NCBI GenBank assembly: GCA_905178155.1
Contig: CAJINV010000003.1
Location: 9,369,979-9,433,978 of the forward strand
Direction of reading: 5' to 3'
DNA from: Amoebophrya sp. A120
Lineage: Eukaryota; Protista; Dinoflagellata
DNA: 64,000 bases
Of the stretch, positions 1-64,000 are shown one piece after another. The notes beneath the pieces are model-generated. The model was not told the DNA's origin and ran no database searches. It saw nothing but the letters and a program-made list of their open reading frames with translations. Positions within the stretch are counted from its first letter, which is position 1. The number at the start of each line of letters is the position of its first letter. Both the position numbers and the translations under genes were made by a program.

Positions 1-2
1 AG

Positions 3-2987
3 GTTCTGCTAGTCTTCCAACCTCTGGAGTCGAGCCGGATGGTGGACCCGGTTCGCGGAGTGCAGGAAGTTGTCGTGCTCTACAATTTGGCGGAGCTTGA
101 GAGAGAGTTTTTCGCTTTGGACGCCAGTCAGCCAAACAAGTACCGCGCTGGCGCGGTGGGGATAGAAGGGACGCCGTTCGTGGCGAAACTCAGTCCGGAC
201 TTTGGTTTTCCGGTGGACTTCGTTGTACCAACGGAAGGTGATCAGGGTGAGGCGGTTGCCGCCTTTCGACCATCTCGGGAAACGGCCACCCGCTACGGGC
301 GCCGCACGTACGCCTCATCGGATGAGGCAGATGCACCCCAAGCGGTACGCGTTTCCACGTCCGTGCCTTTGCCACTGGATTTGTCTGTTAACTGCCTGTG
401 GGTAAAAGCGACCGGGAACTTACCCGACGTTGATGCAGACTTTAGTACAAATGCGTTCCAAATCCCGACTCTCGGCACGCACCGCAGCTTGATGCGGCGT
501 GAATACCTCTGCCCGACCCCGAGTACGTCGTCCTCCGCGGCGTCGATTTTCAAAACGCAGGACGGGGAGCAGATGTACTTGGGGCTCGTTTTGAGTCCGG
601 ATTTGGACACAGGCCTCAAGTCGCCGCCTTACCTCCTCGGTCGCACGTGGCGTCGCTTCGACATGTTGCAAGCTGCGCCGGTGTGGCGGTCCGTGTTCCC
701 GAAAACGGTGCCGTCGGTAGCGGGGTCTGGCTTTTCGCTTACCTTCTTTGGGACCGGGTTTCCGCACGACCGCGAGGCAGCCGCTTTGAACGCCCGGTGC
801 GTGCTTTGGGACGCGGAAGAAGGACTGCGGACGTATGACGCGCTTCTCGTTTCAGACGAGCAAATGGTGTGCTTTTTCCCGCTAGGTCTTCCGAAGGTGG
901 ACTTGTACGCCCATTTGTCGCAGCTGCAGTTTACTTTCCACGCACGAAATGAGTTCCGGAAGCAGCAGTATGATGTGGCGGGAGCGCAGCAGCAGGTTAG
1001 CAACAACTCGTCGCCGCTGGACGTCCGCCCGCTGCGGCCCTTTGAGATCACGGCATGGTCGCCCCCCTTCCTGATGCTTGGCGATGAGTCTCGAGAGGTC
1101 CGCAGGTCTCGCTTCTTGAAATTCAACAACGATACTCCGATGGCGACGGTGACCGAGCCCGCGGATGTGGAGCTCTATCCTGAGAAGGACGAGGAGCTGG
1201 TTTTTATGAAGGTCGCGGGACTCCCGGAGGATTGGCAAGCTCAGTCCAAAGCGTGGTACTGCGCGTGGGCGCCGCCTCACGTATCGCTTGAAGAAGCGCA
1301 CGCCGCCCGGGAGGACGAGCTCTCTTCTGAGGCCAGTCCGGCAGCGAAACGACGACAGCACATGACCCAGCCGCGCCCCTTCTTCAACTACAACAGCACG
1401 GATTTTGCTTGCGGCGTGCCCATCGACGCCGTTGCCACCCAGCAAACCCTACGGATGTTCCTACAACTCGGGGGTCCCCCCGTCGACGAGACGACTGGCG
1501 AGAAGCAAGCGTCCGGCCTGGAGGACCGCTATGCGAGTCGGTTTTTTGCGACCCGTGTTTCGGTCACGGTGCTGCCCCGAATCCGCGTACGCGAGGCGCA
1601 GAGGTCGCCGGTTCAAATTCCAAGCTCTGACCAGGGCGATTTGCTCGTCCGTTTTTTTGGGTCTGGGTTTGCCGCGAACGGCACAATTTATACTCGAGTC
1701 AAGTTGGATCCACATGCGGAAGTAGAAGCGCTGGAGCCTAGTACTGGTGTCTCCGAAAGCAGCAGTGCGGCGTCGCAGAATCGACCAGCGTTGACGCCGT
1801 ACGGAAACGTTTTCTACCCCTGCTACGCCGAAACTTATACGAGTCTTGCTTGCGTGCTGCTCGCGGCGGACCTTCCGCCGGAAGCTGACGGCCTCAAAAT
1901 GCCGCTGGAGTTGTGGTTGTACCCACAGGCTTTGACAGAGGAAGTAGAAAAGGCTCCGGCGGGTCGCTTGGGGTACGGACCCCAGAGCGAAGCGGCGTCA
2001 AGAATTGAGGGGCTCGGAATTTTTCTCGGAAACTTCGAGGCGACCGCCGTAAGGGGCGCTTTAGGACCGTTCAGCACAACTCCGCGTTCCGGAAGTTTTC
2101 TGCCCCTCGGAAGTCAAGTTGACTTTTTTGTTTCCGGAAGCTTCAAAACTTCATGCCAGCACTTCTGCCATCTGCGCTATGAGGGTCTGCCGTGGTCAAA
2201 GTATCGTCAGGCCTTTACGCATCCTGGGCGGGCGGTTCGAGTGAATGCGACGCACTTGTATTGCACAGTGACCACGGTTGGCGCCGAGCTGCTTCGTGGC
2301 GGGTCGGATCGCGTCACCTTACATATGTGTTCAGGGAAGGAGACTTGCCTAGATCTGAACAACCCGCGCACTACTCCAGAAGGTGTGCTCTTGGGACGCT
2401 TTCGCGTGTTTACGCTTGGAACACTTTCCGCTGAACTCTCAACGCGGGTGCTGATTTTTCAGCAAGATCTTTCGTCAGAGGCGCAGGTCCGATTCGCAGA
2501 CCGAAATACCGAAGTGGCGCCGCGGAGCACGAAATCGATCCCGTCGAAGGTGACGCTGATCCACGTCGAGGTCTCCGAGGGAGTCGTGCCACGAGATTCG
2601 TTGCCGTGCTACTGCCAGATTGGTCCGGACTCTTATTTGGCGGCGCCAGTAGAGGAGGGCGCTGGCGCAAAAACTGGAATCTCGCCGAGCGACGAGCAGG
2701 AGACCTTGTTCGTAAAGGCCTTCCAGTGCGCCGTCCCGCCCTTTTCCGCGTCGGAGGGAGGACGAGCAGGAAACATTTACTACCAATCCGAGAAGAGGCT
2801 TCAGCTTAATTGCCGCACGCACCAAGGGTACGGCCTCGCGGCCGAGGGGTCGACGCCTCTGTTTCCGCTTGCGCGTCCGCGATTCTGGGCGCAGAGTATC
2901 GGCGCAGTGCATTTGCCGATCCCGAAATTACAGGAGTTGACGTTCACGAATCGCACCGTTTCCCCACTGTTGATACCGCAAGGATCG
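3..2987 (+). CDS. Giant gene, first visible exon (divergent IPT/TIG-like repeats)
   Basis: ORF 39-3011 is open to the window edge. Its last codons (YPKQKDR) are read-through into the introner TIR. Confidence 0.8.
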
Positions 2988-5900
2988 TATCCCAAACAAA
3001 AAGACAGGTAGGGCATATTTTTGAAAGTAATGCAAAAAAAATGATAAGCAAACGAACAAGCACTGCCTAAGCAGCAGGCTATGGGCTCGCTCATGACAGA
3101 TATTTAGTTTCGTGGGAATTATTATTTGTGCCCAGCCTGTCTTTTTCTGCGGGATAGATCGGGTACGGCAGAGGAAGCAACGTACTACGGTACGAAGACG
3201 AAAGCGACGGAGAACCAATCCTACAGTGATCCTCCGCGTCGTTCATCGTCCTCGCAAGCTGTGGAAACGCCTCTGTTCAGTCTGCGCATGTACTACTCGG
3301 GTTGGGAGAATGCGAAGACCGGCGAGGTGGCGGCTAGTTTGTCACGGTCCTACCTGGTAGGAGCACCTGATAACGAGGTGCTGGAACGGATCATGTACAT
3401 GCGATCCCGAAAGACCGAGAGCAAGGCTGCCACTATCTTTTCTCCTGGCAGCGGGGGGGACGCCCCCGCGCGCTTTACGCAGGACAACACAACGAGTAAC
3501 CGCACAAGCGTGACAATGGTGAACTCAGTCTCGTATTTGGACACACCGATCTCACCCGCCGAGTTGGAAGGACTGGGCCTTCTTGTTGTGCCATCGAGCG
3601 GATGCTGGATTGAAAGGCCACCGCGCACGGAGTCGTGGCCGCAGACGCTCGCTTGTCACTGGCGGGAGTCTGCGGATGTGCAAGGGCTCCTTTACGACCT
3701 TGACAACGCTAAGGATTCCAGGGTGAAGTTTCTGCAGACGAATTTCGCACAAGAGTATGTGAACAGAACGCGAGTACCGACGCGGAGCTTCCTGCAGGAA
3801 AGCCGCCCGGTATCGGTGTGGGTTCAGATCGCTGAAGAACTGGTGAGTACGCAGCAGCAGCTTGTTTTCAGTCGTATGCCAAGCGGGGCGTTTACGCGCG
3901 ATCGCGTCTGCGTAGAGCAGGAGCCGTGCTTGGTGACGGTGGAAATCAGTGCGGACTCGCCGGCGGGATTCCTCCACGACGCGGTGTACTCCTGCCTGTT
4001 CAGCAGCAGTGGGGGTGGCTGCGCGGCAGATTCGATGGAAGCCGGGCCGCTGCTCGTGGAAAGTAACGCGGGGCTGACGGAGACCTACGCACTCGACCGG
4101 TCGGCCAGCCAAGGCAAGTGCAGCTTCGTGTCCCGGGCGCGGTACGTCAGCGCAGACAAGTTGCTGTGCACGTCCGAGATCGGATTGACCTCGGCTTTGT
4201 CCGGTGCTGACGTAACTCACGTGTCCGTGTTCCATGGCCCAGTGCCGGCGAGCCGAAGTTTCAAGGACGCTGCGGACATAGCCTCAAGTGGCTACTTCGC
4301 CGGGGACTCCTCGGCGGCCACCTTATCCTGAGTAAAAACGTACCCACCCCAGAGTTGTCATGCAGATTTGCCATGACAGGAACATTTGTGACGCGCAACC
4401 CCATGACAGGCATTTTCAATCGTGTTTGGGAACTTGTAATGCTGCAAACAGGATCAGAAGGTCGATTTGTGATGCTGCTTTCCTTGCTAACTTGCACTAC
4501 CTTACGGACTGAAACTTGTCATGCGTGACTCACAAAGCTCCTAGGTTTGTGTTGCAAAATCCCCAGCCTGACTCTGGTGTGGGTACGTTTTTACTCAGGA
4601 TACACCTCGCTCGCGATTCTAGCCCAGCACCGCATAACCGTGCTGGGCATCCTTCACCTGGACCAGGTGGTGCCGGCTGTACTCGCCACCGTGCCAGCTG
4701 TCGAGATCAGCGTGAAGATCACAAAACAGAGCAGCGTATCAAATGCGAATAATGTCTGGGCCGGGAAAAATGCAACGTTTGCCATGCACATTTTACATGG
4801 CTTTGACTCCTGATGTCTGTGATGCATGCCTCAGCATCACAGATTTTGTGAGGGGGGCTTCCTGAAGATGCCTACACCGCATGAGCAATGCCCTTTCGTC
4901 GCAGTAGTAAAAACTGGACCCCTTTTGCTGTTCCACCTACAACAGCGCAGATTTTCTCAGAATCCCAATGCAGCATCACAGGATGCATCCTTCCAGACCA
5001 AGACATGTTTGCAATGCATACAGCGAGTTGTCGGAGGCCTGGCAGAACCCGGCATTCGTGGAGAGCACCGTGGCGTGCCGGTTCCGCAAGAAAATTCCGA
5101 ACAGCAACGCGGATGTGGGCAAGGATGCGAACCTGATCACGACACAAGTAAAGCTGGTTTCCTTTGAGGAGATTCTGTGCGTGGACGCCTACCACCGTTT
5201 GTTCGACTACGTTCTCAAGCAGGATGAGCTGAACGCCTCGGATGGCTTCAACGAGCACAAGGACCTGTTCTTAGATTTGGTCACTGTCGGGACCGTGCCG
5301 CAGCGGCTGTCGAACGTGTTGCAGTTGCCACTCGTCGCCTACCCGCGGCTTCATCAGGTTGAGCCGTCCATCATTGGCGTGAACGACATCTCGGAGGCCG
5401 GGTTGAGGCCGTTGAGTGCATTTCCCTATCGACTGATTGTCACCGGTGTTGGGGTGCCGAACACGCCGGATGCGTGCTGCCGCTTCGTGGTCTCCAACCG
5501 TCCTCAGGGTAGCAACCAGGGCCCGGTGGCGCCCATCTTCACACCCGCGGTCTGGCGCTCCACCACACAGATCGCCTGCGACAAACCCGTGTTTCCGCTA
5601 GCGGGGGCACGGCTGCAGCTCGAGATTTCGCCCAACTGCAAGCAGTTCGTGACGGCGATAGCCGCCGGCGAGCCAAATTACGACAAGCTATTGCCCCTCT
5701 CCGAGAAGCCGTCTGCTTCCGCGGTTTTGAATTCCGTGCTGGAGCTTCAAGTGGTGCAGATTCCCTTCCTGAAGTCGGTGTATCCAACGCAAATTGTGAG
5801 CGTGAGCGCAGGCGCGCCACTGCGTCTGGAGGGCGAGGGGCTCAGCAACAGCGCCATCCGCCTGCGGGTGGGCGGAAAGATGCTGTCGGGCATCCGGATT

Positions 5901-8900
5901 CACAATGACACGGTGATAACCGCGCTCGCACCCGCGCCGCCCATGCGGAGCCCCGAGGTTTCGCAGGCACACTACCACCTCGATCTGTCGTTCGACTCCG
6001 GCATCAGCTTCTACAAGACCAGTTTTTTGCTCTCTTTCCAACAGAACCACGCGGTCTGGGGGATCGAGCCGCGCATCGGCGTTGCAGGAAGCGCGAGCGG
6101 TGGCCAGATTACGATCAGTCTGGTCGGGCACTTCAACTTTGACACCTTCGCTACCTCGCTCGGTCCGGAAGAAGGTGCTGTCGCGCTGCGTCGGTCCTTC
6201 GACTCGCTGATTGACGCGTCGGCGACGAAGCGGATCATGGTTGACGGAAAATTGTTTGTGATTCACGTACCCAACATTTTGCTCGGGGAACGTATTCAGG
6301 GCTTTACTCTGGAAGGTCTTCGCGTCTTTGATCAGATTCCGGAGGCGGTGCCGACCGTAGATATCGCCGGGGACAAGGGCTTGCTGATGTCAATCACAAC
6401 GGGCGACCAGCTGCAGCTGTACGACATAGCTTCGACTGTGCGTCTCTCACAGTTGCACTTTTCTGTTGCCGAGAGCCCAGGGCAGATGTCAAACACGACA
6501 TACGGTAGTAGCTCATCTGGCGATGCTGGCAGCAGCGATACCGAGGGCAACAACAGTTCTGCAAATGCAACAGAAACCGCGGCGCAGAACGCGGCAGCAG
6601 CTGAGCCGGAAATAATCAGCTACACGTCGGAATGGAGTGTATCGGGTGTGATGATGAATTCCCTGCAACAGGCAAAAGAACCGTTGCAGCGAGAGGTTCT
6701 GGAGGCGAGTGGGAATAAAACTCGCTTGTACGTCCGAACCTACGCGGCAGTTTTCTACCGTGAGTACAACGAAACGGATGCCTTGACCAACATCTCGTAC
6801 CAGACGAAGTCTCTCGACCTGTATCACATAGAGTGGAAATTAAATCAGACCGCCTTGGAGCTAGCGCAGCAGGTGCAGCAGCGCGCCGGCAGCCAGCAAA
6901 GCCTCGAAGCGCACTGCGATGAAGGAAACACGACGGCGAGTGTTTTTTGTGGGAACGAGACAAACGCAACTGGCGCAGCAGAAGCGGCCGCGGGAGCAGG
7001 GACGACAGACGGCTCCGCGTCGCAAGCGGGGACCAACCTTCACGTTGTGGAGATCATTTTCCAGCAGCAGCTGAATCTGACGGACGAACTAGGGGAGCAG
7101 CGTCCGAGCTATGTGGCACTGGTGCCCAACCTGACCCACGTCGTTGCGTACCGAGTCGGCGGGGAGCTGCGGGTATACAATTTCGACCGGCCCGCACGCG
7201 TTGCAACTATAGAGCAGGTCGGGATGCGGGCTGTGGATGTGGAGTACTACGAGGGTAGCCGCTTTCGCGCCGCGTTTTCCTTTGGTCGGAAAGCCGAAAG
7301 CTGGATCGTGGAAAGTGACCCCGCGTTGGGCACCGACGCCACCTCGCAGTACGCGTACTTCTACGGGGGGCACGCAGACGATATCACTGCGATTGCACTC
7401 GGGCCAGGCTATTGCCTCACCGGCTCGAAAGACACGACCACGAAGCTCTGGCGCGACACGGGGTCCATCACTGCTTCGTTGTTCGGGCTGCACCGCACAG
7501 CGATCACCGCCGTTGGGTTCGTGCAGATCGGCCGGGACTTGGAGTTTGTCACGAACGACGCCACACAGATCGCCTTCTGGGGGTTCCCCCAGAAAGTCCG
7601 CGACAGTGCGGCCGCGGACCTGAGTACGGCCGCCTGCCGCTTCTTGGCGCCTCCCATCGACGCCGCCTCGGGCACAACCACCCTGGTGTCTGCCGTGCAG
7701 AGTGCGGTCGTCACGAGAACGAAGGTGTATTGCTACACCGACCCAAACACCCTTACCTTCAGCGACGGGATCGCCCGCCACGACTACCAGGTCATGCTTG
7801 GGCGACCTCTGCAGATTGAAGTTGCCTACTACTACAAGCAGGCTGACCGAAAGTACTTGTCGCAGTTCGTGCCGGTAGCCAAGGACTTGGGTTTCCGTTT
7901 TGTGTTGCCGCCAAAAATCATGGACATGACTCCCGATTGGGTGATGATCAATCGCCACCCGAAAACGAACTACGTAATTCTGCCGGACGTGGCGTTTCGG
8001 GTGCGCGTTATGCTCAGCGATAGCATGGCCGTTTGGCCGAGCAGCAACACCACGTGCAAGATTACGAGCACCGGCGCCGATGGCACAACCTACTATCTTC
8101 CCACTAGGTGGCCATCGCGGAGCGTGTGTCTCTGCGGACCCCTGCGCGACATCCACCAGTTTCCTTCAGCTAACGCCCTTCGCCTGGAGTTGTCTCCGGA
8201 TTACCAAAACCTGTTCGCGGTGCCGTTCTTGGTGAAGATGTTTGAACGCCCCACCTTCGACACAATGACCACATCCGCGGGCCGGCTCCTAGCCGACGGC
8301 AATGGAGTGATAGCAGGGGTTTCCCTGCATACGCCGGACTGGATAACCATCCGGGGGAGCAACTTTCCGCTCACGAAGTCTCCGATAACCGTCACGTTTC
8401 CGCCCGGGTACTGGGCGAACGCATACTGGCGGAACTCGACCACGCTCGAGTTTTTGAGCCCCGTGACGAAGAAGCCGGAGTACCGGTTACCCGTGTGGAT
8501 CGCTTTCGGGGAAGCGAAAGCCATGAAGACGCCGTTTCTTCTGGATCTGATTGAGACGCCAACCGTCCGCGCGTTCGAACCGGCTTACTTGTTTCCAATC
8601 ATGTCACCCACAGGCGGCGACAGCGACTTGACCCACGCCGTCGCCGCGCGGCTCGGTACAGCGGAGGCCAACCGGCGGCAGCTGACCATCTACGGAAACT
8701 TTTTTGACCACCACAGCTACTGCGCGTTTCAAACAACCTCGCGAAAGCACAATGTGAAGGCGGTCTTGGTCTCCAAGAGACAGATCACCTGCGAAGTTCC
8801 ACCGCTTCCTGTGTCCGACGTGGGTGCAGACGCAGCCGACCGCGGAACGAGCTCGCCGACGACAATCGAAGACGGAGCCGCGAGTTCGTTGACCGGCGAA

Positions 8901-11900
8901 CAGTACTGTCTCGCCGAGCAGCAGGGGCGGGTGCAGCTGCAGCAGGCCCTGAACTTACGAAACTTGCTTTTCTTTTCCCCGTACCCCGAAAGCCTGCTTG
9001 CGACCTATCCGCGCCAGCGAATGGAATCGCAAGAGAAAAAGTTCACCGTCCTGGAAGGACAGAACTGCGCCGAGATTCTGCAAAACCACGCAGATCTGGT
9101 TGAGGGAAATGCCGGGAACGACACGGTGGCTGAGGCGCTGGGCAACAACGGGTCGTCGAATGACACGGGCCTGCTGCAGCTTCATCTTGCGACGAATCAC
9201 ACCCTTAATTTGACCGCCACCGTTGCGGCACTACTCGGCTCGGCAGATGCGATAGCCGCAGTGTTGAGTAGCACGGAGCAACTTGCCGCTCTGTGCCTGC
9301 GGGCCAGTGACTTGGCGCGTAACATGAGTAATTATCGACTTGAAACTCAGTACTACGATGCACTAATGTACCAACTGCAGCGCGGTGTGAACGACGCGGA
9401 GACCGGCTGCCGACAGGCGACGGAAGCTCGTGCACAGGCGGCGCTGAGTGACTTCACGAATGGGCGGCTCTTCTTCGAGGTGCGGAGTGAGCGCTTGCTG
9501 CCACTGTCGAAGCATGTGCACATCAGTGCAAGCGCCAAGTCGCTCAAGCTGCACCTGCCTATTCTGGTCGAATCGGTGACGCCGGGTGCCGCGCCGGTAA
9601 CCGGCGGGACGCGGCTCGTGGTAAAGGGTCGCAATTTCGTGCAGATTGCACCGACGTACTGCGTGTTTCAGTACGCCATCTTCACTCAAGCCCGCGTCCT
9701 GAATACGACACACTTGACGTGCCAGAGTCCCTTTTCGAACCGATTCGGTAACTTGCAGCTGCACATATCCCTGAACCGACTCCAGATGAGCGAGAGCTTC
9801 ACGTGGTTCACAGTTCTGCCCGAGGTGCAGGTCAGCGTGGCGGCCGTCTCGCGGGGGTGTTTTGCGGAGAGTCCAGGAGACGTCATCCGTGTGGACGTGC
9901 TGCTGAAGGAGCAGAGTGCCCGGACGTGGGCCAAGTACCGAGACCGGGGCGTTCTTTGCCGGTTTGTCAACGAGGACACCGGATATTTGGATGACCAGGA
10001 GGCAGTGTCGGCGGCACCCGGAAAAATTGACGAAGTGCATATTTTCTGCCGGTGTCCTGTGTACCGCGGGCACCAGATTGGGCAGCGGCTCTCCCTGCAA
10101 CTGCAGGATACGGAGGGCGTGTGGCAGGATGCGTTGGGGGAGATGCAAGTCCTCGCGCGACCCTTGGTGACCAGCGTGAGTCCGCGATTGTGGATCGCCA
10201 ACAGCACCTACCCCCTGTCAATAGAGGTTCGGGGTACCAATTTCCCACCCGACGTGGAGCTCAAGTGCACATTGGAAGACAGCGAGAAGCACCCGGACGC
10301 GACGCCTCTGGAGGCGGTAAAGAAGATGGAAGCGAGCCTCTGGGAGGAAGTACAGAGGCTCTCACTCCGCTGCCGCAATCAGCGGGATGAGCGGCAGGAG
10401 GCCTCCGGGGCGGCGCCGCCTTTGGCCCGGTTCGGGCTCTCCGAGGGAATGCGCGGGACCGCAATGCCGTACGATCGATACCGGCTACCGAGCGGGGTTC
10501 TGAAGAACGAAAGCGCGAACGTCTCGCAACTGATTGAGTTTGGGGGGAGTGTGGATTTGGATTTCTGTCAAGCGTACTTGGACGCCGAGAAGGAGTATCT
10601 CGCGTTTGTGCATCGGACGGACCTCTGGTCCGCCCACGGCTACTATCAGGACAACAGCACGGGCGACGGATTTGCGTTGCAGGACCAAAACGTGCACCAC
10701 ACGCGGAATTTCTTCGCCGCGTCCGGCTACGCGGCGCAGCGGCCGCCGCTCCGCGAGTACGCCAGCCGCGTGATGCACGTCAAGGCCGAGTGGCACTCCG
10801 CCTCGATGTTGAAGTGTGTGGTCCCTCCCGACCACGCGGAGAAACTGCGCACGGCGGGACTTGTGAATCGCTATGTAGAGCTGGCTGTGCACCGCCATTT
10901 TTCCGATGTGCGCCCCCCTCGGCAGACGTTCGGGCAGATCGCGGCGCTTCACAAGATTCGAATTGGCGACAACATTCGGATTTTGGAAGTCTCCCCGCGT
11001 GCGTTCACGCGCCAGAGTTTCGACTTGGTGAACGAGCAAAGTCGAGAAGATCAGATTTCGCTGCGTGCGACCTTGTCCAAGTCGGCCATCAGGTCCCTGC
11101 GCTTAGCTACCGCGTTAAACTGTCGCGTCCGATGGGAGGTGGACACGCTTGCGCCGGCGGTGTTCCCCGGCGTAGTTTCGAGCGACACCACGGTGACCTG
11201 CCTGTTGTCCAGCTCTGCGCTGGAGGTCAATCTCCGAGGGTATTTCTCGCTGCAGATCGACAGCAGCGAAACGCTTTCGAATGAATTGGAACTCCACTTC
11301 GTGGAGCAGGTGTTCTCCCCCTCGATCTCGCCGACGTCTGTGCCCTCCTTCACGCCCGGCCGAGGCTTCATCATCTCAGCCATGTTCCTCTCTATCCGGC
11401 ACCTGCGCGTTCTGCGGGATCTTCCGATCTTCTGCGACTACGGTCCGGAGTATGAGGCTCGGGAGGCAGTAATGCTAGATTACGAATCTGTCTTGGGAAG
11501 CAAGTTTAGGCAGGTTGTTGGGCGGCCAATTCGAAACTCCACGCACGGCTCTGACCGGAGCTTCCGCATCACCGGGCACGACGAAATCTTAGTGGATACA
11601 GCCGTCGACCGTGTGCGATGGCAGTGCCTTGGTCCAGTTTCAGGGTTTCTACCTCGTATAAGCGGCGCGGAGGCCCTGGAAGTGAAGCTCGTACTGGACG
11701 CGTCTGCGCAGCGAGGGCTCAATCCCGCACTCACCAACAGGCCCACTCAGATTCACGTCACGGGTCTGCCTGAGATCGCTACCCAGGAGCCTTTCCTGGC
11801 GGCACGGGACACCAGCGTCCTGTTGGAGGCAGTGGTGCCGGACGGTTACAATCCTTTCGTCACTACGACTGCGATCGGCAGCACCGAACGGCGGGTTGAG

Positions 11901-14900
11901 GTGTACTGCGCATTTTTGCCCTGCGGAACTACGTTCGTAAAACGCACCGTGACCGCAGGGATCCGGATTCCGAGCAAGAACACCGCGGATTCGGGCTCGC
12001 GACGGATGCTGGTGTCTTGTCCGGTTGCAAGCCTGAGTTTCACACACGTGCGGGCGGGGCTGTACGGTGAGGAGCAGTGCGCTCTGGAGATCTCGTTTAA
12101 CAACTTGGACTTCTCCAGCCGGTTTGAGTACACGCTTGCCGCGCATCCGGTGGTGCGGAAGTTTGGGACGTCGCGCGGCGTCGTGAGCCTCGGCGGGGTG
12201 CTGCAGAGTGGTGGCCCCGTCATTTTGCGCGGGTCCTACTTCGGCAACCGGGCCGCACTCGCATGCACATTCGCGGGAAGCGACGGCTCCGATATTCCGG
12301 GGCAGGTGGTGGCGCGCGGCCATACGCACGTGGAGTGCTTGGCGCCCAGCAGCAAACCGCTTGGATATTACAGCCTGAACCCCCTCAAGCAGGAAAATGC
12401 TCTCATTACCTATCGCCACAGTCAGTTTGACAGCCTTTCCGCTCTCCCGAGTGCGTCTGACGCAACGGGGGCACCTCGGTACCGAAGGCAGGTCGCGGTG
12501 TTCTTAGCTGCGCAGTCATCTGGACTAAGCGCACAGTTGGTAGAATATGAACAGCCGCACGCCCGGTTGGCGAGAAACGGTACCTTCGGGGCGCAGGTCT
12601 TGTCCCAGGAGGCCCGCGATAAGTTTTATGAGCAATACTTTCACGCTGCGGACACGGAGTACGAGAAGAGACTGAAGCAAGCGCTACGCACCGCTCGCGT
12701 AGGGGATGCGAACTCCTTTGTGTACGTGGACGTGTTCGACGCGCCGTCCATCGCGCGCCTCTCGCCAGATCGGCGGAACAGCGAGCAACGCGTCCTCATG
12801 CTGCACGGAAGTAATTTCCCCGAAGATGTTGTGCGCACTTGCAATTTCTACTCCGCCGCGGTTGGCGCCAAGAGCTTGCATTACCTGGGGCAGAGTGGCG
12901 GTTTGCGCTTGTCCGCAGCCGACATTTCCTGCCAGTTTCCCGCCGGAATGTCGCACGTTGCGGCGGATTACCGCGTAAGCGTCGCCTTTGACAGTGGCGT
13001 GGTTGCGCAGCCGTCGCCTTTCCTCTCCTCCTCGACCTTTCGCATGCAGTCGACGCTTGCGTTTTATAAGGTAACGCCGTCCGTGCTAACCCCAAAAAAG
13101 CCGAGCTGGGTGCATGTGGTGGATTCCACAGTGCGCGCTCCCGCGGGCACAAAAATACTTTGTCGGTGGAACGTGAATGGTTACGAAAAGGCGGCTGCGG
13201 GCGGGCGCATGCGAATGACCCTCGTGAACTCTATCTTGGACGGCTACGTCTCCCACGTCGCCGCGGGGACAGATTCGGTCATGGGGCGGCTTGTTCCTGA
13301 TAGAAACACCGTCGCGGGGGGGCTTACCTCCGGGTCTGCGAATGGGACGCACGGACTCCAGTCGGACGACCCTCTCGGAAGTCACGTAAGCGATGCCTTG
13401 GAAGACCGCAGACAGGTAAACTTGAACTGTCCTTCGCCGTACATAAACGAGGGACGCATGCGTTTTCGCGAATTTGCGTACCGGGGCCTCTTAGAGGTTG
13501 CCCTGGACACCGAAGTTGTCAACTTTCTGCCTATCCACTGGCTCCGTTTCGAAAGGGCGGTCCGGACGCTGCAGTTGTCACCAACGTACTCCAAGTATTT
13601 CCCAGGCTCGGCGGTGCGGCTCGATGGAAAGTTTGTGCGGGCAGAGACAGTGAAGTGCGTTCTGTTCGCCAAGCGTCAGACACGCCAGGTAGTGACACCA
13701 ACTTCGGTAAAGGCAGTGGAGAATGAGGGGACTGCTGCTCAGGATGTACGTATGCTGGTGACCTGCGTCCTTCCCAAAGATCTGCAGCCCGGCACCTGGC
13801 GGATAGAACTGGATAACGCGGCAGCCGGGGCGGAAGCAGGTGCGCCTTCGCTTGCCGCATTCGGCGATACGCGGGACGCTCTTGCGCTGATTGTGGTACC
13901 GATTCCGGAGGTGTCAGCCGCAAGCCCGCTGGTGTATCCGGTAGGAAGCTCCGCGTCCCTGGTCCTAGGGGGCAACCGGCTCGGTCTCACACTGACGAAG
14001 ACGTTTGACCCGCGCTGCGTATACACCAGTATCCCAGGCGCGAGTCGCGCGGTGCATTTCCGTTCGACTGTGATGATTGCGGACGATTCACATGTCCTCT
14101 GCTTGCCGCCTCCCGTGGATTTCCTTGGGAAGATGCACGTCTCTGTTGCTGTGCACGGTATGCAGTTTGCGAGCACGGTTGTTGTGGATTTTGTCTCCTC
14201 CTATCTGCTGGACTACAACGGGCGGGCCGTCTCGCTGATCCAGGCGAACACGCAGAACGAAACCGTGGCACACCCGCTCGGTGCCCGAGTGTCCACAAAT
14301 TTAAGAGTAAGGTTCCCACCACGATTCGAAAGTGACGCCTCCACGGCCCGCCACGAGACAACGCTGCAGCCGTGTCTGCGAGTCCAGAACCAGTTGTACG
14401 CAGGGGTGGCGTATCAAATGTAAAAATGTCTGGGTCTGGAAAAATCCGACTTGTCATGCTGATTTTGGATTCTAAAAAAATCTGTATTGCATGAGCAGCA
14501 AAGAGAGTCCAAATTTTGCAGCGCGGAAAGAGCATTTGTCATGCGGAATAGGCATCAGGAAGCCCTCTAAAAATCTGTGATGCTAGGGCATGCGTCACAG
14601 ACTTGAGGAGTCATGCGAAATGTGCATGACAAACCCGGCAATCTTCCAGACCCAGACATTTTTACATTTGATATGGCGACTCCGAAAGCGGTGCTGTGCC
14701 TGGAAGAGAGCGGCGCGCTGGCCTGGTCAAAGATTCAGGAGGCTGTGCTCTTGAGTCCTGATCGGAATGTGTACAGTTTTTCGTCTCAGCTCCTTGCCCT
14801 GTTAACCAGGGTGGAATTCCGGGACACGTCTGAGATCGGAAAAATGGCTGTCGCCGTCGCGGGCCGACAGCTGGTCTCCTCTGTCACCTCTTTGTTCGTC

Positions 14901-17900
14901 CAAGTGCCCACCCGACCAGCCATAGAGTTGCTTATCCCCAACGCCATCAGTTGGCCGGCGGCTGACGCGGTGACAGAAAGTCTGGTGCAGGTTATCGGAA
15001 CCAAGTTCGAGCGATCGACTGCGGGCGGTCCTTGGTGCCGGTTTCGGACAGACGTGGAACGCAGTATCCTTCAGACGCCCTTCGCCCCCGGGCGGTCCCG
15101 CCTGCTAAAGCATGGGTCGCTTCTCGCGCCTTTTCTCATGGTTCGAAAAGCCGCCCGTATGGTGTCGGAAAATGAAATTCACTGCGCCTTGCCACCGGGC
15201 AAGTATGCGAGCTATCCGGAGGTTTACGTCGAAGTTTCGAACGACAACTTTTATTGGAGCAAACAGGCGCTCCCATTGCAGATCGTGGCGGAAGTAACGT
15301 TGGGCCAGGTTGCCAGCGCGGCCGTTCCTGGGCTGCAGAAGCCCGATTTCCTTGTGAAACTTCATCAAGCGGCAATTCCACTGGTGAGTGGCATCCGGTG
15401 CAAGTTCGATACGGGTGTGGAGACAGGTCTCGTGCGCGTTGCTTCGCAGTTGCGGGGCAACAGTTTCATCTGCCTTGAAGAAGACAACCTTTTCAGTTAC
15501 ACTGCCGCCGTGAGAGAGGAAATTCGTACTAGTAGTGGAGCGCTATCGGGAGTGCGGCAGTTGCGGGTGGGAGTAGAGACGTTTTCCGAAACGAAAGGTG
15601 CTTATGATTTGGTGTATGCCCCGCAGCCGCAGTTCTTCTCACGGCTGCTGCCGAGGTTGGCCACTGCTGACACCATTGTCTTGGTCCGCGGCCGCAATTT
15701 TCCGACCGGGCCACAGATCGCAATCTTTTGTTTGTGGGGCAGCCCACGAACCGCTACCACTTCGGGTGAAGCAATCTCGGCGACCCAATTCCGCTGCACC
15801 ATCCCCGCACGGCTGAACCAGATTTACTCCGCGGCGGATGGAGGAGTAACTCTTTTTTTGCGAGCCGTGTCCTTCGACGGTGGATTGAACTACCTTGCCA
15901 CATCGACCACCCAGGGGCTGCCGCTCCTGGTGTTTCCCCACGGTGTTGTCCCGGTTATTTTGAAGGTGTCGCCCGCGGTTGTGTTGGAGGGACACAACAC
16001 TGAGCTGAAGTTCACGGGAAACGATTTCTTGCAGTGGAAGCACCTGGCGGTATCTCGTCTGCGCTGCGAGTTCCGCAGCACTCCTGATGAGGTGCCTGTG
16101 GTATCTTACGTGACGGACATCACCGCCGCGGCGATTCATTGCCCGACTCCGATCGACGGCATCACTGTGGGCCGTGCGCGTGTTCGGGTGACTTTCACGG
16201 ACGGCGGCAACGAATTTGAGCTGCCAACACGCGTCCCTCTAATGATGCAAATTTTACCCTCCTATCAAGTTCGTGGCACCCTCCCGCCCTTTGCCACAAC
16301 CAGCCTTCAAACCATCTTGGACGTGCAGGGAGGGAACTTCCACGACCTGGGCGATCCCTTCATAGTATCACGAAACAGCAGCGGTCGCAGCGAGAGCCCG
16401 TACTTCTGCCGGTATGGCGATGGCGCGGAGCCGCTGAAGGCCTTGCGCGTTTCGACGGGGAGGCTGCTGTGCGTCTCGCCACGCCATAAAGGCGGCCTTA
16501 CAAACCTGGACGTGGTCCTTCCGTGGCAGCGGCAAAGCCGGCATGACGCGTCGGCGTTTGCTTTTCTGTTCTTAGATGTTCCCTTCATTCGCCGGGTGGA
16601 ACCGCTCGTGGTTCCGGCGGATGCAGCGTTGCAGACCGAAACCATGCTGCGAATATTCGGATCGGATTTTCGTGCAATGGAGACACGATTAATGCGTATG
16701 TCGGCCACGCCGCGCATTTTGCAGTGTCGGTTTTACAAGCTCGGGGATGAGTCACTTTCTGCTCCGCTCGATAGGACGTCGCAGAGTCTCGGCCCGTACG
16801 TGGAGGGGGCCTCTTCATCCGGCGCCGACAGCAATTTATTCGAGGAACACACCACATCCCCAGATCCCTTGCTCACACAGGCGATGGTGGTGGCGGACAC
16901 GGAGATAGAGTGCGCAATCCCGCGGCAAGCTCGGCGCGTGACCCCCATCTTTCTTGTTTTGGACAACACACTAGAAATCTTGCTTGCAGAGCAGTTTGAG
17001 TACGCAGCAGCGCCGGTGGTGCGCGACGTCTATCCCCGCGTTTTGGTGGAGGGTTCCAAGGAAAGAATCCTCGTGCAGGGATACAACTTTCATGTGTCTC
17101 CCCATGCTCCACTGCAGTGTCGGTTTCGTGCCTTCGGACAGTCCTCCGCTGCCCGAAGAGATCATCTGCAGCGGTGGGAGCGCGAGAAGGAGCTGCTGGT
17201 CCAGCTGCGCCGCAACGTGAGCGACTTCTGTGCGTTCGAGCGTAGCCAGGCCTGCCCCTTGCCTCTCTCCTCAGTTGCCACGAACAACGGAGGAAATGCG
17301 AGTGCGTCTTCGCGGCAGCTTGACGGCGAGGAGGAGGGCGGCAGTCGCAGTGCCGACGGCGCAGCACGCCTCTTGAACGTGGAGGAAGAAAACGACGCGA
17401 GATACCTACATCGAGCGTACTACTATTACCAGAAGCAGAGTGACGCGATGAATGTCAGTGCCGACGCTGGTCGAGATTCGGAAGCGCCCCTGCGCGAGAG
17501 TCAACATGCTTTCACGCACGTGCTGGGTCTAGATCTGCCGTTTTCCACCAAGACGCCTCGCGTTGCGGAGCGAACGGCATCCATCGACATTCCAGCTCCC
17601 GAGCGTGGGCATTGCCAGGACGCAGCGTTGTTCTCTCGCTGGTGTCAGGACACCGGCGCTGCATTGCAGAGCCGGCTAGATCAGAGTGCAGAAATTTTGT
17701 TTCTTGCCCACTCGCTCAGTCGGCACGAAGACGAGTATGCGACATTGTTCGAGACTGAAATCCTTGCGGAAACGATAGCACGTCGCCGCTCCGACGAAAT
17801 GGTGGATTGCGCCCTTCCGTTGGACGACGATTATCGCTTTGACGAAGTCAGTGCGGCAGGCGAAGACGAAAGCTCAGCGGCCTACTTGCAGGCAAGCAAC

Positions 17901-20900
17901 GGCAGCGCAGGGGCAGGCAATGGGTCTACGGAGATCAACTCATTCGCCGACTCCGCGGAAACTGGGTACGAGAGACACTCGGCTTCGCGTCGGTACTTGC
18001 TTGCGCTTCAAACGCGGCTGCTTGCTTTGGCTGCACGAAGTTGCGCTACTGAGGGCATGACCGGGAGTAGCGGAAATGAAACGAATACCACACGGCAACT
18101 AGCAGCACTGCTTGAAGAAGTCGCTGCAGAGAGTGACAGCGACTTTCCTGCCGACTTGCTGTCTGGCGAGGGGAGCAGGTCCTCCACGCAACAACTTCGT
18201 GCGTTGGCGCATTTCGAGGGGGCAAACTTCGCAACCAAATTTTACTCCCAGGCTTTGCCGATCTTTCCATCGACGAGTCAGCAGCTCCAAGCGCGTGCCT
18301 GCACGGAACCGGACGAAGAACTGCTTCGAGCTATCCGCATTGAACTGAAGCGTATCGGCGAGCTGCTGCAACGCGTCGATGCCCAAGTACGCGGTCGAGC
18401 TTCAGTCCTGCTGAACGCAGTTTTTACGGAGCTGTATGTGGAGGTGGGGTTCTCCGCACCCGCCTCCAATCGAGGACGGGTTTCCGCCTTCAGCGCGCCG
18501 CAAGTAGGATTGCCGGTTGGCAACGCGGTTTCGTCCAGGTTTGAGCGGTCCACCGCGTACTCGTACTACTCAGTACTGCATCCCCGGGCACGTTTGCGCA
18601 TTTTTCCCTCACCGAAAATGGACAAGGGGGGGCTCTCGATCGTGAATACGATGCACAGCGAGGTATCTTTTCTTGGCAGTGCGCTGCGGTGGGAACTAGA
18701 CCCCAAGTGTTTGGTTCAGGGAGAGATTCGGGGATCGCAGTCAACGCTGCAAGACGCCGTCATGCTGTCGCCTACCGAGCTGCGCTGCCGAATTTCGCCG
18801 ACTGAGTATTTGCTGACCAAAACGCGGGTCGATGTCGTTTGGGGCCGGGCGTCGCGGAGCGTGGCCAACCAGGAGGGGTTTGCGCAGCCCCGCGGAACCG
18901 CGACGTCCACTTTGTCGAGTGACTACGTCGCTGTGTCCTCGTCGGCGCAACTAGATCTCCCGGCTTTTGCCAACGTGGACGTTCGACCATATGCGAACTT
19001 TGAGACGGTCGCGCCCCAGTTCGTCACCAATCGTGGGGGGGACGTTGTGACCGTTTACGGAAATTGGACGGCCATCGAGGATGCGTACTGCTGGTTTCAG
19101 GGAGTTGAGGCTTCGAGCCGCACCTACTACGTGGCGGACAACGCTCGCGCCTGCCTTGCGCCTGCTAAGCGAGTGAACGGGGACACACTGGTGTACTTGA
19201 CGGGGTTCTTCCGGCAGACCGCCCCGGAAGCGCACCGCAGCGATTTCTCTACCTACGAGCTCGCCTACTCGGAGAAAGACCGAGCGCAGCTGAAGGAGGA
19301 AGCCCGGCGAGCAGACCCCCTAGCTTATGCGCGGGGCGCCGTGCGCAACAAAATCCCCCTTATTTTTCCGATCGGGAATGAGGGTCTGCGAGTCACGTAC
19401 ATCCAGGCTCTTGTGCTGTACGAGGTGATTCCGTCGATCGTCATGGATCCGGGCCCGCAGCTGTTGCACGTAAAGGGCATGGGTTTCCGGAACGCTGACG
19501 ACCTGATGTGCGTGTTCGCGGTCCGTAAAGTGCGTCCGCAGGTAAACTTTGCGGTGCGCGGAACCGCACCGAACAGTGACCCCTGCTGCTCCCGGTGCGT
19601 TCATGTGGGTCCGAACGAGACGACAGCGGAGTGTAGCTCTATGGCGTATCCAGGTACAGCAAAATTTAGTTTCACGGACACCAGTACGGCAAAAGCACAG
19701 CTGCAGAGGGATACCGGTTTGCAAACAGGCGACCCGTGTACCAGCGACCGCCCTGCCTATACAGAAATTGACTTCAATCGGACAAGCTGTGCCTGCGGAG
19801 AAGACGACTCCAACGAGGTTGCTTACGACCATGATGCGCGCGACGCGGTTTATGGCGCCAAGGCGACCTACCAGACCGTGGCACGGTTTTACAACGTGAG
19901 TTACATCACGTGTCCCAGCCCCGAACTGTCCCTACCCCCCACAAACGAGCCCTCGGAAACTCGGGTGGAGTTGTTTGTCATGACGGGAGACTCGCTCGCA
20001 CAGGGCAGTCAGCCTGCGAACACATTAGGGCTCCGCGTGCTCACACCTCCTTCGGTCGCTTACCTGGTCAGCTTCCGTTCGCTTCCGATTATGGCGAAGA
20101 AAGTTCCGCCGAACTTTCGTCTGGCGGAGGCTTTGTCGAAGACCGCGGTACTGTTTCAAGGGCAGAAGTTTTTGGACTGGCCAAATGTGTTGTGTGAGTT
20201 TTCGCATCGGGTGACGCCGGATCTTTTCCCAGTGGAGGTGGTGCCTACCTATGTGATGTCAGACACAGAGCTCACCTGCATCGTGCCAGAGGCTTTTCAC
20301 GGATTGGACGACCGTCAGTTGCAAGTGCGGCTAGCGCAGCCGCAGACTTTCAGTACTGTGTGGTACGCGGAGTTTCTTGTGAACCGTGTCAATCTGACAC
20401 TCACAGGGGACGTGGTCAGCGGTTCGGACGATCAGGCTACGACGCCTGCTGTAATCTCTGGGGAGCTTTCTGCTGGCAACTCGACCTTTGGGCCAAGCGG
20501 GCTGTCGTGGTGCGGCAGTAACCGCACCAAGTCGCTGCTGCAGCGGCTGCAGAACTTGGAGAGGTGCAACAACGGGACTGACGACGGGGGGGACGGTGTC
20601 ACGGCGCGTATGGTCCTCCTCCGGCAGCTGTTTGTGTCATCCAACAGCAGCACTGTCGTGTTGAACGATTCAAACACCAGCGCGAACGCATCGACCACGG
20701 CTGGCTTCGATGGCGAAGACGACGCGAATGATACTAATGCCTCCAACCACTCCGCAATTCTCGCAGGAAATGGCGTTGCGTCCGCCGTCGCGCAGGGGTT
20801 GGGCGTGGGCTTTACAAATCAGAGCCTGGTACTGGTCGGGCCGTTAAATCGAAGCATTTGCGAAATTCAATACGTAGATCCTATACTGCCCTTCGTTGCG

Positions 20901-23900
20901 CCCCTTCCGACTTCCGTTCGAGCCACGACGGGGGAGCGGTCCGTTTTCCTGTCCGATCCAGTGATCGAGCGCGTTCATCCACGATATGGGTTCGACGCAG
21001 GCGGCAACATTATTTCCGTGTTTGGGCAAAACCTGCCCGCGCTGTTGCAGGACCCGCAGGGCAGAACGGCCGTGCGGTGCGATTTTGGCAAGGCGGGCGT
21101 GACCTTCGCCGTTTTTAGTAGTGCCAGTGTGGTGCGGTGCCCAAACCCTGCGTACTTCGAGTCCGATACCGTCAGTCTTTCGCTGCTGGTCGGAAATCCG
21201 GCCTATTTGCGAATTTCCTCGCCGAGTGCGCTTTTTACCTACATCCCGCGGTTTGGAGTAGCTCACATCACACCGGAAATTGGCTCCCTCGAAGGCGGGA
21301 CGAAGGTCCGCATTTTGGTAGCCACGCGCCCAATGCCTCTGGCAGTGGCCGACCTGCAGTGTGTGTTCGGTAATCAGCGCGTCCCCGCACAGGTAGTTGC
21401 AGTGGAGGAGGACGTTTTTGCGAGACCAGAAAGGACCGATGCATCTGGCGGGTCCGTCGAGGGTCAGGAGCTACATCAGAACGCCACGAACGGTACTGTC
21501 GGTAAAGCTGCAACCAGCGGGGATGCGGAAGGGGACGGAAGCAGTAACAGCAGTGCTACTGCTCTCCACGTTCCCCGGGCCAAGGGTTATCATGTCGAAT
21601 GCGAGACGCCGTCCGCCGCGAACCTTCCGCGCGTCACCGACTCCGAGACCCCCTGTGCCTGCAGTAAGTACTGGACGCAGGCGTTGCCAAGTGGTGACTT
21701 TTTCTACTGCAACGACTACTGCTGCACCGTTCCGCAGCTGGTCGTCAACAGCACCGATGCGTCAGACCTGCGCGGCTCGCAGCCGTGGTGCCAGACGACC
21801 AATCCGCTGTGCGATAGTGGCCCAAGTCACGGGGGCGTCGGGTGGGGCTATTGCAAAGAGCCGACCGCACAGAGTTCGTTCCCGGTGTGTGTCCGCATCT
21901 TGGAGACCGCCGCCTCTTTCGTGCAGGTGGACGAAATTCAAGATCCATGCTGGTTTCAATTCAACTACTTCCAACGCCCCTACCTGGACTTCGTCTCGCC
22001 GCCGTCTGGCCCGAACAAAGGAGGGTCGCTGCTGACGCTCCACGTGCGAAACGTTCCGCGGCTGTTTGACGGTAACGCACTGCGCTGCCGGTTCGAGAGC
22101 TACGTCACAGAGGCACGGTGGGTAAGCGACAGCCAAGTGCAGTGTGTGACCCCGAGTGTGTACTACACTATGGATCCCGTCAGTGTGGACGTGTATCTGA
22201 GCGTGAACGGCGGCGAAGACTACTTCACTGGGGACCCGACGCCGACGCGCTATACGTTTGTTCCGACTGCAGACGCACTCTCCATGGCGCCGGACTTTGG
22301 CCCGCAAATGGGTGGCACCGCCATGCGGCTGACCTTACCGACCTACTACGACGGCTACACGCCCAGCGCTTGCTGCTTTGGCGTGAATATCCTCGTCACG
22401 GCAGTGCCAGCGGACACGACGGGGCGTGTTTTCGTCTGCAGCACACCCCCTTGGTACTCGAGCCCGGCCGTTGTTCCCGTCGGACTGCTGCAAGCCGACG
22501 GTAGCTGCGATCTCGATCCGCAGACGGCCTTTACCTACGTACCTCCCTGGGTTGTTTCTGGAATCGATCCTCCAACGGGCTCTGCCGGGGGCGACACGCT
22601 GATATTGATTTCCGGGGCGGGGTTCCGCTCCAGCGACAACGTGCTGTGCCGTTTCGGAAGGAACCAGGGCCGGGGGCAGTTCTCCGCGCGGGCGGAAGTG
22701 ATTTCGGAAACCGAAATTGTGTGCCTCACCCCCGCATTTTCGAGTGACATGCTGGCAACGGGCAGCGCTAGTGCGTTGGACAAACTTGAGGTAGTGGTGT
22801 ACGTGGCCATCAACGGGGTGGATTTCCTCGCGGGCAAGAACCCCGGCGTGACCTTTGAGTATCTGATGGAGTTCACCGTGGAGTCTGTGATCCCTCCTCT
22901 AACCATTGACTCCGGTGGGGAACAGCTAGTAGTTCGAGGCGTGAACTTGGGGAGCTACGTGCAGTACTGCGTGTTTGGAGGCGACCCCTTGGCCGAGCGG
23001 GTCCGGGAAGAGGACCGCGTAATTGTAGTGCCCATAAAGGCATTCCTGTCGCACCGAGAGGTACTGTGTGAGGCTCCGCAGTGGTACATGCAGGAGGGGG
23101 TAGTACAGGAGCGGGTGTGGGTGCGGCTGTCGCGCCTTGGTCGCGCTACCGACGCGTTTAACTCCGATGCATTTGTCACGTACACGCGCGTCCCCCGGGT
23201 CGACGCCATTTTCCCGCCCGAAGGCATCTTTCAGGGAACGACCCTGGTGACCGTGTCGGGTCGGTACTTCAAGTACTACATGCCGTTCGATCCCTTCGAC
23301 AAATCCAAGTCCACCTCCGTCTTGGAGGGTCCGGGAAACGACCCGGCGGTGGTGTCCAACGTTACCTGGAGCGTCGTGTGTGAATTCAACCAGATTCAGC
23401 GCGTCCCCGCAGTGGTGCACGGATTTGACACGATCACGTGCCTCACCCCGCCGACTTTGAAGCCGGAGGAAAAGCCCGGGCACCACGTCACGTTCGATCT
23501 GATCATTGAGTCTTTCGGAAAGAAGCACAATTTTACCACACGCGATTGGCCCAACCTGCACCAGAACTTGTTTTACTACCGGGCTCCCGAATTCCGGATC
23601 GTGGACGCTTTCCCCCTGTCAGGTCCGGAGTTCGGTGGAACGACCGTCAGTCTGACTGCCGACGCTCCGCTGCTAAACTCTCGATTCCTGGAATGTCGGT
23701 TCGGCCCGACGAAAGTTGCGATCAAGTTGGTGGACGCGTTCCACGCGACCTGCGAGAGTCCCGCGGTGGGCGGGTTCACCGGGGTGGAGCCGCCCGTTAC
23801 TGTGGACGTTGAGGTCCTCTTCGCGAACGCGACCCTGAACGGGACCAAAGTCCGGTTCCACTACTACCTCACTCCGTCTGTGTCGCGGGTGGTGCCGCCG

Positions 23901-26900
23901 TTCGGGACTACCGAGGGGGGAACCATCGTGCAGCTTGAAGGCTCGCACTTCATCGAGGATCCGAATCTCACCTGCAAGTTCGGCGACGTGCCCGTCCCCG
24001 CAACGCGGTTCATCAACCAGAACCTGATACTGTGCAAGACGCCTCCCCACCAGGCTGGCATCGTCACCGTTCGCGTCGGGAACAACGGTCAGAATTTCGT
24101 AGCCAGTAGCGACGCGCGGTACGAGTTTTTCAAGACAAAACAGACCTTCTACCTGGTGCCCTACCTGGGTCCGATTCTGGGAAACACGCGCGTGGTCGTG
24201 GAAGCCGAAAAAATTCCGACGGGGGCCGACAACATGATTCGGTGCATTTTTGGCGTCACGCGGACGGTCGGGGTGAAAATCGACGACTCGCATTTTATGT
24301 GCGTCACCCCGCGGCAGCAGGAAGCGGGAGAGCTGACGGTGAAGATCACCTTCAACCTGCAGGAGTTCGCGGAGGCGAGCCAGGCATTTTTGTACTACAA
24401 CGAGCCTGTTGTGCAGAGAATCACCCCGCCGCTGGGTCCCAGTGGCCAGGTGACTTTCCTGAAGATCGAAGGCACGAACTTCATCAACACGGACTACTTG
24501 CGCGTGCGCTTTGGCGGCACTACCCGGAAGCAAGTCACGACCGCCGCCGTGGCCGCGGCGGATTTCCAGGAGAACGCGTACGCGAGCCTCGAGGCGGTCG
24601 ATGCGAGCAATGCCGAGTTTCCCGTTCGGAAGGCGTTCTGGGTGTCTAGTACGGAGATACATGTCGAGACGCCGGTGTTGACGTACCTGGACGGTCGAGA
24701 AGACTACACTCGGCTTCCAATCTACGTGAGCAATAACGCGCAGAGCTACTCCCCAGACGGCGTCGAGGCGTGGGACAAGGAGAGTACGCGTTACGACAGC
24801 GTGCTGAAGCACTTCGTGTTTCACCCGGATTTGGTTCTCACCCAGGTGCGCCCCTCGGAGGGAATGCACTACGGCGGCGCCCCGGAGGGCGGCTACGTGT
24901 CCGTGGCCGGAAACCACTTCATGAATACCAGCTACATCTTTCCCGACCACGATGTCGGGTTGCTCAAATGCGCATTCGAATGGGTAGAAAGCCGGGCGAT
25001 ATTCGTCTCTACCACACAAATTCTTTGTGAAGTGCCGAACATGCTTGCCGCTCGGTCGTACGCGAGCGTTGGTTTCGCTGCGTTGCGGGTCACGCTAAAC
25101 GGGCTGGATTGGTCGCGTTCAGTTCTGCAATTTCGCTTCCTGGGAATCTGTCCTGCCGGGAGCTATTGCCGCCACAAGGACTACCTGGACTATGGCTACC
25201 GCGTCGTGAAGTGCCCCGTGGGTCACAATTGCGAACACGCAGGGAATTCCGAGCCGATGCCTTGCAAGCCCGGGTCGTATCAGTCTTGGGAAGGACAGCA
25301 CCAGTGCCGCGAATGCCCAAGAGGGTTTTACTGTCCCAATGGGAGGCAAATTGAGCCGCTGCGTTGCCCGAACGGTTGGATGTGCGACGAGATTGGGCTA
25401 CAGATGCCGTATCGGCTTTGCCCGGGCGGCCACGTCTGCCTTGGCGGTGTGGCCACGGCGGATCATCACCTCATGCTTCGGTACCCTGCCACAGAGACGT
25501 TCTACAACAACGAGACCGGCGAGATCATTGTTCGGACGAGCACGGAGAAAGACATACCGAACGTCATGTACGATCCGCAGGTGATTCCGCAGAAGCCGAC
25601 CTTGTGCGGGGCTGGGTTGCACTGCTACCCTGGTACGGCATCTCTGCAGCCCGCAGTCCCGGGACGTGGTAACTACTCGACGCCGCAGCCCTGCTTTCAG
25701 GGATTTTTTTGCCCACCGGGCTCGAAGACTCCGACTGGAGACGCTGGGGCATGCCCGTTGGGGAAGTATTGCCCCACGCCGCGGCACTCCGGGCTCCTGT
25801 GTCCAGATCGGTACATGTGCGGCCGGCTCCCGGGCGCCTACGAGCCGGAGCCCTGTCCGAAGGGGACTTTCAACCCCTACGTCGGACAGACGAACTGCAC
25901 TCTTTGTACCGAAGGTGGCATCTGCCCAGCTACACGGATGCGCGAGCCGGATCCGTGTCCGTGCGGCAAGCTGTGCGACGAGCGCGGCCTGTCCATCCCG
26001 AGGAAGCTTTGCCCGGCCGGGGTGATGTGCGACGAGGGCACGGCGACGCCAGTGGAACCGGGTTTGTGCGAGGCGGTGCTATACGACAACATTCTGTACG
26101 ACGTCGGCACCGAATCTGGGCGCGCGGCTATTTGCTACTTGGATATCGGCCAGTATTACGTTGCCTACACCGAGGTTGCCGTCCGCTCCCCCCGGATGGT
26201 GGAAGCTTTCGAAACCATGTGGGACAACGCGGCTTTTTACTCCGAAGCTGACTTCATTCGCCACTCAGGTTGGCGGGTGGAGCCGCCGAGTTTCAGTAGC
26301 TGGACCAACGAGCTGGAACTACGGGACGGGGGGAAGGCCACCTGTTGTTGGTCTGGTGCGAAGGTGCGCGGATACTTGGTGGACACCCTGATGCCGCAGT
26401 TTGCCGCGGACCGGCTGGCAACCAACACCTTTTCGCGGTTCATCGAGTGGGTGGACTACTTCAACGCCTGGCACGCGCGGCCCGAGATGGAGGGCCAGCC
26501 AAATTACCTACGCGAGTTTGACGGCCTGGAGTTGCTGGAGCGCACCGAGACGTGGTGGCGCACAACGGGGGACTTTGTGCTGGAGCCGCTGCGCAAGCAG
26601 CTGATGTACAAGATCCAGGAGCTATGGATTTTTATGCGGCCACTGCCGTGCAATCCCGGAGCCTACTGTGCGGAGGGCACGTGTCCGCGGTTCGACACTG
26701 GCGGATTGGTGGTGGTGAACTACACCACAGCCTCGAAGAGTATCACAACCACGGTTGCCCCGACGCTGCGAGAGCTGCTTGGAAAGCGGCCCCTGGGTGG
26801 TCGTCCACCTTCCCGGCCTTTGTACAACTGGACAACTACCCAACCGCCCCCAATCGCAGGCGTCAACAAGAACTACAACCCATATGTGCCTGCCGCACCA

Positions 26901-29900
26901 ATCGACCCAGAGACTTTCATGCATCCTGGATCCATGTACTTCGCGCGAAACGGGTCCGACTCCGGGCGCTTGCTGAAGCAGCAGGAGCTTGTGCAGAGGA
27001 TGTTGCAAACCATGTCGCTACTAACCGCGTCGCAGGAAGTAAAGGACCTCGTCCAGGCGTGGCAAGACGCGGGGGCACAGGGATGCATTTCGAGCTTCCC
27101 GGACGGTCGTCCGCTTCCCTTCTCGATTCCTCAAATTTCGTGCCCCAACCCGCTGCATGCCAACGCACCGCAGCAGTGCCCGGCTGGTCGATTTTGTGGC
27201 GCGCGTGCGGCGTCCGCCGCAGGCACAGCAGAGTGTCCCCCGGGGACATTTTGCGATCCGGGGAGCAAGGAGCCGCGGCCAGCCCCCGAGGGTCAGTTCG
27301 TGACTGAGCCGGGACGCGTTCGTGGAGCCACCTGCTTTCCTGGGCAGTTTGCACCTTCCAAGAGTTCGCCGAAGTGCGAGCCCTGTCCACCCGGGTACTC
27401 GTGCCCCGAGTTTGGCACCGCAACGCCCTTCATCTGCTACAATGGCCAGTACCGTGAGCCTCTGATCTCGACCATGGTGGCGGGGTCTATCTCGTGCAAT
27501 CCCTGCGGAGTGGGGATGTGGTCCCTCTGGCGCGGCACGCCGGACCTGACCAGTTGCGATCCGTGTCCCGCCGGCCGAGTCTGTCCGCCAAACACGGGAA
27601 ACATTTCGGAGTCCACCGCCTGCCCCGAGGGACGGATCTGTGGGGACGCCATGACGCCCGCCTTGTCCACGGAAGGAAATCGCTGCTTCAACGGGTTCTT
27701 CTGCCGCATTGGCACAACCCCCGCGGAAGCCTTCGAACAGCCGTCGGTTCGGGGATTTTACTGCGGGGAGGGGACGAGTTTTCGCAACCGCTTCAAGTTC
27801 CGCTGCCCGGTAGGCTTCTTCTGCCCCACGGCAACGGGGTACAAGCGGGATTTGTCGCGCCCGATGATGTCGGGGTCCGTGCACATCGGGCGCCAAGACT
27901 TTTACCAGGCGCAGAAATTGGCCCAGTTTTGCGGGCGGAGGGCATTCATCACACAGGCGATGAAGGTGCAGAACAACATCCGGCGGAATGCCAAGTTTGG
28001 CATCACCCTGGAGCAGTCGGAGATTGATCGCGAGATCTCAAAGTGGTACGAAACTTTTACCAGTCTCTGTACCGTGCGGGCCCTGTTTCACGTAATGGGA
28101 GAGGCACTGCTTACGGTAGCAAACTGCAACCCTGACGAGGGCACACGGGTTTGCCGGATCCACAGTCTGGAAGGCCCTAACGGAGGCGACTTCAATGTGG
28201 ACGAAGTGCTGAATTGTGAGGAGACCGCGACCTCCACGAATGCTCTCGACTGCATGAATTCCATCCGTTTTCACGCGGGCCAGTTGTTCACCCTCCCGAG
28301 TAGCAAAGTGAAAAAAACCCCACCCCATATAGAAAAGACAACTTGAAGATGTGTTGCTGCATTTGTGTATACAAAGGAGCTTTGTATTGCAGCAAAAGCT
28401 TGTCGGCATATTCTAAGTCCATTTGGGTACGCATCCGGCTAGCCGCTGAGCATGAGGAGCAAGTCTGACGTAGGTGAAAACGCATGACAGGCTCGCTATA
28501 CAATGCGCCACATGATGGGTGCTGTTTGCCTTGTACGCAAGAAAAAGCTGATCATTGGTGGCCACAGATCAGCGTCATATGGGGAGGGGGTTTTTTCCTT
28601 ACGATACCGAATAAGATGCTTTCATCGTTTTCGAACAAGTGCATCGCGTTACTGCAGTGAAAAATGCCCCCATACCGAAAGTTGCAATAATTTGTGATGC
28701 GGAGTTTACAAATGAAAACATACGAATCTTTCTGATGCAGAGTTTCGTCGTATACAGCATCGCTTGCATGACAAGTGCCGCGCCTGCTGGGATCTTTTGC
28801 ACTACGCACAGACTCATGCTATTCACGATTGAAAATCTCTGATGCTGATACATGCAAGACGGCGAGTTTTTCTACAGGAAAGGTTTACACTGCAAATGCT
28901 CCCCGGTTCTGTGGTGGGGGCATTTTTCATTGCAATACGCGTACCACCAGCAGCTGGGTCCCTGCTTGCCCGGCACCGAGGTGGTTCGAGCCCAAACGGT
29001 GATGAGCGATTCGGTGTACGCCGAGAAAGAATGCCACCGCGAATACCACCCGTCGTGCGACCCAGGACAGAGCGCCCACGCCAACGCAGAGTCCGGCTGT
29101 CCCCGCGAAGAGTACTGCGACGGCGTGGACCCCGCCCAACAGGCAAACTGCCGGGATGACTACACGTTTTTGAAGGTGCAGCGCCCCGCCAATGACACGC
29201 CAGGAACCTCATCGCCTCTGGTGTCCGACGGGAAAGCGATTCGTAACCGGTTTATGGAGCCGGTGGAAGGCGAGGTGACGATGATCCGCTACCAGAGCCA
29301 ATTCCAGTGTTTGTGTGAGTTCGCCGAGGCGAATTACACGCGCTGCTTTCGCAACGGTTACCCAATGCCCAGTTGCCTGGACGGCGGCGACCCGAGTTGC
29401 ATCGACTGGATTCTGTCGGAGAAGAACCAAGTGAAGCTAGCACGGCAACAGTCCTCCGCTGCGATCGCGGACCCCGTCACGGACGATTTCGATCTCCTTC
29501 CGAAAGCGCACCTCGCCTACGTGCACGAAGCAATCAAGCGCGAGACGCAAATGCAGTACGATGCCGGGGAGGCTTCCCTAGCTCGGTGTCCGTACGGGAC
29601 CATGACGCAAACCGACGGCAGTTTCCAGATGGAGCTCTGTGTGGCGCGCAAGGTTGTGTCCTTCCTCCGGGACATTGACACGGAAGACATTGTCGTCGTG
29701 AAGCTGGACCCTATCGACATTGATCTCAGCTCAGGGCCTCTGATTGAAGAAGCGGACTTGGAGCCGCGGCTGTGGACGAGAAAAAGTAGTCCCCAGCTGC
29801 CCGGAACCGGAGCGGTGCAACCGGGGATCCCAACAGATCCGGACTTTGCGTACTTCCATGTGTTTCGCCTGGAGCCCCGGGACCTCGCGCTGATGACGTT

Positions 29901-32900
29901 CGATCTGCGGCACATAACACCACGGATGCGGTATGGCCGCGACTGGCAGATTCGAGTTTTTGTAGACCGATCGAACGCTAATCCGCCGTTGGATCCGTTG
30001 CATCTCGATCCCCTGGACTGCGCAACGCTGGTCGCGGATCGAGCGACCGCCGGAAAGTATCCACACCGGGCCACCGACACGGCCCGGGCGAAGGGCTGCC
30101 GGGCACTAGAAATGCCAACTTCGTTTACCTTCGACACTGATTTGGAAACGTATTCATGTGCCTTGCTTTGTTCAATCATTTTTCGCTTTTGTAGTCTGAA
30201 AGTGCCAGACGCAGACCTGACATGGTAAATCGAAGGGCTCGAAACAAGAAAGCCGCTTACGTGGCACGCAGCGAGACCCCAGCAATGCTCTGTTGTGTGG
30301 GAAAATTGTTTTCTTCTTTGTTTGTATCGCTGGGAACCCTTTCGAACCCGCCCTCCCACTGCCAAAACAGGCGACGTTGTGTCGTTCGAGATGCCTGGCG
30401 CTCAATGCATTGCACTGCAGACAATTAAGCTGCAGGGTTTCTAGGTGGAGCGAGGGCAGTGCTTCAAGCTCGCCTGAAGATAACAAGCTGTCCAAGAAGA
30501 TTGCGCCACGTTGCCTGTATGTGTGTACACCAGAGCACGAGGCTTTTCCTCGCGCTTTTTCACTAACTTCATCTTGCTCTGACTCTTTCTTACGCCCCCT
30601 TTCCTCTCCTGGGCCCTACTGGGATGGTTTTCCGATGGGTTTTTTTCCTTCACACTCTGCCCGCTGAAACCGATCATTTATTAGGTTTTACTTTTTTGCC
30701 CTCTGCCGGCTCTGCTCCCGGAGCATCGAAGCAAAGGGAGAAAAGTTGGTTTTTGCGTGGTGCCTGTTTATTGAGTAAGCAATCAGTTTATCTTTATTCT
30801 TCGACTGTCATCGTCGTGCTTTAGCTTTTGGCCTCTCCGCACATCCCTCGTAGGTTTCTTGGTGGTTCCCACCTCGGGGCTCAGGGTCAGATCGGTCCCA
30901 GCAGCATCGGTGGATGCGTTGGATCTGAGGGCAGTACGCTCCCGAAGGATGAAGGCAGTAAGGCATGTCCCTTTGCGTTTCTTTGACTTTTACTTTCGTC
31001 TTTATTTTGCTCGGCTTGTTGCTTTTTCCTCGGGCTCACCTGGAACCAATCAACTACGTGTAACATCGATGTCCTAGTCTGTATTTCTCACTTTGGCCCT
31101 ATGCCGTGTTGCATCTGCAGTTGCTTCCATCTGCCGCGTATTTTCCCTCTATCACGTCATCTGGTGCGGTGCGGCCGCCGCGCATAAGGTTTAGAGAGTT
31201 CATATATTTCTAGGGTTGCGGTTTCTATTTTGATTTTACCAAAGCGCATGGCAGGCTGTCCCGCCACATAGGAAGCTGTCGAGTGCAGGCTCTTCAGGAA
31301 TGCAGAAAGCAAGGCAGGCGCATCCACCTGGCCTAGAAGTGGGCGCGCGTATCTTTTTTCTTTTTTCCTTACTCGCGCGTAGCCAAAACGGGCTTCGTGC
31401 GGATATGAGGGATGCGGCTGGCAAGCAGCACCCCAGTGCAGACAATTAAGCGAGAGGAAAGCACACAGCACACAGACAGTTCCTGGCTCGCCTGATAGTT
31501 TTTCTTTAAAAATGATACCTCCAAACTATCGAAGAGGCTTGATGTCAACTTGTTTTTCTCTTACTCTCTCTGCAGAGTAATGGAATGCGGTTGCAAATAT
31601 CCTTGTCTGATTTGCGGGCTTTTCCTCGTAGGTATGCCGACCCCGTGGTGTTGAAGAACACGGCCTTCACACTAAACTTGTACGCGGAGTACGATATCAC
31701 ACAGAAGAAAACTGGCAGGGCATATTTGTAATGCAAAAATAAATACAGAAAAAATCTGTATTGCATATCCGAAACAGCATGTTATGGGGCCACCCATGGC
31801 AAGTTTTTGCGTGTATTTGTTTTTGCATTACAAACATGCCCTGCCAGCTTTTTTCTCTGGGATATACGAGATCGACTTCAAAGTCGAAGTGCAGATCCTG
31901 AACGGGCTGTTTGTCTATCAAATGTAAAAATGTCTGGGTCTGGAAGAGTGCGCGATTTGTCATGCAGCTTGTCCATGACCCATGACGTCTGGAATGCAGA
32001 ACCTAGCATGACAGATTCTGTGCGATCTCTCTCATGCCTATCCTGCATGAGAAACTCCCTCCCGACTTGGTCAAAACTGGGCGACTTTTGGTAATCATGC
32101 AACACAGATTTTTGCATGCTTCAGATTTGGCATGACAAGTTGCATTCTTCCAGACCCAGACATTTTTACATTTGATATTGTCGCCGATCGGCTTATGTTT
32201 GAACGCAGTTGCCTGCTGGAGATTGTCCGTCCGCAACGCTCGAAGGTGGGCACCGACCTTGCTTTCGTCGCGACGATTTCGCAAGATCTGCGCGTGGAAC
32301 TCCCCTACAACATGCCCTTGTCCACCGTCAAAGTAGAAGACGAGGACGACACACCGAAGACCATCCAGTGGGCCTTCCTCAATTGGTCACCGGTACTGCA
32401 AAATCATTTTCACTGCAAGTAAATGTAAATGAGCAGAAGACTCTCTGAGCAGAGCAGAGCCTCTAAGTGACATTTTTTGCAAAGGAGCGAAAAGCTGTGC
32501 GCGATCGGATTTTTAACAAGGGTCAAGAAAAACAATGACGCCAACTTCTGAGAGCGTTGCAGTCCTCCGACGATGCTCTGTCTCCCTGGAGCCCTCGCAA
32601 TAAGTAGTTTGGTCTTGGACCAATAAGGTAAGAATATGGTTAAGAATCTTTCGCCTCGTTGGGCCCACCAGGCCAACGTGCGTTCGAAGCAAAAGCTGGC
32701 ACGAAAACCCTGGGCCAAATCATGGGCCCAGTTACGCTGCTCCTACTTGATGCTAATGCATTCAGATCAGGAGTTTTGCAAAGGTTTCGCGAAAGCTTCG
32801 CACAAGTGCGCCTACTTATGCCAAATTACTACATAGCCGCAGACGCGTGTCCACCGGGCCGAAAGGGGTGAGCGCTTTTCGTTGCGGCTTCGCGGAGCCT

Positions 32901-35900
32901 TTGCAAGAACTCCTGCAAAAGTAGTCTCCGCCTAGCCCACTGACTGCTTGAACCTTGCGGAAGCAGAAAAAAGAGGGCGGCAAAACTGCAGCGGCTTTTT
33001 TCCTCGCGGTTCCCCGGCTCCGACGGATGGACAAATGACAGAATAAAAAACAAAAAGCAAAACGAGGGGAGCGGGTTGATGGGGTTTCGACAAGGAGCCC
33101 AGCTGTGTTCCTCCTGTGCTGGATGTGGGCTTTCATTAATATTCGCGATAGGCCAGCCCAGCGGCTTTTTTACCGCCCCCCATGCGAAGAGGTCTCCTAC
33201 TGGAATGCTAAGCGTCCGCAAGTGTTTCGAGACACAACTTTTGTGCAATTTCTCAGCGACTTTCGCTTCCGTGTGTGTAGGTGGAAGTTGCCTGCGTCAA
33301 TTCAGTCGAGAATTGGCGCTCGAAGAAAAGGCGCGGGGGCTCTGGCAAAAGCAGCGCGTTTTTGAGCCTGCTGCCCCGGCGGGGCCTTGCCGTATTGGAT
33401 GGCCTGCGACCTTTCAGCGCGAAGCGCTCGCGACTTCTGGCCACAACTTGTGTCGTCAGCCGTGCCCCCGCGAGGGTGGGGGAGCAATATAACCCTCGGC
33501 GGTCGTGTGGCACGCACCGCAGCGCACTATTCAGGCGCACTAGTAGCTTTGGCCCGGCAGCCGCAGCTATGCGGGCTGTGCGATCGCAGGACGCACGAGC
33601 GGCATCCACAACTGCTACTTTTTCAAATTTGGCATATCATGTTTGCGCGGATGCCGGATGGTGCGTGGTGTCTCGTGTCTATGGGTCTAAACAGAGAGGC
33701 CCTGACGATCTCCGCATGCCAGATTAGTAGGCGCTCCCCGGCGCGTGCCTCAGCGCATCGCCGCAGATGAAGTTCGTCATCTTCGGCTCCGCACAATCTC
33801 AAAAAAACGCACGACAGGCCAAGCGCACGAGCGTGCCCTACCGCGCAAATGCCGACGCGACTGCTTTGGAAATGAGCATTCCGCTGCACGTCGGGATGCG
33901 CGCGTTGTCGACTGACAACGAATTTGTCTTCATGATCAAGAATACGTATTTTGGCGGACGAAAGACCGTAGTGATCGGGCACCTACCCTACTGGTCCAAC
34001 TGTCGTGGCTTCGGGCGCGCAGCTCCTCTCTGGGCTATTTTCGAGCAGGGGCGTACCTGTGAGTGGGAGGAGGCGCCGACGGTGATTGGGTCAACAGACA
34101 TAGGGGCGCAGGCCTTCGGTGATAAGTGTTCCCTGTACCAGCTCGAATGCATCATGGACGAGATCCCCAACAACAAACTTTCCGACCCTCGATGGTTCGA
34201 GGCGTCGACAGGCACAGTACTGTTTGAGCTTCTAAAGACCCCCATCGGGAACGGGAAATTCAACGAGCTCAATATCCTGTGTAAAGACGTCCACGCCCAT
34301 CACCCAGAGTTATGATGTGCCTATGTATTTAAAAAAAAAAAAAAAGTTATGATGCAATTTGTGATGCGCAAGCATCCCTATGACAGGCATTATCAGTCGA
34401 TTTTTGGAAATTGCGACGCTGTAAACTGGATATGGATAAGCAGATGGATTTGCAATGCGGAGGTCCTTGCTAACCTGCACTAATACCATACGGCCTGCAA
34501 GAACTTGTCATGCGTGACTTGCAGCTACTCAGTCTGTTTGTGTCATGCGTGACTTGCAAAACGTCTGGTCTGGATTTGTGTTGCAAAGTCCCCATAACGG
34601 TGACTCCGGAGTGAGGACGTTTTTACACAGGATACTCAAGGAACGCGTCCTTCCCTTTACGGCCGACGAAGTGGTGCCCGTCACCGTGCAGCAGGGCGGC
34701 AGTATGGCGGGAGAGCTTCCCGGCCAAGTCCTGCTGGTGGTGCAGTATTGGCAAAGGAGTGAAACGGAGAAACAGCTTGTGAAGGGCGACGTATACTACA
34801 CGGATTTCGCCATTCCCTCGCAACGGCAGCAGCGGGGCCAAGACCACGTCGACTACAAGCTCGATATCCTGTACCTGCCCATGAGTCACCGGGACGTACT
34901 GATCAATTTCGTGTTCTCGCGGCTTTTTTACACGATCACCTACCAGATCATCGGGCTCACGGCTGTTTTCATGGTTTTCGTGAATTGGTGCTACCATCAG
35001 TTTTGGAGTGAGAGCCGGGTTATCCAAGAAAAAAACTGTGTTAGTGTAACTTTCTTTGGCTGACAGCATCACAAATTTGCTCTACACGACAGAGAAAACC
35101 TGTCATGCGTGGCTTGTAAGGGAAAATACACATGAAAAAGGGACTTCATGGCTGTGTGGCATGACAGGCGTAACTCTGTTGCATGTTCTGCATTACAGAG
35201 TTACACTTACACAGTGTTTTTCTTGCATACGGGTGTCTCCGCGGTTACTGGACAAGCGGTACTTTTTCAGCGTCTTCCCGCCGGCATATCGCGGGTTCGC
35301 GCTTTCCATGCTGCCCTGTCTGCCGCCACTGCTTCTCCTGGTTTGGGTTGTGAGGGGGCGCATGATTACCTACGACGAGGGTAGCACGGTTCCCTGGCGT
35401 AGCTGCCCTGAGGGGGTCGTGCCCGACGAGTGTTCTGTCGGGATCCTGGACGAGGGCACGCCCTTCAACGCCGGCGATTCGACCTGGGACCCGGAAACAG
35501 CGCTTACGCAGAAGACCTTCGGCGAACGACGAACCGGGCGCACGGGCGTGACGCTGATAGCAATGGGCGCATACCTAGTCATCATCTCCCTGCGGTGCTT
35601 TGTGCCCACCACGATTTCCAAGTTTTACGCGGACGAGTCGCCGCAGACGATCGCGGCTACGCAGCTGCTTACCAAGGCGGTGGCGGGAATGATGGGCACG
35701 AAGGGCGCCAATGTGCGAAAGTTGCAACGCGAGGCGAGCGTGGACGACCAGAGAAAGAACAAGATGGCGAAAAACGTGTACAACGAAGAGAGCGACGGGG
35801 AGGACGATGAGAGGAACCTGCCCATCTTCATCCCGTACATCTGGAAGCGATCGTGCACGGCGCTGATGATGTTCGGCAATGGACTCCTGATGACTATGAT

Positions 35901-38701
35901 TATCGAGTTCTCGTTCTCGGAGTTCTTTATGAAGAATGTTTGGCTGATGCAGGTCGCGATCTACATTGTAAAGCTGATCGAGCAGACCGTGTTCTCGCAG
36001 TTCATTCAGGAGGCTATTCTCCTGGTGCCGATCAATGCCGTGATTATGGTCGTGTCGAACCTGACTACGCTGGCGGCGGAGGACCTGCTGGAGTTCATGA
36101 TGGCATTCTTCGTGAGTATCGCACTGCAGGCGATTGACCGGCTTTACGTGTCCTCCAATCAGGACTTTTTCTACGAACAGGCCGTCCGCGGATGGAACCG
36201 AGTGAAGGAGAGCTACCGGTGGCTTACCTCGGGGGCGCGGTTCGTCGACGTGAACAAAGTTCTGGACCAGCTGGACGTCGCCCTCAGTTCGGATGACGAA
36301 GGCGAGACTGCAGCCAATCGGGATCCGAACAAAAAGGAATTCGTTTCCAAAAACGAGGAAGCGGCGCAACCCGAGGACATGATCGCGTTCATGTGCGGAT
36401 ATTCCACGGATCTGGTGTCCACCTTTCTCCTTCCGGTGTACATCCTGATCACGTGGTATGTCTACGACGAGAGCCAGATCTTAGTACGGTACAACATTCG
36501 AGTGGATGCGACCTGGGAGTACATCAATTTCTATGCGGTGGTGGTGTTCTTCAACCACGCAGTGGACATCTTCTGCATGAATACGCTCGAGCTCTTCCAC
36601 GGGTGGCGATTGTGCGACTACTTTGAATTCTGCGCCTACCGCTTCAGCAGTCGCCCGGTCCGCTGGAAGGGGTTAGGGGAGACCATCGACGAAACGGTGG
36701 CGCCCAGTCTGCGGAGCGTGGATTTGGCTTGTTTCAGCGAACAGTACTACTTCATGAACTTCACGTGCTGTCTGGGCATGCTGGTGTACATTCTCGGGTT
36801 CCAGATCATCCTGCAGAACGACTGGAACGCGTTCTCGGATCCGAACTCATCGCTCACCTTCATTCTCACCCTCGCCTTCTGCAAGGTCTTCCACAAAGTG
36901 ACCTCCACGATTGCGGACTACCTGGAGATTTGGTACGTGCCGCACACTGACATGGAGGTTTCCCTTCTGCGAGGCTACATCGACATCCGCGGTCTGGACG
37001 AAGAACTCCGGGACATTATGCTCTGTGAAACCGTCCCCGCCCCATAGTTGTCATGCAAATCTGCATACTTAGTAAAATATTTTCGAATTTGTGATGCTCC
37101 AATCAGCATAATAGGCAAGATCTGTGATGCTTCTGAACTAGCTAAACAGGACTACATTACGATGCCAAACCTTTCACGCGCAACAACCAAAGCTGGGCGA
37201 TTTGTCTAGCAGATTGGCAATCTTGACTGCAGCGCCCCGACTAGAATAGTTGAACGGTGAAGAAGGGGGCAGGGGAAAAAAAATTTGCGATCTTGTTGCC
37301 GGGGCGGGGACGTTTTTACTCAGGATAGGCACAGAGGCAGACTTTGTGCAGAACCGGCGGGAAATCAAGCCGCCGGCATGGTCCGTGCTGCACGATTGGA
37401 AGCCTCCCCACGCCAGCGACGTGCTCGGACTAGACCGGTACCGGACTGCCTTCATCCAGGAGAACCAGCTCTGGCTGCAGCACGTGTTCGCAGATCTTCT
37501 AGACGAGGAAACGAACCTGCAGTACCGGCGTACATTATTGAAATCCTTCACGAAGATTTTAGGCGAGATCGAGCCGCAGTACTACTCGCCCTATGGCGTG
37601 CCTCCGAAAATGGTAAACGGGCAGATCGTGGTACCCACCGGCGCAGCCGCGACCAGTGGCACGAGCGGGTTCGACTTCGACACAGCGCCGCCTCAGGAGC
37701 TGGTTGCCCACCAGGTTTCGCGGCGCATGTTCAACATGACCGAGACGCTCGCGCAGGAGATTTTGCGCATGTGGCTGGCGCGGGCACGGTTCCTCACATG
37801 GCTGGAGGATGTGTCGTCGCACTTGACCCCGCACTCGTACCACAAGAAAGAGATTTGCGAGTTGTGCAAGAGTAACTACGACCTTTCCGTGGTGCCCGTC
37901 TACAACATGGATCACCTTGGGAGTCTGTACCGGTTGCAGCGCGACTACTCCCCGATCTTCAATACCCGGATGTGGAACCACTTCTACAAAACCTTCACGC
38001 CCACATGCACGGTGTGCCAGAAGTGTGCGCAGTACTACAGGAGTCGCAACTTGGACATCCCGGTTGACGAGCGTCGTTTCATGCGAATGGTGCCGTCCTC
38101 CGACATGAGCAGTCACGCCATGCTGCAGCGCTCCAAAACGGAGCTCACGGTGGTCGACGGGCTCACGAGGACGCTGATCGAGTTATGGTATGAGTGGGCC
38201 TGTCGTTTGACCAAAGGAGAGCCGCCCGAGAGCTTCTTGCCAAAGTGGGGATTCGAGGCACCGACACGACCAAATTTCTTGGATGCCATCGCGGGTGCCG
38301 ACACAAGGGCGCTACTGGCGGACTCTGACGAGGAGGAGAACGAGGAGCTGAATCGCGAGGAGCGAGAAAAACAGCGCGAGCTCGCCCGAAAGCAAAAGCT
38401 GCGCGAAGAATGGTCGAGCAGTGATGAGGAGGACGAAACGAAGAAGTTGCCCGGGGAAGTCAAATTTCCTGTGGTGGACGTGTCTGCGCAGGTCGCGGCC
38501 ATGGTACGCCTGTGGCATGACCTTGCGGTGCGGAATCTGCGTCACCCTGTGCTGAGCGACTGGATCGACCACGTAAACGAAAGTATTCCAGTGGACGTCG
38601 CGCGCCCGGCTGGGTTTCGCCAGCGGTCACAATACGTTGCGGTTTCAACGATTCTCGATCGCATGCAGAATCAGCAGGCGGCGGACCAGACAGGCAGGTA
38701 G
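3..38701 (+). CDS. Giant multi-exon gene, 5' end outside the window: IPT/TIG-repeat + GCC2/GCC3-like cysteine-repeat + multi-pass membrane protein, at least 10,961 aa. Exons: 3-2987, 3162-4323, 4608-4736, 5026-14411, 14679-28300, 28612-28649, 28943-30149, 31632-31694, 31870-31915, 32183-32392, 33767-34272, 34640-35020, 35235-37016, 37333-38701
   Basis: The frame is open from base 3, so ATG39 is probably internal. Removing 11 TIR elements (each plus one 5-bp repeat) and two GT-AG introns joins the + ORFs without stops. Exon sum is 32,886 nt = 10,962 codons, ending at TAG 38699-38701. Motifs: IPT-like (P..GP..GGT.V.V.G.NF...C.FG), CP.G.YC repeats and hydrophobic helices near the C-terminus. Confidence 0.85.
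2988..3156. mobile_element. Introner-like intron, family B (169 bp)
   Basis: Left end TATCCCAAACAAAAAGACAGG; right end reverse complement TATCCCGCAGAAAAAGACAGG. Direct repeat GATCG at 2983-2987 and 3157-3161. Removing 174 nt gives PQGS|GTAEE in frame. Confidence 0.9.
3162..4323 (+). CDS. Giant gene exon 2
   Basis: Core of ORF 3126-4331, bounded by two TIR elements. Confidence 0.8.
4324..4602. mobile_element. Introner-like intron, family C (279 bp)
   Basis: 32-bp TIR TATCCTGAGTAAAAACGTACCCAC(C/A)CCAGAGT with 1 mismatch. Direct repeat CACCT at 4319-4323 and 4603-4607. Removing 284 nt gives SAAT|SLAILAQH. Confidence 0.93.
4608..4736 (+). CDS. Giant gene exon 3 (129 nt)
   Basis: SLAILAQHRITVLGILHLDQVVPAVLATVPAVEISVKITKQSS, in frame at both junctions. 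Confidence 0.8.
4737..5020. mobile_element. Introner-like intron, degenerate family A (284 bp)
   Basis: Left TATCAAATGCGAATAATGTCTGGGCCGGGAA and right TTCCAGACCAAGACATGTTTGCAATGCATA are decayed versions of the family A TIR. Direct repeat CAGCG at 4732-4736 and 5021-5025. Removing 289 nt gives KQSS|ELSEAW. Confidence 0.88.
5026..14411 (+). CDS. Giant gene exon 4 (9.4 kb; IPT/TIG-like repeats, short WD40-like stretch at ~7362-7580)
   Basis: Core of ORF 4968-14423. Contains PGAAPVTGGTRLVVKGRNF..TYCVF and GHADDITAIALGPGYCLTGSKDTTTKLW. Confidence 0.9.
14412..14673. mobile_element. Introner-like intron, family A (262 bp)
   Basis: Perfect 30-bp TIR TATCAAATGTAAAAATGTCTGGGTCTGGAA. Direct repeat TGGCG at 14407-14411 and 14674-14678. 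Removing 267 nt gives LYAGVA|TPKAVL. Confidence 0.95.
14679..28300 (+). CDS. Giant gene exon 5 (13.6 kb; IPT/TIG repeats, kringle/FN2-like insert, cysteine-rich repeats)
   Basis: Core of ORF 14613-28346. Clear IPT repeats at ~20950-25140 (e.g. PPFGTTEGGTIVQLEGSHF..LTCKFG). CP.G..C repeats at ~25149-27825. Confidence 0.9.
28301..28606. mobile_element. Introner-like intron (306 bp, diverged TIR)
   Basis: Left TAGCAAAGTGAAAAAAACCCCACCCCATAT; right reverse complement TATCGTAAGGAAAAAACCCCCTCCCCATAT. Direct repeat CCGAG (28296-28300) / CCGAA (28607-28611). Confidence 0.85.
28612..28649 (+). CDS. Giant gene 38-nt micro-exon
   Basis: Lies between two TIR elements and reads LP(S/N)KMLSSFSNKCIA|YHQQ. 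It links the frame of ORF 14613 to that of ORF 28852. Confidence 0.75.
28650..28937. mobile_element. Introner-like intron (288 bp)
   Basis: Left TACTGCAGTGAAAAATGCCCCCA; right reverse complement TATTGCAATGAAAAATGCCCCCA. Direct repeat CGCGT at 28645-28649 and 28938-28942. Confidence 0.9.
28943..30149 (+). CDS. Giant gene exon 7
   Basis: Core of ORF 28852-30228. Coding-like composition ends at about 30150. Confidence 0.8.
30150..31631 (+). other. Probable canonical GT-AG intron (1482 nt)
   Basis: GTATTC at the start and TTTTTCCTCGTAG at the end. Splicing gives DLET|YADPVVLKN in frame. Confidence 0.7.
31632..31694 (+). CDS. Giant gene 63-nt exon
   Basis: YADPVVLKNTAFTLNLYAEYE, between an AG acceptor and a TIR element. 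Not in the ORF track. Confidence 0.75.
31695..31864. mobile_element. Introner-like intron, family B (170 bp)
   Basis: About 55-bp imperfect TIR (TATCACACAGAAGAAAACTGGCAGGGCATATTTGTAATGCAAAAA...). Direct repeat TACGA at 31690-31694 and 31865-31869. Similar in ends and length to the 2988-3156 element. Confidence 0.92.
31870..31915 (+). CDS. Giant gene 46-nt micro-exon
   Basis: EIDFKVEVQILNGLFV, in frame between two TIR elements. Confidence 0.78.
31916..32177. mobile_element. Introner-like intron, family A (262 bp)
   Basis: Same 30-bp TIR and same length as 14412-14673. Direct repeat TTGTC at 31911-31915 and 32178-32182. Joins GLFV|ADRLMF. Confidence 0.95.
32183..32392 (+). CDS. Giant gene exon 10
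   Basis: Core of ORF 32132-32422 (ADRLMFERS...ELPYNMP...WAFLNWSP). Confidence 0.75.
32393..33766 (+). other. Probable canonical GT-AG intron (1374 nt)
   Basis: GTACTG...CCGCAG, phase 0, joining LNWSP|MKFVIF. Exact sites are unverified. Confidence 0.6.
33767..34272 (+). CDS. Giant gene exon 11
   Basis: ORF 33767-34315 (HLPYWSNCRGFG...WFEA), truncated by a TIR element. Confidence 0.78.
34273..34634. mobile_element. Introner-like intron, family C (362 bp)
   Basis: TIR TATCCTGTGTAAA(G/A)ACGTCC. Direct repeat CTCAA at 34268-34272 and 34635-34639. Interior aligns by eye with 4324-4602. Joins FNEL|KERVL. Confidence 0.92.
34640..35020 (+). CDS. Giant gene exon 12 (first predicted TM helix)
   Basis: Core of ORF 34545-35063, including FYTITYQIIGLTAVFMVFVNWCY. 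Confidence 0.8.
35021..35229. mobile_element. Introner-like intron, family D (209 bp)
   Basis: 31-bp TIR TATCCAAGAAAAAAACTGTGTTAGTGTAACT with 3 mismatches. Direct repeat CGGGT at 35016-35020 and 35230-35234. Joins SESR|VSPRLL. Confidence 0.92.
35235..37016 (+). CDS. Giant gene exon 13 (multi-pass transmembrane region)
   Basis: Core of ORF 35056-37047 with many hydrophobic segments. Confidence 0.85.
37017..37327. mobile_element. Introner-like intron with family C-type ends (311 bp, diverged)
   Basis: Right reverse complement TATCCTGAGTAAAAACGTCCCCGCCCC; left TATGCTCTGTGAAACCGTCCCCGCCCC. Flanks GACAT / GGCAC match 3 of 5. Removing 316 nt restores the frame. Confidence 0.85.
37333..38701 (+). 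CDS. Giant gene last exon (predicted cytoplasmic tail with CxxC pairs and an acidic/charged stretch)
   Basis: Core of ORF 37250-38701, containing CELC...CTVCQKC. AT-richer non-coding sequence follows the stop. Confidence 0.82.
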
Positions 38702-41700
38702 GTAAAAATGGGGCTGCCTCTATCGCGCGACAGAGACTCTACATCAGTGGCCCAGGATCCATACTGATTCTGCCGTACAAGCCGGTGGCCTGCCTAGGAA
38801 GGAGCCGCCATTTTTTTGCTGTACATTTTTAAGTACTTTCTCGCACCCGTCAAATAATAAAACGCATCTAACTACAGTATACGATTAATTTTTTGCAATC
38901 GATCGCAGTGCAGTCTACTAGTGAGTAGGTGAGTGGCCGGTCGCTGTCCTCACTGTCTTCGAAAGCATGGCTATTGCACCAGAGATATGATGACGTTTAC
39001 CAGCACGGTAGGCTTCTCCTGAAACGCAGTACAACGCAGGAGCTCCGCGCGCCATTTTGCCGAGTCTACTTAAAAGGAAAAAAAACAGCGTAGCGCTTCG
39101 GCCGTCTGCCGTACGATGCCACCAGGCGACAGTGGCGTCAAACTCCTGACAATTTTTAGCCGAGGTCAACCAACGACGCGACAGAATTCGCATCCTTCTT
39201 GCAGAAGGCAGGGCTGGCAGCGCGCCAGCTACAACCATGTAGCTTCTTCGCCAGTTCTTTGCACTTCAAATCAATTTGGTCTGTTCTCTATGGTGAGGTG
39301 CCCGCCGAATGAATTTATCCCAGCCATCCCCAGCTGGTACCTGCATGCTGCGCCCTTTGTGATGGATTTCTAGGCCCTCGCCTTTGTCGCGTGCGTTTTC
39401 GGTCCTCCTCCGGGATGCCGTCAAGAAAACTCAGCGGGGGCCTCGCAAGGAATGGCGTTCGAGCAAGGCGCATAGGCTGGCGGCCATTCTGAGAGACGCC
39501 CCCCGTTGAAGTTCCGAATGCGAGCCCCTAGGGGCTCCGCTGAAACGGCTTGCATTTTCGTGCGTCGCGACGAATGAGGCACAGTAGGTAACGCCACGGC
39601 CGATCTGGTTTGAGCGCCCGCGTGGCGCCGGGCTCCTCGACGCTGGGGCGCCCGCGCGACCGCTGTGGAAAAGGGGGTACGCCGCAGGACTTCCCGCCCT
39701 TGAGTACGGCGATGGAGCTGACAGCCCTTGCTTGTAAGTAAGTAGTGGTTGCGTATGCTCGTCGCGGGCAAAAGAGGGAAGCACTGCGCCGGTGCTGTGG
39801 CTGGACGGTTGCCCGCAAGCTGCACCAATAAGAGTGAGGCAGGCAGCGAAAAGCAGAGCGAGTAGCCTCAGTGCGGGCCCCTATGGGGCTGCTACAGCAA
39901 CTGGCAAAGGCCGGAGAGCATTGCGTGAAGGAACGAGGGACTGCTCACCAATATCGAGTGGTTCTGTTTGTTTGTTGCATTTTCGAAGCTACTTAACACG
40001 CTTTCGTAGAGTTTTACTTCTTGCATTCCCATCGAAGCGGTGGAGGGCGGTGACGGTTTTTCTTGCGATTTTGTCTAACTCGTCCGTAGTTATTGATGAA
40101 AGGTGATAGCAGCTCCTTATGTTTTTGCACCCTTGCTGAATTTCATATTCTTATTTTTGTTGTGACGTCGACCCCGACCTATTCTATTACTTTTCATTGC
40201 GTCCGAGTTGCGAATTGCAAGCAATGCGTGTCTTCTGCGTAGTCTTTTCAATTGCGAACGTTCTTTTCTCTTGCGAGGGCTCGTTTTTTTGAAAAAGCAA
40301 CGTCAACTTACGGTATGTAAAGACTTGATACAACTAGTATTGCGAAAAACTGCTGCAAAGCGTGTTAGGAGCGAAGGTGTGTAGTTGATATTCTATGGCC
40401 CGCCAAAGTGCGACAATTTTGGGGTAAAACATAAGGACAAGGCAAATGCTTGAGCTAGTGCTCCTTCTGCTGGGTACTGATTCTTTTACGCGGGTGCGCA
40501 AATTTGTTGTAGTACGCCATTAATACCCCAAGAAGAAACTGGGGCGGACGCGTTGTGAGCGGTCGGTACCGCGCGTTTGCAGCGAAAACAGTCCCAGCTG
40601 AGCAGTGGGGGCAGGCCATACATTTGCAGGCCTCGGCAGGACGATGGCATTGAAACTTGAGCGGTTTTTTCCAATAAGTAACAGATTCAGATACATAATT
40701 AAGTACGTGTACGTAAAACTAAAAGCCTAATTAGGATCTACTTATCCAGGTATTTTATGACTAGAGCGTCGAATTCACCGTCGTGTACCTATTCTAAAGT
40801 TAATTTCAGCAATCTTGAAAGAAGAGCGTGGGGCGCATTTGTTACGGCAGGTTTGTTTATTGCGCTTGCTCATCCGGCTAGGTTTTTCTCTCTTGAACTG
40901 ACAATGAGACACGGCAAGTCGCTTATCGCTCACATGCTAGCGCTGATACGTATGGCACAACTATAAGATAGATTTTTGGTTTCGGTCAATGCTTACATCA
41001 AGCAGTTCTTGGATTGGAATCATTAAGCATCGTGAACAAATTCTTGTATGCTAACTTACAGTTGGATGGGATTCTACCCCGCTGCATAGCCAGCGGGAGC
41101 ATCGGCATAAATGTCAGCAATCATGATCTATGCATTGGCATCAGCCGGCGCGCAACTCAAGCCGAAAGGTCACGCCTGGGGTCCGAAAGCCTGAAAGCCT
41201 ACACGAGTGTCTAAACGGTGTGCCGTTCTGTTCCTTTATTCCGTCAATCTGATGTGCGCCATCAGAAGTGCAGGATTGGTGTTTGTTCGTGCGGCACCAT
41301 CAGAAGTGCGGAACTTAAGGCCGGCCGAGCCCTTTCCAACGGAAGGAACTCCACTTCAAATATCTTGTCGCGTGAGGCACTAGAAGTGAGCGGGGATGTT
41401 TAAGTGGGTCGACCGCCCTAGAAGTTCGTGCAAATAAAGACACGCTTCTCCAAGTAGTTCTTTGTCGTTCTTAAAGGACCGACTATATAAAAGAAAACTA
41501 TAGTACCAGTCGATTGCGACACGTCGGAAAATAAAGCAACGAGTTTCGGTCAACTGACAACAGCAAGTAGCTAAATCGGTTTCGTACCTGATCAACTCTG
41601 CGGACTCGTCATTGCCATTCGAGAACGTCGACGTCGGTCGCAGTATACAACGTTCGCCATGTTGATCGTCCAAAGCTCTCGCCTCGTTCTTTCTTATCGA

Positions 41701-42354
41701 GAAATTAATGGACTAATGCCAGCTTTCGTTCCGGCAGCGTCAGAATTAAAAAGACCACAGACTTCCGAATAACAGATCACAGAACCAGGACTCCAGTGGA
41801 CATTTTGCCTGCCCATTGCACATGTAAAATTGATTTTTGATCCCGGGAGAGGGGATCTCTCATGCAGAATAGGCATAGAGTTGGAATGCTTTCGCAGACT
41901 TGGTCAAGCTTTCTAAGGATTGCGGACCTTGTTCTGGACTGAAAGACTTGTGCATTGTTCTACCCTACCCAGGCATATTTGTAATTGCTATCACACCTCG
42001 CTTGCCGGTGAGCACTTTCCTATGTAGAGGAACGGGGCAAGCTTCTTTTACCGTCGACAGACGGCGAGTCACCATGCTTTCTGATTTATTGGCCAAGAAA
42101 TTTTCTACGTGCCTCTGGGAAAACCTGAATTCGAGAGGACAAGGACGATCACATCGAGGTACGGGAATAGACTAACTCACCGCCTAGAAGAATATTGGTC
42201 ACCAGTGTCGACGGCATGGTCGTCCTGCGTGCGTGAACGTGTCGACGGCCGGTCGTCAAGGGAGCTAGCGCGTCGGTAGAGGCACCAGACACGTAGTTGC
42301 ACGGGGCAAAATAAAGGAACAAACCATAGCCACGCTTTTTGGAAACTCCTCGTG

Positions 42355-45300
42355 ATGGATTGGCAATTTTCCGTACAGCAAGGCCTGCGGTGCACGGTGA
42401 TCTTGCAAGTTAATCACACTCGAGCCTACCAGGACCGCAGCCCCGCAACGTCGCAAGCCAGCGGCTTTTTCATTTACCGCCTCGAAGAAGAAGGTCTTGG
42501 AGTGTTGCTTACAAATCGGCATAGTGCGACCTTGGGTCCGTGTACGATTTACGCCAGTTTTGAGAAGCACGAGCAAGTGAAGTGCGACGTGCTCTACTCT
42601 GACCCGTTGCACGACTTTGCATTCTACGTCTTTGATCTGCAGCAGTTACGTCGCACGAAATTGGGGCGGCCGTTACCGCTTAATGCCGCTGGTTTGCAGG
42701 TTGGTGTCGACGTGAAGATTGTGGGCAATGATGACGAAGAACGAAACCAGATCTTGAGCGGAACAGTGGCGAAGATAAATCGAAACCCGCCTTGCCTCGG
42801 AGACTACGACCAGGATCTGCATACCTTTTATGCGTTGGCTGCCTCGAGTACGAGCTGTGGTAGTTCCGGGTCGCCGGTGTTGAACATAGCTGGGGAAGCG
42901 ATTGCGTTGAACACTGCGGCAGCGAACACCGGATCGGGAAGCTACTACTTGCCTTTGGGGAAAGTAGTGGAAGTTTTTAAGTATTTGATAAAGCTCTACG
43001 ATCACGAGACGTGCCGCGTCAAAAGCATTAACAGTCAGAACCTTGGAATTGAGAATAAAAGCAATCCAGACGAAGATCATGAAACAAGCGATAAGCCCTG
43101 GCACCGCAAACCCATCGCAGAGCTGCTTAGTGATGCACCACCGAAGCGCGGTACCTTGGACTGCATTTTTAATTGGGAGGCTATCGAAGAAGCTGCGATC
43201 AATTGCGGGCTGGATCGAGCGGTGAATCTCACCGCTGGGAATCTCACTGCAGCCGCCTTCCGTCCCGCGGATGATCGTGCTCCGATCCCTAAAAATCGCG
43301 ATTATAAGGCCGGTGGTAATTTTTTTGTAAGTGGCGCGTCGTCCTCGTCCTCCGGGTCCGCAACTACGACAGGTGCTACGGATCATTCTGGTGCAGCAGC
43401 CAGCCCGAGCGCCGAGCTGCCGGCAGTAATGGAGCCCTCGAGAGCAACGCCGATGGGGTCGTTTTTTAGCCCTGGTGGCGCAGCAGGAGCAGCGCACGCG
43501 GGGGTCTTAGTGGTTGAGGAGGTGCTGCCCAAGTCGCCGGCGTCTGATTTACTGCAGGCAGGTGATGCGCTTGTCGAGCTGGACGGCATCAACATGGTTG
43601 ATCAAGGCCTAGACGCCTTTCAAGTTCTTGAAAGTATCCTTGACGCCAAGGTGGGGACGGCTGTCGAAATGGCTGTGTGCCGGTCGGGGCGTCTGGTCAA
43701 CGTGACCCTGCCGGTAGAAGACTTGTTTTCGCGCTGCATTCCGAGTGTTCTCTTGGAGTTCGGACTCGGTTGCTTTCACGACGTGGCGCAGGCAGTCGCA
43801 TTCCGACACCACATCGCCCAGAAAGGCGTGTATGTGGCAAAGCCCGGGCATCTTTTCGCACAGCTGTTTGACGCGGAAACGGGTGGCATCATTCGTGAAA
43901 TTAACGGAATTGCATGCGACACGGTGGATCAGTTCGAGCACCGGATGGCGAACATTCCTGACGGGGACCGATTTCTTGTGTCCTACATAACTTTTGATTC
44001 GGGGGGTACCAGGAACTTTCGTGAGCTAGTGTGTGGACCTATGTCACGCCAGTGGCAGCAGCCAGTCGTCTGGGAGCGACAGGGTCACACGGGGGGATCT
44101 AATTGGGTGTGCCGCGATGCACTCGGCACGTCTGCTCCTACTGAGCGAGACCATCATGTTGCGCCGAATCGAAGCGCAGCGGTTGAAGCGAGTGGCGCCG
44201 TCGTCAAACGTGGTCGATCGCCGCTTGTCTCGTCCAAAGTTGGACCTAAACCTCCTCTCCGTAATGGAGCATTGCAGTGTCGTAACCGGAAGCGTCTACC
44301 AGCGGTTCCTCTTCGAGATGCAGAAGATGCCAGCGACTCCGAGGACTCGGGGAGTGACATTGACGGGGAAGGAAGAGGACTCGGGTCGCTCTGCAGCACG
44401 GACGGAAGCAACTACTGTGCTGGCAAGGTCAACAATGTCTCGTCCCCCTCTGGAATCGACGCGCAGCGGCAGATCGATGAAAGTGATGCGCGCATCCTGC
44501 GCGACGCATTTCGAGACACTCTTGCTGTGGTGGAATGGAAGATTCCACCTGAGATGGCGGTCGGGCACACGGAATTTGCGTGCGCACACCGGCGCGGCAT
44601 CGGCATAGCTGTTCCTCCAGGAAACGTGTTTCTTTGCCCTCGAACAGTTGTTCCGCAGGCCATTGCGTCCGTTACGGTTCAGCTGCTAGCACCCGAGGGT
44701 GCACAGCACTCGTCCCATTCCAAGAAACAATTGTTCGAAGCCGTCGTCGATTTCGTTCATCCGACGCAGAATTTTAGTCTGGTCCGTATTTTACCCCCGG
44801 GCGCCAGCAGAACAATCTCTGGAGGCGAGCCGTCGCTTTCAATCGCTGACAAGCGCAAGCTGTACGGCTCGGACGCGAAATGCAGTGAGAGCACAGAGTG
44901 TGATGTCCTCGCGTGGAATCGAAATACTCTTACCGATCACGCGAATCAAAAGGGTGCAGGCAAGGAAGTGAAGATGATGCCACCGCTCCGGCCGGCGGCG
45001 TTCCAGTCAGAAGAATGGAATGCCAGCTCCGAGATGTCGAAAAACGTGCGAAAGTACCTGAATCTAGACTCCCCACCTGAGGGTAGCACAGGTGCTTGCC
45101 TTGCATTCGCGCCTGCTTCTGCTGGCTCTATCAGAAGTTCTGATAGCGCGACAAAAAACGCCGTCGCCGGCAAGGCAGGTTCATCTGCAGGAAGCCTCGT
45201 CGCTGATGGCAGCAAACTCAAGGCTGCGGACGGGATCCAGGGAGAGGATGCGGTTCTGGTTACAGTAACGGATGACCTGCAGATCGTACCCACGCGGAAT

Positions 45301-46954
45301 TTTGAATTTCTGTGCTCACAGCCGACGGTTTTAGAAAATGTATGGACACATCCTCCCCGCTGGCGTGCGCGAAATACTCTTGTCACACCACTCGATTGTG
45401 GACAGGATTTTCTTGGAGGAGTCGTCGTCTCGTTGTCTCAATTTCGTGCTGCAGCGGAGGAGGTCCACAGTTTGCGACAGCACAGCGGCGCACGCAAGGC
45501 ATCACCAGAGGGCCACAAGATGAACCACAAAAGTATGAAAGCCAGCAGAAATAAGCATGACGTCAGCAGGTCGAAAAAACGAAAGCTGGATGTTGATACC
45601 ATCGTCGATGGAGAAAAACAAGGCGAAAGCAAAGCACTGACAAATGATACCCTGCTCAGGAACAATACAACAGGTAGCGTCTCCGGAAACTACAAGTTGC
45701 GAATGTTTAACGATCGTGCAGGAACCGCCCAGGGCAGCAGCCTTTCAAGCGATGAACTTCTGTGGAACTTTACGGAAGCGCTGCCACTCGTGAGCGCTGT
45801 AGTTTTTCCGTTTCCGTATGTTAGTAGCGAGACAGCAGAAGGACCCGTGGAGCACGCGGACATGGAGGAAAACGAGGACGGTGAGCAAAGCCGTACCGCT
45901 TCAGGTTTGGCCAGTAACGGGTTTCCAGACACCGTCGGTGTGGATTATCTGGCCATTCCAGTCAAGCAATTCATTGGATGGATCTCTTCTCCCGATGAAA
46001 AATACGAACAACTCGGTACACCTGAGCGTGATCGCATTTGCGGACTTCATGGTGGAGCGTGTGACGTTAGCGGCAGCAACAGCATGACTCCGCAGTGCGA
46101 GCGGGCCCGCGAATGGCCGGACGCCGCCCCCCGCGGACCGTCACTAGCCCGGAACAGCTCAGACTCGAGTGACAGCAGGGCATCGTCGGGATCATCGACT
46201 AAACCACATTTGGCGATGAAATCGAGCCTGCCCGAGCCGGCTTCGCGCGACTGCATTCCTGCGAGGGCCCGCGTCGGGGAGACTAACGAAAAACTCTTGC
46301 GAAGTGCTGACTCAGAAGTGGTGGCAAGAGCATTAGCCTCGTCTTCGTCACGCCCGTGCATCCGGAGTGGCGGACTCGGCGTCGATCGGCCTGCAGCGTC
46401 GAAATGTATGGCCTTGGGTGAGTCTCCTTCGTCGCGCGCCCCGGATCTGCAGCCGAGGGACGGCAGTAGTGCTGCCTCCTCAACAGCTGCGCACGAACTT
46501 TTGTCGTATAATTCACGACATCTTCGCTTACTGCCGTATGCAACACGGTATTGCGTCCCTGTGCTTGATGTGGAGCTGTGCGCTTTCGAAGCAGCCACGC
46601 TTGAAGATTGGCCAGAGAAGCTTCGTCCCCCGGCATCATTCTTCAGCCGACACAAGGCGTCTAGCGCACTGAAAGTATGTTCGGGAGCATCTCGGGCAGA
46701 AAATTCGGATGCGGCCGAGTACCCGCAGACCGGCGATATCATGGTGAAGTTACAGAGTCGGAATTTCCGCAGTGTCATCGACCTGGAGAACGCGCTCTGG
46801 AGTACGAAGAAGAAGACGTTGACTGAGACGGGACTTCGGGCGGATGTCTACCGCAAAGGCGTGCTCCGCAGAGTACTACTACAGCCAGAGTTTCGTAAGT
46901 CCGATGGCGCGGAGCGCATGGTCATTTTTCACGGTTTGGTAGTGGTGGAGTCAC
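42355..46954 (+). CDS. NMA111: Nma111/DegP7-like HtrA serine protease, exon 1
   Basis: Catalytic triad motifs LLTNRH, DPLHDFAF and GSSGSPV. PDZ-like VLPKSPASDLLQAGD. Second, degenerate protease domain (VVPQA...FVHPTQNF). ATG at 42355. Confidence 0.85.
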
Positions 46955-47206
46955 TATCAAATGTAAAAATGTCTGGGTCTGGAAGAGTGCATGTTTGTCA
47001 TGCTTGTCTGGCATGACTCTTAAATCTGTCATGCACGTTGCCCAAGATCCGCATTTTTCTGTCATGCGGAGACGCAATTTGTCATGCAGAATAGGCAACA
47101 CTTACAAGCTCAGAAATTTGTCATGCTGAGCCAGCACTCGTGGCCTCCTCATGCTACGCCACTCGGCATCACAAGTTTCCAGACCCAGACATTTTTGCAT
47201 TTGATA
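46955..47206. mobile_element. Introner-like intron, family A (252 bp)
   Basis: 30-bp family A TIR with 1 mismatch. Direct repeat GTCAC at 46950-46954 and 47207-47211. Removing 257 nt opens a PDZ-like continuation. Confidence 0.94.
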
Positions 47207-47211
47207 GTCAC

Positions 47212-47401
47212 CGTTCTATGTTCCCCGCGTTTCATTTGGCAAACCAAATCCAGGCCTGTACGTCGTCCGGACAAAGCCGGGCACGCCAGCCAGTGCAAGC
47301 CTTGGACATGTGGGCGACCTATTCGTGATCCAGGTAGATGGCGTGCCGGTGAACACTTTAGCGGAGTTGCAGCAATTGGCACGGAATACAACAGGAAAAA
47401 A
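47212..47401 (+). CDS. Nma111-like protease exon 2 (C-terminal PDZ-like segment; 3' boundary approximate)
   Basis: PFYVPRVSFGKPNPGLYVVRTKPGTPASASLGHVGDLFVIQVDGVPVNTLAELQQL has a PDZ signature. Not in the ORF track. Confidence 0.75.
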
Positions 47402-48473
47402 GTGTTTTTTGCTCTGAAGTCGTGACGCAAACAAGGATGCGCCACAGATCATGAGTTTGGCTTGTCAGAAAAAATTTTTAAAAAAGTGCTGCCTTTAGCG
47501 TTAGTTTAGACGGTTTTTGGATGGCAATCGAACGGAAAGACAGGAAGCACAAGCGTACAAGAGGACTAGGCGGGAGTCATCTCTTTGATGCATATGGATA
47601 TGCCGCACAACTGTCACAGTGAGCCACACTTTTCTCGTCCCATATATGATGACGGAAATGCCCAGGTGAACGTGAAGCAGAAGGTCGTTCGTGCGTTGTT
47701 GCGGGATATCAATCGCAAATATGGCATGTCTGGGTTGAGTTGAGTTGCAGATTCACTTTGTGTCATGGTAAGTTTGCATTGCATGCAGGGACGATTGAAG
47801 CAGCCGAAAGATCAACATACACATTGAAACTTGAACGCTGCCAATGCGTGCGGCAACTGAATAGAAGTGCATGGACAGTGGCCCGAGGCGGGCTCTCTAG
47901 CACGACAAATCAGCAGATTTTCCAGTTCTGTTTTTTCGTTTCTCTACCTTAGTGCGAGCCCTTTTGCGTTTCTCCGCCGCAGTGCGAGCCCGCCGTAGAC
48001 CTATGCTTTCCATCTTTCACTAGGTCGGAAAGAAGTTTTGACATCATGCCACTGCATTTGGTCACCACGGAAACTTTGGTAGTTGAAGTACCTGCTGTTG
48101 CATGGATTGCTGTTCATGGTGCTTGCGTCAAGCGAGTGTAGCATTGCATCAAAAGCAGACCCAGAAGTCGTATTTTCAATGTATGGAACACCTGGATGGA
48201 CGGCAGCGGCTAGCTATAATGTGGATCATATCAATGCGAAATCAATCTTCCTTCCCTCCCTTTTAGTGAAGAAGTCTGTACCAGAACATCGATCTGTCTG
48301 TGCCAGAATTTTTGCATGAGTTTTCACTTGACGCATAAACAGGAGGTCGTGCACGGCAGACGAGTTTACGTTGTTATGTGATGCCAGTTACTGGCGCCGG
48401 AAGGCACGCCTATAATGCTGGAGAGCTGCTGATGATATTGTCATTGCTCCTTTACAAAATAAAAGGAACCAAG

Positions 48474-48612
48474 GAGAGGCAACGCAAGTTTCCTGAAAGG
48501 CAAAGGGGGGACGAGATGGATTTCAACTGGATGGACTGATCCCGTGTTCTGGCCCTGTCAGGAGTACTCGGTGAACCGGGATACGGGGGGCCCAAAAATC
48601 ACTCTTTGGTGA
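48474..48612 (+). CDS. Probable last exon of the Nma111-like protease (5' boundary uncertain)
   Basis: WISTGWTDPVFWPCQEYSVNRDTGGPKITLW* resembles the D..YWP..E C-terminal motif of Nma111/DegP7. Frame open from 48463. Confidence 0.5.
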
Positions 48613-49990
48613 GTAGTGCGTGGCCCGTAATGTGTCTTCAACTCATGGCAGTCGCCTTTGATGTAAGTGTAACGGCAACCCTACGAGTATGCTATGAATA
48701 ATTTTTTAGGCTACTGCTCGTAGTGTACAAGCTTATCCTCTTTCTCGCGTACGACTCATACTCACCAAGTACCTGCTAGATTGATGGAAGGTCAAAGAGC
48801 ACCAGCGAGCATCTCCGCGATAATCGGAGAAGGTGAACGTGATACGGATAGATCTTTGTCTCGACTCGATTCAAGTAATTCCAAAGATTCTGTTTCGTTT
48901 TTTTTTGCTCGATGAAACGCGTTTTCTATTGGTTTGTTTTCCTCAGCCGTGGCGTGGGCCTCAGTGTCACCAAAAAGGGAAGCCGACTACGCAGTGCTCG
49001 CGGTGCCGTGTGTCGGTTTGCCATAGGTTGTTATGAAATCGCGTCAGCAAAAGCAACGCGCCTTGTTCTCTGGAGAGTCATAAGCCTCTCCAGACATAAG
49101 AACATAAGCCTAGCCGCACTAGCGGCAAGCCTCACGCGCACCATCAGAAGTGCAGTATTGGCCGTTCTTTGCGGTGTCTCACCATCAGAAGTGCGAGCTG
49201 CGAGGAGCGGGGCGCACCGCCTGAAGTTCTAAAAGTCAACTTAACCCTATGGACAGATGGATAGAGGGCAAATAATACTAAAAAAATGCCTTGTTTGCAT
49301 CCGCACTGCAGGAAGGCAGATGGTATGAATGATATTGCGTGACGAAGTTCGTCGATATCTCCTTTCAATTTTGTAGTTTTGAAGTACATTAGCTACGTCC
49401 GGTCCCACGGCGTATACGGTTTAATCTACGAATCTTTCCGCTGCTGAAGCGGGCACGCGTTGCCTCGTGCATTTCTGTGGCAAAACACGCTCGATGCGTC
49501 GCAGGGCAACATCGTACCTGCGAGTTGCGGGCGACCAATAAATGTGTTCTGACCATTGGCCTTCCCCAGCTGGTTAGCCAGGAAAGCTCCCCGGGCCCCA
49601 TTGCCCTCGGCCGAAGGGATACGGTTACTGCATGAGATTGAGAGGCACTTGTGTAGCACGAGCAAGATCGCGGGCGAAATCTGCTGGAGCTGTGCAGCGC
49701 TATGAATCTGTTTCGTGCTCTACACCCTGACAGGTGTAGTAGTTGCGCCCACAGTTCTTCTGGGCAATAGCGAGCGCGCATGTAAGGTTCGCCTAGAGTC
49801 TCTATACGCTGCGAAAATAAATACTACTCCATACCCCAGAGAGACAGGAAACAAAGGCAATCGCTTCTCGTCGAACGCACGGCGGGCAGCAGCGGCGGAG
49901 CGAACATGGGCGACAAATTGGGAACGTGGCACACGTAAATATCTGGCACCGCTCGTCTACGTTCGTCTTCGTACGCACGGGACGGAGGCC

Positions 49991-51292
49991 ATGCCGGCGG
50001 TTGTTGAATCGGCGGCGGTTTCGACCGTCCTCAGCGTGGAATGGGGCCCTGATGGGGTTTGGCCGTCGCCATTAGCAGAAGAACAGCCACGCCCTAGCGC
50101 ATCGAGAAAAGAGATGGAGAAACCCCGCTTGGGATACTCTATCTTCGGGGACAAGATTGTAGTTTGGCAAGGCGGCAGTGTTTGGCCAGGTATGTCTTTG
50201 AGACGACGGCCCCAACGGGTGCGTCCAAACCGATCGCACGCCCTGCAGTCGAGTGCTGCGGAGGACGTGCTTGACCTGCGGCACGTACCACGCCCGTTTT
50301 CGTCCTCACAAACCTCAGCCTCACGGACCAGAACGCACCTGTCACAGCCGCGCTCGGTAGAGGAGCAACTTGGTGTCTGGTCGTTTGTGGAAGGGGACAG
50401 GGCTGGTAGCGAGGCCTCACTTCGCACCTCGGCGGTCGCGTGTCACGACACGGAGGCTACCACAGGAAAGGAGGTGAAGCAAAATCGAACCACAAAGCCA
50501 GACGCGAGCGGCATTGGAGAGGAGAAAAAGGCGGAGCAAAGCGAGGGTGTGGATGTGCCGCCCCCTGCTGCTTCGGCAGGATGCGTGCGCGGAGAAGCAC
50601 AGGAAGAAGAGCTTGAGGAAGAGGCGCCTCCACCTTTGAATGCCGCGCTGGCAAATTTTGCCCAGCGCAAAGTAGCGGAGGAAAACTCTGCGAAACAGCA
50701 GCGGCTTTGGCAAGAAGAAGAGACCACGGCGGCTCCGTCTGATAGCTTGGCACCACCGCGGAATAAAGATGTAGGAAGTACGGAAGAAGAGACAGCTGCG
50801 GTCAATGCAGAGACTTTGGGATTGGATCCAGCATTCGCTCCTACCGCAGAGTGCCAGGATGCAGGCGCGCTGCTTGAGGCGGAGGACATGCGGCTCCAGC
50901 TGGAGATGCCGGAATTCAATCCTGCCCTAGCACGTTTTGCGAATCGAGCAAGGCTGACATCGGACGGTGGTGTGGTGGAAGAGCCTGACTCACGCACAGG
51001 TTACACAACACTGATCGAGGACTCTGCGGCTCCAGTAGATGGACTGACTTGCGCCGACAGCGACCTGCAACAGACGGAAAAGGATATCACGCCACCACAC
51101 CCTGAGCCTGACCCGTCATCACGCGAGCCGGGAAATGCGACGGACCCAACACTACTGGATAGCGTTCACGCAATGGAGCAGCGCGCTGACCTAAAAGAGG
51201 ATCCGCCCTCCGCGGACACACAGGCGGAACATTCGCTGTCGCGAACGAATTTGGATATTGGACAGGAGACGATGCTAACCGATGGAATTCAT
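49991..51292 (+). CDS. Gene 3 exon 1: low-complexity, acidic N-terminal region of a WD40-like protein
   Basis: ORF 49715-51337, first ATG at 49991. Joins ORF 51967 in frame once the 51293-51960 element is removed. Confidence 0.6.
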
Positions 51293-51960
51293 ATTAACGG
51301 CTTGAAGAATCCATCCTCCGGAGCATTCGAAAAATAACTCTGCGCGACATATCTGCTCTGCTGATTCCCTGGCCTTGAAACATAGCGCCAACATGACAGA
51401 GGCGATGACGATAATGCGTTTGTAGCTACTGCGCGAATTATCGCAGGCGGCACGAATCGTTTGGGCTTCTGGATTTTTTTTTGAATTTGCGAATTGCAAA
51501 TTTTTATGGCAAATCAATGCGCTGCTAAAATACTGCGGCAAACTTCCAATTTGCTGCAAGTTTTTGGCGTCGCAAGCAATACTATTGTTTCAAAATTTTG
51601 GACGCGGCCTAAAAGAGTTGGCTCCTTTAGGAATAGACTTAATCCGGCCTGCTGTGGCGCGTTGGCGCGACGCATATTCGAACGCGGCACAGCAAATTTG
51701 CAGCAAAGTCGCAACAAATTTGCAGCAAGTTTGCAACAAATTTGCGGGAAGTTTTACTTTAAGCAAGTTTCTAGTTGCGCGCCCCGCGGAGGCAGGAAGC
51801 TTCCCGGAAGCTTGCGAGCGGGGGCCGCGCATGATCTCGACAGATCTGACGACTTCGTGTGGCGCAAAGCTAGCCGCCTGCGTCTCTTTTCTTGTTCAAC
51901 AAAAAAGCCGCGGGCAGTATTTTTCGACAACGGCCAGAGTGGATACTTTAAACCGTTAAT
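51293..51960. mobile_element. Second-type introner-like intron (668 bp, about 50-bp imperfect TIR, 3-bp direct repeat CAT)
   Basis: Left ATTAACGGCTTGAAGAATCCA...TCGAAAAATA; right reverse complement ATTAACGGTTTAAAGTATCCA...TCGAAAAATA. CAT at 51290-51292 and 51961-51963. Removing 671 nt gives DGIH|TMPPPA. Confidence 0.8.
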
Positions 51961-51963
51961 CAT

Positions 51964-53604
51964 ACCATGCCGCCGCCAGCAAACTCCCCAAGCGTTTCGG
52001 GGTCCTCCAGGCGGCTGAATGTGCGCTCTTCATTTGAACCGACAATAGGGGGAAAAAGTAAAAGCATAGGTCCTAACAATAGTGCGACTCGTCATGGCAC
52101 GTATCCACGAGGGATGACTGTGAAGGACGATACCACAGCTGCGAATGTGTTTCGGTCGCTAGCCAATTCGCCTGCATGGTTGATGCTATCACAGTTCGAA
52201 GAACGGGACATTTTGAATTTTACGAACGAGGGATCTGCTACCCCGGCTGTAGCAAGACCTTCATCAGGGGGGCGGAGATTGCAAGAGTATCAGGAAAAGC
52301 AACAACGAAGCGGATTTTCGTCTGCGGGAAGTCGCGCGGTGAAAAAGGGTGAGATACGGACAGAAAGAGTGGCATTTCACGACGGCGAGGAGGTTGCAGG
52401 CAGACTGTCGGAGACGCACGACCTTCTTGGACATGCGTCTCCTTCGGAGTCAGAAATGCAGGGCGTGCATGGAGCAGGGCGCGAGCTATTCCGAGAGATA
52501 TGCAGCCCTGTTTCACCGTCGGGAGGAACCGAGAGCCTCCAACACAGCAGCGAGGTGACGGCTGCCTGCATGCTCTCGGGGCGGCTTCTGTTAAGCGCAA
52601 CAGAAAGCGGGCACTTGACTCTGTGGGACGTCGAATCGCACACGAAGAGGGCAACCGTGCAGCTCGATGCAGTTGTGCAAAAATCCGAGCGCGCAGCTCG
52701 ACTGCGTAGGCAGGCCGATGCGCATCGGGGGGGAAAAGGAAACCAAACTGGAGATCCTTGCTTTGCTGCAGCAGTGTGGATGCGGGAGAACGTCACGAAT
52801 ATTCGGCAGACCGAGCACGATTTGAGGGAGAAGAATGAAGAGGAGCAGTTGCGGCGAGAGTGGAAGCAAAAGCGCCGAGCGTCTACAAGTCCGGGGAAGC
52901 TTCGCACTGGCCCCTCCGCCGCACAGCTGGGCGCTGAACTCCAAGCGCCGGCTCCACTGGCGGAGCGCGTCGATACCGCACCGACACCAGGGCATTGCGG
53001 CCAATCCTCTGACTCTGTGGAAAGTTCTGCGTTCTCAATAGAACCGAACGAGGCCAAGGCGATTCGCATTCAAATAATAGCACCGCATCCCAGTGACGCG
53101 CGATTCGTGCTGCTTGTCACAACAGGAGGTTGGGTGCTATGGACTGATATCACGCTGACCCACGTTCGGGTGTATTTGCAGCTAGACCCTAGCGCCGTTT
53201 CTCGCTCTCTGGCCGACCGTTACAAAAGCCACTTCCTAGTTCGGAATAACAGCTACCCGAGTGTCGAAGAGGATAAAACCGTCTCGCCTTCTGCACTGCT
53301 AGTTTGGTGGGATAACCCCGCTACGCTACGGCGAAGACCACGGCAGCACGACCGCTATCGCTTCGCTCTTGCGACGAAGACAGCACTACGTTGCTACGAT
53401 GTACAGATTCCCGAACAGCCCCTCGCACTACCCGTGCCAGAGAGGCGACATTCTTCGCGCTATGTTGCTTTCTTTGATCCTCCTCAAGAGTCATCCTCAT
53501 GGGACTTGAGTCGAGACTTTTCCGAGCCGACTGAGTGCTGTTCGATTCTCCAGGCAGGCAGCTGGGGCGAAGTCACAGCCATGCAGTTTCACGACAGACT
53601 GTGC
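51964..53604 (+). CDS. Gene 3 exon 2: WD40-like repeats (3' boundary approximate)
   Basis: HSSEVTAACMLSGRLLLSATESGHLTLWDVES is a WD40-type repeat. Confidence 0.65.
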
Positions 53605-53820
53605 GTAAAAAGACTCGACGGGCCCCACCAAGTAGACGCTGCTCGCCAATTGATTTGATGGAAGCAGAGCACTAGCTCCGCGTGTATGTCCCTTTCGCTC
53701 CGATGGAGCCTCCGGGAGAACCCTGCCCCCTTGAGAACCCCCGGAAGCAGCCTTGCTCCCCCCGCGTCCCCGACCCCCTTCCCTCCTGCCTCTGTGGCTC
53801 CGGCACCTGGATTCCCCCTT

Positions 53821-54199
53821 TGTTGGTGCGCTCTAAACTCAGAACACAGCGAGGACGTTCGAATTGGTTCAAGTTTCAGAATCGGGGCGGTTTTATTGGG
53901 TTCAACGCGATTAGTAGCTGCAGAAAGTTTTGAAGTTCCATTTTGTTCATGTGAGTCATTTCAGTGGTGTGGTGGTTTAGTTTTAGTTTTGTTCTCTCTT
54001 GCTTTTCGATCTACGATTTTTGTACGTTTTGAAATTCCGAACGATTTTAAAGTCTGAATTTAGACCGAGGGGCTTGGTATGGTGACCGGCGTCAACATAT
54101 GTTGACACCGGTCAACATACCAATAGAAACCGACTCGATTCCGGAACTTGAACCAATTCGAACCTCCTCGCTGTGTTCTGAGTTTAGACCGCACCAACG
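53821..54199. mobile_element. MITE-like element, about 79-bp TIRs, TGTTGG...CCAACG ends, 5-bp TSD CCCTT
   Basis: 53822-53899 is the near reverse complement of 54120-54198. CCCTT at 53816-53820 and 54200-54204. Confidence 0.85.
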
Positions 54200-55763
54200 C
54201 CCTTATATATGAGAACGCGGCCCCTTCCGCCCGGCTACTCGTCCGGGAGCCCGGAAAATGCGCCCCGGCCCGCGTTGAGCGAACCAGGAACCCGGCCTGT
54301 GGCTCATCGCCCCGCCCGCCCCCGTCCCTCGGCCCCTTCCCGGGACCCCCCCGGCCCCTCGCCGCGGAGCGTACCTCTGCGAGTCCCCGCTTGCCTCCGA
54401 CAGCCCGGGACCTATTCGGGCGGCCCCACCTCGTGCGGCTTTCCTCCTCGCGCGAGCGGTGCGGCCCCTTTCGGGGGAGCCCCGGCCCCCGCTGCGGAGC
54501 CCGGCATTCGTAACCCGGCCCGGACAGCCCAGCAGCCGCAGCGAGCGGGGCCCAGAGTGCGGGCAGCCAAGGCACACAATTGCCTGCGTCGCTGTCGCAG
54601 CCACACGGCGCACAGGCTGAAATCCGGGTGCAGACATGCGGCACCCCCTTCCCTCCCCCAACGAAGGAGCTTCGGAGGCTGGCCCGGCAGCCGGCGCTGC
54701 GGGCGGTGGGCCGTGTAAGTAGGTACTACCGCGGCCGGCGCCGCCCGGTGTTTTGTTTCCTTGTATCTTGGCGCCGGCCGCCACCCGGCGCTTTTCTTGG
54801 TCTCCGAGGAACCGCGGGAGCGGGCCCCGGCGCGGGGGCAGCCATGCATGTGCCGACGCTGGGCCCGCTTGGCCCGGGCCCGGGGGCAACCACAAGAAAA
54901 AACACGCGTGGGAAAGGCCCCCGCGCGTCGGCGCCGGGTGGTGTTGTGCGGGCTGCTTGACCCTGGCATATTGGCAGCCAATCAAGAACAAGAGGGGCGT
55001 TGCTGCCGCACAAGTTAGGGAGCGGCAGCGGCGGGGGGCACGCATATTGCCCCAAGCGCCGTGCCACCGCGGCGGTCGGGGGGACGGTGGGCAAGATGGC
55101 ACACGCCCGCAGGTCGCGGCCACGCGCAGCCGCCCGGTGCGCGGCACGCAGGGAAGGCACTGCCCGCTCGTGCCATCGCGTTTGTCTTCAGAGGGGCAGT
55201 GCCGCGAAGGCGACCCGGGCTTACGTTGGTTGGTGCAGGTGCTGCCGCTTGCCAGGCGTTGGAAGCCGTGGAGCGCATGCAGGAAGGGGGGGCCGGCACG
55301 CCTTTTTCGTAGATTCTCAGCCACCTCAGGGGGGGGGGCCGCAAACCGTCCGAACAAGGCGCAGAAAGAGGCGTGGAATTTTTTAAACAGGAAGACCGCT
55401 AAGATGCGCCGAGCCAGTCGCGCCCAAGAGATGACAGTAAATGGCCCGTAAGCTTGTTATGCACGTATTCTAGTACTCAGGGCCAGCGGTCGCGGCCGCA
55501 AATGTTTTCTTTCATTTTTGGGAATCGGCGAAGCGCTGCGGCCAGGCCGGCTGGGGAAGCTGGGGGGCCAAAAACAATTGGCGTCGTGTGTGCTAGGTCA
55601 GAAAGACACGCGCGGTCCTTGTGCTGCTTGCTCCCCGGAGGTGTGGCGAATCCCCTTGCGGGTCTCGCGGTTCCCTAACACCATGGATCTGGTGGCCGCT
55701 CGCTTCCAGATTTTTGCGTTTGCCTGTGTGCAGACACTGGGACTGAGAACAAATCAATGATAG

Positions 55764-56017
55764 CCGCAACTTGGAGGTGGCCTGCTTTTGTTTTATCACG
55801 GGTCTGTCTTTTTCTTGGCGGTCTCCAGCAGTGGACACTTGACGCTATGGCTTCTGCAAGTCGGGTCCAAGAGTATTTTGCCGCTAAAGCAATTTCCCAA
55901 TCCAACAAGCGAGCTATTCTTCTGCCCGAAGTTGGAGCTGGGTGTCCTAGAGTTTTTCCAGGTTGAGCCAGACCGAAGTGATGATTGGTGCATGAAATTC
56001 TCGCAACTTTCTCTGCG
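55764..56017 (+). CDS. Possible further exon of gene 3 (WD40-like)
   Basis: FLAVSSSGHLTLWLLQV repeats the SGHLTLW heptapeptide of exon 2. Preceded by TAG and followed by a GTAAGT donor. Confidence 0.45.
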
Positions 56018-56194
56018 GTAAGTTTCTTGATCGATGGCCCACCATTTGCGATTTACTTACTTAACTATGTATACTATCTATTAATAGCAATTCCAATGCC
56101 ATAGCCTACAAGCCTGGACGTGGGTCCTTGGGGGGCCTGCAGGGCTTGTTGTTGTCCGGATCAAACTCGTCGTTTGCGGCTTCGCTTTGAATCT

Positions 56195-56322
56195 CGCAAA
56201 AGCCGCGGGCCCTTTGTGGGCCCGCGTTAGAGTGCGCGGCTGTGCTTTCGAAGACACGCGCAAAAGCCCTGGACCCATCGGGGGCCCGCGCTAGTGCGTC
56301 TGGTTGCGTTTCCAAAAGGACG
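56195..56322. repeat. Diverged tandem duplication, period about 64 bp
   Basis: CGCAAAAGCC...GGGCCCGCG.TAG occurs at 56195 and 56259. Confidence 0.6.
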
Positions 56323-56342
56323 CTCCGACAAACTTGCTTCAA

Positions 56343-56523
56343 AGTCGGAGGCGGCTGAACTCCGCGCCGTTTTTGCCGCGCGCGCGACGCCGATCCCTCG
56401 CGACTTCGTTTGGCCGCTTCTGGTTTCGAGTTAGTCGGAGGCGGCTGAACTCCGTGGCTTTTTTTGTCGTGCGCGCGACGCCGATCCCTCACGACTTCGT
56501 TCGGCTGCATCTGGTTTCCCGAG
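56343..56523. repeat. Tandem duplication, 2 x about 90 bp
   Basis: AGTCGGAGGCGGCTGAACTCCG...GCGCGCGACGCCGATCCCTC.CGACTTCGTT.GGC starts at 56343 and 56433. Confidence 0.85.
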
Positions 56524-59500
56524 CGACGGTCGTGTTGGCCTGCACTCCGAAGTGGCTGCGACCAGAATCGGCCCGGCCTTTCCGTAAAGGTTGCTAACTC
56601 CACCCCCTCGCTCCTCTCGTGTCTGCCTCTGTGAGAGACCACTGCGAATCAAAGCAAAAAGGCCTGGGGGTGCACGCGGAACGCTGTTGTGCAACGTACT
56701 TGGGACGAATTTTATGAAATAACACGTGCCGAGCCCAGCGGGCTCGTGGCGGTCCCGCGCTCCAGGCTCCTATACAGAACTACGCTGGCACGCATCTGCG
56801 ATGATATTTGTTGTACCAAAGGCTTCACTTCTTTATCGAATGCTGCAGGTTTGACGCCGACGCATCAGAGCTCACTTTTGCGCCACACAGAGTCGAGTGG
56901 TTTGCAGCTGATACCGAAGTCCTTGCGGCCGTTGTTGAGGAAGTAAGGGAGCAGTAAGTGCCGACTTGTGAAAAGTATTCGCTTTTGTCTAACATTCCAT
57001 CAGCAACGTTTCAGGCAAGGCGCGTCACGTGCTTTCACCTTAACCTTGTTGTGGAAACTCGTCCTGTCTTCCGTGTTTGTGCCGGTTGCAGCAGGGTGCA
57101 TTTTCCTGAGTTGCGATGTTTCTGTTTGTGTTTGTCAGTCTTCAATGCAAAGTGAAGGTGAGGGCACTTAAACACTAGAGGCCACAAAGCTTCGAAGAGT
57201 CTGACCTTTTTGTACTATGAAAATATGTACGTTATTAATGCCGCAAGGCGGTCGCCAGTATCGCATCGTCGTCATTAAGACGTGGGTCACATGTTGTACC
57301 ATTTCAGAAACACTACTAGGCAGCTCGCACACAGATTTTCGCTTGCCACGGCAATTTTAGCAGACTGCCGAAGAAGCTCAGTCACGAGTTCTCCCTCTCG
57401 CCTGTGAGTTCTTGGGGGGCCGGCGTAAATCTGCAACTTCTCGCCAGATGAATTTTTGTGAATGCGAATCGGCATGATTATGACGATTCGACGCATGTCA
57501 TCGCGCATGAAGGAGTACTCGAAGAGGGTCTATGGACTGCCGCGAAGCTTATTTTACTTTTTGCCAAGTGCCGCCTCCTATCCTCATCTTTTGATCCATT
57601 GCAAATGGAGCTACAACTCGCGCCACAATAAATTTGCGTTCCTCCAGCGTTGCACTAGACGACGCGAGCGCATGCTTTGGGCCGTAGATACATGTTAACG
57701 AACACCAGCAGACGTCTTTGAGACGTGCTCTCAGTCACAGGGTGGCTCCAGGGTCAGTACTTTTTCGACATGACGCATGCGAGTTTATATATTCATTTGC
57801 ATAGAACGTGGTCTACAAATTAATTTCCGGCAACATATGCTGTGAGGAAGACTGCATCCGGACCGGCCCACCTTGCATGCTCGGGCTGGTCGAGGGTCTC
57901 GGATGTCCTTGTGGCACAGAAGAGTCGCTCGGGGCGACGTTCTTGGTCCGACAAAAAATGAAAAAAAGAGCGGACACTCGCTACGCAGAATGTCCTTGCT
58001 GTTGCTGTTTCATGTTGGCAAAAGCTAGCACTCGCAAGACCGCGAATGTTGCGGCTTCATATGGAACTGCCTCTACGGCGACCCGCCCCGGACGCATGCG
58101 GGACCACATGAGCATGCGAAAACGCCTATCATGCACAATAATGGGCCCACCATGGCTGTTGCAGACTGACATTCCAGTTTCGGAAATTGATCAGAGAAAC
58201 TGAAGTGCCATTGTAGACTGTAGAACGACGCCGGAAGTACATCAGCATTTTGTTTTCGGGGAAGCACACAACAGAAAGAACCGAGAGTCTGCGGGAAATG
58301 TTTGACTTCTCCGCAGCGGTTCTGTCCCGGCTTCTCAGAGGGTGCGCTGCCCCGCAGGGGGCCCTTTTCCACTTGGGCCCCCCGAATACTAGGCATGCGC
58401 CATCCACCGTTCGGGGAAGCGCTTCCCCGCACGCGTCCTCTGCCTCGCACCGGGCGACCCGCACGTCCATTGCTCTGTAGCTCGATTTAGCAGGGGGTGA
58501 CTCGGACGGTTCGCAGCCTTTAGAGATATTCTTTCTCCAGGGCGGCGCCGCTGCCACGACTAGGGCCGCCCCCCATCGCTCGGCCGGCTCCCAGCGCAGA
58601 AAAGTATCGCTTTCCCGGTTGCAAGTGGCGCCCAGGGGAGGCACTTCTCGGCCGGGTGTGGTCCGCCCGAGCCATCTTGGCCCCAGCGGGAGAGGGGAGG
58701 CCGGGACCTGCCCCCGACCCGCCCCCATTAGGGTTGCTGTCGCTGCGGTTCGGGGCCCGAGCAGTATCCAGTGCAAAAGTATCGCATTTGCATAAATCGA
58801 GAAGGTATTTGCATGGAACGTGACACATCTACACGCAAACTTTTGCGGTCACTGTTGTACTACTAGGTAAAAAAGTACAAGTGCAAGGCTGTTTGTAGCC
58901 TACGCGAATTGGAATTATACTGCCACCCTTCCCCATCGAGTTTCCCTACGAACTTGGCACGAACTTCGGAGCCAACTTGTTAGGAACTTCCGAGCTAGTT
59001 CGTGAGTTACTCGAGCATGGAACTCATAGGAGTGCGATATTTCTGCACTGGATAGGTGGCCTGTCCGTGGCGACCCGCCGCGGGCCCCTAGATGCCCTCA
59101 AGTGCGGCGCGCCGGCCCGCAAAGGTAGCTCCTCGCCCCGTTCGCAGATTCTGTCGCCGCAGTTTGTTGAGAAGTCGTCGCAGAAAGAGGCTTTCATTCT
59201 TTGTAAAACCCGCGCAGAATCCGCTGGAAAAGTCTGTCGACGAACCAAGATGATAAATAGCCCCGCGGGAGGGGGAGCAGGGGCTTAACGGGTGCAGAGA
59301 GCGTGGCGCCAGCGCAGCAACCCGGGGGAGACTAGTTTATGTCGGGGCTCCAGCGTCGACGCTTGGACGCCGGGGCCGGGCCACTACAGGAATGGTTTCC
59401 CCGAGACTTCGCAAAGGCCCAAGCGCACCCGCTTGCCCCCCAATTTCCCTTGAGACCATTCGTGCAGGTCCTCGGAAAGTCGTTGAGGCCTCCCAGGCCG

Positions 59501-62500
59501 TTCAGATGCACTCGCTGAGATGCAGCCGTTGAGATCCCTGTATAGCAACCAACTATTGCCCTGCTTTCGTTTTTTGGCTCTGTGGCGTAGAAAAGTCTAT
59601 GCGGCTTTATAAAAAGATATGAAGCTGTTTGTTTGAATTCTGAAATAATATTTACGCGGTTGTAGAACTGGGAGACTCGGGTGGCAAAAAAAGTCCTCTG
59701 GGTGCGACATTTTTGAACATGATAGCGCAAGCGTGCCGACCATTTTCGACCTGCTGAAGGCAGCAAGCCGCCTCCGCAGCATTGTCCATTGAAGGGGCAC
59801 ATAATTCCACTAACCATGACGCGTGGACAGCTATTTCTTCTGTATCCCGGGCTACACACATTCGCGCGCGTTCGTTTCGTTTCCCCAGCGAGTAACCCAA
59901 ATATAACTACCAGGTAAGGCAATTTCTTGTGAGAAAGTGACGCTGTCAGACCTAAAAATCCCAGGAAGTCAATGGATTCACTCTTGTACCGGAATCGCAG
60001 TTGTGAAAAAAAAACACCAGACAGCCGGCACACCGTTCGGCTTGCGGGTGTTTTTTTTCTCTACCCCGATGTCCGCCCAAAGCAAGGAATTTACGGGCCG
60101 GGAAGCCAGGAAGTGCTGGCCGGTACGCCCGCGCAAATTTGCCAACCACCAGGCACGAGCCCGCTGGGCGTTTTGGGCCAAATATTGGCCAGCAAGCCTG
60201 CGCAGATTTGCAGCCTCGGGGCTTTTTTGTAGAGGACCCCGGAGAGGATTCCCCAGCCCCACGGCCGGAATTCCCTGCTCCATCCAATTTGGCCCGTTTG
60301 CCCCGACCGTCGCGGGGTGGCACGCGGGGGCAAAGTTTGGGGATGGGCTTTGGCAGAGGTTTCCGGCAGGGCGGGTGATCCCCCCAGGCAACGGAGAACT
60401 CCACTCCAGCCGGGCGAGGCCCCGGGGGGATAGCGCATCACCCACTGGCCGGGGGAACCGCCTGGGTACGGAAGAGCCCCTGAAGACCCGGGGAACACCC
60501 GGGGAAAGGGGGGTCCCCGGACTGCGAGCGAGGTGAGCACCAAAGGTTTTGCCCAGCCCCGGGGGTGCGGTGACATTTTTTGGTTCCTGGTTTTATTAAG
60601 GGTACAATCCAGGCCACATTACTTGGCGTCACGTTGGTAGCGTCAAGCTTAAAATAGAATGAACGTATATTGAATCTGCTGCCCGCTCAGAGTTTTAGTT
60701 TTTCATGCGACTCTGCAGCACTCACGCATAAACTTTTGCATGTTTCAAGTCTCAAGACTTTCATGGGCTCACGCACATCCGAGATCGCGAGGGCGAAGAG
60801 GGGGTCTCCAAGCCGAAAAAAAATGAATCAAGTTAGCAGCGTAGGGGTCTAGGGTTTCAGGTTTCTGGCCGTCGGCCAGGGTGGCTGACGTCTCTCTTCC
60901 GTGCCGTGGTTGCGTCGATGCGTGCCCGGAGCCTTGCTTGCCTTCGTGTTAAATTTCTCCCGAGTGTCCCCCCTTGTCTCTGTCGCCCAGTACTTCCTTG
61001 TCCGGGACAGCATTCCGATGGGCCTTTTGGGCCGCCCGGTGTTCGTTTGGACCGTAGACATTGAAGCGTCTAGGCTTCTGCCTTCCTAGTTGACGCAACT
61101 TGATTCGAAAATAAACGCGACTCGGCTACAAATTCCGCTAACTTGACGCGAGCACAAAGCTCCAAGCTAGATTTGGCCTAGTGTGATCTGGGTGATTTGT
61201 TCCTGTATTAGATGGCACATGTTCATCTTGCCTATAATACAGAACAAGCATGAGAGCGCCATCGTGTTTCGTGATATACGGCTGACAGCGTCACCGGTTC
61301 TGCTGTTTTAGCTGGCTTGGATTTGTGATGACAGTTGTTCTTACCGGTATTTCTTCCTTCGTGTTGGTTATTGAAAAAAAGATGTAAATTTACATGCTGG
61401 AAATATTCATCAGGTATACGGCCTGGGATACAAAGTTAAGGCTTGCCGAAGTTGGTCCGCGGGGGTGTCCGAACAAGCTTGGGCTTGGAAATTTCAAAGC
61501 ACGACACTACACCAAAGGGCAGCGCAGCAGCTTGCCGCTCTTCGGTTTTGATTAGATAGGTTCACAGCGTTTTCGGGAATTCATCAGCGAAGCAGCCTAG
61601 GCTCTAGCTTTTCACAAGCGCGAGTTCCTGCTTCGGAGGAATTAGAGCGGTGCTCTTTCCTTCTGGGCGGTGAGTGATGCGATACATAGAAACTTTTACG
61701 CGCTCGAATTCTTTAGGCCCTTCTCCGTGCACTTGCAGGTGCTTGGGGACACGAGGGCCATAGGGGTCACGACTGCTGTTAGTGTTGCAACGGCTTCTAC
61801 AACCATATTCCCTTGATTTCGAATATTCGAAGACTCCAACAGTCCTGCCGCCTCACCTCGCGCGCCGCTTGCACCAAGCTGAAAGAGAAGTGCGCTGCGC
61901 TTGCGCCAGCTTTTCGGAGCCGGAGCCGCCTTCCTTACGGCTTCCTTTCTTTTTAGGGTTGCACGCTGGAGCGCGCAGCAAGGGGCGATAGAATTTGTTT
62001 CGAAGATCGAAGCTCGCTCGCGCCATACGCTGGACTGATTTTGGCCCGCTTTAACAGACGTTTCGACTTTGGCGGGTGCGGAGCCACAGTATTCAACTTC
62101 CAAGCGTTACACCAGAGAGCAAGTCAGGCCACTGTCCCTGGAGCAGAGTATCGAGAGCATGATTTTGGGATCTCCGTTCTTGCGTCCTGCGCGTCTGTCT
62201 CCGTTTTCTAGTATGGGAACAAGGAATAGAGGCACTGTGGGAACCGCTCTGTGATGCGAACGAGTTTGCAGCCTGTGTGCTATCGTGGACGACTACTGCA
62301 GGGTAAACCACAACCAAAACGGACAGGCATTTCGTGTGCCTAGATTGCATACTTAGGTTTTACCTTCTAGATAATACTTTCGTGTCACAGAGCAACCCGA
62401 AGCAGTGCCAGCGCCACTACATCTTGATATTGGTTTCGTACAAGCCGAAGCCGAAGAAGCGGCCAGCTACGCTTCCGGACAAGGCGCCGAGCTTCTTACA

Positions 62501-64000
62501 GGCCAGAGCTGCGCCGCCTTATCCCATTTGCGAATGTGCTCTCACATACACATAGGCTGCGTGGCGTTTTGGATTTTGTGGTCTAGATGCATGAAAGAGT
62601 ATACAATAGAGGCGCGCTCACGCAAAGCTGCTGCTTGCATTACAAGTTTAACTGCGGGCATTTTTAGTTTTTCTGTCAAAGAGATGCCCAAATTTGCCCG
62701 AATGCCGTGTTTGGTTCTAGTAAGGGTAGCGTTCACATCACGCGCATTTTCTGTCTTTCGCATGCGCATACCGACGTAATAAAACTTTTGTCACTTTCTA
62801 GCTCGACATTTCAGGTCGGAACGTTCTCCCGCCCAGCACGGCTGCAAGCCTTGGACCAAGAATTTAGTGAGCGCCCGCGCACTCGGAGGTGGAGGATAAC
62901 GAGAGCGTAAGGCATTTATATTTATCAGCTGCGCTTTTCGTTTTTGTTTTTGCTCCTTTTCCTTTTCTCTGTTTCCCTTTCCGCTTCCCGGGCCTCAGTG
63001 GCACCAAGCAGCTTTTCTTGTCTCTCTGAAATCGTTTTTTCTTCGCTTGCTTAGAGGTGGGAACAGCCTTCATGTCTGCCGGGCGGGGCGCTCGTACTCT
63101 CTGACGTCGTTCCCTTTACTTATCCATCATCCCGCGCCCTGCTACTCGTCATATCATCTTCTTCCACCCCGCTCTTGTCGCCGCGGAGGGTTTCGATGGG
63201 TAGTTATGGGTTTAGATGTTTAGGGGTCCTATTGGAATGCCCCGCAGCCACAACGCCCCGCGCGGTCGTCTGTCGTGCCGGCTCCGAAGAGCCGGCGCCT
63301 GGCTCGCGCCCCGACTCTGCCGCCTCTTTGCACGGCTATTGTTCCATTGGTCTCGTGCCGCTGTCGCTTCCAAGGATGATGTGAAGCGTGCGCGAGATAT
63401 AAGTCCAAAGCGCCGGCGTAGCAGTGCGTGGTGGTTTTCTTTACTCGAGGATGAGCTCATGGAGTCGCATTCTGCAACGGATTCATCCCAGTCATTCAAT
63501 GAGTGCGAAGCGTGTCGCTTTTTTTATTGTTTGAGTAGATCACTTACTTTGATTTGTACTAAACATGTGACCGGCGGCCTGTGAAGATTCTATCCAGAGC
63601 CGATTCATCCTGCCGTCCCGACGGCAAAGGTCTGGCACGGCTAGCGAAGATATCGACTCGCGCGAGAAGAAGCGAGCGCGCCAAAACATGTTGAAGCATG
63701 TGCCGCCGCCATGAGCTGCCTGCTCTTTCGAGCGTGCTTCCGGAGGGCGGGGCGTGCTGCCGCTCTTCGCTATCGCGATGTTGCCACGCCCTTGGATTCC
63801 ATTTGCTCCGCCGGGGCTGCGTTCTAAGCCCATCGCAAAGCGTCCCGACGCCGCGCCTGGCAGCAGTGCTGCGGCGTGGTTCGTGGGATGCCGTAAATCA
63901 CCGCGCGCAGGCTGCGCGCTCGGGCTTGTGGTCGGGTTCAGCGAGTGGCGCCGTTGCCACTTTTTTCAACTTGCCCGCGCCGCGGCCTGTGTGGTCGGGG

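Follow-up and report, generated by a model that had tools for sequence, protein, structure and literature searches.

Introner elements (IEs) are among the noncanonical introns of Amoebophrya sp. A120, where Farhat et al. (2021; PMC7789003) gave them RNA support, validating them as introns by RNA-seq, but left their border unknown; no transposase was found in that genome. How Amoebophrya removes some 30,000 introners without GT-AG is a question dating from 2021, and one obstacle to an answer is that the direct repeat around each element conceals the true border. The nonconventional introns of Euglena (PMC12501133, PMC11282704) are likewise MITE-like, pair at their ends, have repeat-blurred junctions and coexist with GT-AG introns, but they carry a CAG/CTG motif and yield circular products. 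According to PMC13326754 and PMC11282704, the genome-wide AG-AC/AG-AT introns of Fritillaria borealis also derive from elements with terminal inverted repeats and target site duplications and lack GT-AG ends; they prefer certain end dinucleotides and a spliceosomal route has been shown for them, whereas at the locus described here the ends are sequence free and such a route is putative. Finally, Ginger-like and IS3EU transposons (PMC12130899 supplement file 8; PMC10045372) have TA..TA termini and terminal repeats of ~30 to 50 bp.

The window, the 64,000-nt stretch of DNA analyzed here, belongs to the A120 genome (100% protein match) and holds two element-bearing genes, both on the forward strand, as are all features below. 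Gene 1 (3 to 38701, open at the left edge) encodes a giant IPT/TIG-repeat membrane protein of at least 10,944 aa and contains 11 elements and two canonical GT-AG introns, at 30150 to 31631 (1,482 nt, donor GTATTC) and 32393 to 33817 (1,425 nt, donor GTACTG). Its last 3,700 aa match the annotated CAD7942610.1 without a mismatch, and the open frame suggests that the first 7,244 aa are continuous with the rest. The preliminary description had seen no stops over 37 kb, but deleting the 11 elements alone leaves a stop at 30226; only when the two canonical introns are also removed does a 10,944-aa frame run off the left edge. Gene 2 (42355 to 48612) has four element introns and encodes a trypsin-PDZ (Nma111/HtrA-like) protease, CAD7942614.1, with 100% identity over 1,533 aa. 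No element was found between the open reading frames at 49709 to 51337 and 51955 to 53658. The Amoebophrya match in the CryoSeek preprint concerns another protein.

Twelve elements with 5-bp flanks had been reported, and all were reproduced, deletion lengths included, at their coordinates. In gene 1 these are e1 (2988 to 3156, flanks GATCG/GATCG, predicted intron 2987 to 3160), e2 (4324 to 4602, CACCT/CACCT, predicted intron 4323 to 4606), e3 (4737 to 5020, CAGCG/CAGCG, predicted intron 4736 to 5024), e4 (14412 to 14673, TGGCG/TGGCG, predicted intron 14411 to 14677), e5 (28301 to 28606, CCGAG/CCGAA, intron 28300 to 28610), e6 (28650 to 28937, CGCGT/CGCGT, intron 28649 to 28941), e7 (31695 to 31864, TACGA/TACGA, intron 31694 to 31868), e8 (31916 to 32177, TTGTC/TTGTC, intron 31915 to 32181), e9 (34273 to 34634, CTCAA/CTCAA, intron 34272 to 34638), e10 (35021 to 35229, CGGGT/CGGGT, intron 35020 to 35233), and e11 (37017 to 37327, GACAT/GGCAC, intron 37016 to 37331). 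Gene 2 carries e12 (46955 to 47206, GTCAC/GTCAC, intron 46954 to 47210) and three newly recognized, older elements, e13 (47387 to 47644, CGGAA/TATGA, intron 47386 to 47648), e14 (47707 to 48185, CGGGA/GAACA, intron 47706 to 48189), and e15 (48229 to 48533, GATCA/GACTG, intron 48228 to 48537). Published A120 introners have direct repeats of 3 to 5 nt across their borders; here the repeat is 5 bp, exact in 10 of the 12 young elements, imperfect in two and decayed in e13 to e15. Exact duplication together with a terminal-repeat score of 18 to 30 was found in 9/12, whereas 20 Markov controls gave 0 to 2 pairs each at a score of at least 6 (nine in all). Related copies occur within the window: e4 belongs to the family of e3 and e8 in opposite orientation (e3/e4, 73.5% over 204 nt; e4/e8, 69% over 187 nt), with a weaker e8/e12 match. 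The e8 family is very high copy, with a summed contig depth over e8 of 2.8 to 4.6 × 10^5 against ~23 on exons, a figure that is not a copy number.

The end motif is TAT, 7 nt, and at least three A's (among 24 young ends, TA in all, T at position 3 in 22, and A at positions 11 to 13 in 22 to 24); in A25, by comparison, the ends begin with TTA. Young elements form strong hairpins (z of −3.3 to −13.4), two of the three old ones fold no better than shuffled sequences (z of 0.7 and −0.8), and in 15/15 elements the true register of pairing outscores the other registers among 31 compared. For the outer stem, no pairing is predicted in two of the three old elements, and it is weak in e5; given these stems, the end motifs look to be read as sequence. 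The proposal that the ends guide removal stands for the ends themselves, but a perfect terminal stem is not required.

These are the published A120 introner elements, sharing with them the organism, the annotated genes, TAT + 7 nt + AAA ends, inverted and 5-bp direct repeats, a length of ~240 nt, and canonical introns mixed into the same gene. Their recognition as Amoebophrya-type introners was correct, and the class is already known (PMC7789003). What is new is that five informative junctions, whose flanks do not match, together point to a single register, and that the three older gene 2 elements still lose the element plus 5 nt although their duplications have decayed. By description, the termini also resemble those of Ginger-like and IS3EU transposons in their TA..TA ends and 5- to 6-bp duplication; the copies here are noncoding and without transposase, and they have 5-bp duplications where IS3EU/GingerRoot usually make 6-bp ones (PMC10045372). 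The euglenid CAG at +4 to +6 and CTG near the 3′ end are absent, +4 to +6 being mostly TCA/TCC.

Removal of e5 to e8 takes place at the RNA level. A contig from run X3, which was taken as RNA by guess and whose contig also lacks both canonical introns, is missing the element plus exactly 5 nt at all four sites tested (e5 to e8), with 0 mismatches and with its pieces separated by 38 and 104 nt, exactly as modelled. DNA-like X1 contigs (27500 to 28776 and 28752 to 31737) retain e5, e6, and a canonical intron. Transcript-based A120 proteins carry the element+5 junction in 11/15 elements (e5 to e15), so that precise non-GT-AG removal, as first proposed, is borne out by the X3 contig at e5 to e8 and by annotated junctions at e5 to e12. 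In the raw RNA runs X9 and X10, the 125 and 3 reads that fitted in part all fell on copies of the e8 family; no exon was covered.

We let k be the number of left-flank bases that fall inside the intron. The allowed values are 1 to 5 at e5, 1 to 3 at e11, at most 1 at e13 and at e14, and 1 to 2 at e15, and only k = 1 fits all five. At this value the intron takes in 1 nt of flank ahead of the 5′ TA and 4 nt of flank beyond the 3′ end of the element. Four of these five constraints come wholly or partly from the published gene model rather than from reads. For e5 and e11, the residues were predicted ahead of any comparison with the annotated protein, that at e5 having already been indicated by the X3 contig, and over the 3,700 aa of CAD7942610.1, k = 1 to 3 gives no mismatches, k = 0 gives two, and k = 4 to 5 gives one. 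Independently of the annotation, 19/21 homologues have D in the e14 column, where k ≥ 2 would give H (0/21), and 19/21 have D in the e15 column, where k = 0 would give N (1/21); an 89%-identical relative has D at e11 and no indel. None of 122 homologues spans e1 to e4 or e6, while 20/64 are gap free at e9 and 12/48 at e11. A profile built on the 12 young elements placed all six old ends at +1/−4 within 40 nt at three widths. At k = 1, +2U, +3A, −7A, −6U, −16U, and −17U occur in 15/15 elements, and the first and last dinucleotides vary freely. Deviations at the ends were asymmetric, with 5/5 falling at the two "free" positions, a post hoc result (p ~0.03 after correction). The element+5 cut persists in e13 to e15, where only one or two of five flank bases match, so the cut is not set by the duplication and can do without it; it is the decay of the duplication in old elements that reveals the true border. 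The published account, in contrast, describes splice sites as variable relative to the hairpin (PMC7789003, Fig. 3 legend). A simulation of an aligner sliding inside the 5-bp repeat suggests that the published diversity of A120 splice motifs is largely such sliding. It reproduces the published NT- donors (Table S4) without k = 1 or element+2, and we dropped those donors as support for either.

Taken together, nonautonomous inverted-repeat transposons stay in the DNA, and the RNA loses the element plus 5 nt by a +1/−4 cut, probably at the hands of a retooled spliceosome that reads the ends of the transposon itself. We consider such a spliceosome, with an N-UA donor and a branch A at −7, the likeliest chemistry, by a modest lead over even chances. 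Insertion by a Ginger/IS3EU-like, integrase-type transposase would leave the 5-bp duplication. The 5′ end would contribute +2U and +3A to a donor in which any base may stand at +1 (both canonical donors in gene 1 are GUA too), an inner A5/U5 stem would bring the two ends together, and the invariant A 7 bases before the 3′ cut would serve as branch point. Were the 3′ cut measured from this A, no AG would be needed; with the same motif at both ends, either orientation would splice, the main opposite-orientation case being e4 with its predicted intron; and because the 1 + 4 nt taken from the flanks add up to the length of the 5-bp duplication, a new insertion would leave the protein unchanged. 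The donor, stem, and branch steps are suggested by conservation in 15 elements. That the transposon end is a complete, orientation-free splice code, with N-UA donor, branch A at −7, and sites found by counting rather than by GT or AG, is a more tentative proposal, at slightly less than even chances. There is precedent in Fritillaria, whose spliceosome processes transposon-derived non-GT-AG introns according to PMC13326754 and PMC11282704 (section 6), and in the branch points fixed 2 to 4 nt before AG that PMC2483917 describes for Yarrowia, Candida, Trichomonas, and Giardia. A120 keeps 83/89 searched spliceosome proteins, and U2AF65/35 and U1 proteins appear in the list (PMC7789003, section 10, Table S6), but canonical introns require the spliceosome anyway. 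Furthermore, it would be unusual for a U tract to lie 5′ of the branch point and for a 30-bp stem to cover both splice sites, and the conserved bases coincide with the end motif of the transposon, which young elements may keep for transposition. The −7 A matches YURAY in 3/12 young elements, and a scan found no shared branch consensus. G-U and A-C pairs on the transcribed strand did not differ significantly (13 versus 8, p = 0.38; null at four widths).

The strongest alternative, to which we give roughly one chance in three, is removal from RNA in the same fixed register by machinery of another kind. A nuclease or transesterase would measure from the terminal stem, a ligase would join the exons, and circular or linear RNA would be released, as suspected in Euglena, whose introns require inverted repeats and yield circles (PMC12501133 discussion; PMC11282704 section 6). 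It would accommodate the two free end dinucleotides, the strong young hairpins and best-of-31 pairing register, the apparent use of both orientations, the lack of a consensus branch sequence, and an undetected U1 snRNA. Against it, the two old elements that fold no better than shuffles keep the register, the kept bases match donor +2/+3, and no candidate enzyme was identified.

Far less probable is that an ordinary spliceosome uses nearby GT/GC-AG sites with slightly different junctions. Reading frame by itself does not fix +5, as +2 and +8 read equally far, and in-frame GT-AG alternatives lie within 45 nt of 9/12 elements (the zero counts at e5 to e7 may be inflated by short exons). At e1, a GT at −1 and an AG at +1 give a rival element+2 reading with one extra codon, and at e11 a GT-AG pair would delimit an intron of the same length. 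However, contig borders exclude such sites at e5 to e8 and annotated residues at e5 to e15, and at e11 the relative agrees with removal of element+5. GT/GC-AG ends of the U2 type are found in 0/15 elements at k = 1, and, as originally stated, none of the six positions inside the duplication gives GT-AG in any of the 12.

Programmed DNA excision, with transcripts made from element-free templates, was the other route first envisaged and is very improbable despite the transposon anatomy. The elements are present in the assembly and are RNA-seq-validated introns (PMC7789003); the X1 contigs hold them with 0 differences at single-copy depth, although X1 may be the assembly's own source. X3 loses canonical introns as well, and a transposase is unlikely to cut precisely once duplication and ends decay. 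No element-free junction occurs among the 15 joints listed of 92, and since contigs drop rare forms, a minor element-free form is conceivable. Self-splicing ribozymes are equally improbable: the A at −7 is reminiscent of where group II introns branch, but the elements span 169 to 479 nt, have unrelated interiors across families, occur in both orientations, and have no Rfam match within the window.

The register makes the question of removal directly testable, through a genome-wide register count and a named branch nucleotide. If it holds, splicing would proceed with neither terminal dinucleotide constrained, the A120 genome could be reannotated by rule, and it would be explained how this transposon family could invade coding sequence free of cost. 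On the more tentative splice-code proposal, the A120 noncanonical introns described as "highly diverse", which number tens of thousands, would all belong to a single uniform class in which the terminal dinucleotides are sequence free, and the diversity reported for them would be an artifact of alignment. On that proposal, too, a TA..TA element with a 5-bp duplication would be removed without a scar as soon as it had inserted.

Searching the window for TA..TA segments flanked by 5-bp repeats yielded all 12 young elements of the preliminary description (e1 to e11 in gene 1, positions 3 to 38701, forward strand, open at the left window edge; e12 in gene 2, 42355 to 48612, forward strand). Nine of the 12 combine an exact flanking repeat with a terminal-repeat score of 18 to 30, against 0 to 2 pairs at score ≥6 in 20 Markov controls; e3 has weak arms and an exact repeat, and the repeats of e5 and e11 are imperfect. 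As first described, sliding the cut inside the duplication never yields GT-AG ends, at any of the six positions of the element-plus-5-nt deletion (element+5) in all 12 elements. The claim of no stops over 37 kb did not hold: deleting the 11 gene 1 elements alone leaves a stop at 30226, and two canonical introns (30150 to 31631 and 32393 to 33817) must also be removed to give 10,944 open codons. Element+5 deletion does restore the frame, but restoration does not by itself prove the 5-nt rule, because +2 and +8 cuts keep the frame equally far and in-frame GT-AG pairs lie ≤45 nt away in 9/12 elements. Since the e1 duplication has G at both ends, e1 (2987 to 3157) could alternatively be a GT-AG intron of element+2 with one extra codon, and it provides a natural test of which cut rule wins. 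At the duplication's central position, 11/12 young elements carry G/C versus 60% exon GC, possibly a target preference.

Gene 2, a trypsin-PDZ protease, is 100% identical to CAD7942614.1 of Amoebophrya sp. A120 over 1,533 aa, and the last 3,700 aa of gene 1, a giant membrane protein with IPT/TIG repeats, are CAD7942610.1. Gene 1 runs to at least 10,944 codons, and its exons include ones 9.4 and 13.6 kb long; the public annotation found spans its last 3,700 aa only, so it may be split there. Downstream of gene 2, two long open reading frames (49709 to 53658) have no Pfam matches and no element was found between them; the second is WD40-like on language-model features, a weak lead.

The predicted transcript loss of each element plus exactly 5 nt was matched over e5 to e8 by an 11,197-nt contig from an RNA-like run (X3, labeled RNA by guess; both canonical introns are missing from it). 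It aligns to 27500 to 34260 in four pieces with zero mismatches, the first three separated by 38 and 104 nt, as the intron model forecast, and the last joined directly. The contig's length would carry it ~1.27 kb past the gene 1 stop codon (38702 to 39970), implying a long 3′ untranslated region provided that there is no further intron. Homologues are gap-free across the modeled junctions of e7 (35/36 spanning), e8 (35/38), and e10 (54/62), and less often at e9 (20/64), e11 (12/48), and e12 (38/79). Matching reads from two raw RNA runs fell outside the exons. The comparison's homologues span neither e1 to e4 nor e6, and we infer element+5 removal for e1 to e4.

The annotated gene 2 protein implies three additional introns, and an end profile trained exclusively on the 12 young elements finds element ends within each: e13 (47387 to 47644), e14 (47707 to 48185), and e15 (48229 to 48533). 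Intron minus element length is 5 in all three, even though left and right flanks share just 1, 1, and 2 of their 5 bases. Because these old elements with decayed flanks still lose element+5, the direct repeat is an insertion relic and no splicing signal. Outside recognized genes, a 290-bp element (58765 to 59054; 23/24 terminal positions pair; flanks AGCAG/GGTGG) has intact end motifs and might be intronic within an unseen transcript; a looser outer end pair around it (58127 to 59724, flanks 3/5 alike) is possibly a nested, longer, older element.

Mismatched flanks also constrain k, the number of left-flank bases lying within the intron, to ≤1 at e13 and e14 and 1 to 2 at e15. From these flanks and a contig border at e5, we recorded a prediction of N at e5 and D-T at e11 before checking the gene 1 annotation, which shows those residues; over 3,700 aa, k=1 to 3 gives 0 mismatches, k=0 gives 2, and k=4 to 5 gives 1. 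Only k=1, a cut 1 nt before and 4 nt after the element, fits all five informative junctions (e5, e11, e13, e14, and e15). Four of these five constraints derive entirely or in part from published gene models rather than the reads themselves; the annotated junctions are RNA derived, since the models are described as built on BLAT-aligned transcripts (PMC7789003). Homology independently brackets k at this value, with D at the e14 and e15 columns in 19/21 selected homologues each (39/58 and 49/52 in a wider pairwise set) and with a relative of 89% identity reading D at e11. At k=1, the intron reads N + TA...AT(A/G) + NNNN; +2U, +3A, −7A, −6U, −16U, and −17U are invariant in 15/15 elements, and the first and last dinucleotides are free.

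The element ends agree with the A120 introner motif, TAT + 7 nt + AAA, in the text of Farhat et al. (PMC7789003), which counts 29,850 repeated introns with RNA-seq-supported junctions. With both genes matching annotated A120 proteins as well, the class is already known and the genome published. BLAT, when sliding, prefers the best partial GT-AG match, and we simulated an aligner sliding in this way within the 5-bp repeat. Simulated donors (GT 26 to 32%, GC 6 to 8%, GA 3 to 4%, AT 11 to 14%) and acceptors (AG 26 to 32%, AC 16 to 25%) came near the tallies published for a 3,852-copy family (25.9, 5.0, 5.5, and 16.8%; 26.3 and 19.8%), and the 12 commonest simulated pairs cover 8/9 motifs named as predominant for A120; under an element+2 cut, zero GC or GA donors would be expected. 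Farhat et al. describe splice sites that vary relative to the hairpin, with an unknown border, and many motifs of 2 to 3% each (PMC7789003). This published diversity is therefore likely to be largely an aligner artifact, and the tables are neutral on k=1. In searchable text, which excludes the image-only Figures 3 and S19 to S23 of Farhat et al., we found no published statement of the +1/−4 register; their sentence placing four repeat bases upstream of the 5′ end could in part anticipate it.

As for origin, A120 family 38, classed as Ginger-like in PMC12130899, has the same TA..TA ends and 5-bp duplication. The elements also resemble IS3EU/GingerRoot, whose usual duplication, as described in PMC10045372, is instead 6 bp. 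Internal GCATGACA (20 copies in 9 elements, 0 in 35.8 kb of surrounding gene) is probably a transposase-binding repeat.

Because copies of one family occur in both orientations, the removal signal is the symmetric end. Long terminal stems are predicted in young elements; for e13 and e14 no outer stem is predicted and that of e5 is weak, while an inner A/U helix persists. We therefore lean toward removal by a retooled spliceosome, in which the end motifs would be recognized by sequence and bridged by the inner stem, N-UA would act as a relaxed donor, and the −7 A would serve as branch point from which the 3′ cut is counted. Both canonical donors of gene 1 are also GUA, short fixed branch-to-end distances are described in Yarrowia, Candida, Trichomonas, and Giardia (PMC2483917), and Fritillaria is reported to have adapted its spliceosome to transposon introns (PMC13326754, PMC11282704). 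Counting against it are the absence of wobble bias in the stems and of a branch consensus among elements, a post hoc element-end asymmetry (p about 0.03), and U1 snRNA, described as undetected in A120 but present in another Amoebophrya. A close, less probable alternative is a separate stem-measuring nuclease plus ligase, a route suspected for Euglena introns (PMC12501133, PMC11282704). The core of the initial reading, precise non-GT-AG introns, is borne out by the X3 contig and the annotated junctions, whereas its DNA-excision branch is not supported. Against it stand contigs from a DNA-like run (X1; 27500 to 28776 and 28752 to 31737) in which e5, e6, and one canonical intron are all retained with zero differences, the loss of canonical introns from the X3 contig as well, and 0 element-free joints among the 15 listed of 92 X1 joints; as caveats, X1 may be the assembly's own source and contigs drop rare forms. 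At e8 (31916 to 32177), many X1 contigs link the end of one copy to the start of another across 12 to 38 GC-rich bases, i.e., mini-exons between adjoining elements elsewhere in the genome. Beyond the known class, what is gained for these introns is one cut register, a dispensable duplication, and a named chemistry test.

Follow-up and report, generated by a model that had tools for sequence, protein, structure and literature searches.

TAT-N7-AAAAA ends and 5-bp duplications of probable introners in two genes of Amoebophrya sp. A120

The window analysed here is a stretch of 64,000 nucleotides of Amoebophrya sp. A120 (contig CAJINV010000003.1, positions 9,369,979 to 9,433,978, forward strand). 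It carries two host genes interrupted by short inverted-repeat elements, which are labelled introners A to M in Table 1. The first gene contains eleven introners and two GT-AG introns. Over 92% of a 307-aa query, the protein of the second gene matches an Amoebophrya sp. A120 protein with 100% identity; its identity to an Amoebophrya A25 protein is 64%.

Table 1. Genes and elements in the window (TSD, target site duplication; TIR, terminal inverted repeat).
Feature	Position	Strand	Length	TSD	Remarks
Host gene 1	3..38701	+	at least 10,944 codons		open at window 5' edge; IPT/TIG repeats
Introner A	2988..3156		169 bp	GATCG	family common with G; frame restored by element + 5 nt
Introner B	4324..4602		279 bp	CACCT	family B/I/K
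Introner C	4737..5020		284 bp	CAGCG	diverged ends GAATA / AAACA; family C/D/H/M
Introner D	14412..14673		262 bp	TGGCG	perfect 30-bp TIR
Introner E	28301..28606		306 bp	CCGAG / CCGAA (imperfect)	ends TAG.. / TAT..; missing from probable RNA contig
Exon piece between E and F	28607..28644	+	38 nt		retained in probable RNA contig
Introner F	28650..28937		288 bp	CGCGT	missing from probable RNA contig
GT-AG intron of gene 1	30150-31631
Introner G	31695..31864		170 bp	TACGA
Introner H	31916..32177		262 bp	TTGTC	opposite orientation to D, same gene
GT-AG intron of gene 1	32393-33817
Introner I	34273..34634		362 bp	CTCAA
Introner J	35021..35229		209 bp	CGGGT
Introner K	37017..37327		311 bp	GACAT / GGCAC (decayed)	left end GAAAC
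Host gene 2, roughly as far as the following intron	42355..47390	+			trypsin-like / PDZ serine protease
Introner M	46955..47206		252 bp	GTCAC	inside PDZ serine-protease gene
Partnerless motif match	59710-59724

An initial annotation had described the ends of these elements as TAT-N7-AAAAA, and this observation is confirmed. All nine ends quoted there were located in the window, from 2988 to 47206, and the two deviant ends named belong to introners C (GAATA) and K (GAAAC), in both cases on the left. The motif has 19 matches in the window, against 0.81 +/- 0.85 (largest 4) in 100 dinucleotide shuffles. When spacers of 0-20 were scanned, N7 gave these 19 matches and the remaining 20 spacers 0-5 each; TAT was enriched 9.6-fold 7 bases ahead of A5, compared with 2.0-fold for the runner-up triplet. 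Sixteen of the matches are ends of inverted-repeat elements of 169-362 bp with a 5-bp TSD, two belong to an internal A-run in one element, and for the last no partner was found.

The information content of the 24 ends of the 12 elements was 1.5-2.0 bits at positions 1-3 and 1.1-2.0 bits at positions 11-15, compared with 0.2-1.1 bits at positions 4-10 and 0.2-0.8 bits at positions 16-30, and all 24 ends start with TA. Between families (224 pairs) the identity was 0.94 at positions 1-3 and 0.88 at positions 11-15, as against 0.32 at 4-10 and 0.27 at 16-30, in agreement with the division into conserved and family-specific positions proposed earlier. Decay is thus far from uniform. The nine ends do not correspond to nine families, as grouping gives about six, one of them with four copies in the window. 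The summed contig depth was about 96,000 and about 133,000, a depth sum and not a copy number, against about 22 in unique bins.

A search for inverted-repeat elements, blind to the motif, was carried out on 133 independent loci (L001-L133). It returned 284 candidates, whereas three runs on shuffled loci returned 2, 1 and 0. A 5-bp TSD was found for 168 candidates, versus a 6-bp TSD for 2; 163 combined TAT with the 5-bp TSD, and 166 of the 168 begin with TA. Nearly all elements are 112-362 bp long. Two of the eight end clusters (7/166 elements) have TAT and the 5-bp TSD with TCAGG or TCAAA at positions 11-15, so the common pattern is real in the window but its A-tract is not universal. An internal TGTNATGC repeat is present in 164/166 elements, including the families that lack the A-tract. 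Among longer candidates, a TAT pair spanning 1031 bp in L029 was rejected, being three ordinary elements in tandem, and those of L024, L041 and L044 start off-register. A 666-bp element at 51294 of the window has open reading frames with no Pfam match.

Deleting each element together with one TSD copy from the first gene gave a stop-free frame of 10,944 codons. Of the 177,147 combinations of removal classes, 8 keep this gene open, and the sole uniform class is +5 (or +2, +8). The peptide across junction M equals the annotated A120 protein P0003 in 177/177 residues, and with +5 removal this junction is gap-free against A25 P0004 and distant homologs. At the 133 loci 152 junctions were tested, and +5 scored best at 37 of the 43 that were scorable.

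In place of 642 window bases, a probable RNA contig (X3 record 15) has 38; therefore 604 bases are removed, which is (306+5)+(288+5), i.e. introners E and F. X3 was taken as RNA by guess, and its piece coordinates cover introners E and F only. The same contig also skips both GT-AG introns of the first gene, and X1 contigs run through introners E and F with no gaps. Removal from E to F as a single intron was considered and rejected: the frame is lost, and the 38-nt piece in the probable RNA contig contradicts it. The share of sequence words in X3-X6 was 0.75-0.76, compared with 0.754 predicted after splicing; the read-level comparison covered 12401-32400, and for introners A-C and I-M the word share is the sole such test. 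The raw RNA read sets X10 and X11 placed 3 and 2 reads on 12401-32400, too few to weigh. A boundary placement of the GT/GC..AG type is possible in 0/12 window elements and in 3/52 elements of the loci. From the frame, the homologous proteins and the one probable RNA contig it is likely that the elements are spliced from mRNA as non-canonical introns together with one TSD copy.

Transib elements have a 5-bp TSD and CAC termini, and RAG recombination signals carry an A-rich tract after the heptamer and a 12/23 spacer. The elements described here resemble these systems in the 5-bp TSD and in having an A-rich tract internal to a terminal motif, but their termini are TA(T) and not CAC (24/24 window ends, 166/168 loci elements), and the tract begins at base 11. 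They are not Transib, and the initial annotation was right to withhold that superfamily. The elements do have the characters of MITEs, i.e. small size, a TIR, a constant 5-bp TSD and no coding capacity. MITE-derived non-canonical introns with TIR and TSD, removed as introns, are known from Fritillaria, Polarella and euglenids (review PMC11282704). The end sequences of all three differ from those of the A120 elements, and the AG-AC and AG-AT ends preferred in Fritillaria were seen in none of the A120 elements here.

For the introners of A120, Farhat et al. (2021, PMC7789003) describe an inverted-repeat motif of TAT, seven less-conserved nucleotides and at least three As, together with direct repeats of 3-5 nt (5 bp in the legend of Fig. 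S19) and non-canonical introns of about 240 nt with a hairpin. The window elements agree in strain, TAT-N7-AAA start of the TIR, 3-5-nt repeats, repetition in the genome and probable non-GT-AG removal, with no difference in kind. Because the host is A120 by 100% protein identity and the same motif is stated in that work, the end pattern was already published in 2021 and in itself adds nothing beyond that description. What is added is the internal TGTNATGC repeat, absent from the main text of that paper, the strict 5-bp TSD outside TA ends, the two end clusters without A-tract, and the lack of a 5'/3' bias described below.

The closest kinds of element are IS3EU/GingerRoot and A120 introner family 38. 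IS3EU/GingerRoot (PMC10045372), from the integrase-like DDE group, shares TA..TA termini with the elements of the window and of the loci, but its TSD is usually 6 bp versus 5 bp here; the comparison covers ends and TSD. Family 38 (Gozashti et al. 2025, PMC12130899, Dataset S2) is about 808 bp long with open reading frames, compared by description and not by sequence with the shorter elements here, which have none; according to the main text of that paper, Ginger termini and TSDs are absent from it. A text search of the supplements of PMC12130899 returned none of the end sequences of the window.

Two possible readers of the ends had been proposed, a transposase making 5-bp staggered cuts and a splicing factor. 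The first fits the perfect TSD of 10 of the 12 window elements (imperfect in the other 2) and the TA start in the loci. Under the second, the end motif, perhaps together with TGTNATGC, would direct splicing at the RNA level; UUUUU-N7-AUA at the 3' end, for instance, could take the role of pyrimidine tract for a spliceosome without U1. U1 snRNA is undetected in A120, and the hairpin predicted for the ends of introner D is strong and long (z = -10). The window ends by themselves lean in the direction expected of such a signal, with 8 motif mismatches at 5' ends against 2 at 3' ends, but this is not significant (p = 0.11) and was rejected, as 49 independent loci elements with an assigned host strand show equal numbers of A-tract mismatches on the 5' and the 3' side (18 each), a test tilted to young elements because well-paired ends were required. 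Furthermore, both polarities relative to the mRNA occur (24 vs 20 with 8 ties, 52 loci elements), and families without an A-tract exist. Given no bias relative to the mRNA, a transposase is favoured over a splicing factor, which finds no support here, and we regard a signal read on RNA as unlikely.

The TAT-N7-AAAAA ends thus likely mark the grip site of a transposase. The claim that one protein reads TAT and the A-tract is too narrow, because seven elements have no tract while nearly all have the internal TGTNATGC repeat.

Spread through an RNA intermediate in place of cut-and-paste, whether by reverse splicing or by an integrase borrowed from a retroelement, appears improbable. LTR integrases, too, typically leave a 5-bp duplication, which would fit such a route, and family 38 shows homology to sequence of LTR elements. 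Farhat et al. (PMC7789003) report no transposase in A120, argue against general transposase-mediated mobilisation and favour copy-paste. Against an RNA route stand the two polarities relative to the mRNA and the symmetric TIRs, which are perfect over as many as 30 bases, and no LTR or tail was seen in the elements. Descent of all TAT families from one ancestral element, with the shared positions as leftovers and no binding site presently under constraint, is very improbable: weak alignments exist between several interiors of unlike families (z up to about +11), and sharing of the internal TGTNATGC repeat suggests a common ancestry or a common protein, but the motif has decayed far less than the positions beside it, which requires constraint at some stage.

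Taken together, the elements are probably introners of Amoebophrya sp. A120, i.e. short inverted-repeat elements without coding capacity that lie in exons between 5-bp TSD copies, are likely removed from mRNA with one of these copies and were likely inserted by a DNA transposase. The transposase, supplied in trans, would bind both ends and read the terminal TA(T), usually the A-tract at 11-15, and an internal RRYYTGTVATGC array, of which the first site often lies 33-44 bases from the end. Insertion would proceed with a 5-bp stagger and without strong target preference, a mechanism suggested by the duplication observed. The element and 5 nt then likely leave the transcript, bringing back the original frame, and at the non-GT-AG boundaries the hairpin of the paired ends probably guides the cut. 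TA ends, the 5-bp TSD and the published family 38 point to the integrase-like IS3/IS481/Ginger group as the most likely affiliation of the enzyme, which was not found in this analysis.

More tentatively, a single unclassified integrase-like DDE transposase, placed between IS3EU/GingerRoot and Ginger and perhaps encoded by the parent of family 38, may mobilise all TAT families by binding the internal RRYYTGTVATGC array (164/166), although we consider this doubtful as it stands. If true, the array would serve as a sequence key for tracing the missing enzyme to which tens of thousands of A120 introns are due, and a new transposon subgroup would be defined. The strict 5-bp TSD, the unbiased A-tract and the common TGTNATGC array make introner movement in A120, and splicing free of GT-AG and U1, more testable than before; these three features define the full-length partner to be expected and the bases to mutate.

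Elements were defined in the window by searching, without reference to the motif, for inverted arms with a direct repeat on either side, and then inspecting the ends. The 12 elements found (A-K and M; 169-362 bp) all lie inside coding DNA, 11 of them in gene 1 and M in a serine protease gene. Their GC content is 38-46% (11 measured), compared to ~59% in the surrounding coding DNA. The target-site duplication (TSD) is a perfect 5 bp in 10 of the 12, with imperfect copies at E (4/5 bases alike) and K (3/5), and grouping by hand gave about six end families. A protein from the window is 100% identical to an Amoebophrya sp. A120 protein and 64% identical to one from the related strain A25. We regard it as nearly certain that these elements are introners of strain A120, which were described in the text of Farhat et al. 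2021 (PMC7789003) together with their end pattern. Upstream of the protease gene lies a decayed member of the C/D/H/M family, possibly a non-intronic copy, for which neither left end nor TSD was found.

The nine ends quoted in the initial annotation, which proposed TAT-N7-AAAAA as a pattern shared between families, were all found in the window. The pattern has 19 matches against 0.81 +/- 0.85 expected (100 shuffles), and element ends account for 16 of these. The other 20 spacer lengths give 0-5 matches each, and TAT is enriched 9.6-fold before the spacer, the next-best triplet 2.0-fold. Between families, identity reaches 0.94 and 0.88 at positions 1-3 and 11-15, compared to 0.32 and 0.27 at 4-10 and 16-30 (224 pairs). 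The two-part pattern is real and does not reflect uniform decay, the alternative named beforehand. Transib has CAC ends whereas the ends here are TA, and the earlier decision not to assign Transib stands.

A scan with one family's end gave an independent set of 133 loci (382 kb) on metagenome contigs, none matching the window over more than 400 bases. Exact ends of the window's main family, and of several other window families, occur on these contigs, and the collection is estimated to contain ~260 stretches. A motif-blind detector returned 284 candidates, with a TSD of 3 (n = 73), 4 (n = 35), 5 (n = 168) or longer (n = 8), and the uncurated 3 and 4 classes seem to contain some of the same elements in a shifted register; three runs on shuffled loci gave 2, 1 and 0. 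Among the 168 candidates with a 5-bp TSD, 166 start with TA and 163 with TAT, and no strong target preference was seen in TSD composition in the loci. The loci set of 166 elements holds at least one false pairing (L029) and is biased, as 106 of them belong to the query's own cluster. Clustering on non-motif positions gave eight clusters, six with the A-tract (AAAAA at positions 11-15) and two, comprising seven elements, without it. As a shared part of the end, the A-tract is common but not required.

Features in the window and A-tract-less elements in the loci
Feature	Coordinates	Characteristics
A-tract-less TAT elements, first family	L009 2486-2792, L014 679-985, L026 1126-1431, L072 1668-1974	5-bp TSD, internal repeat; TCAGG or TCAAA at 11-15
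A-tract-less TAT elements, second family	L036 4372-4607, L050 725-962, L090 15-255	5-bp TSD, internal repeat; TCAGG or TCAAA at 11-15
Gene 1	window 3-38701 (+)	at least 10,944 codons, IPT/TIG repeats, open at left window edge
Decayed C/D/H/M-family copy	window ~41800-41990	right end TAG..AAATA
666-bp element of a different kind	window 51294-51959	ends TTAACGG, TSD TCATA (5 bp)
Short 11-base tandem array	window 51690-51744	inside the 666-bp element
Inverted repeat	window 53822-54198	72-base arms (92%), inner palindrome 54074-54123, outside called genes
58-base direct duplication	window 56370-56518	copies 91 bases apart
Solitary TAT-N7-AAAAA match	window 59710-59724 (-)	no partner end found

Removal of the 666-bp element with 5 nt fuses two ORFs into ~1,093 codons. 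It shares a TTA start with the A25 motif and continues with A-C, whereas A25 has two purines. The TGTSATGC repeat is not present in it, and neither its ORFs nor its host gene have a Pfam match.

A de novo word count in the window elements gave 20 copies of GCATGACA in five of the six families; no 8-mer in 100 shuffles exceeded 4 copies or 3 families. Inside the 3,154 element bases lie 35 of the 39 window copies of TGTNATGC (shuffles: mean 0.7, maximum 4). The same repeat occurs in 157 of 159 A-tract elements of the loci (542 copies vs 8.8 in shuffles) and in 7/7 A-tract-less ones (26 vs 0.4), in the context RRYYTGTVATGC, with peaks 33-34 and 41-43 bases in from the ends. We infer an array of putative transposase sites. 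The main text of PMC7789003 does not mention this repeat, which its figures or Table S7 could hold; no paper describing it is among the Amoebophrya literature matches listed, and Roy et al. 2023 could hold it.

The introners act as introns. Without the 11 elements, each taken with 5 nt (+5), and two GT-AG introns, gene 1 (homologs only 22-36% identical) becomes a single stop-free frame of 10,944 codons. Of the 3^11 ways to combine removal classes, 8 leave the frame open, and +5 is the only uniform class that keeps it open (+2 or +8 being equivalent). We favour +5 over +2 and +8 because junction M with +5 equals the annotated A120 protein (177/177 identical) and is gap-free against the A25 ortholog and distant homologs. 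In the loci, +5 was the best fit at 37 of 43 scorable junctions (152 tested). No GT/GC..AG boundaries were found at any of the 12 window elements when the cut was slid through the TSD.

One contig of sequencing run X3, guessed to be RNA, omits 28296-28937 except for 38 letters. Therefore 604 bases are missing, exactly (306+5)+(288+5), i.e. E and F each with +5, a match by length and not by junction letters. Both GT-AG introns are also missing from the run, which argues for X3 being spliced RNA; contigs of run X1 run across E and F gap-free. Bin depths are 37.9, 12 and 3.96, compared to 37.87, 12.03 and 3.97 computed from the proposed exon limits, and the word share of runs X3-X6 over 34000-38000 is 0.75-0.76 vs 0.754 predicted with elements I, J and K removed. 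The raw RNA runs X10 and X11 gave just 3 and 2 matching reads. At E, the piece limits weakly indicate that the right-hand TSD copy is retained, so that the 5' cut would fall within the left one.

The ends had been ascribed to a single protein, either a transposase or a splicing factor. In the window, motif mismatches number 8 at 5' ends vs 2 at 3' ends (p = 0.11), a non-significant difference in the direction expected of a splicing signal. The loci do not show this asymmetry. Host strand was assignable for 52 of the 166 elements, using a strand model right on 8/8 window controls, and polarity relative to the mRNA was 24, 20 and 8 ties. After three A-tract-less elements were dropped, the remaining 49 had 18 vs 18 A-tract mismatches and 0 vs 2 TAT mismatches at 5' vs 3' ends. 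The end signal is symmetric and indifferent to the transcribed strand, consistent with a protein that works on the DNA at both ends; the hairpin may keep a role in splicing, as element D folds at z = -10.

IS3EU/GingerRoot elements share the TA..TA ends and usually have a 6-bp TSD (PMC10045372); membership fails on this difference from the 5 bp found here, and the resemblance remains. Gozashti et al. 2025 (PMC12130899) assign most A120 families to TIR DNA without a known superfamily, as judged from 50 of the 58 A120 rows of their Dataset S2. Family 38 of that study has integrase-like homology and the annotation '5-bp TSD, TA/TA Termini', which makes it the strongest pointer to the enzyme in the literature. 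Counting against this lead, no transposase was detected in A120 by Farhat et al. (PMC7789003). Strains AT5 and Kv have canonical introns (PMC12005148), and a review groups A120 introners with other MITE-derived non-canonical introns (PMC11282704).

We consider it likely that a transposase acts on the DNA and that the element plus one TSD copy is later removed from the transcript. What makes these elements interesting is less the end motif than the internal repeat and the outcome of the symmetry test.
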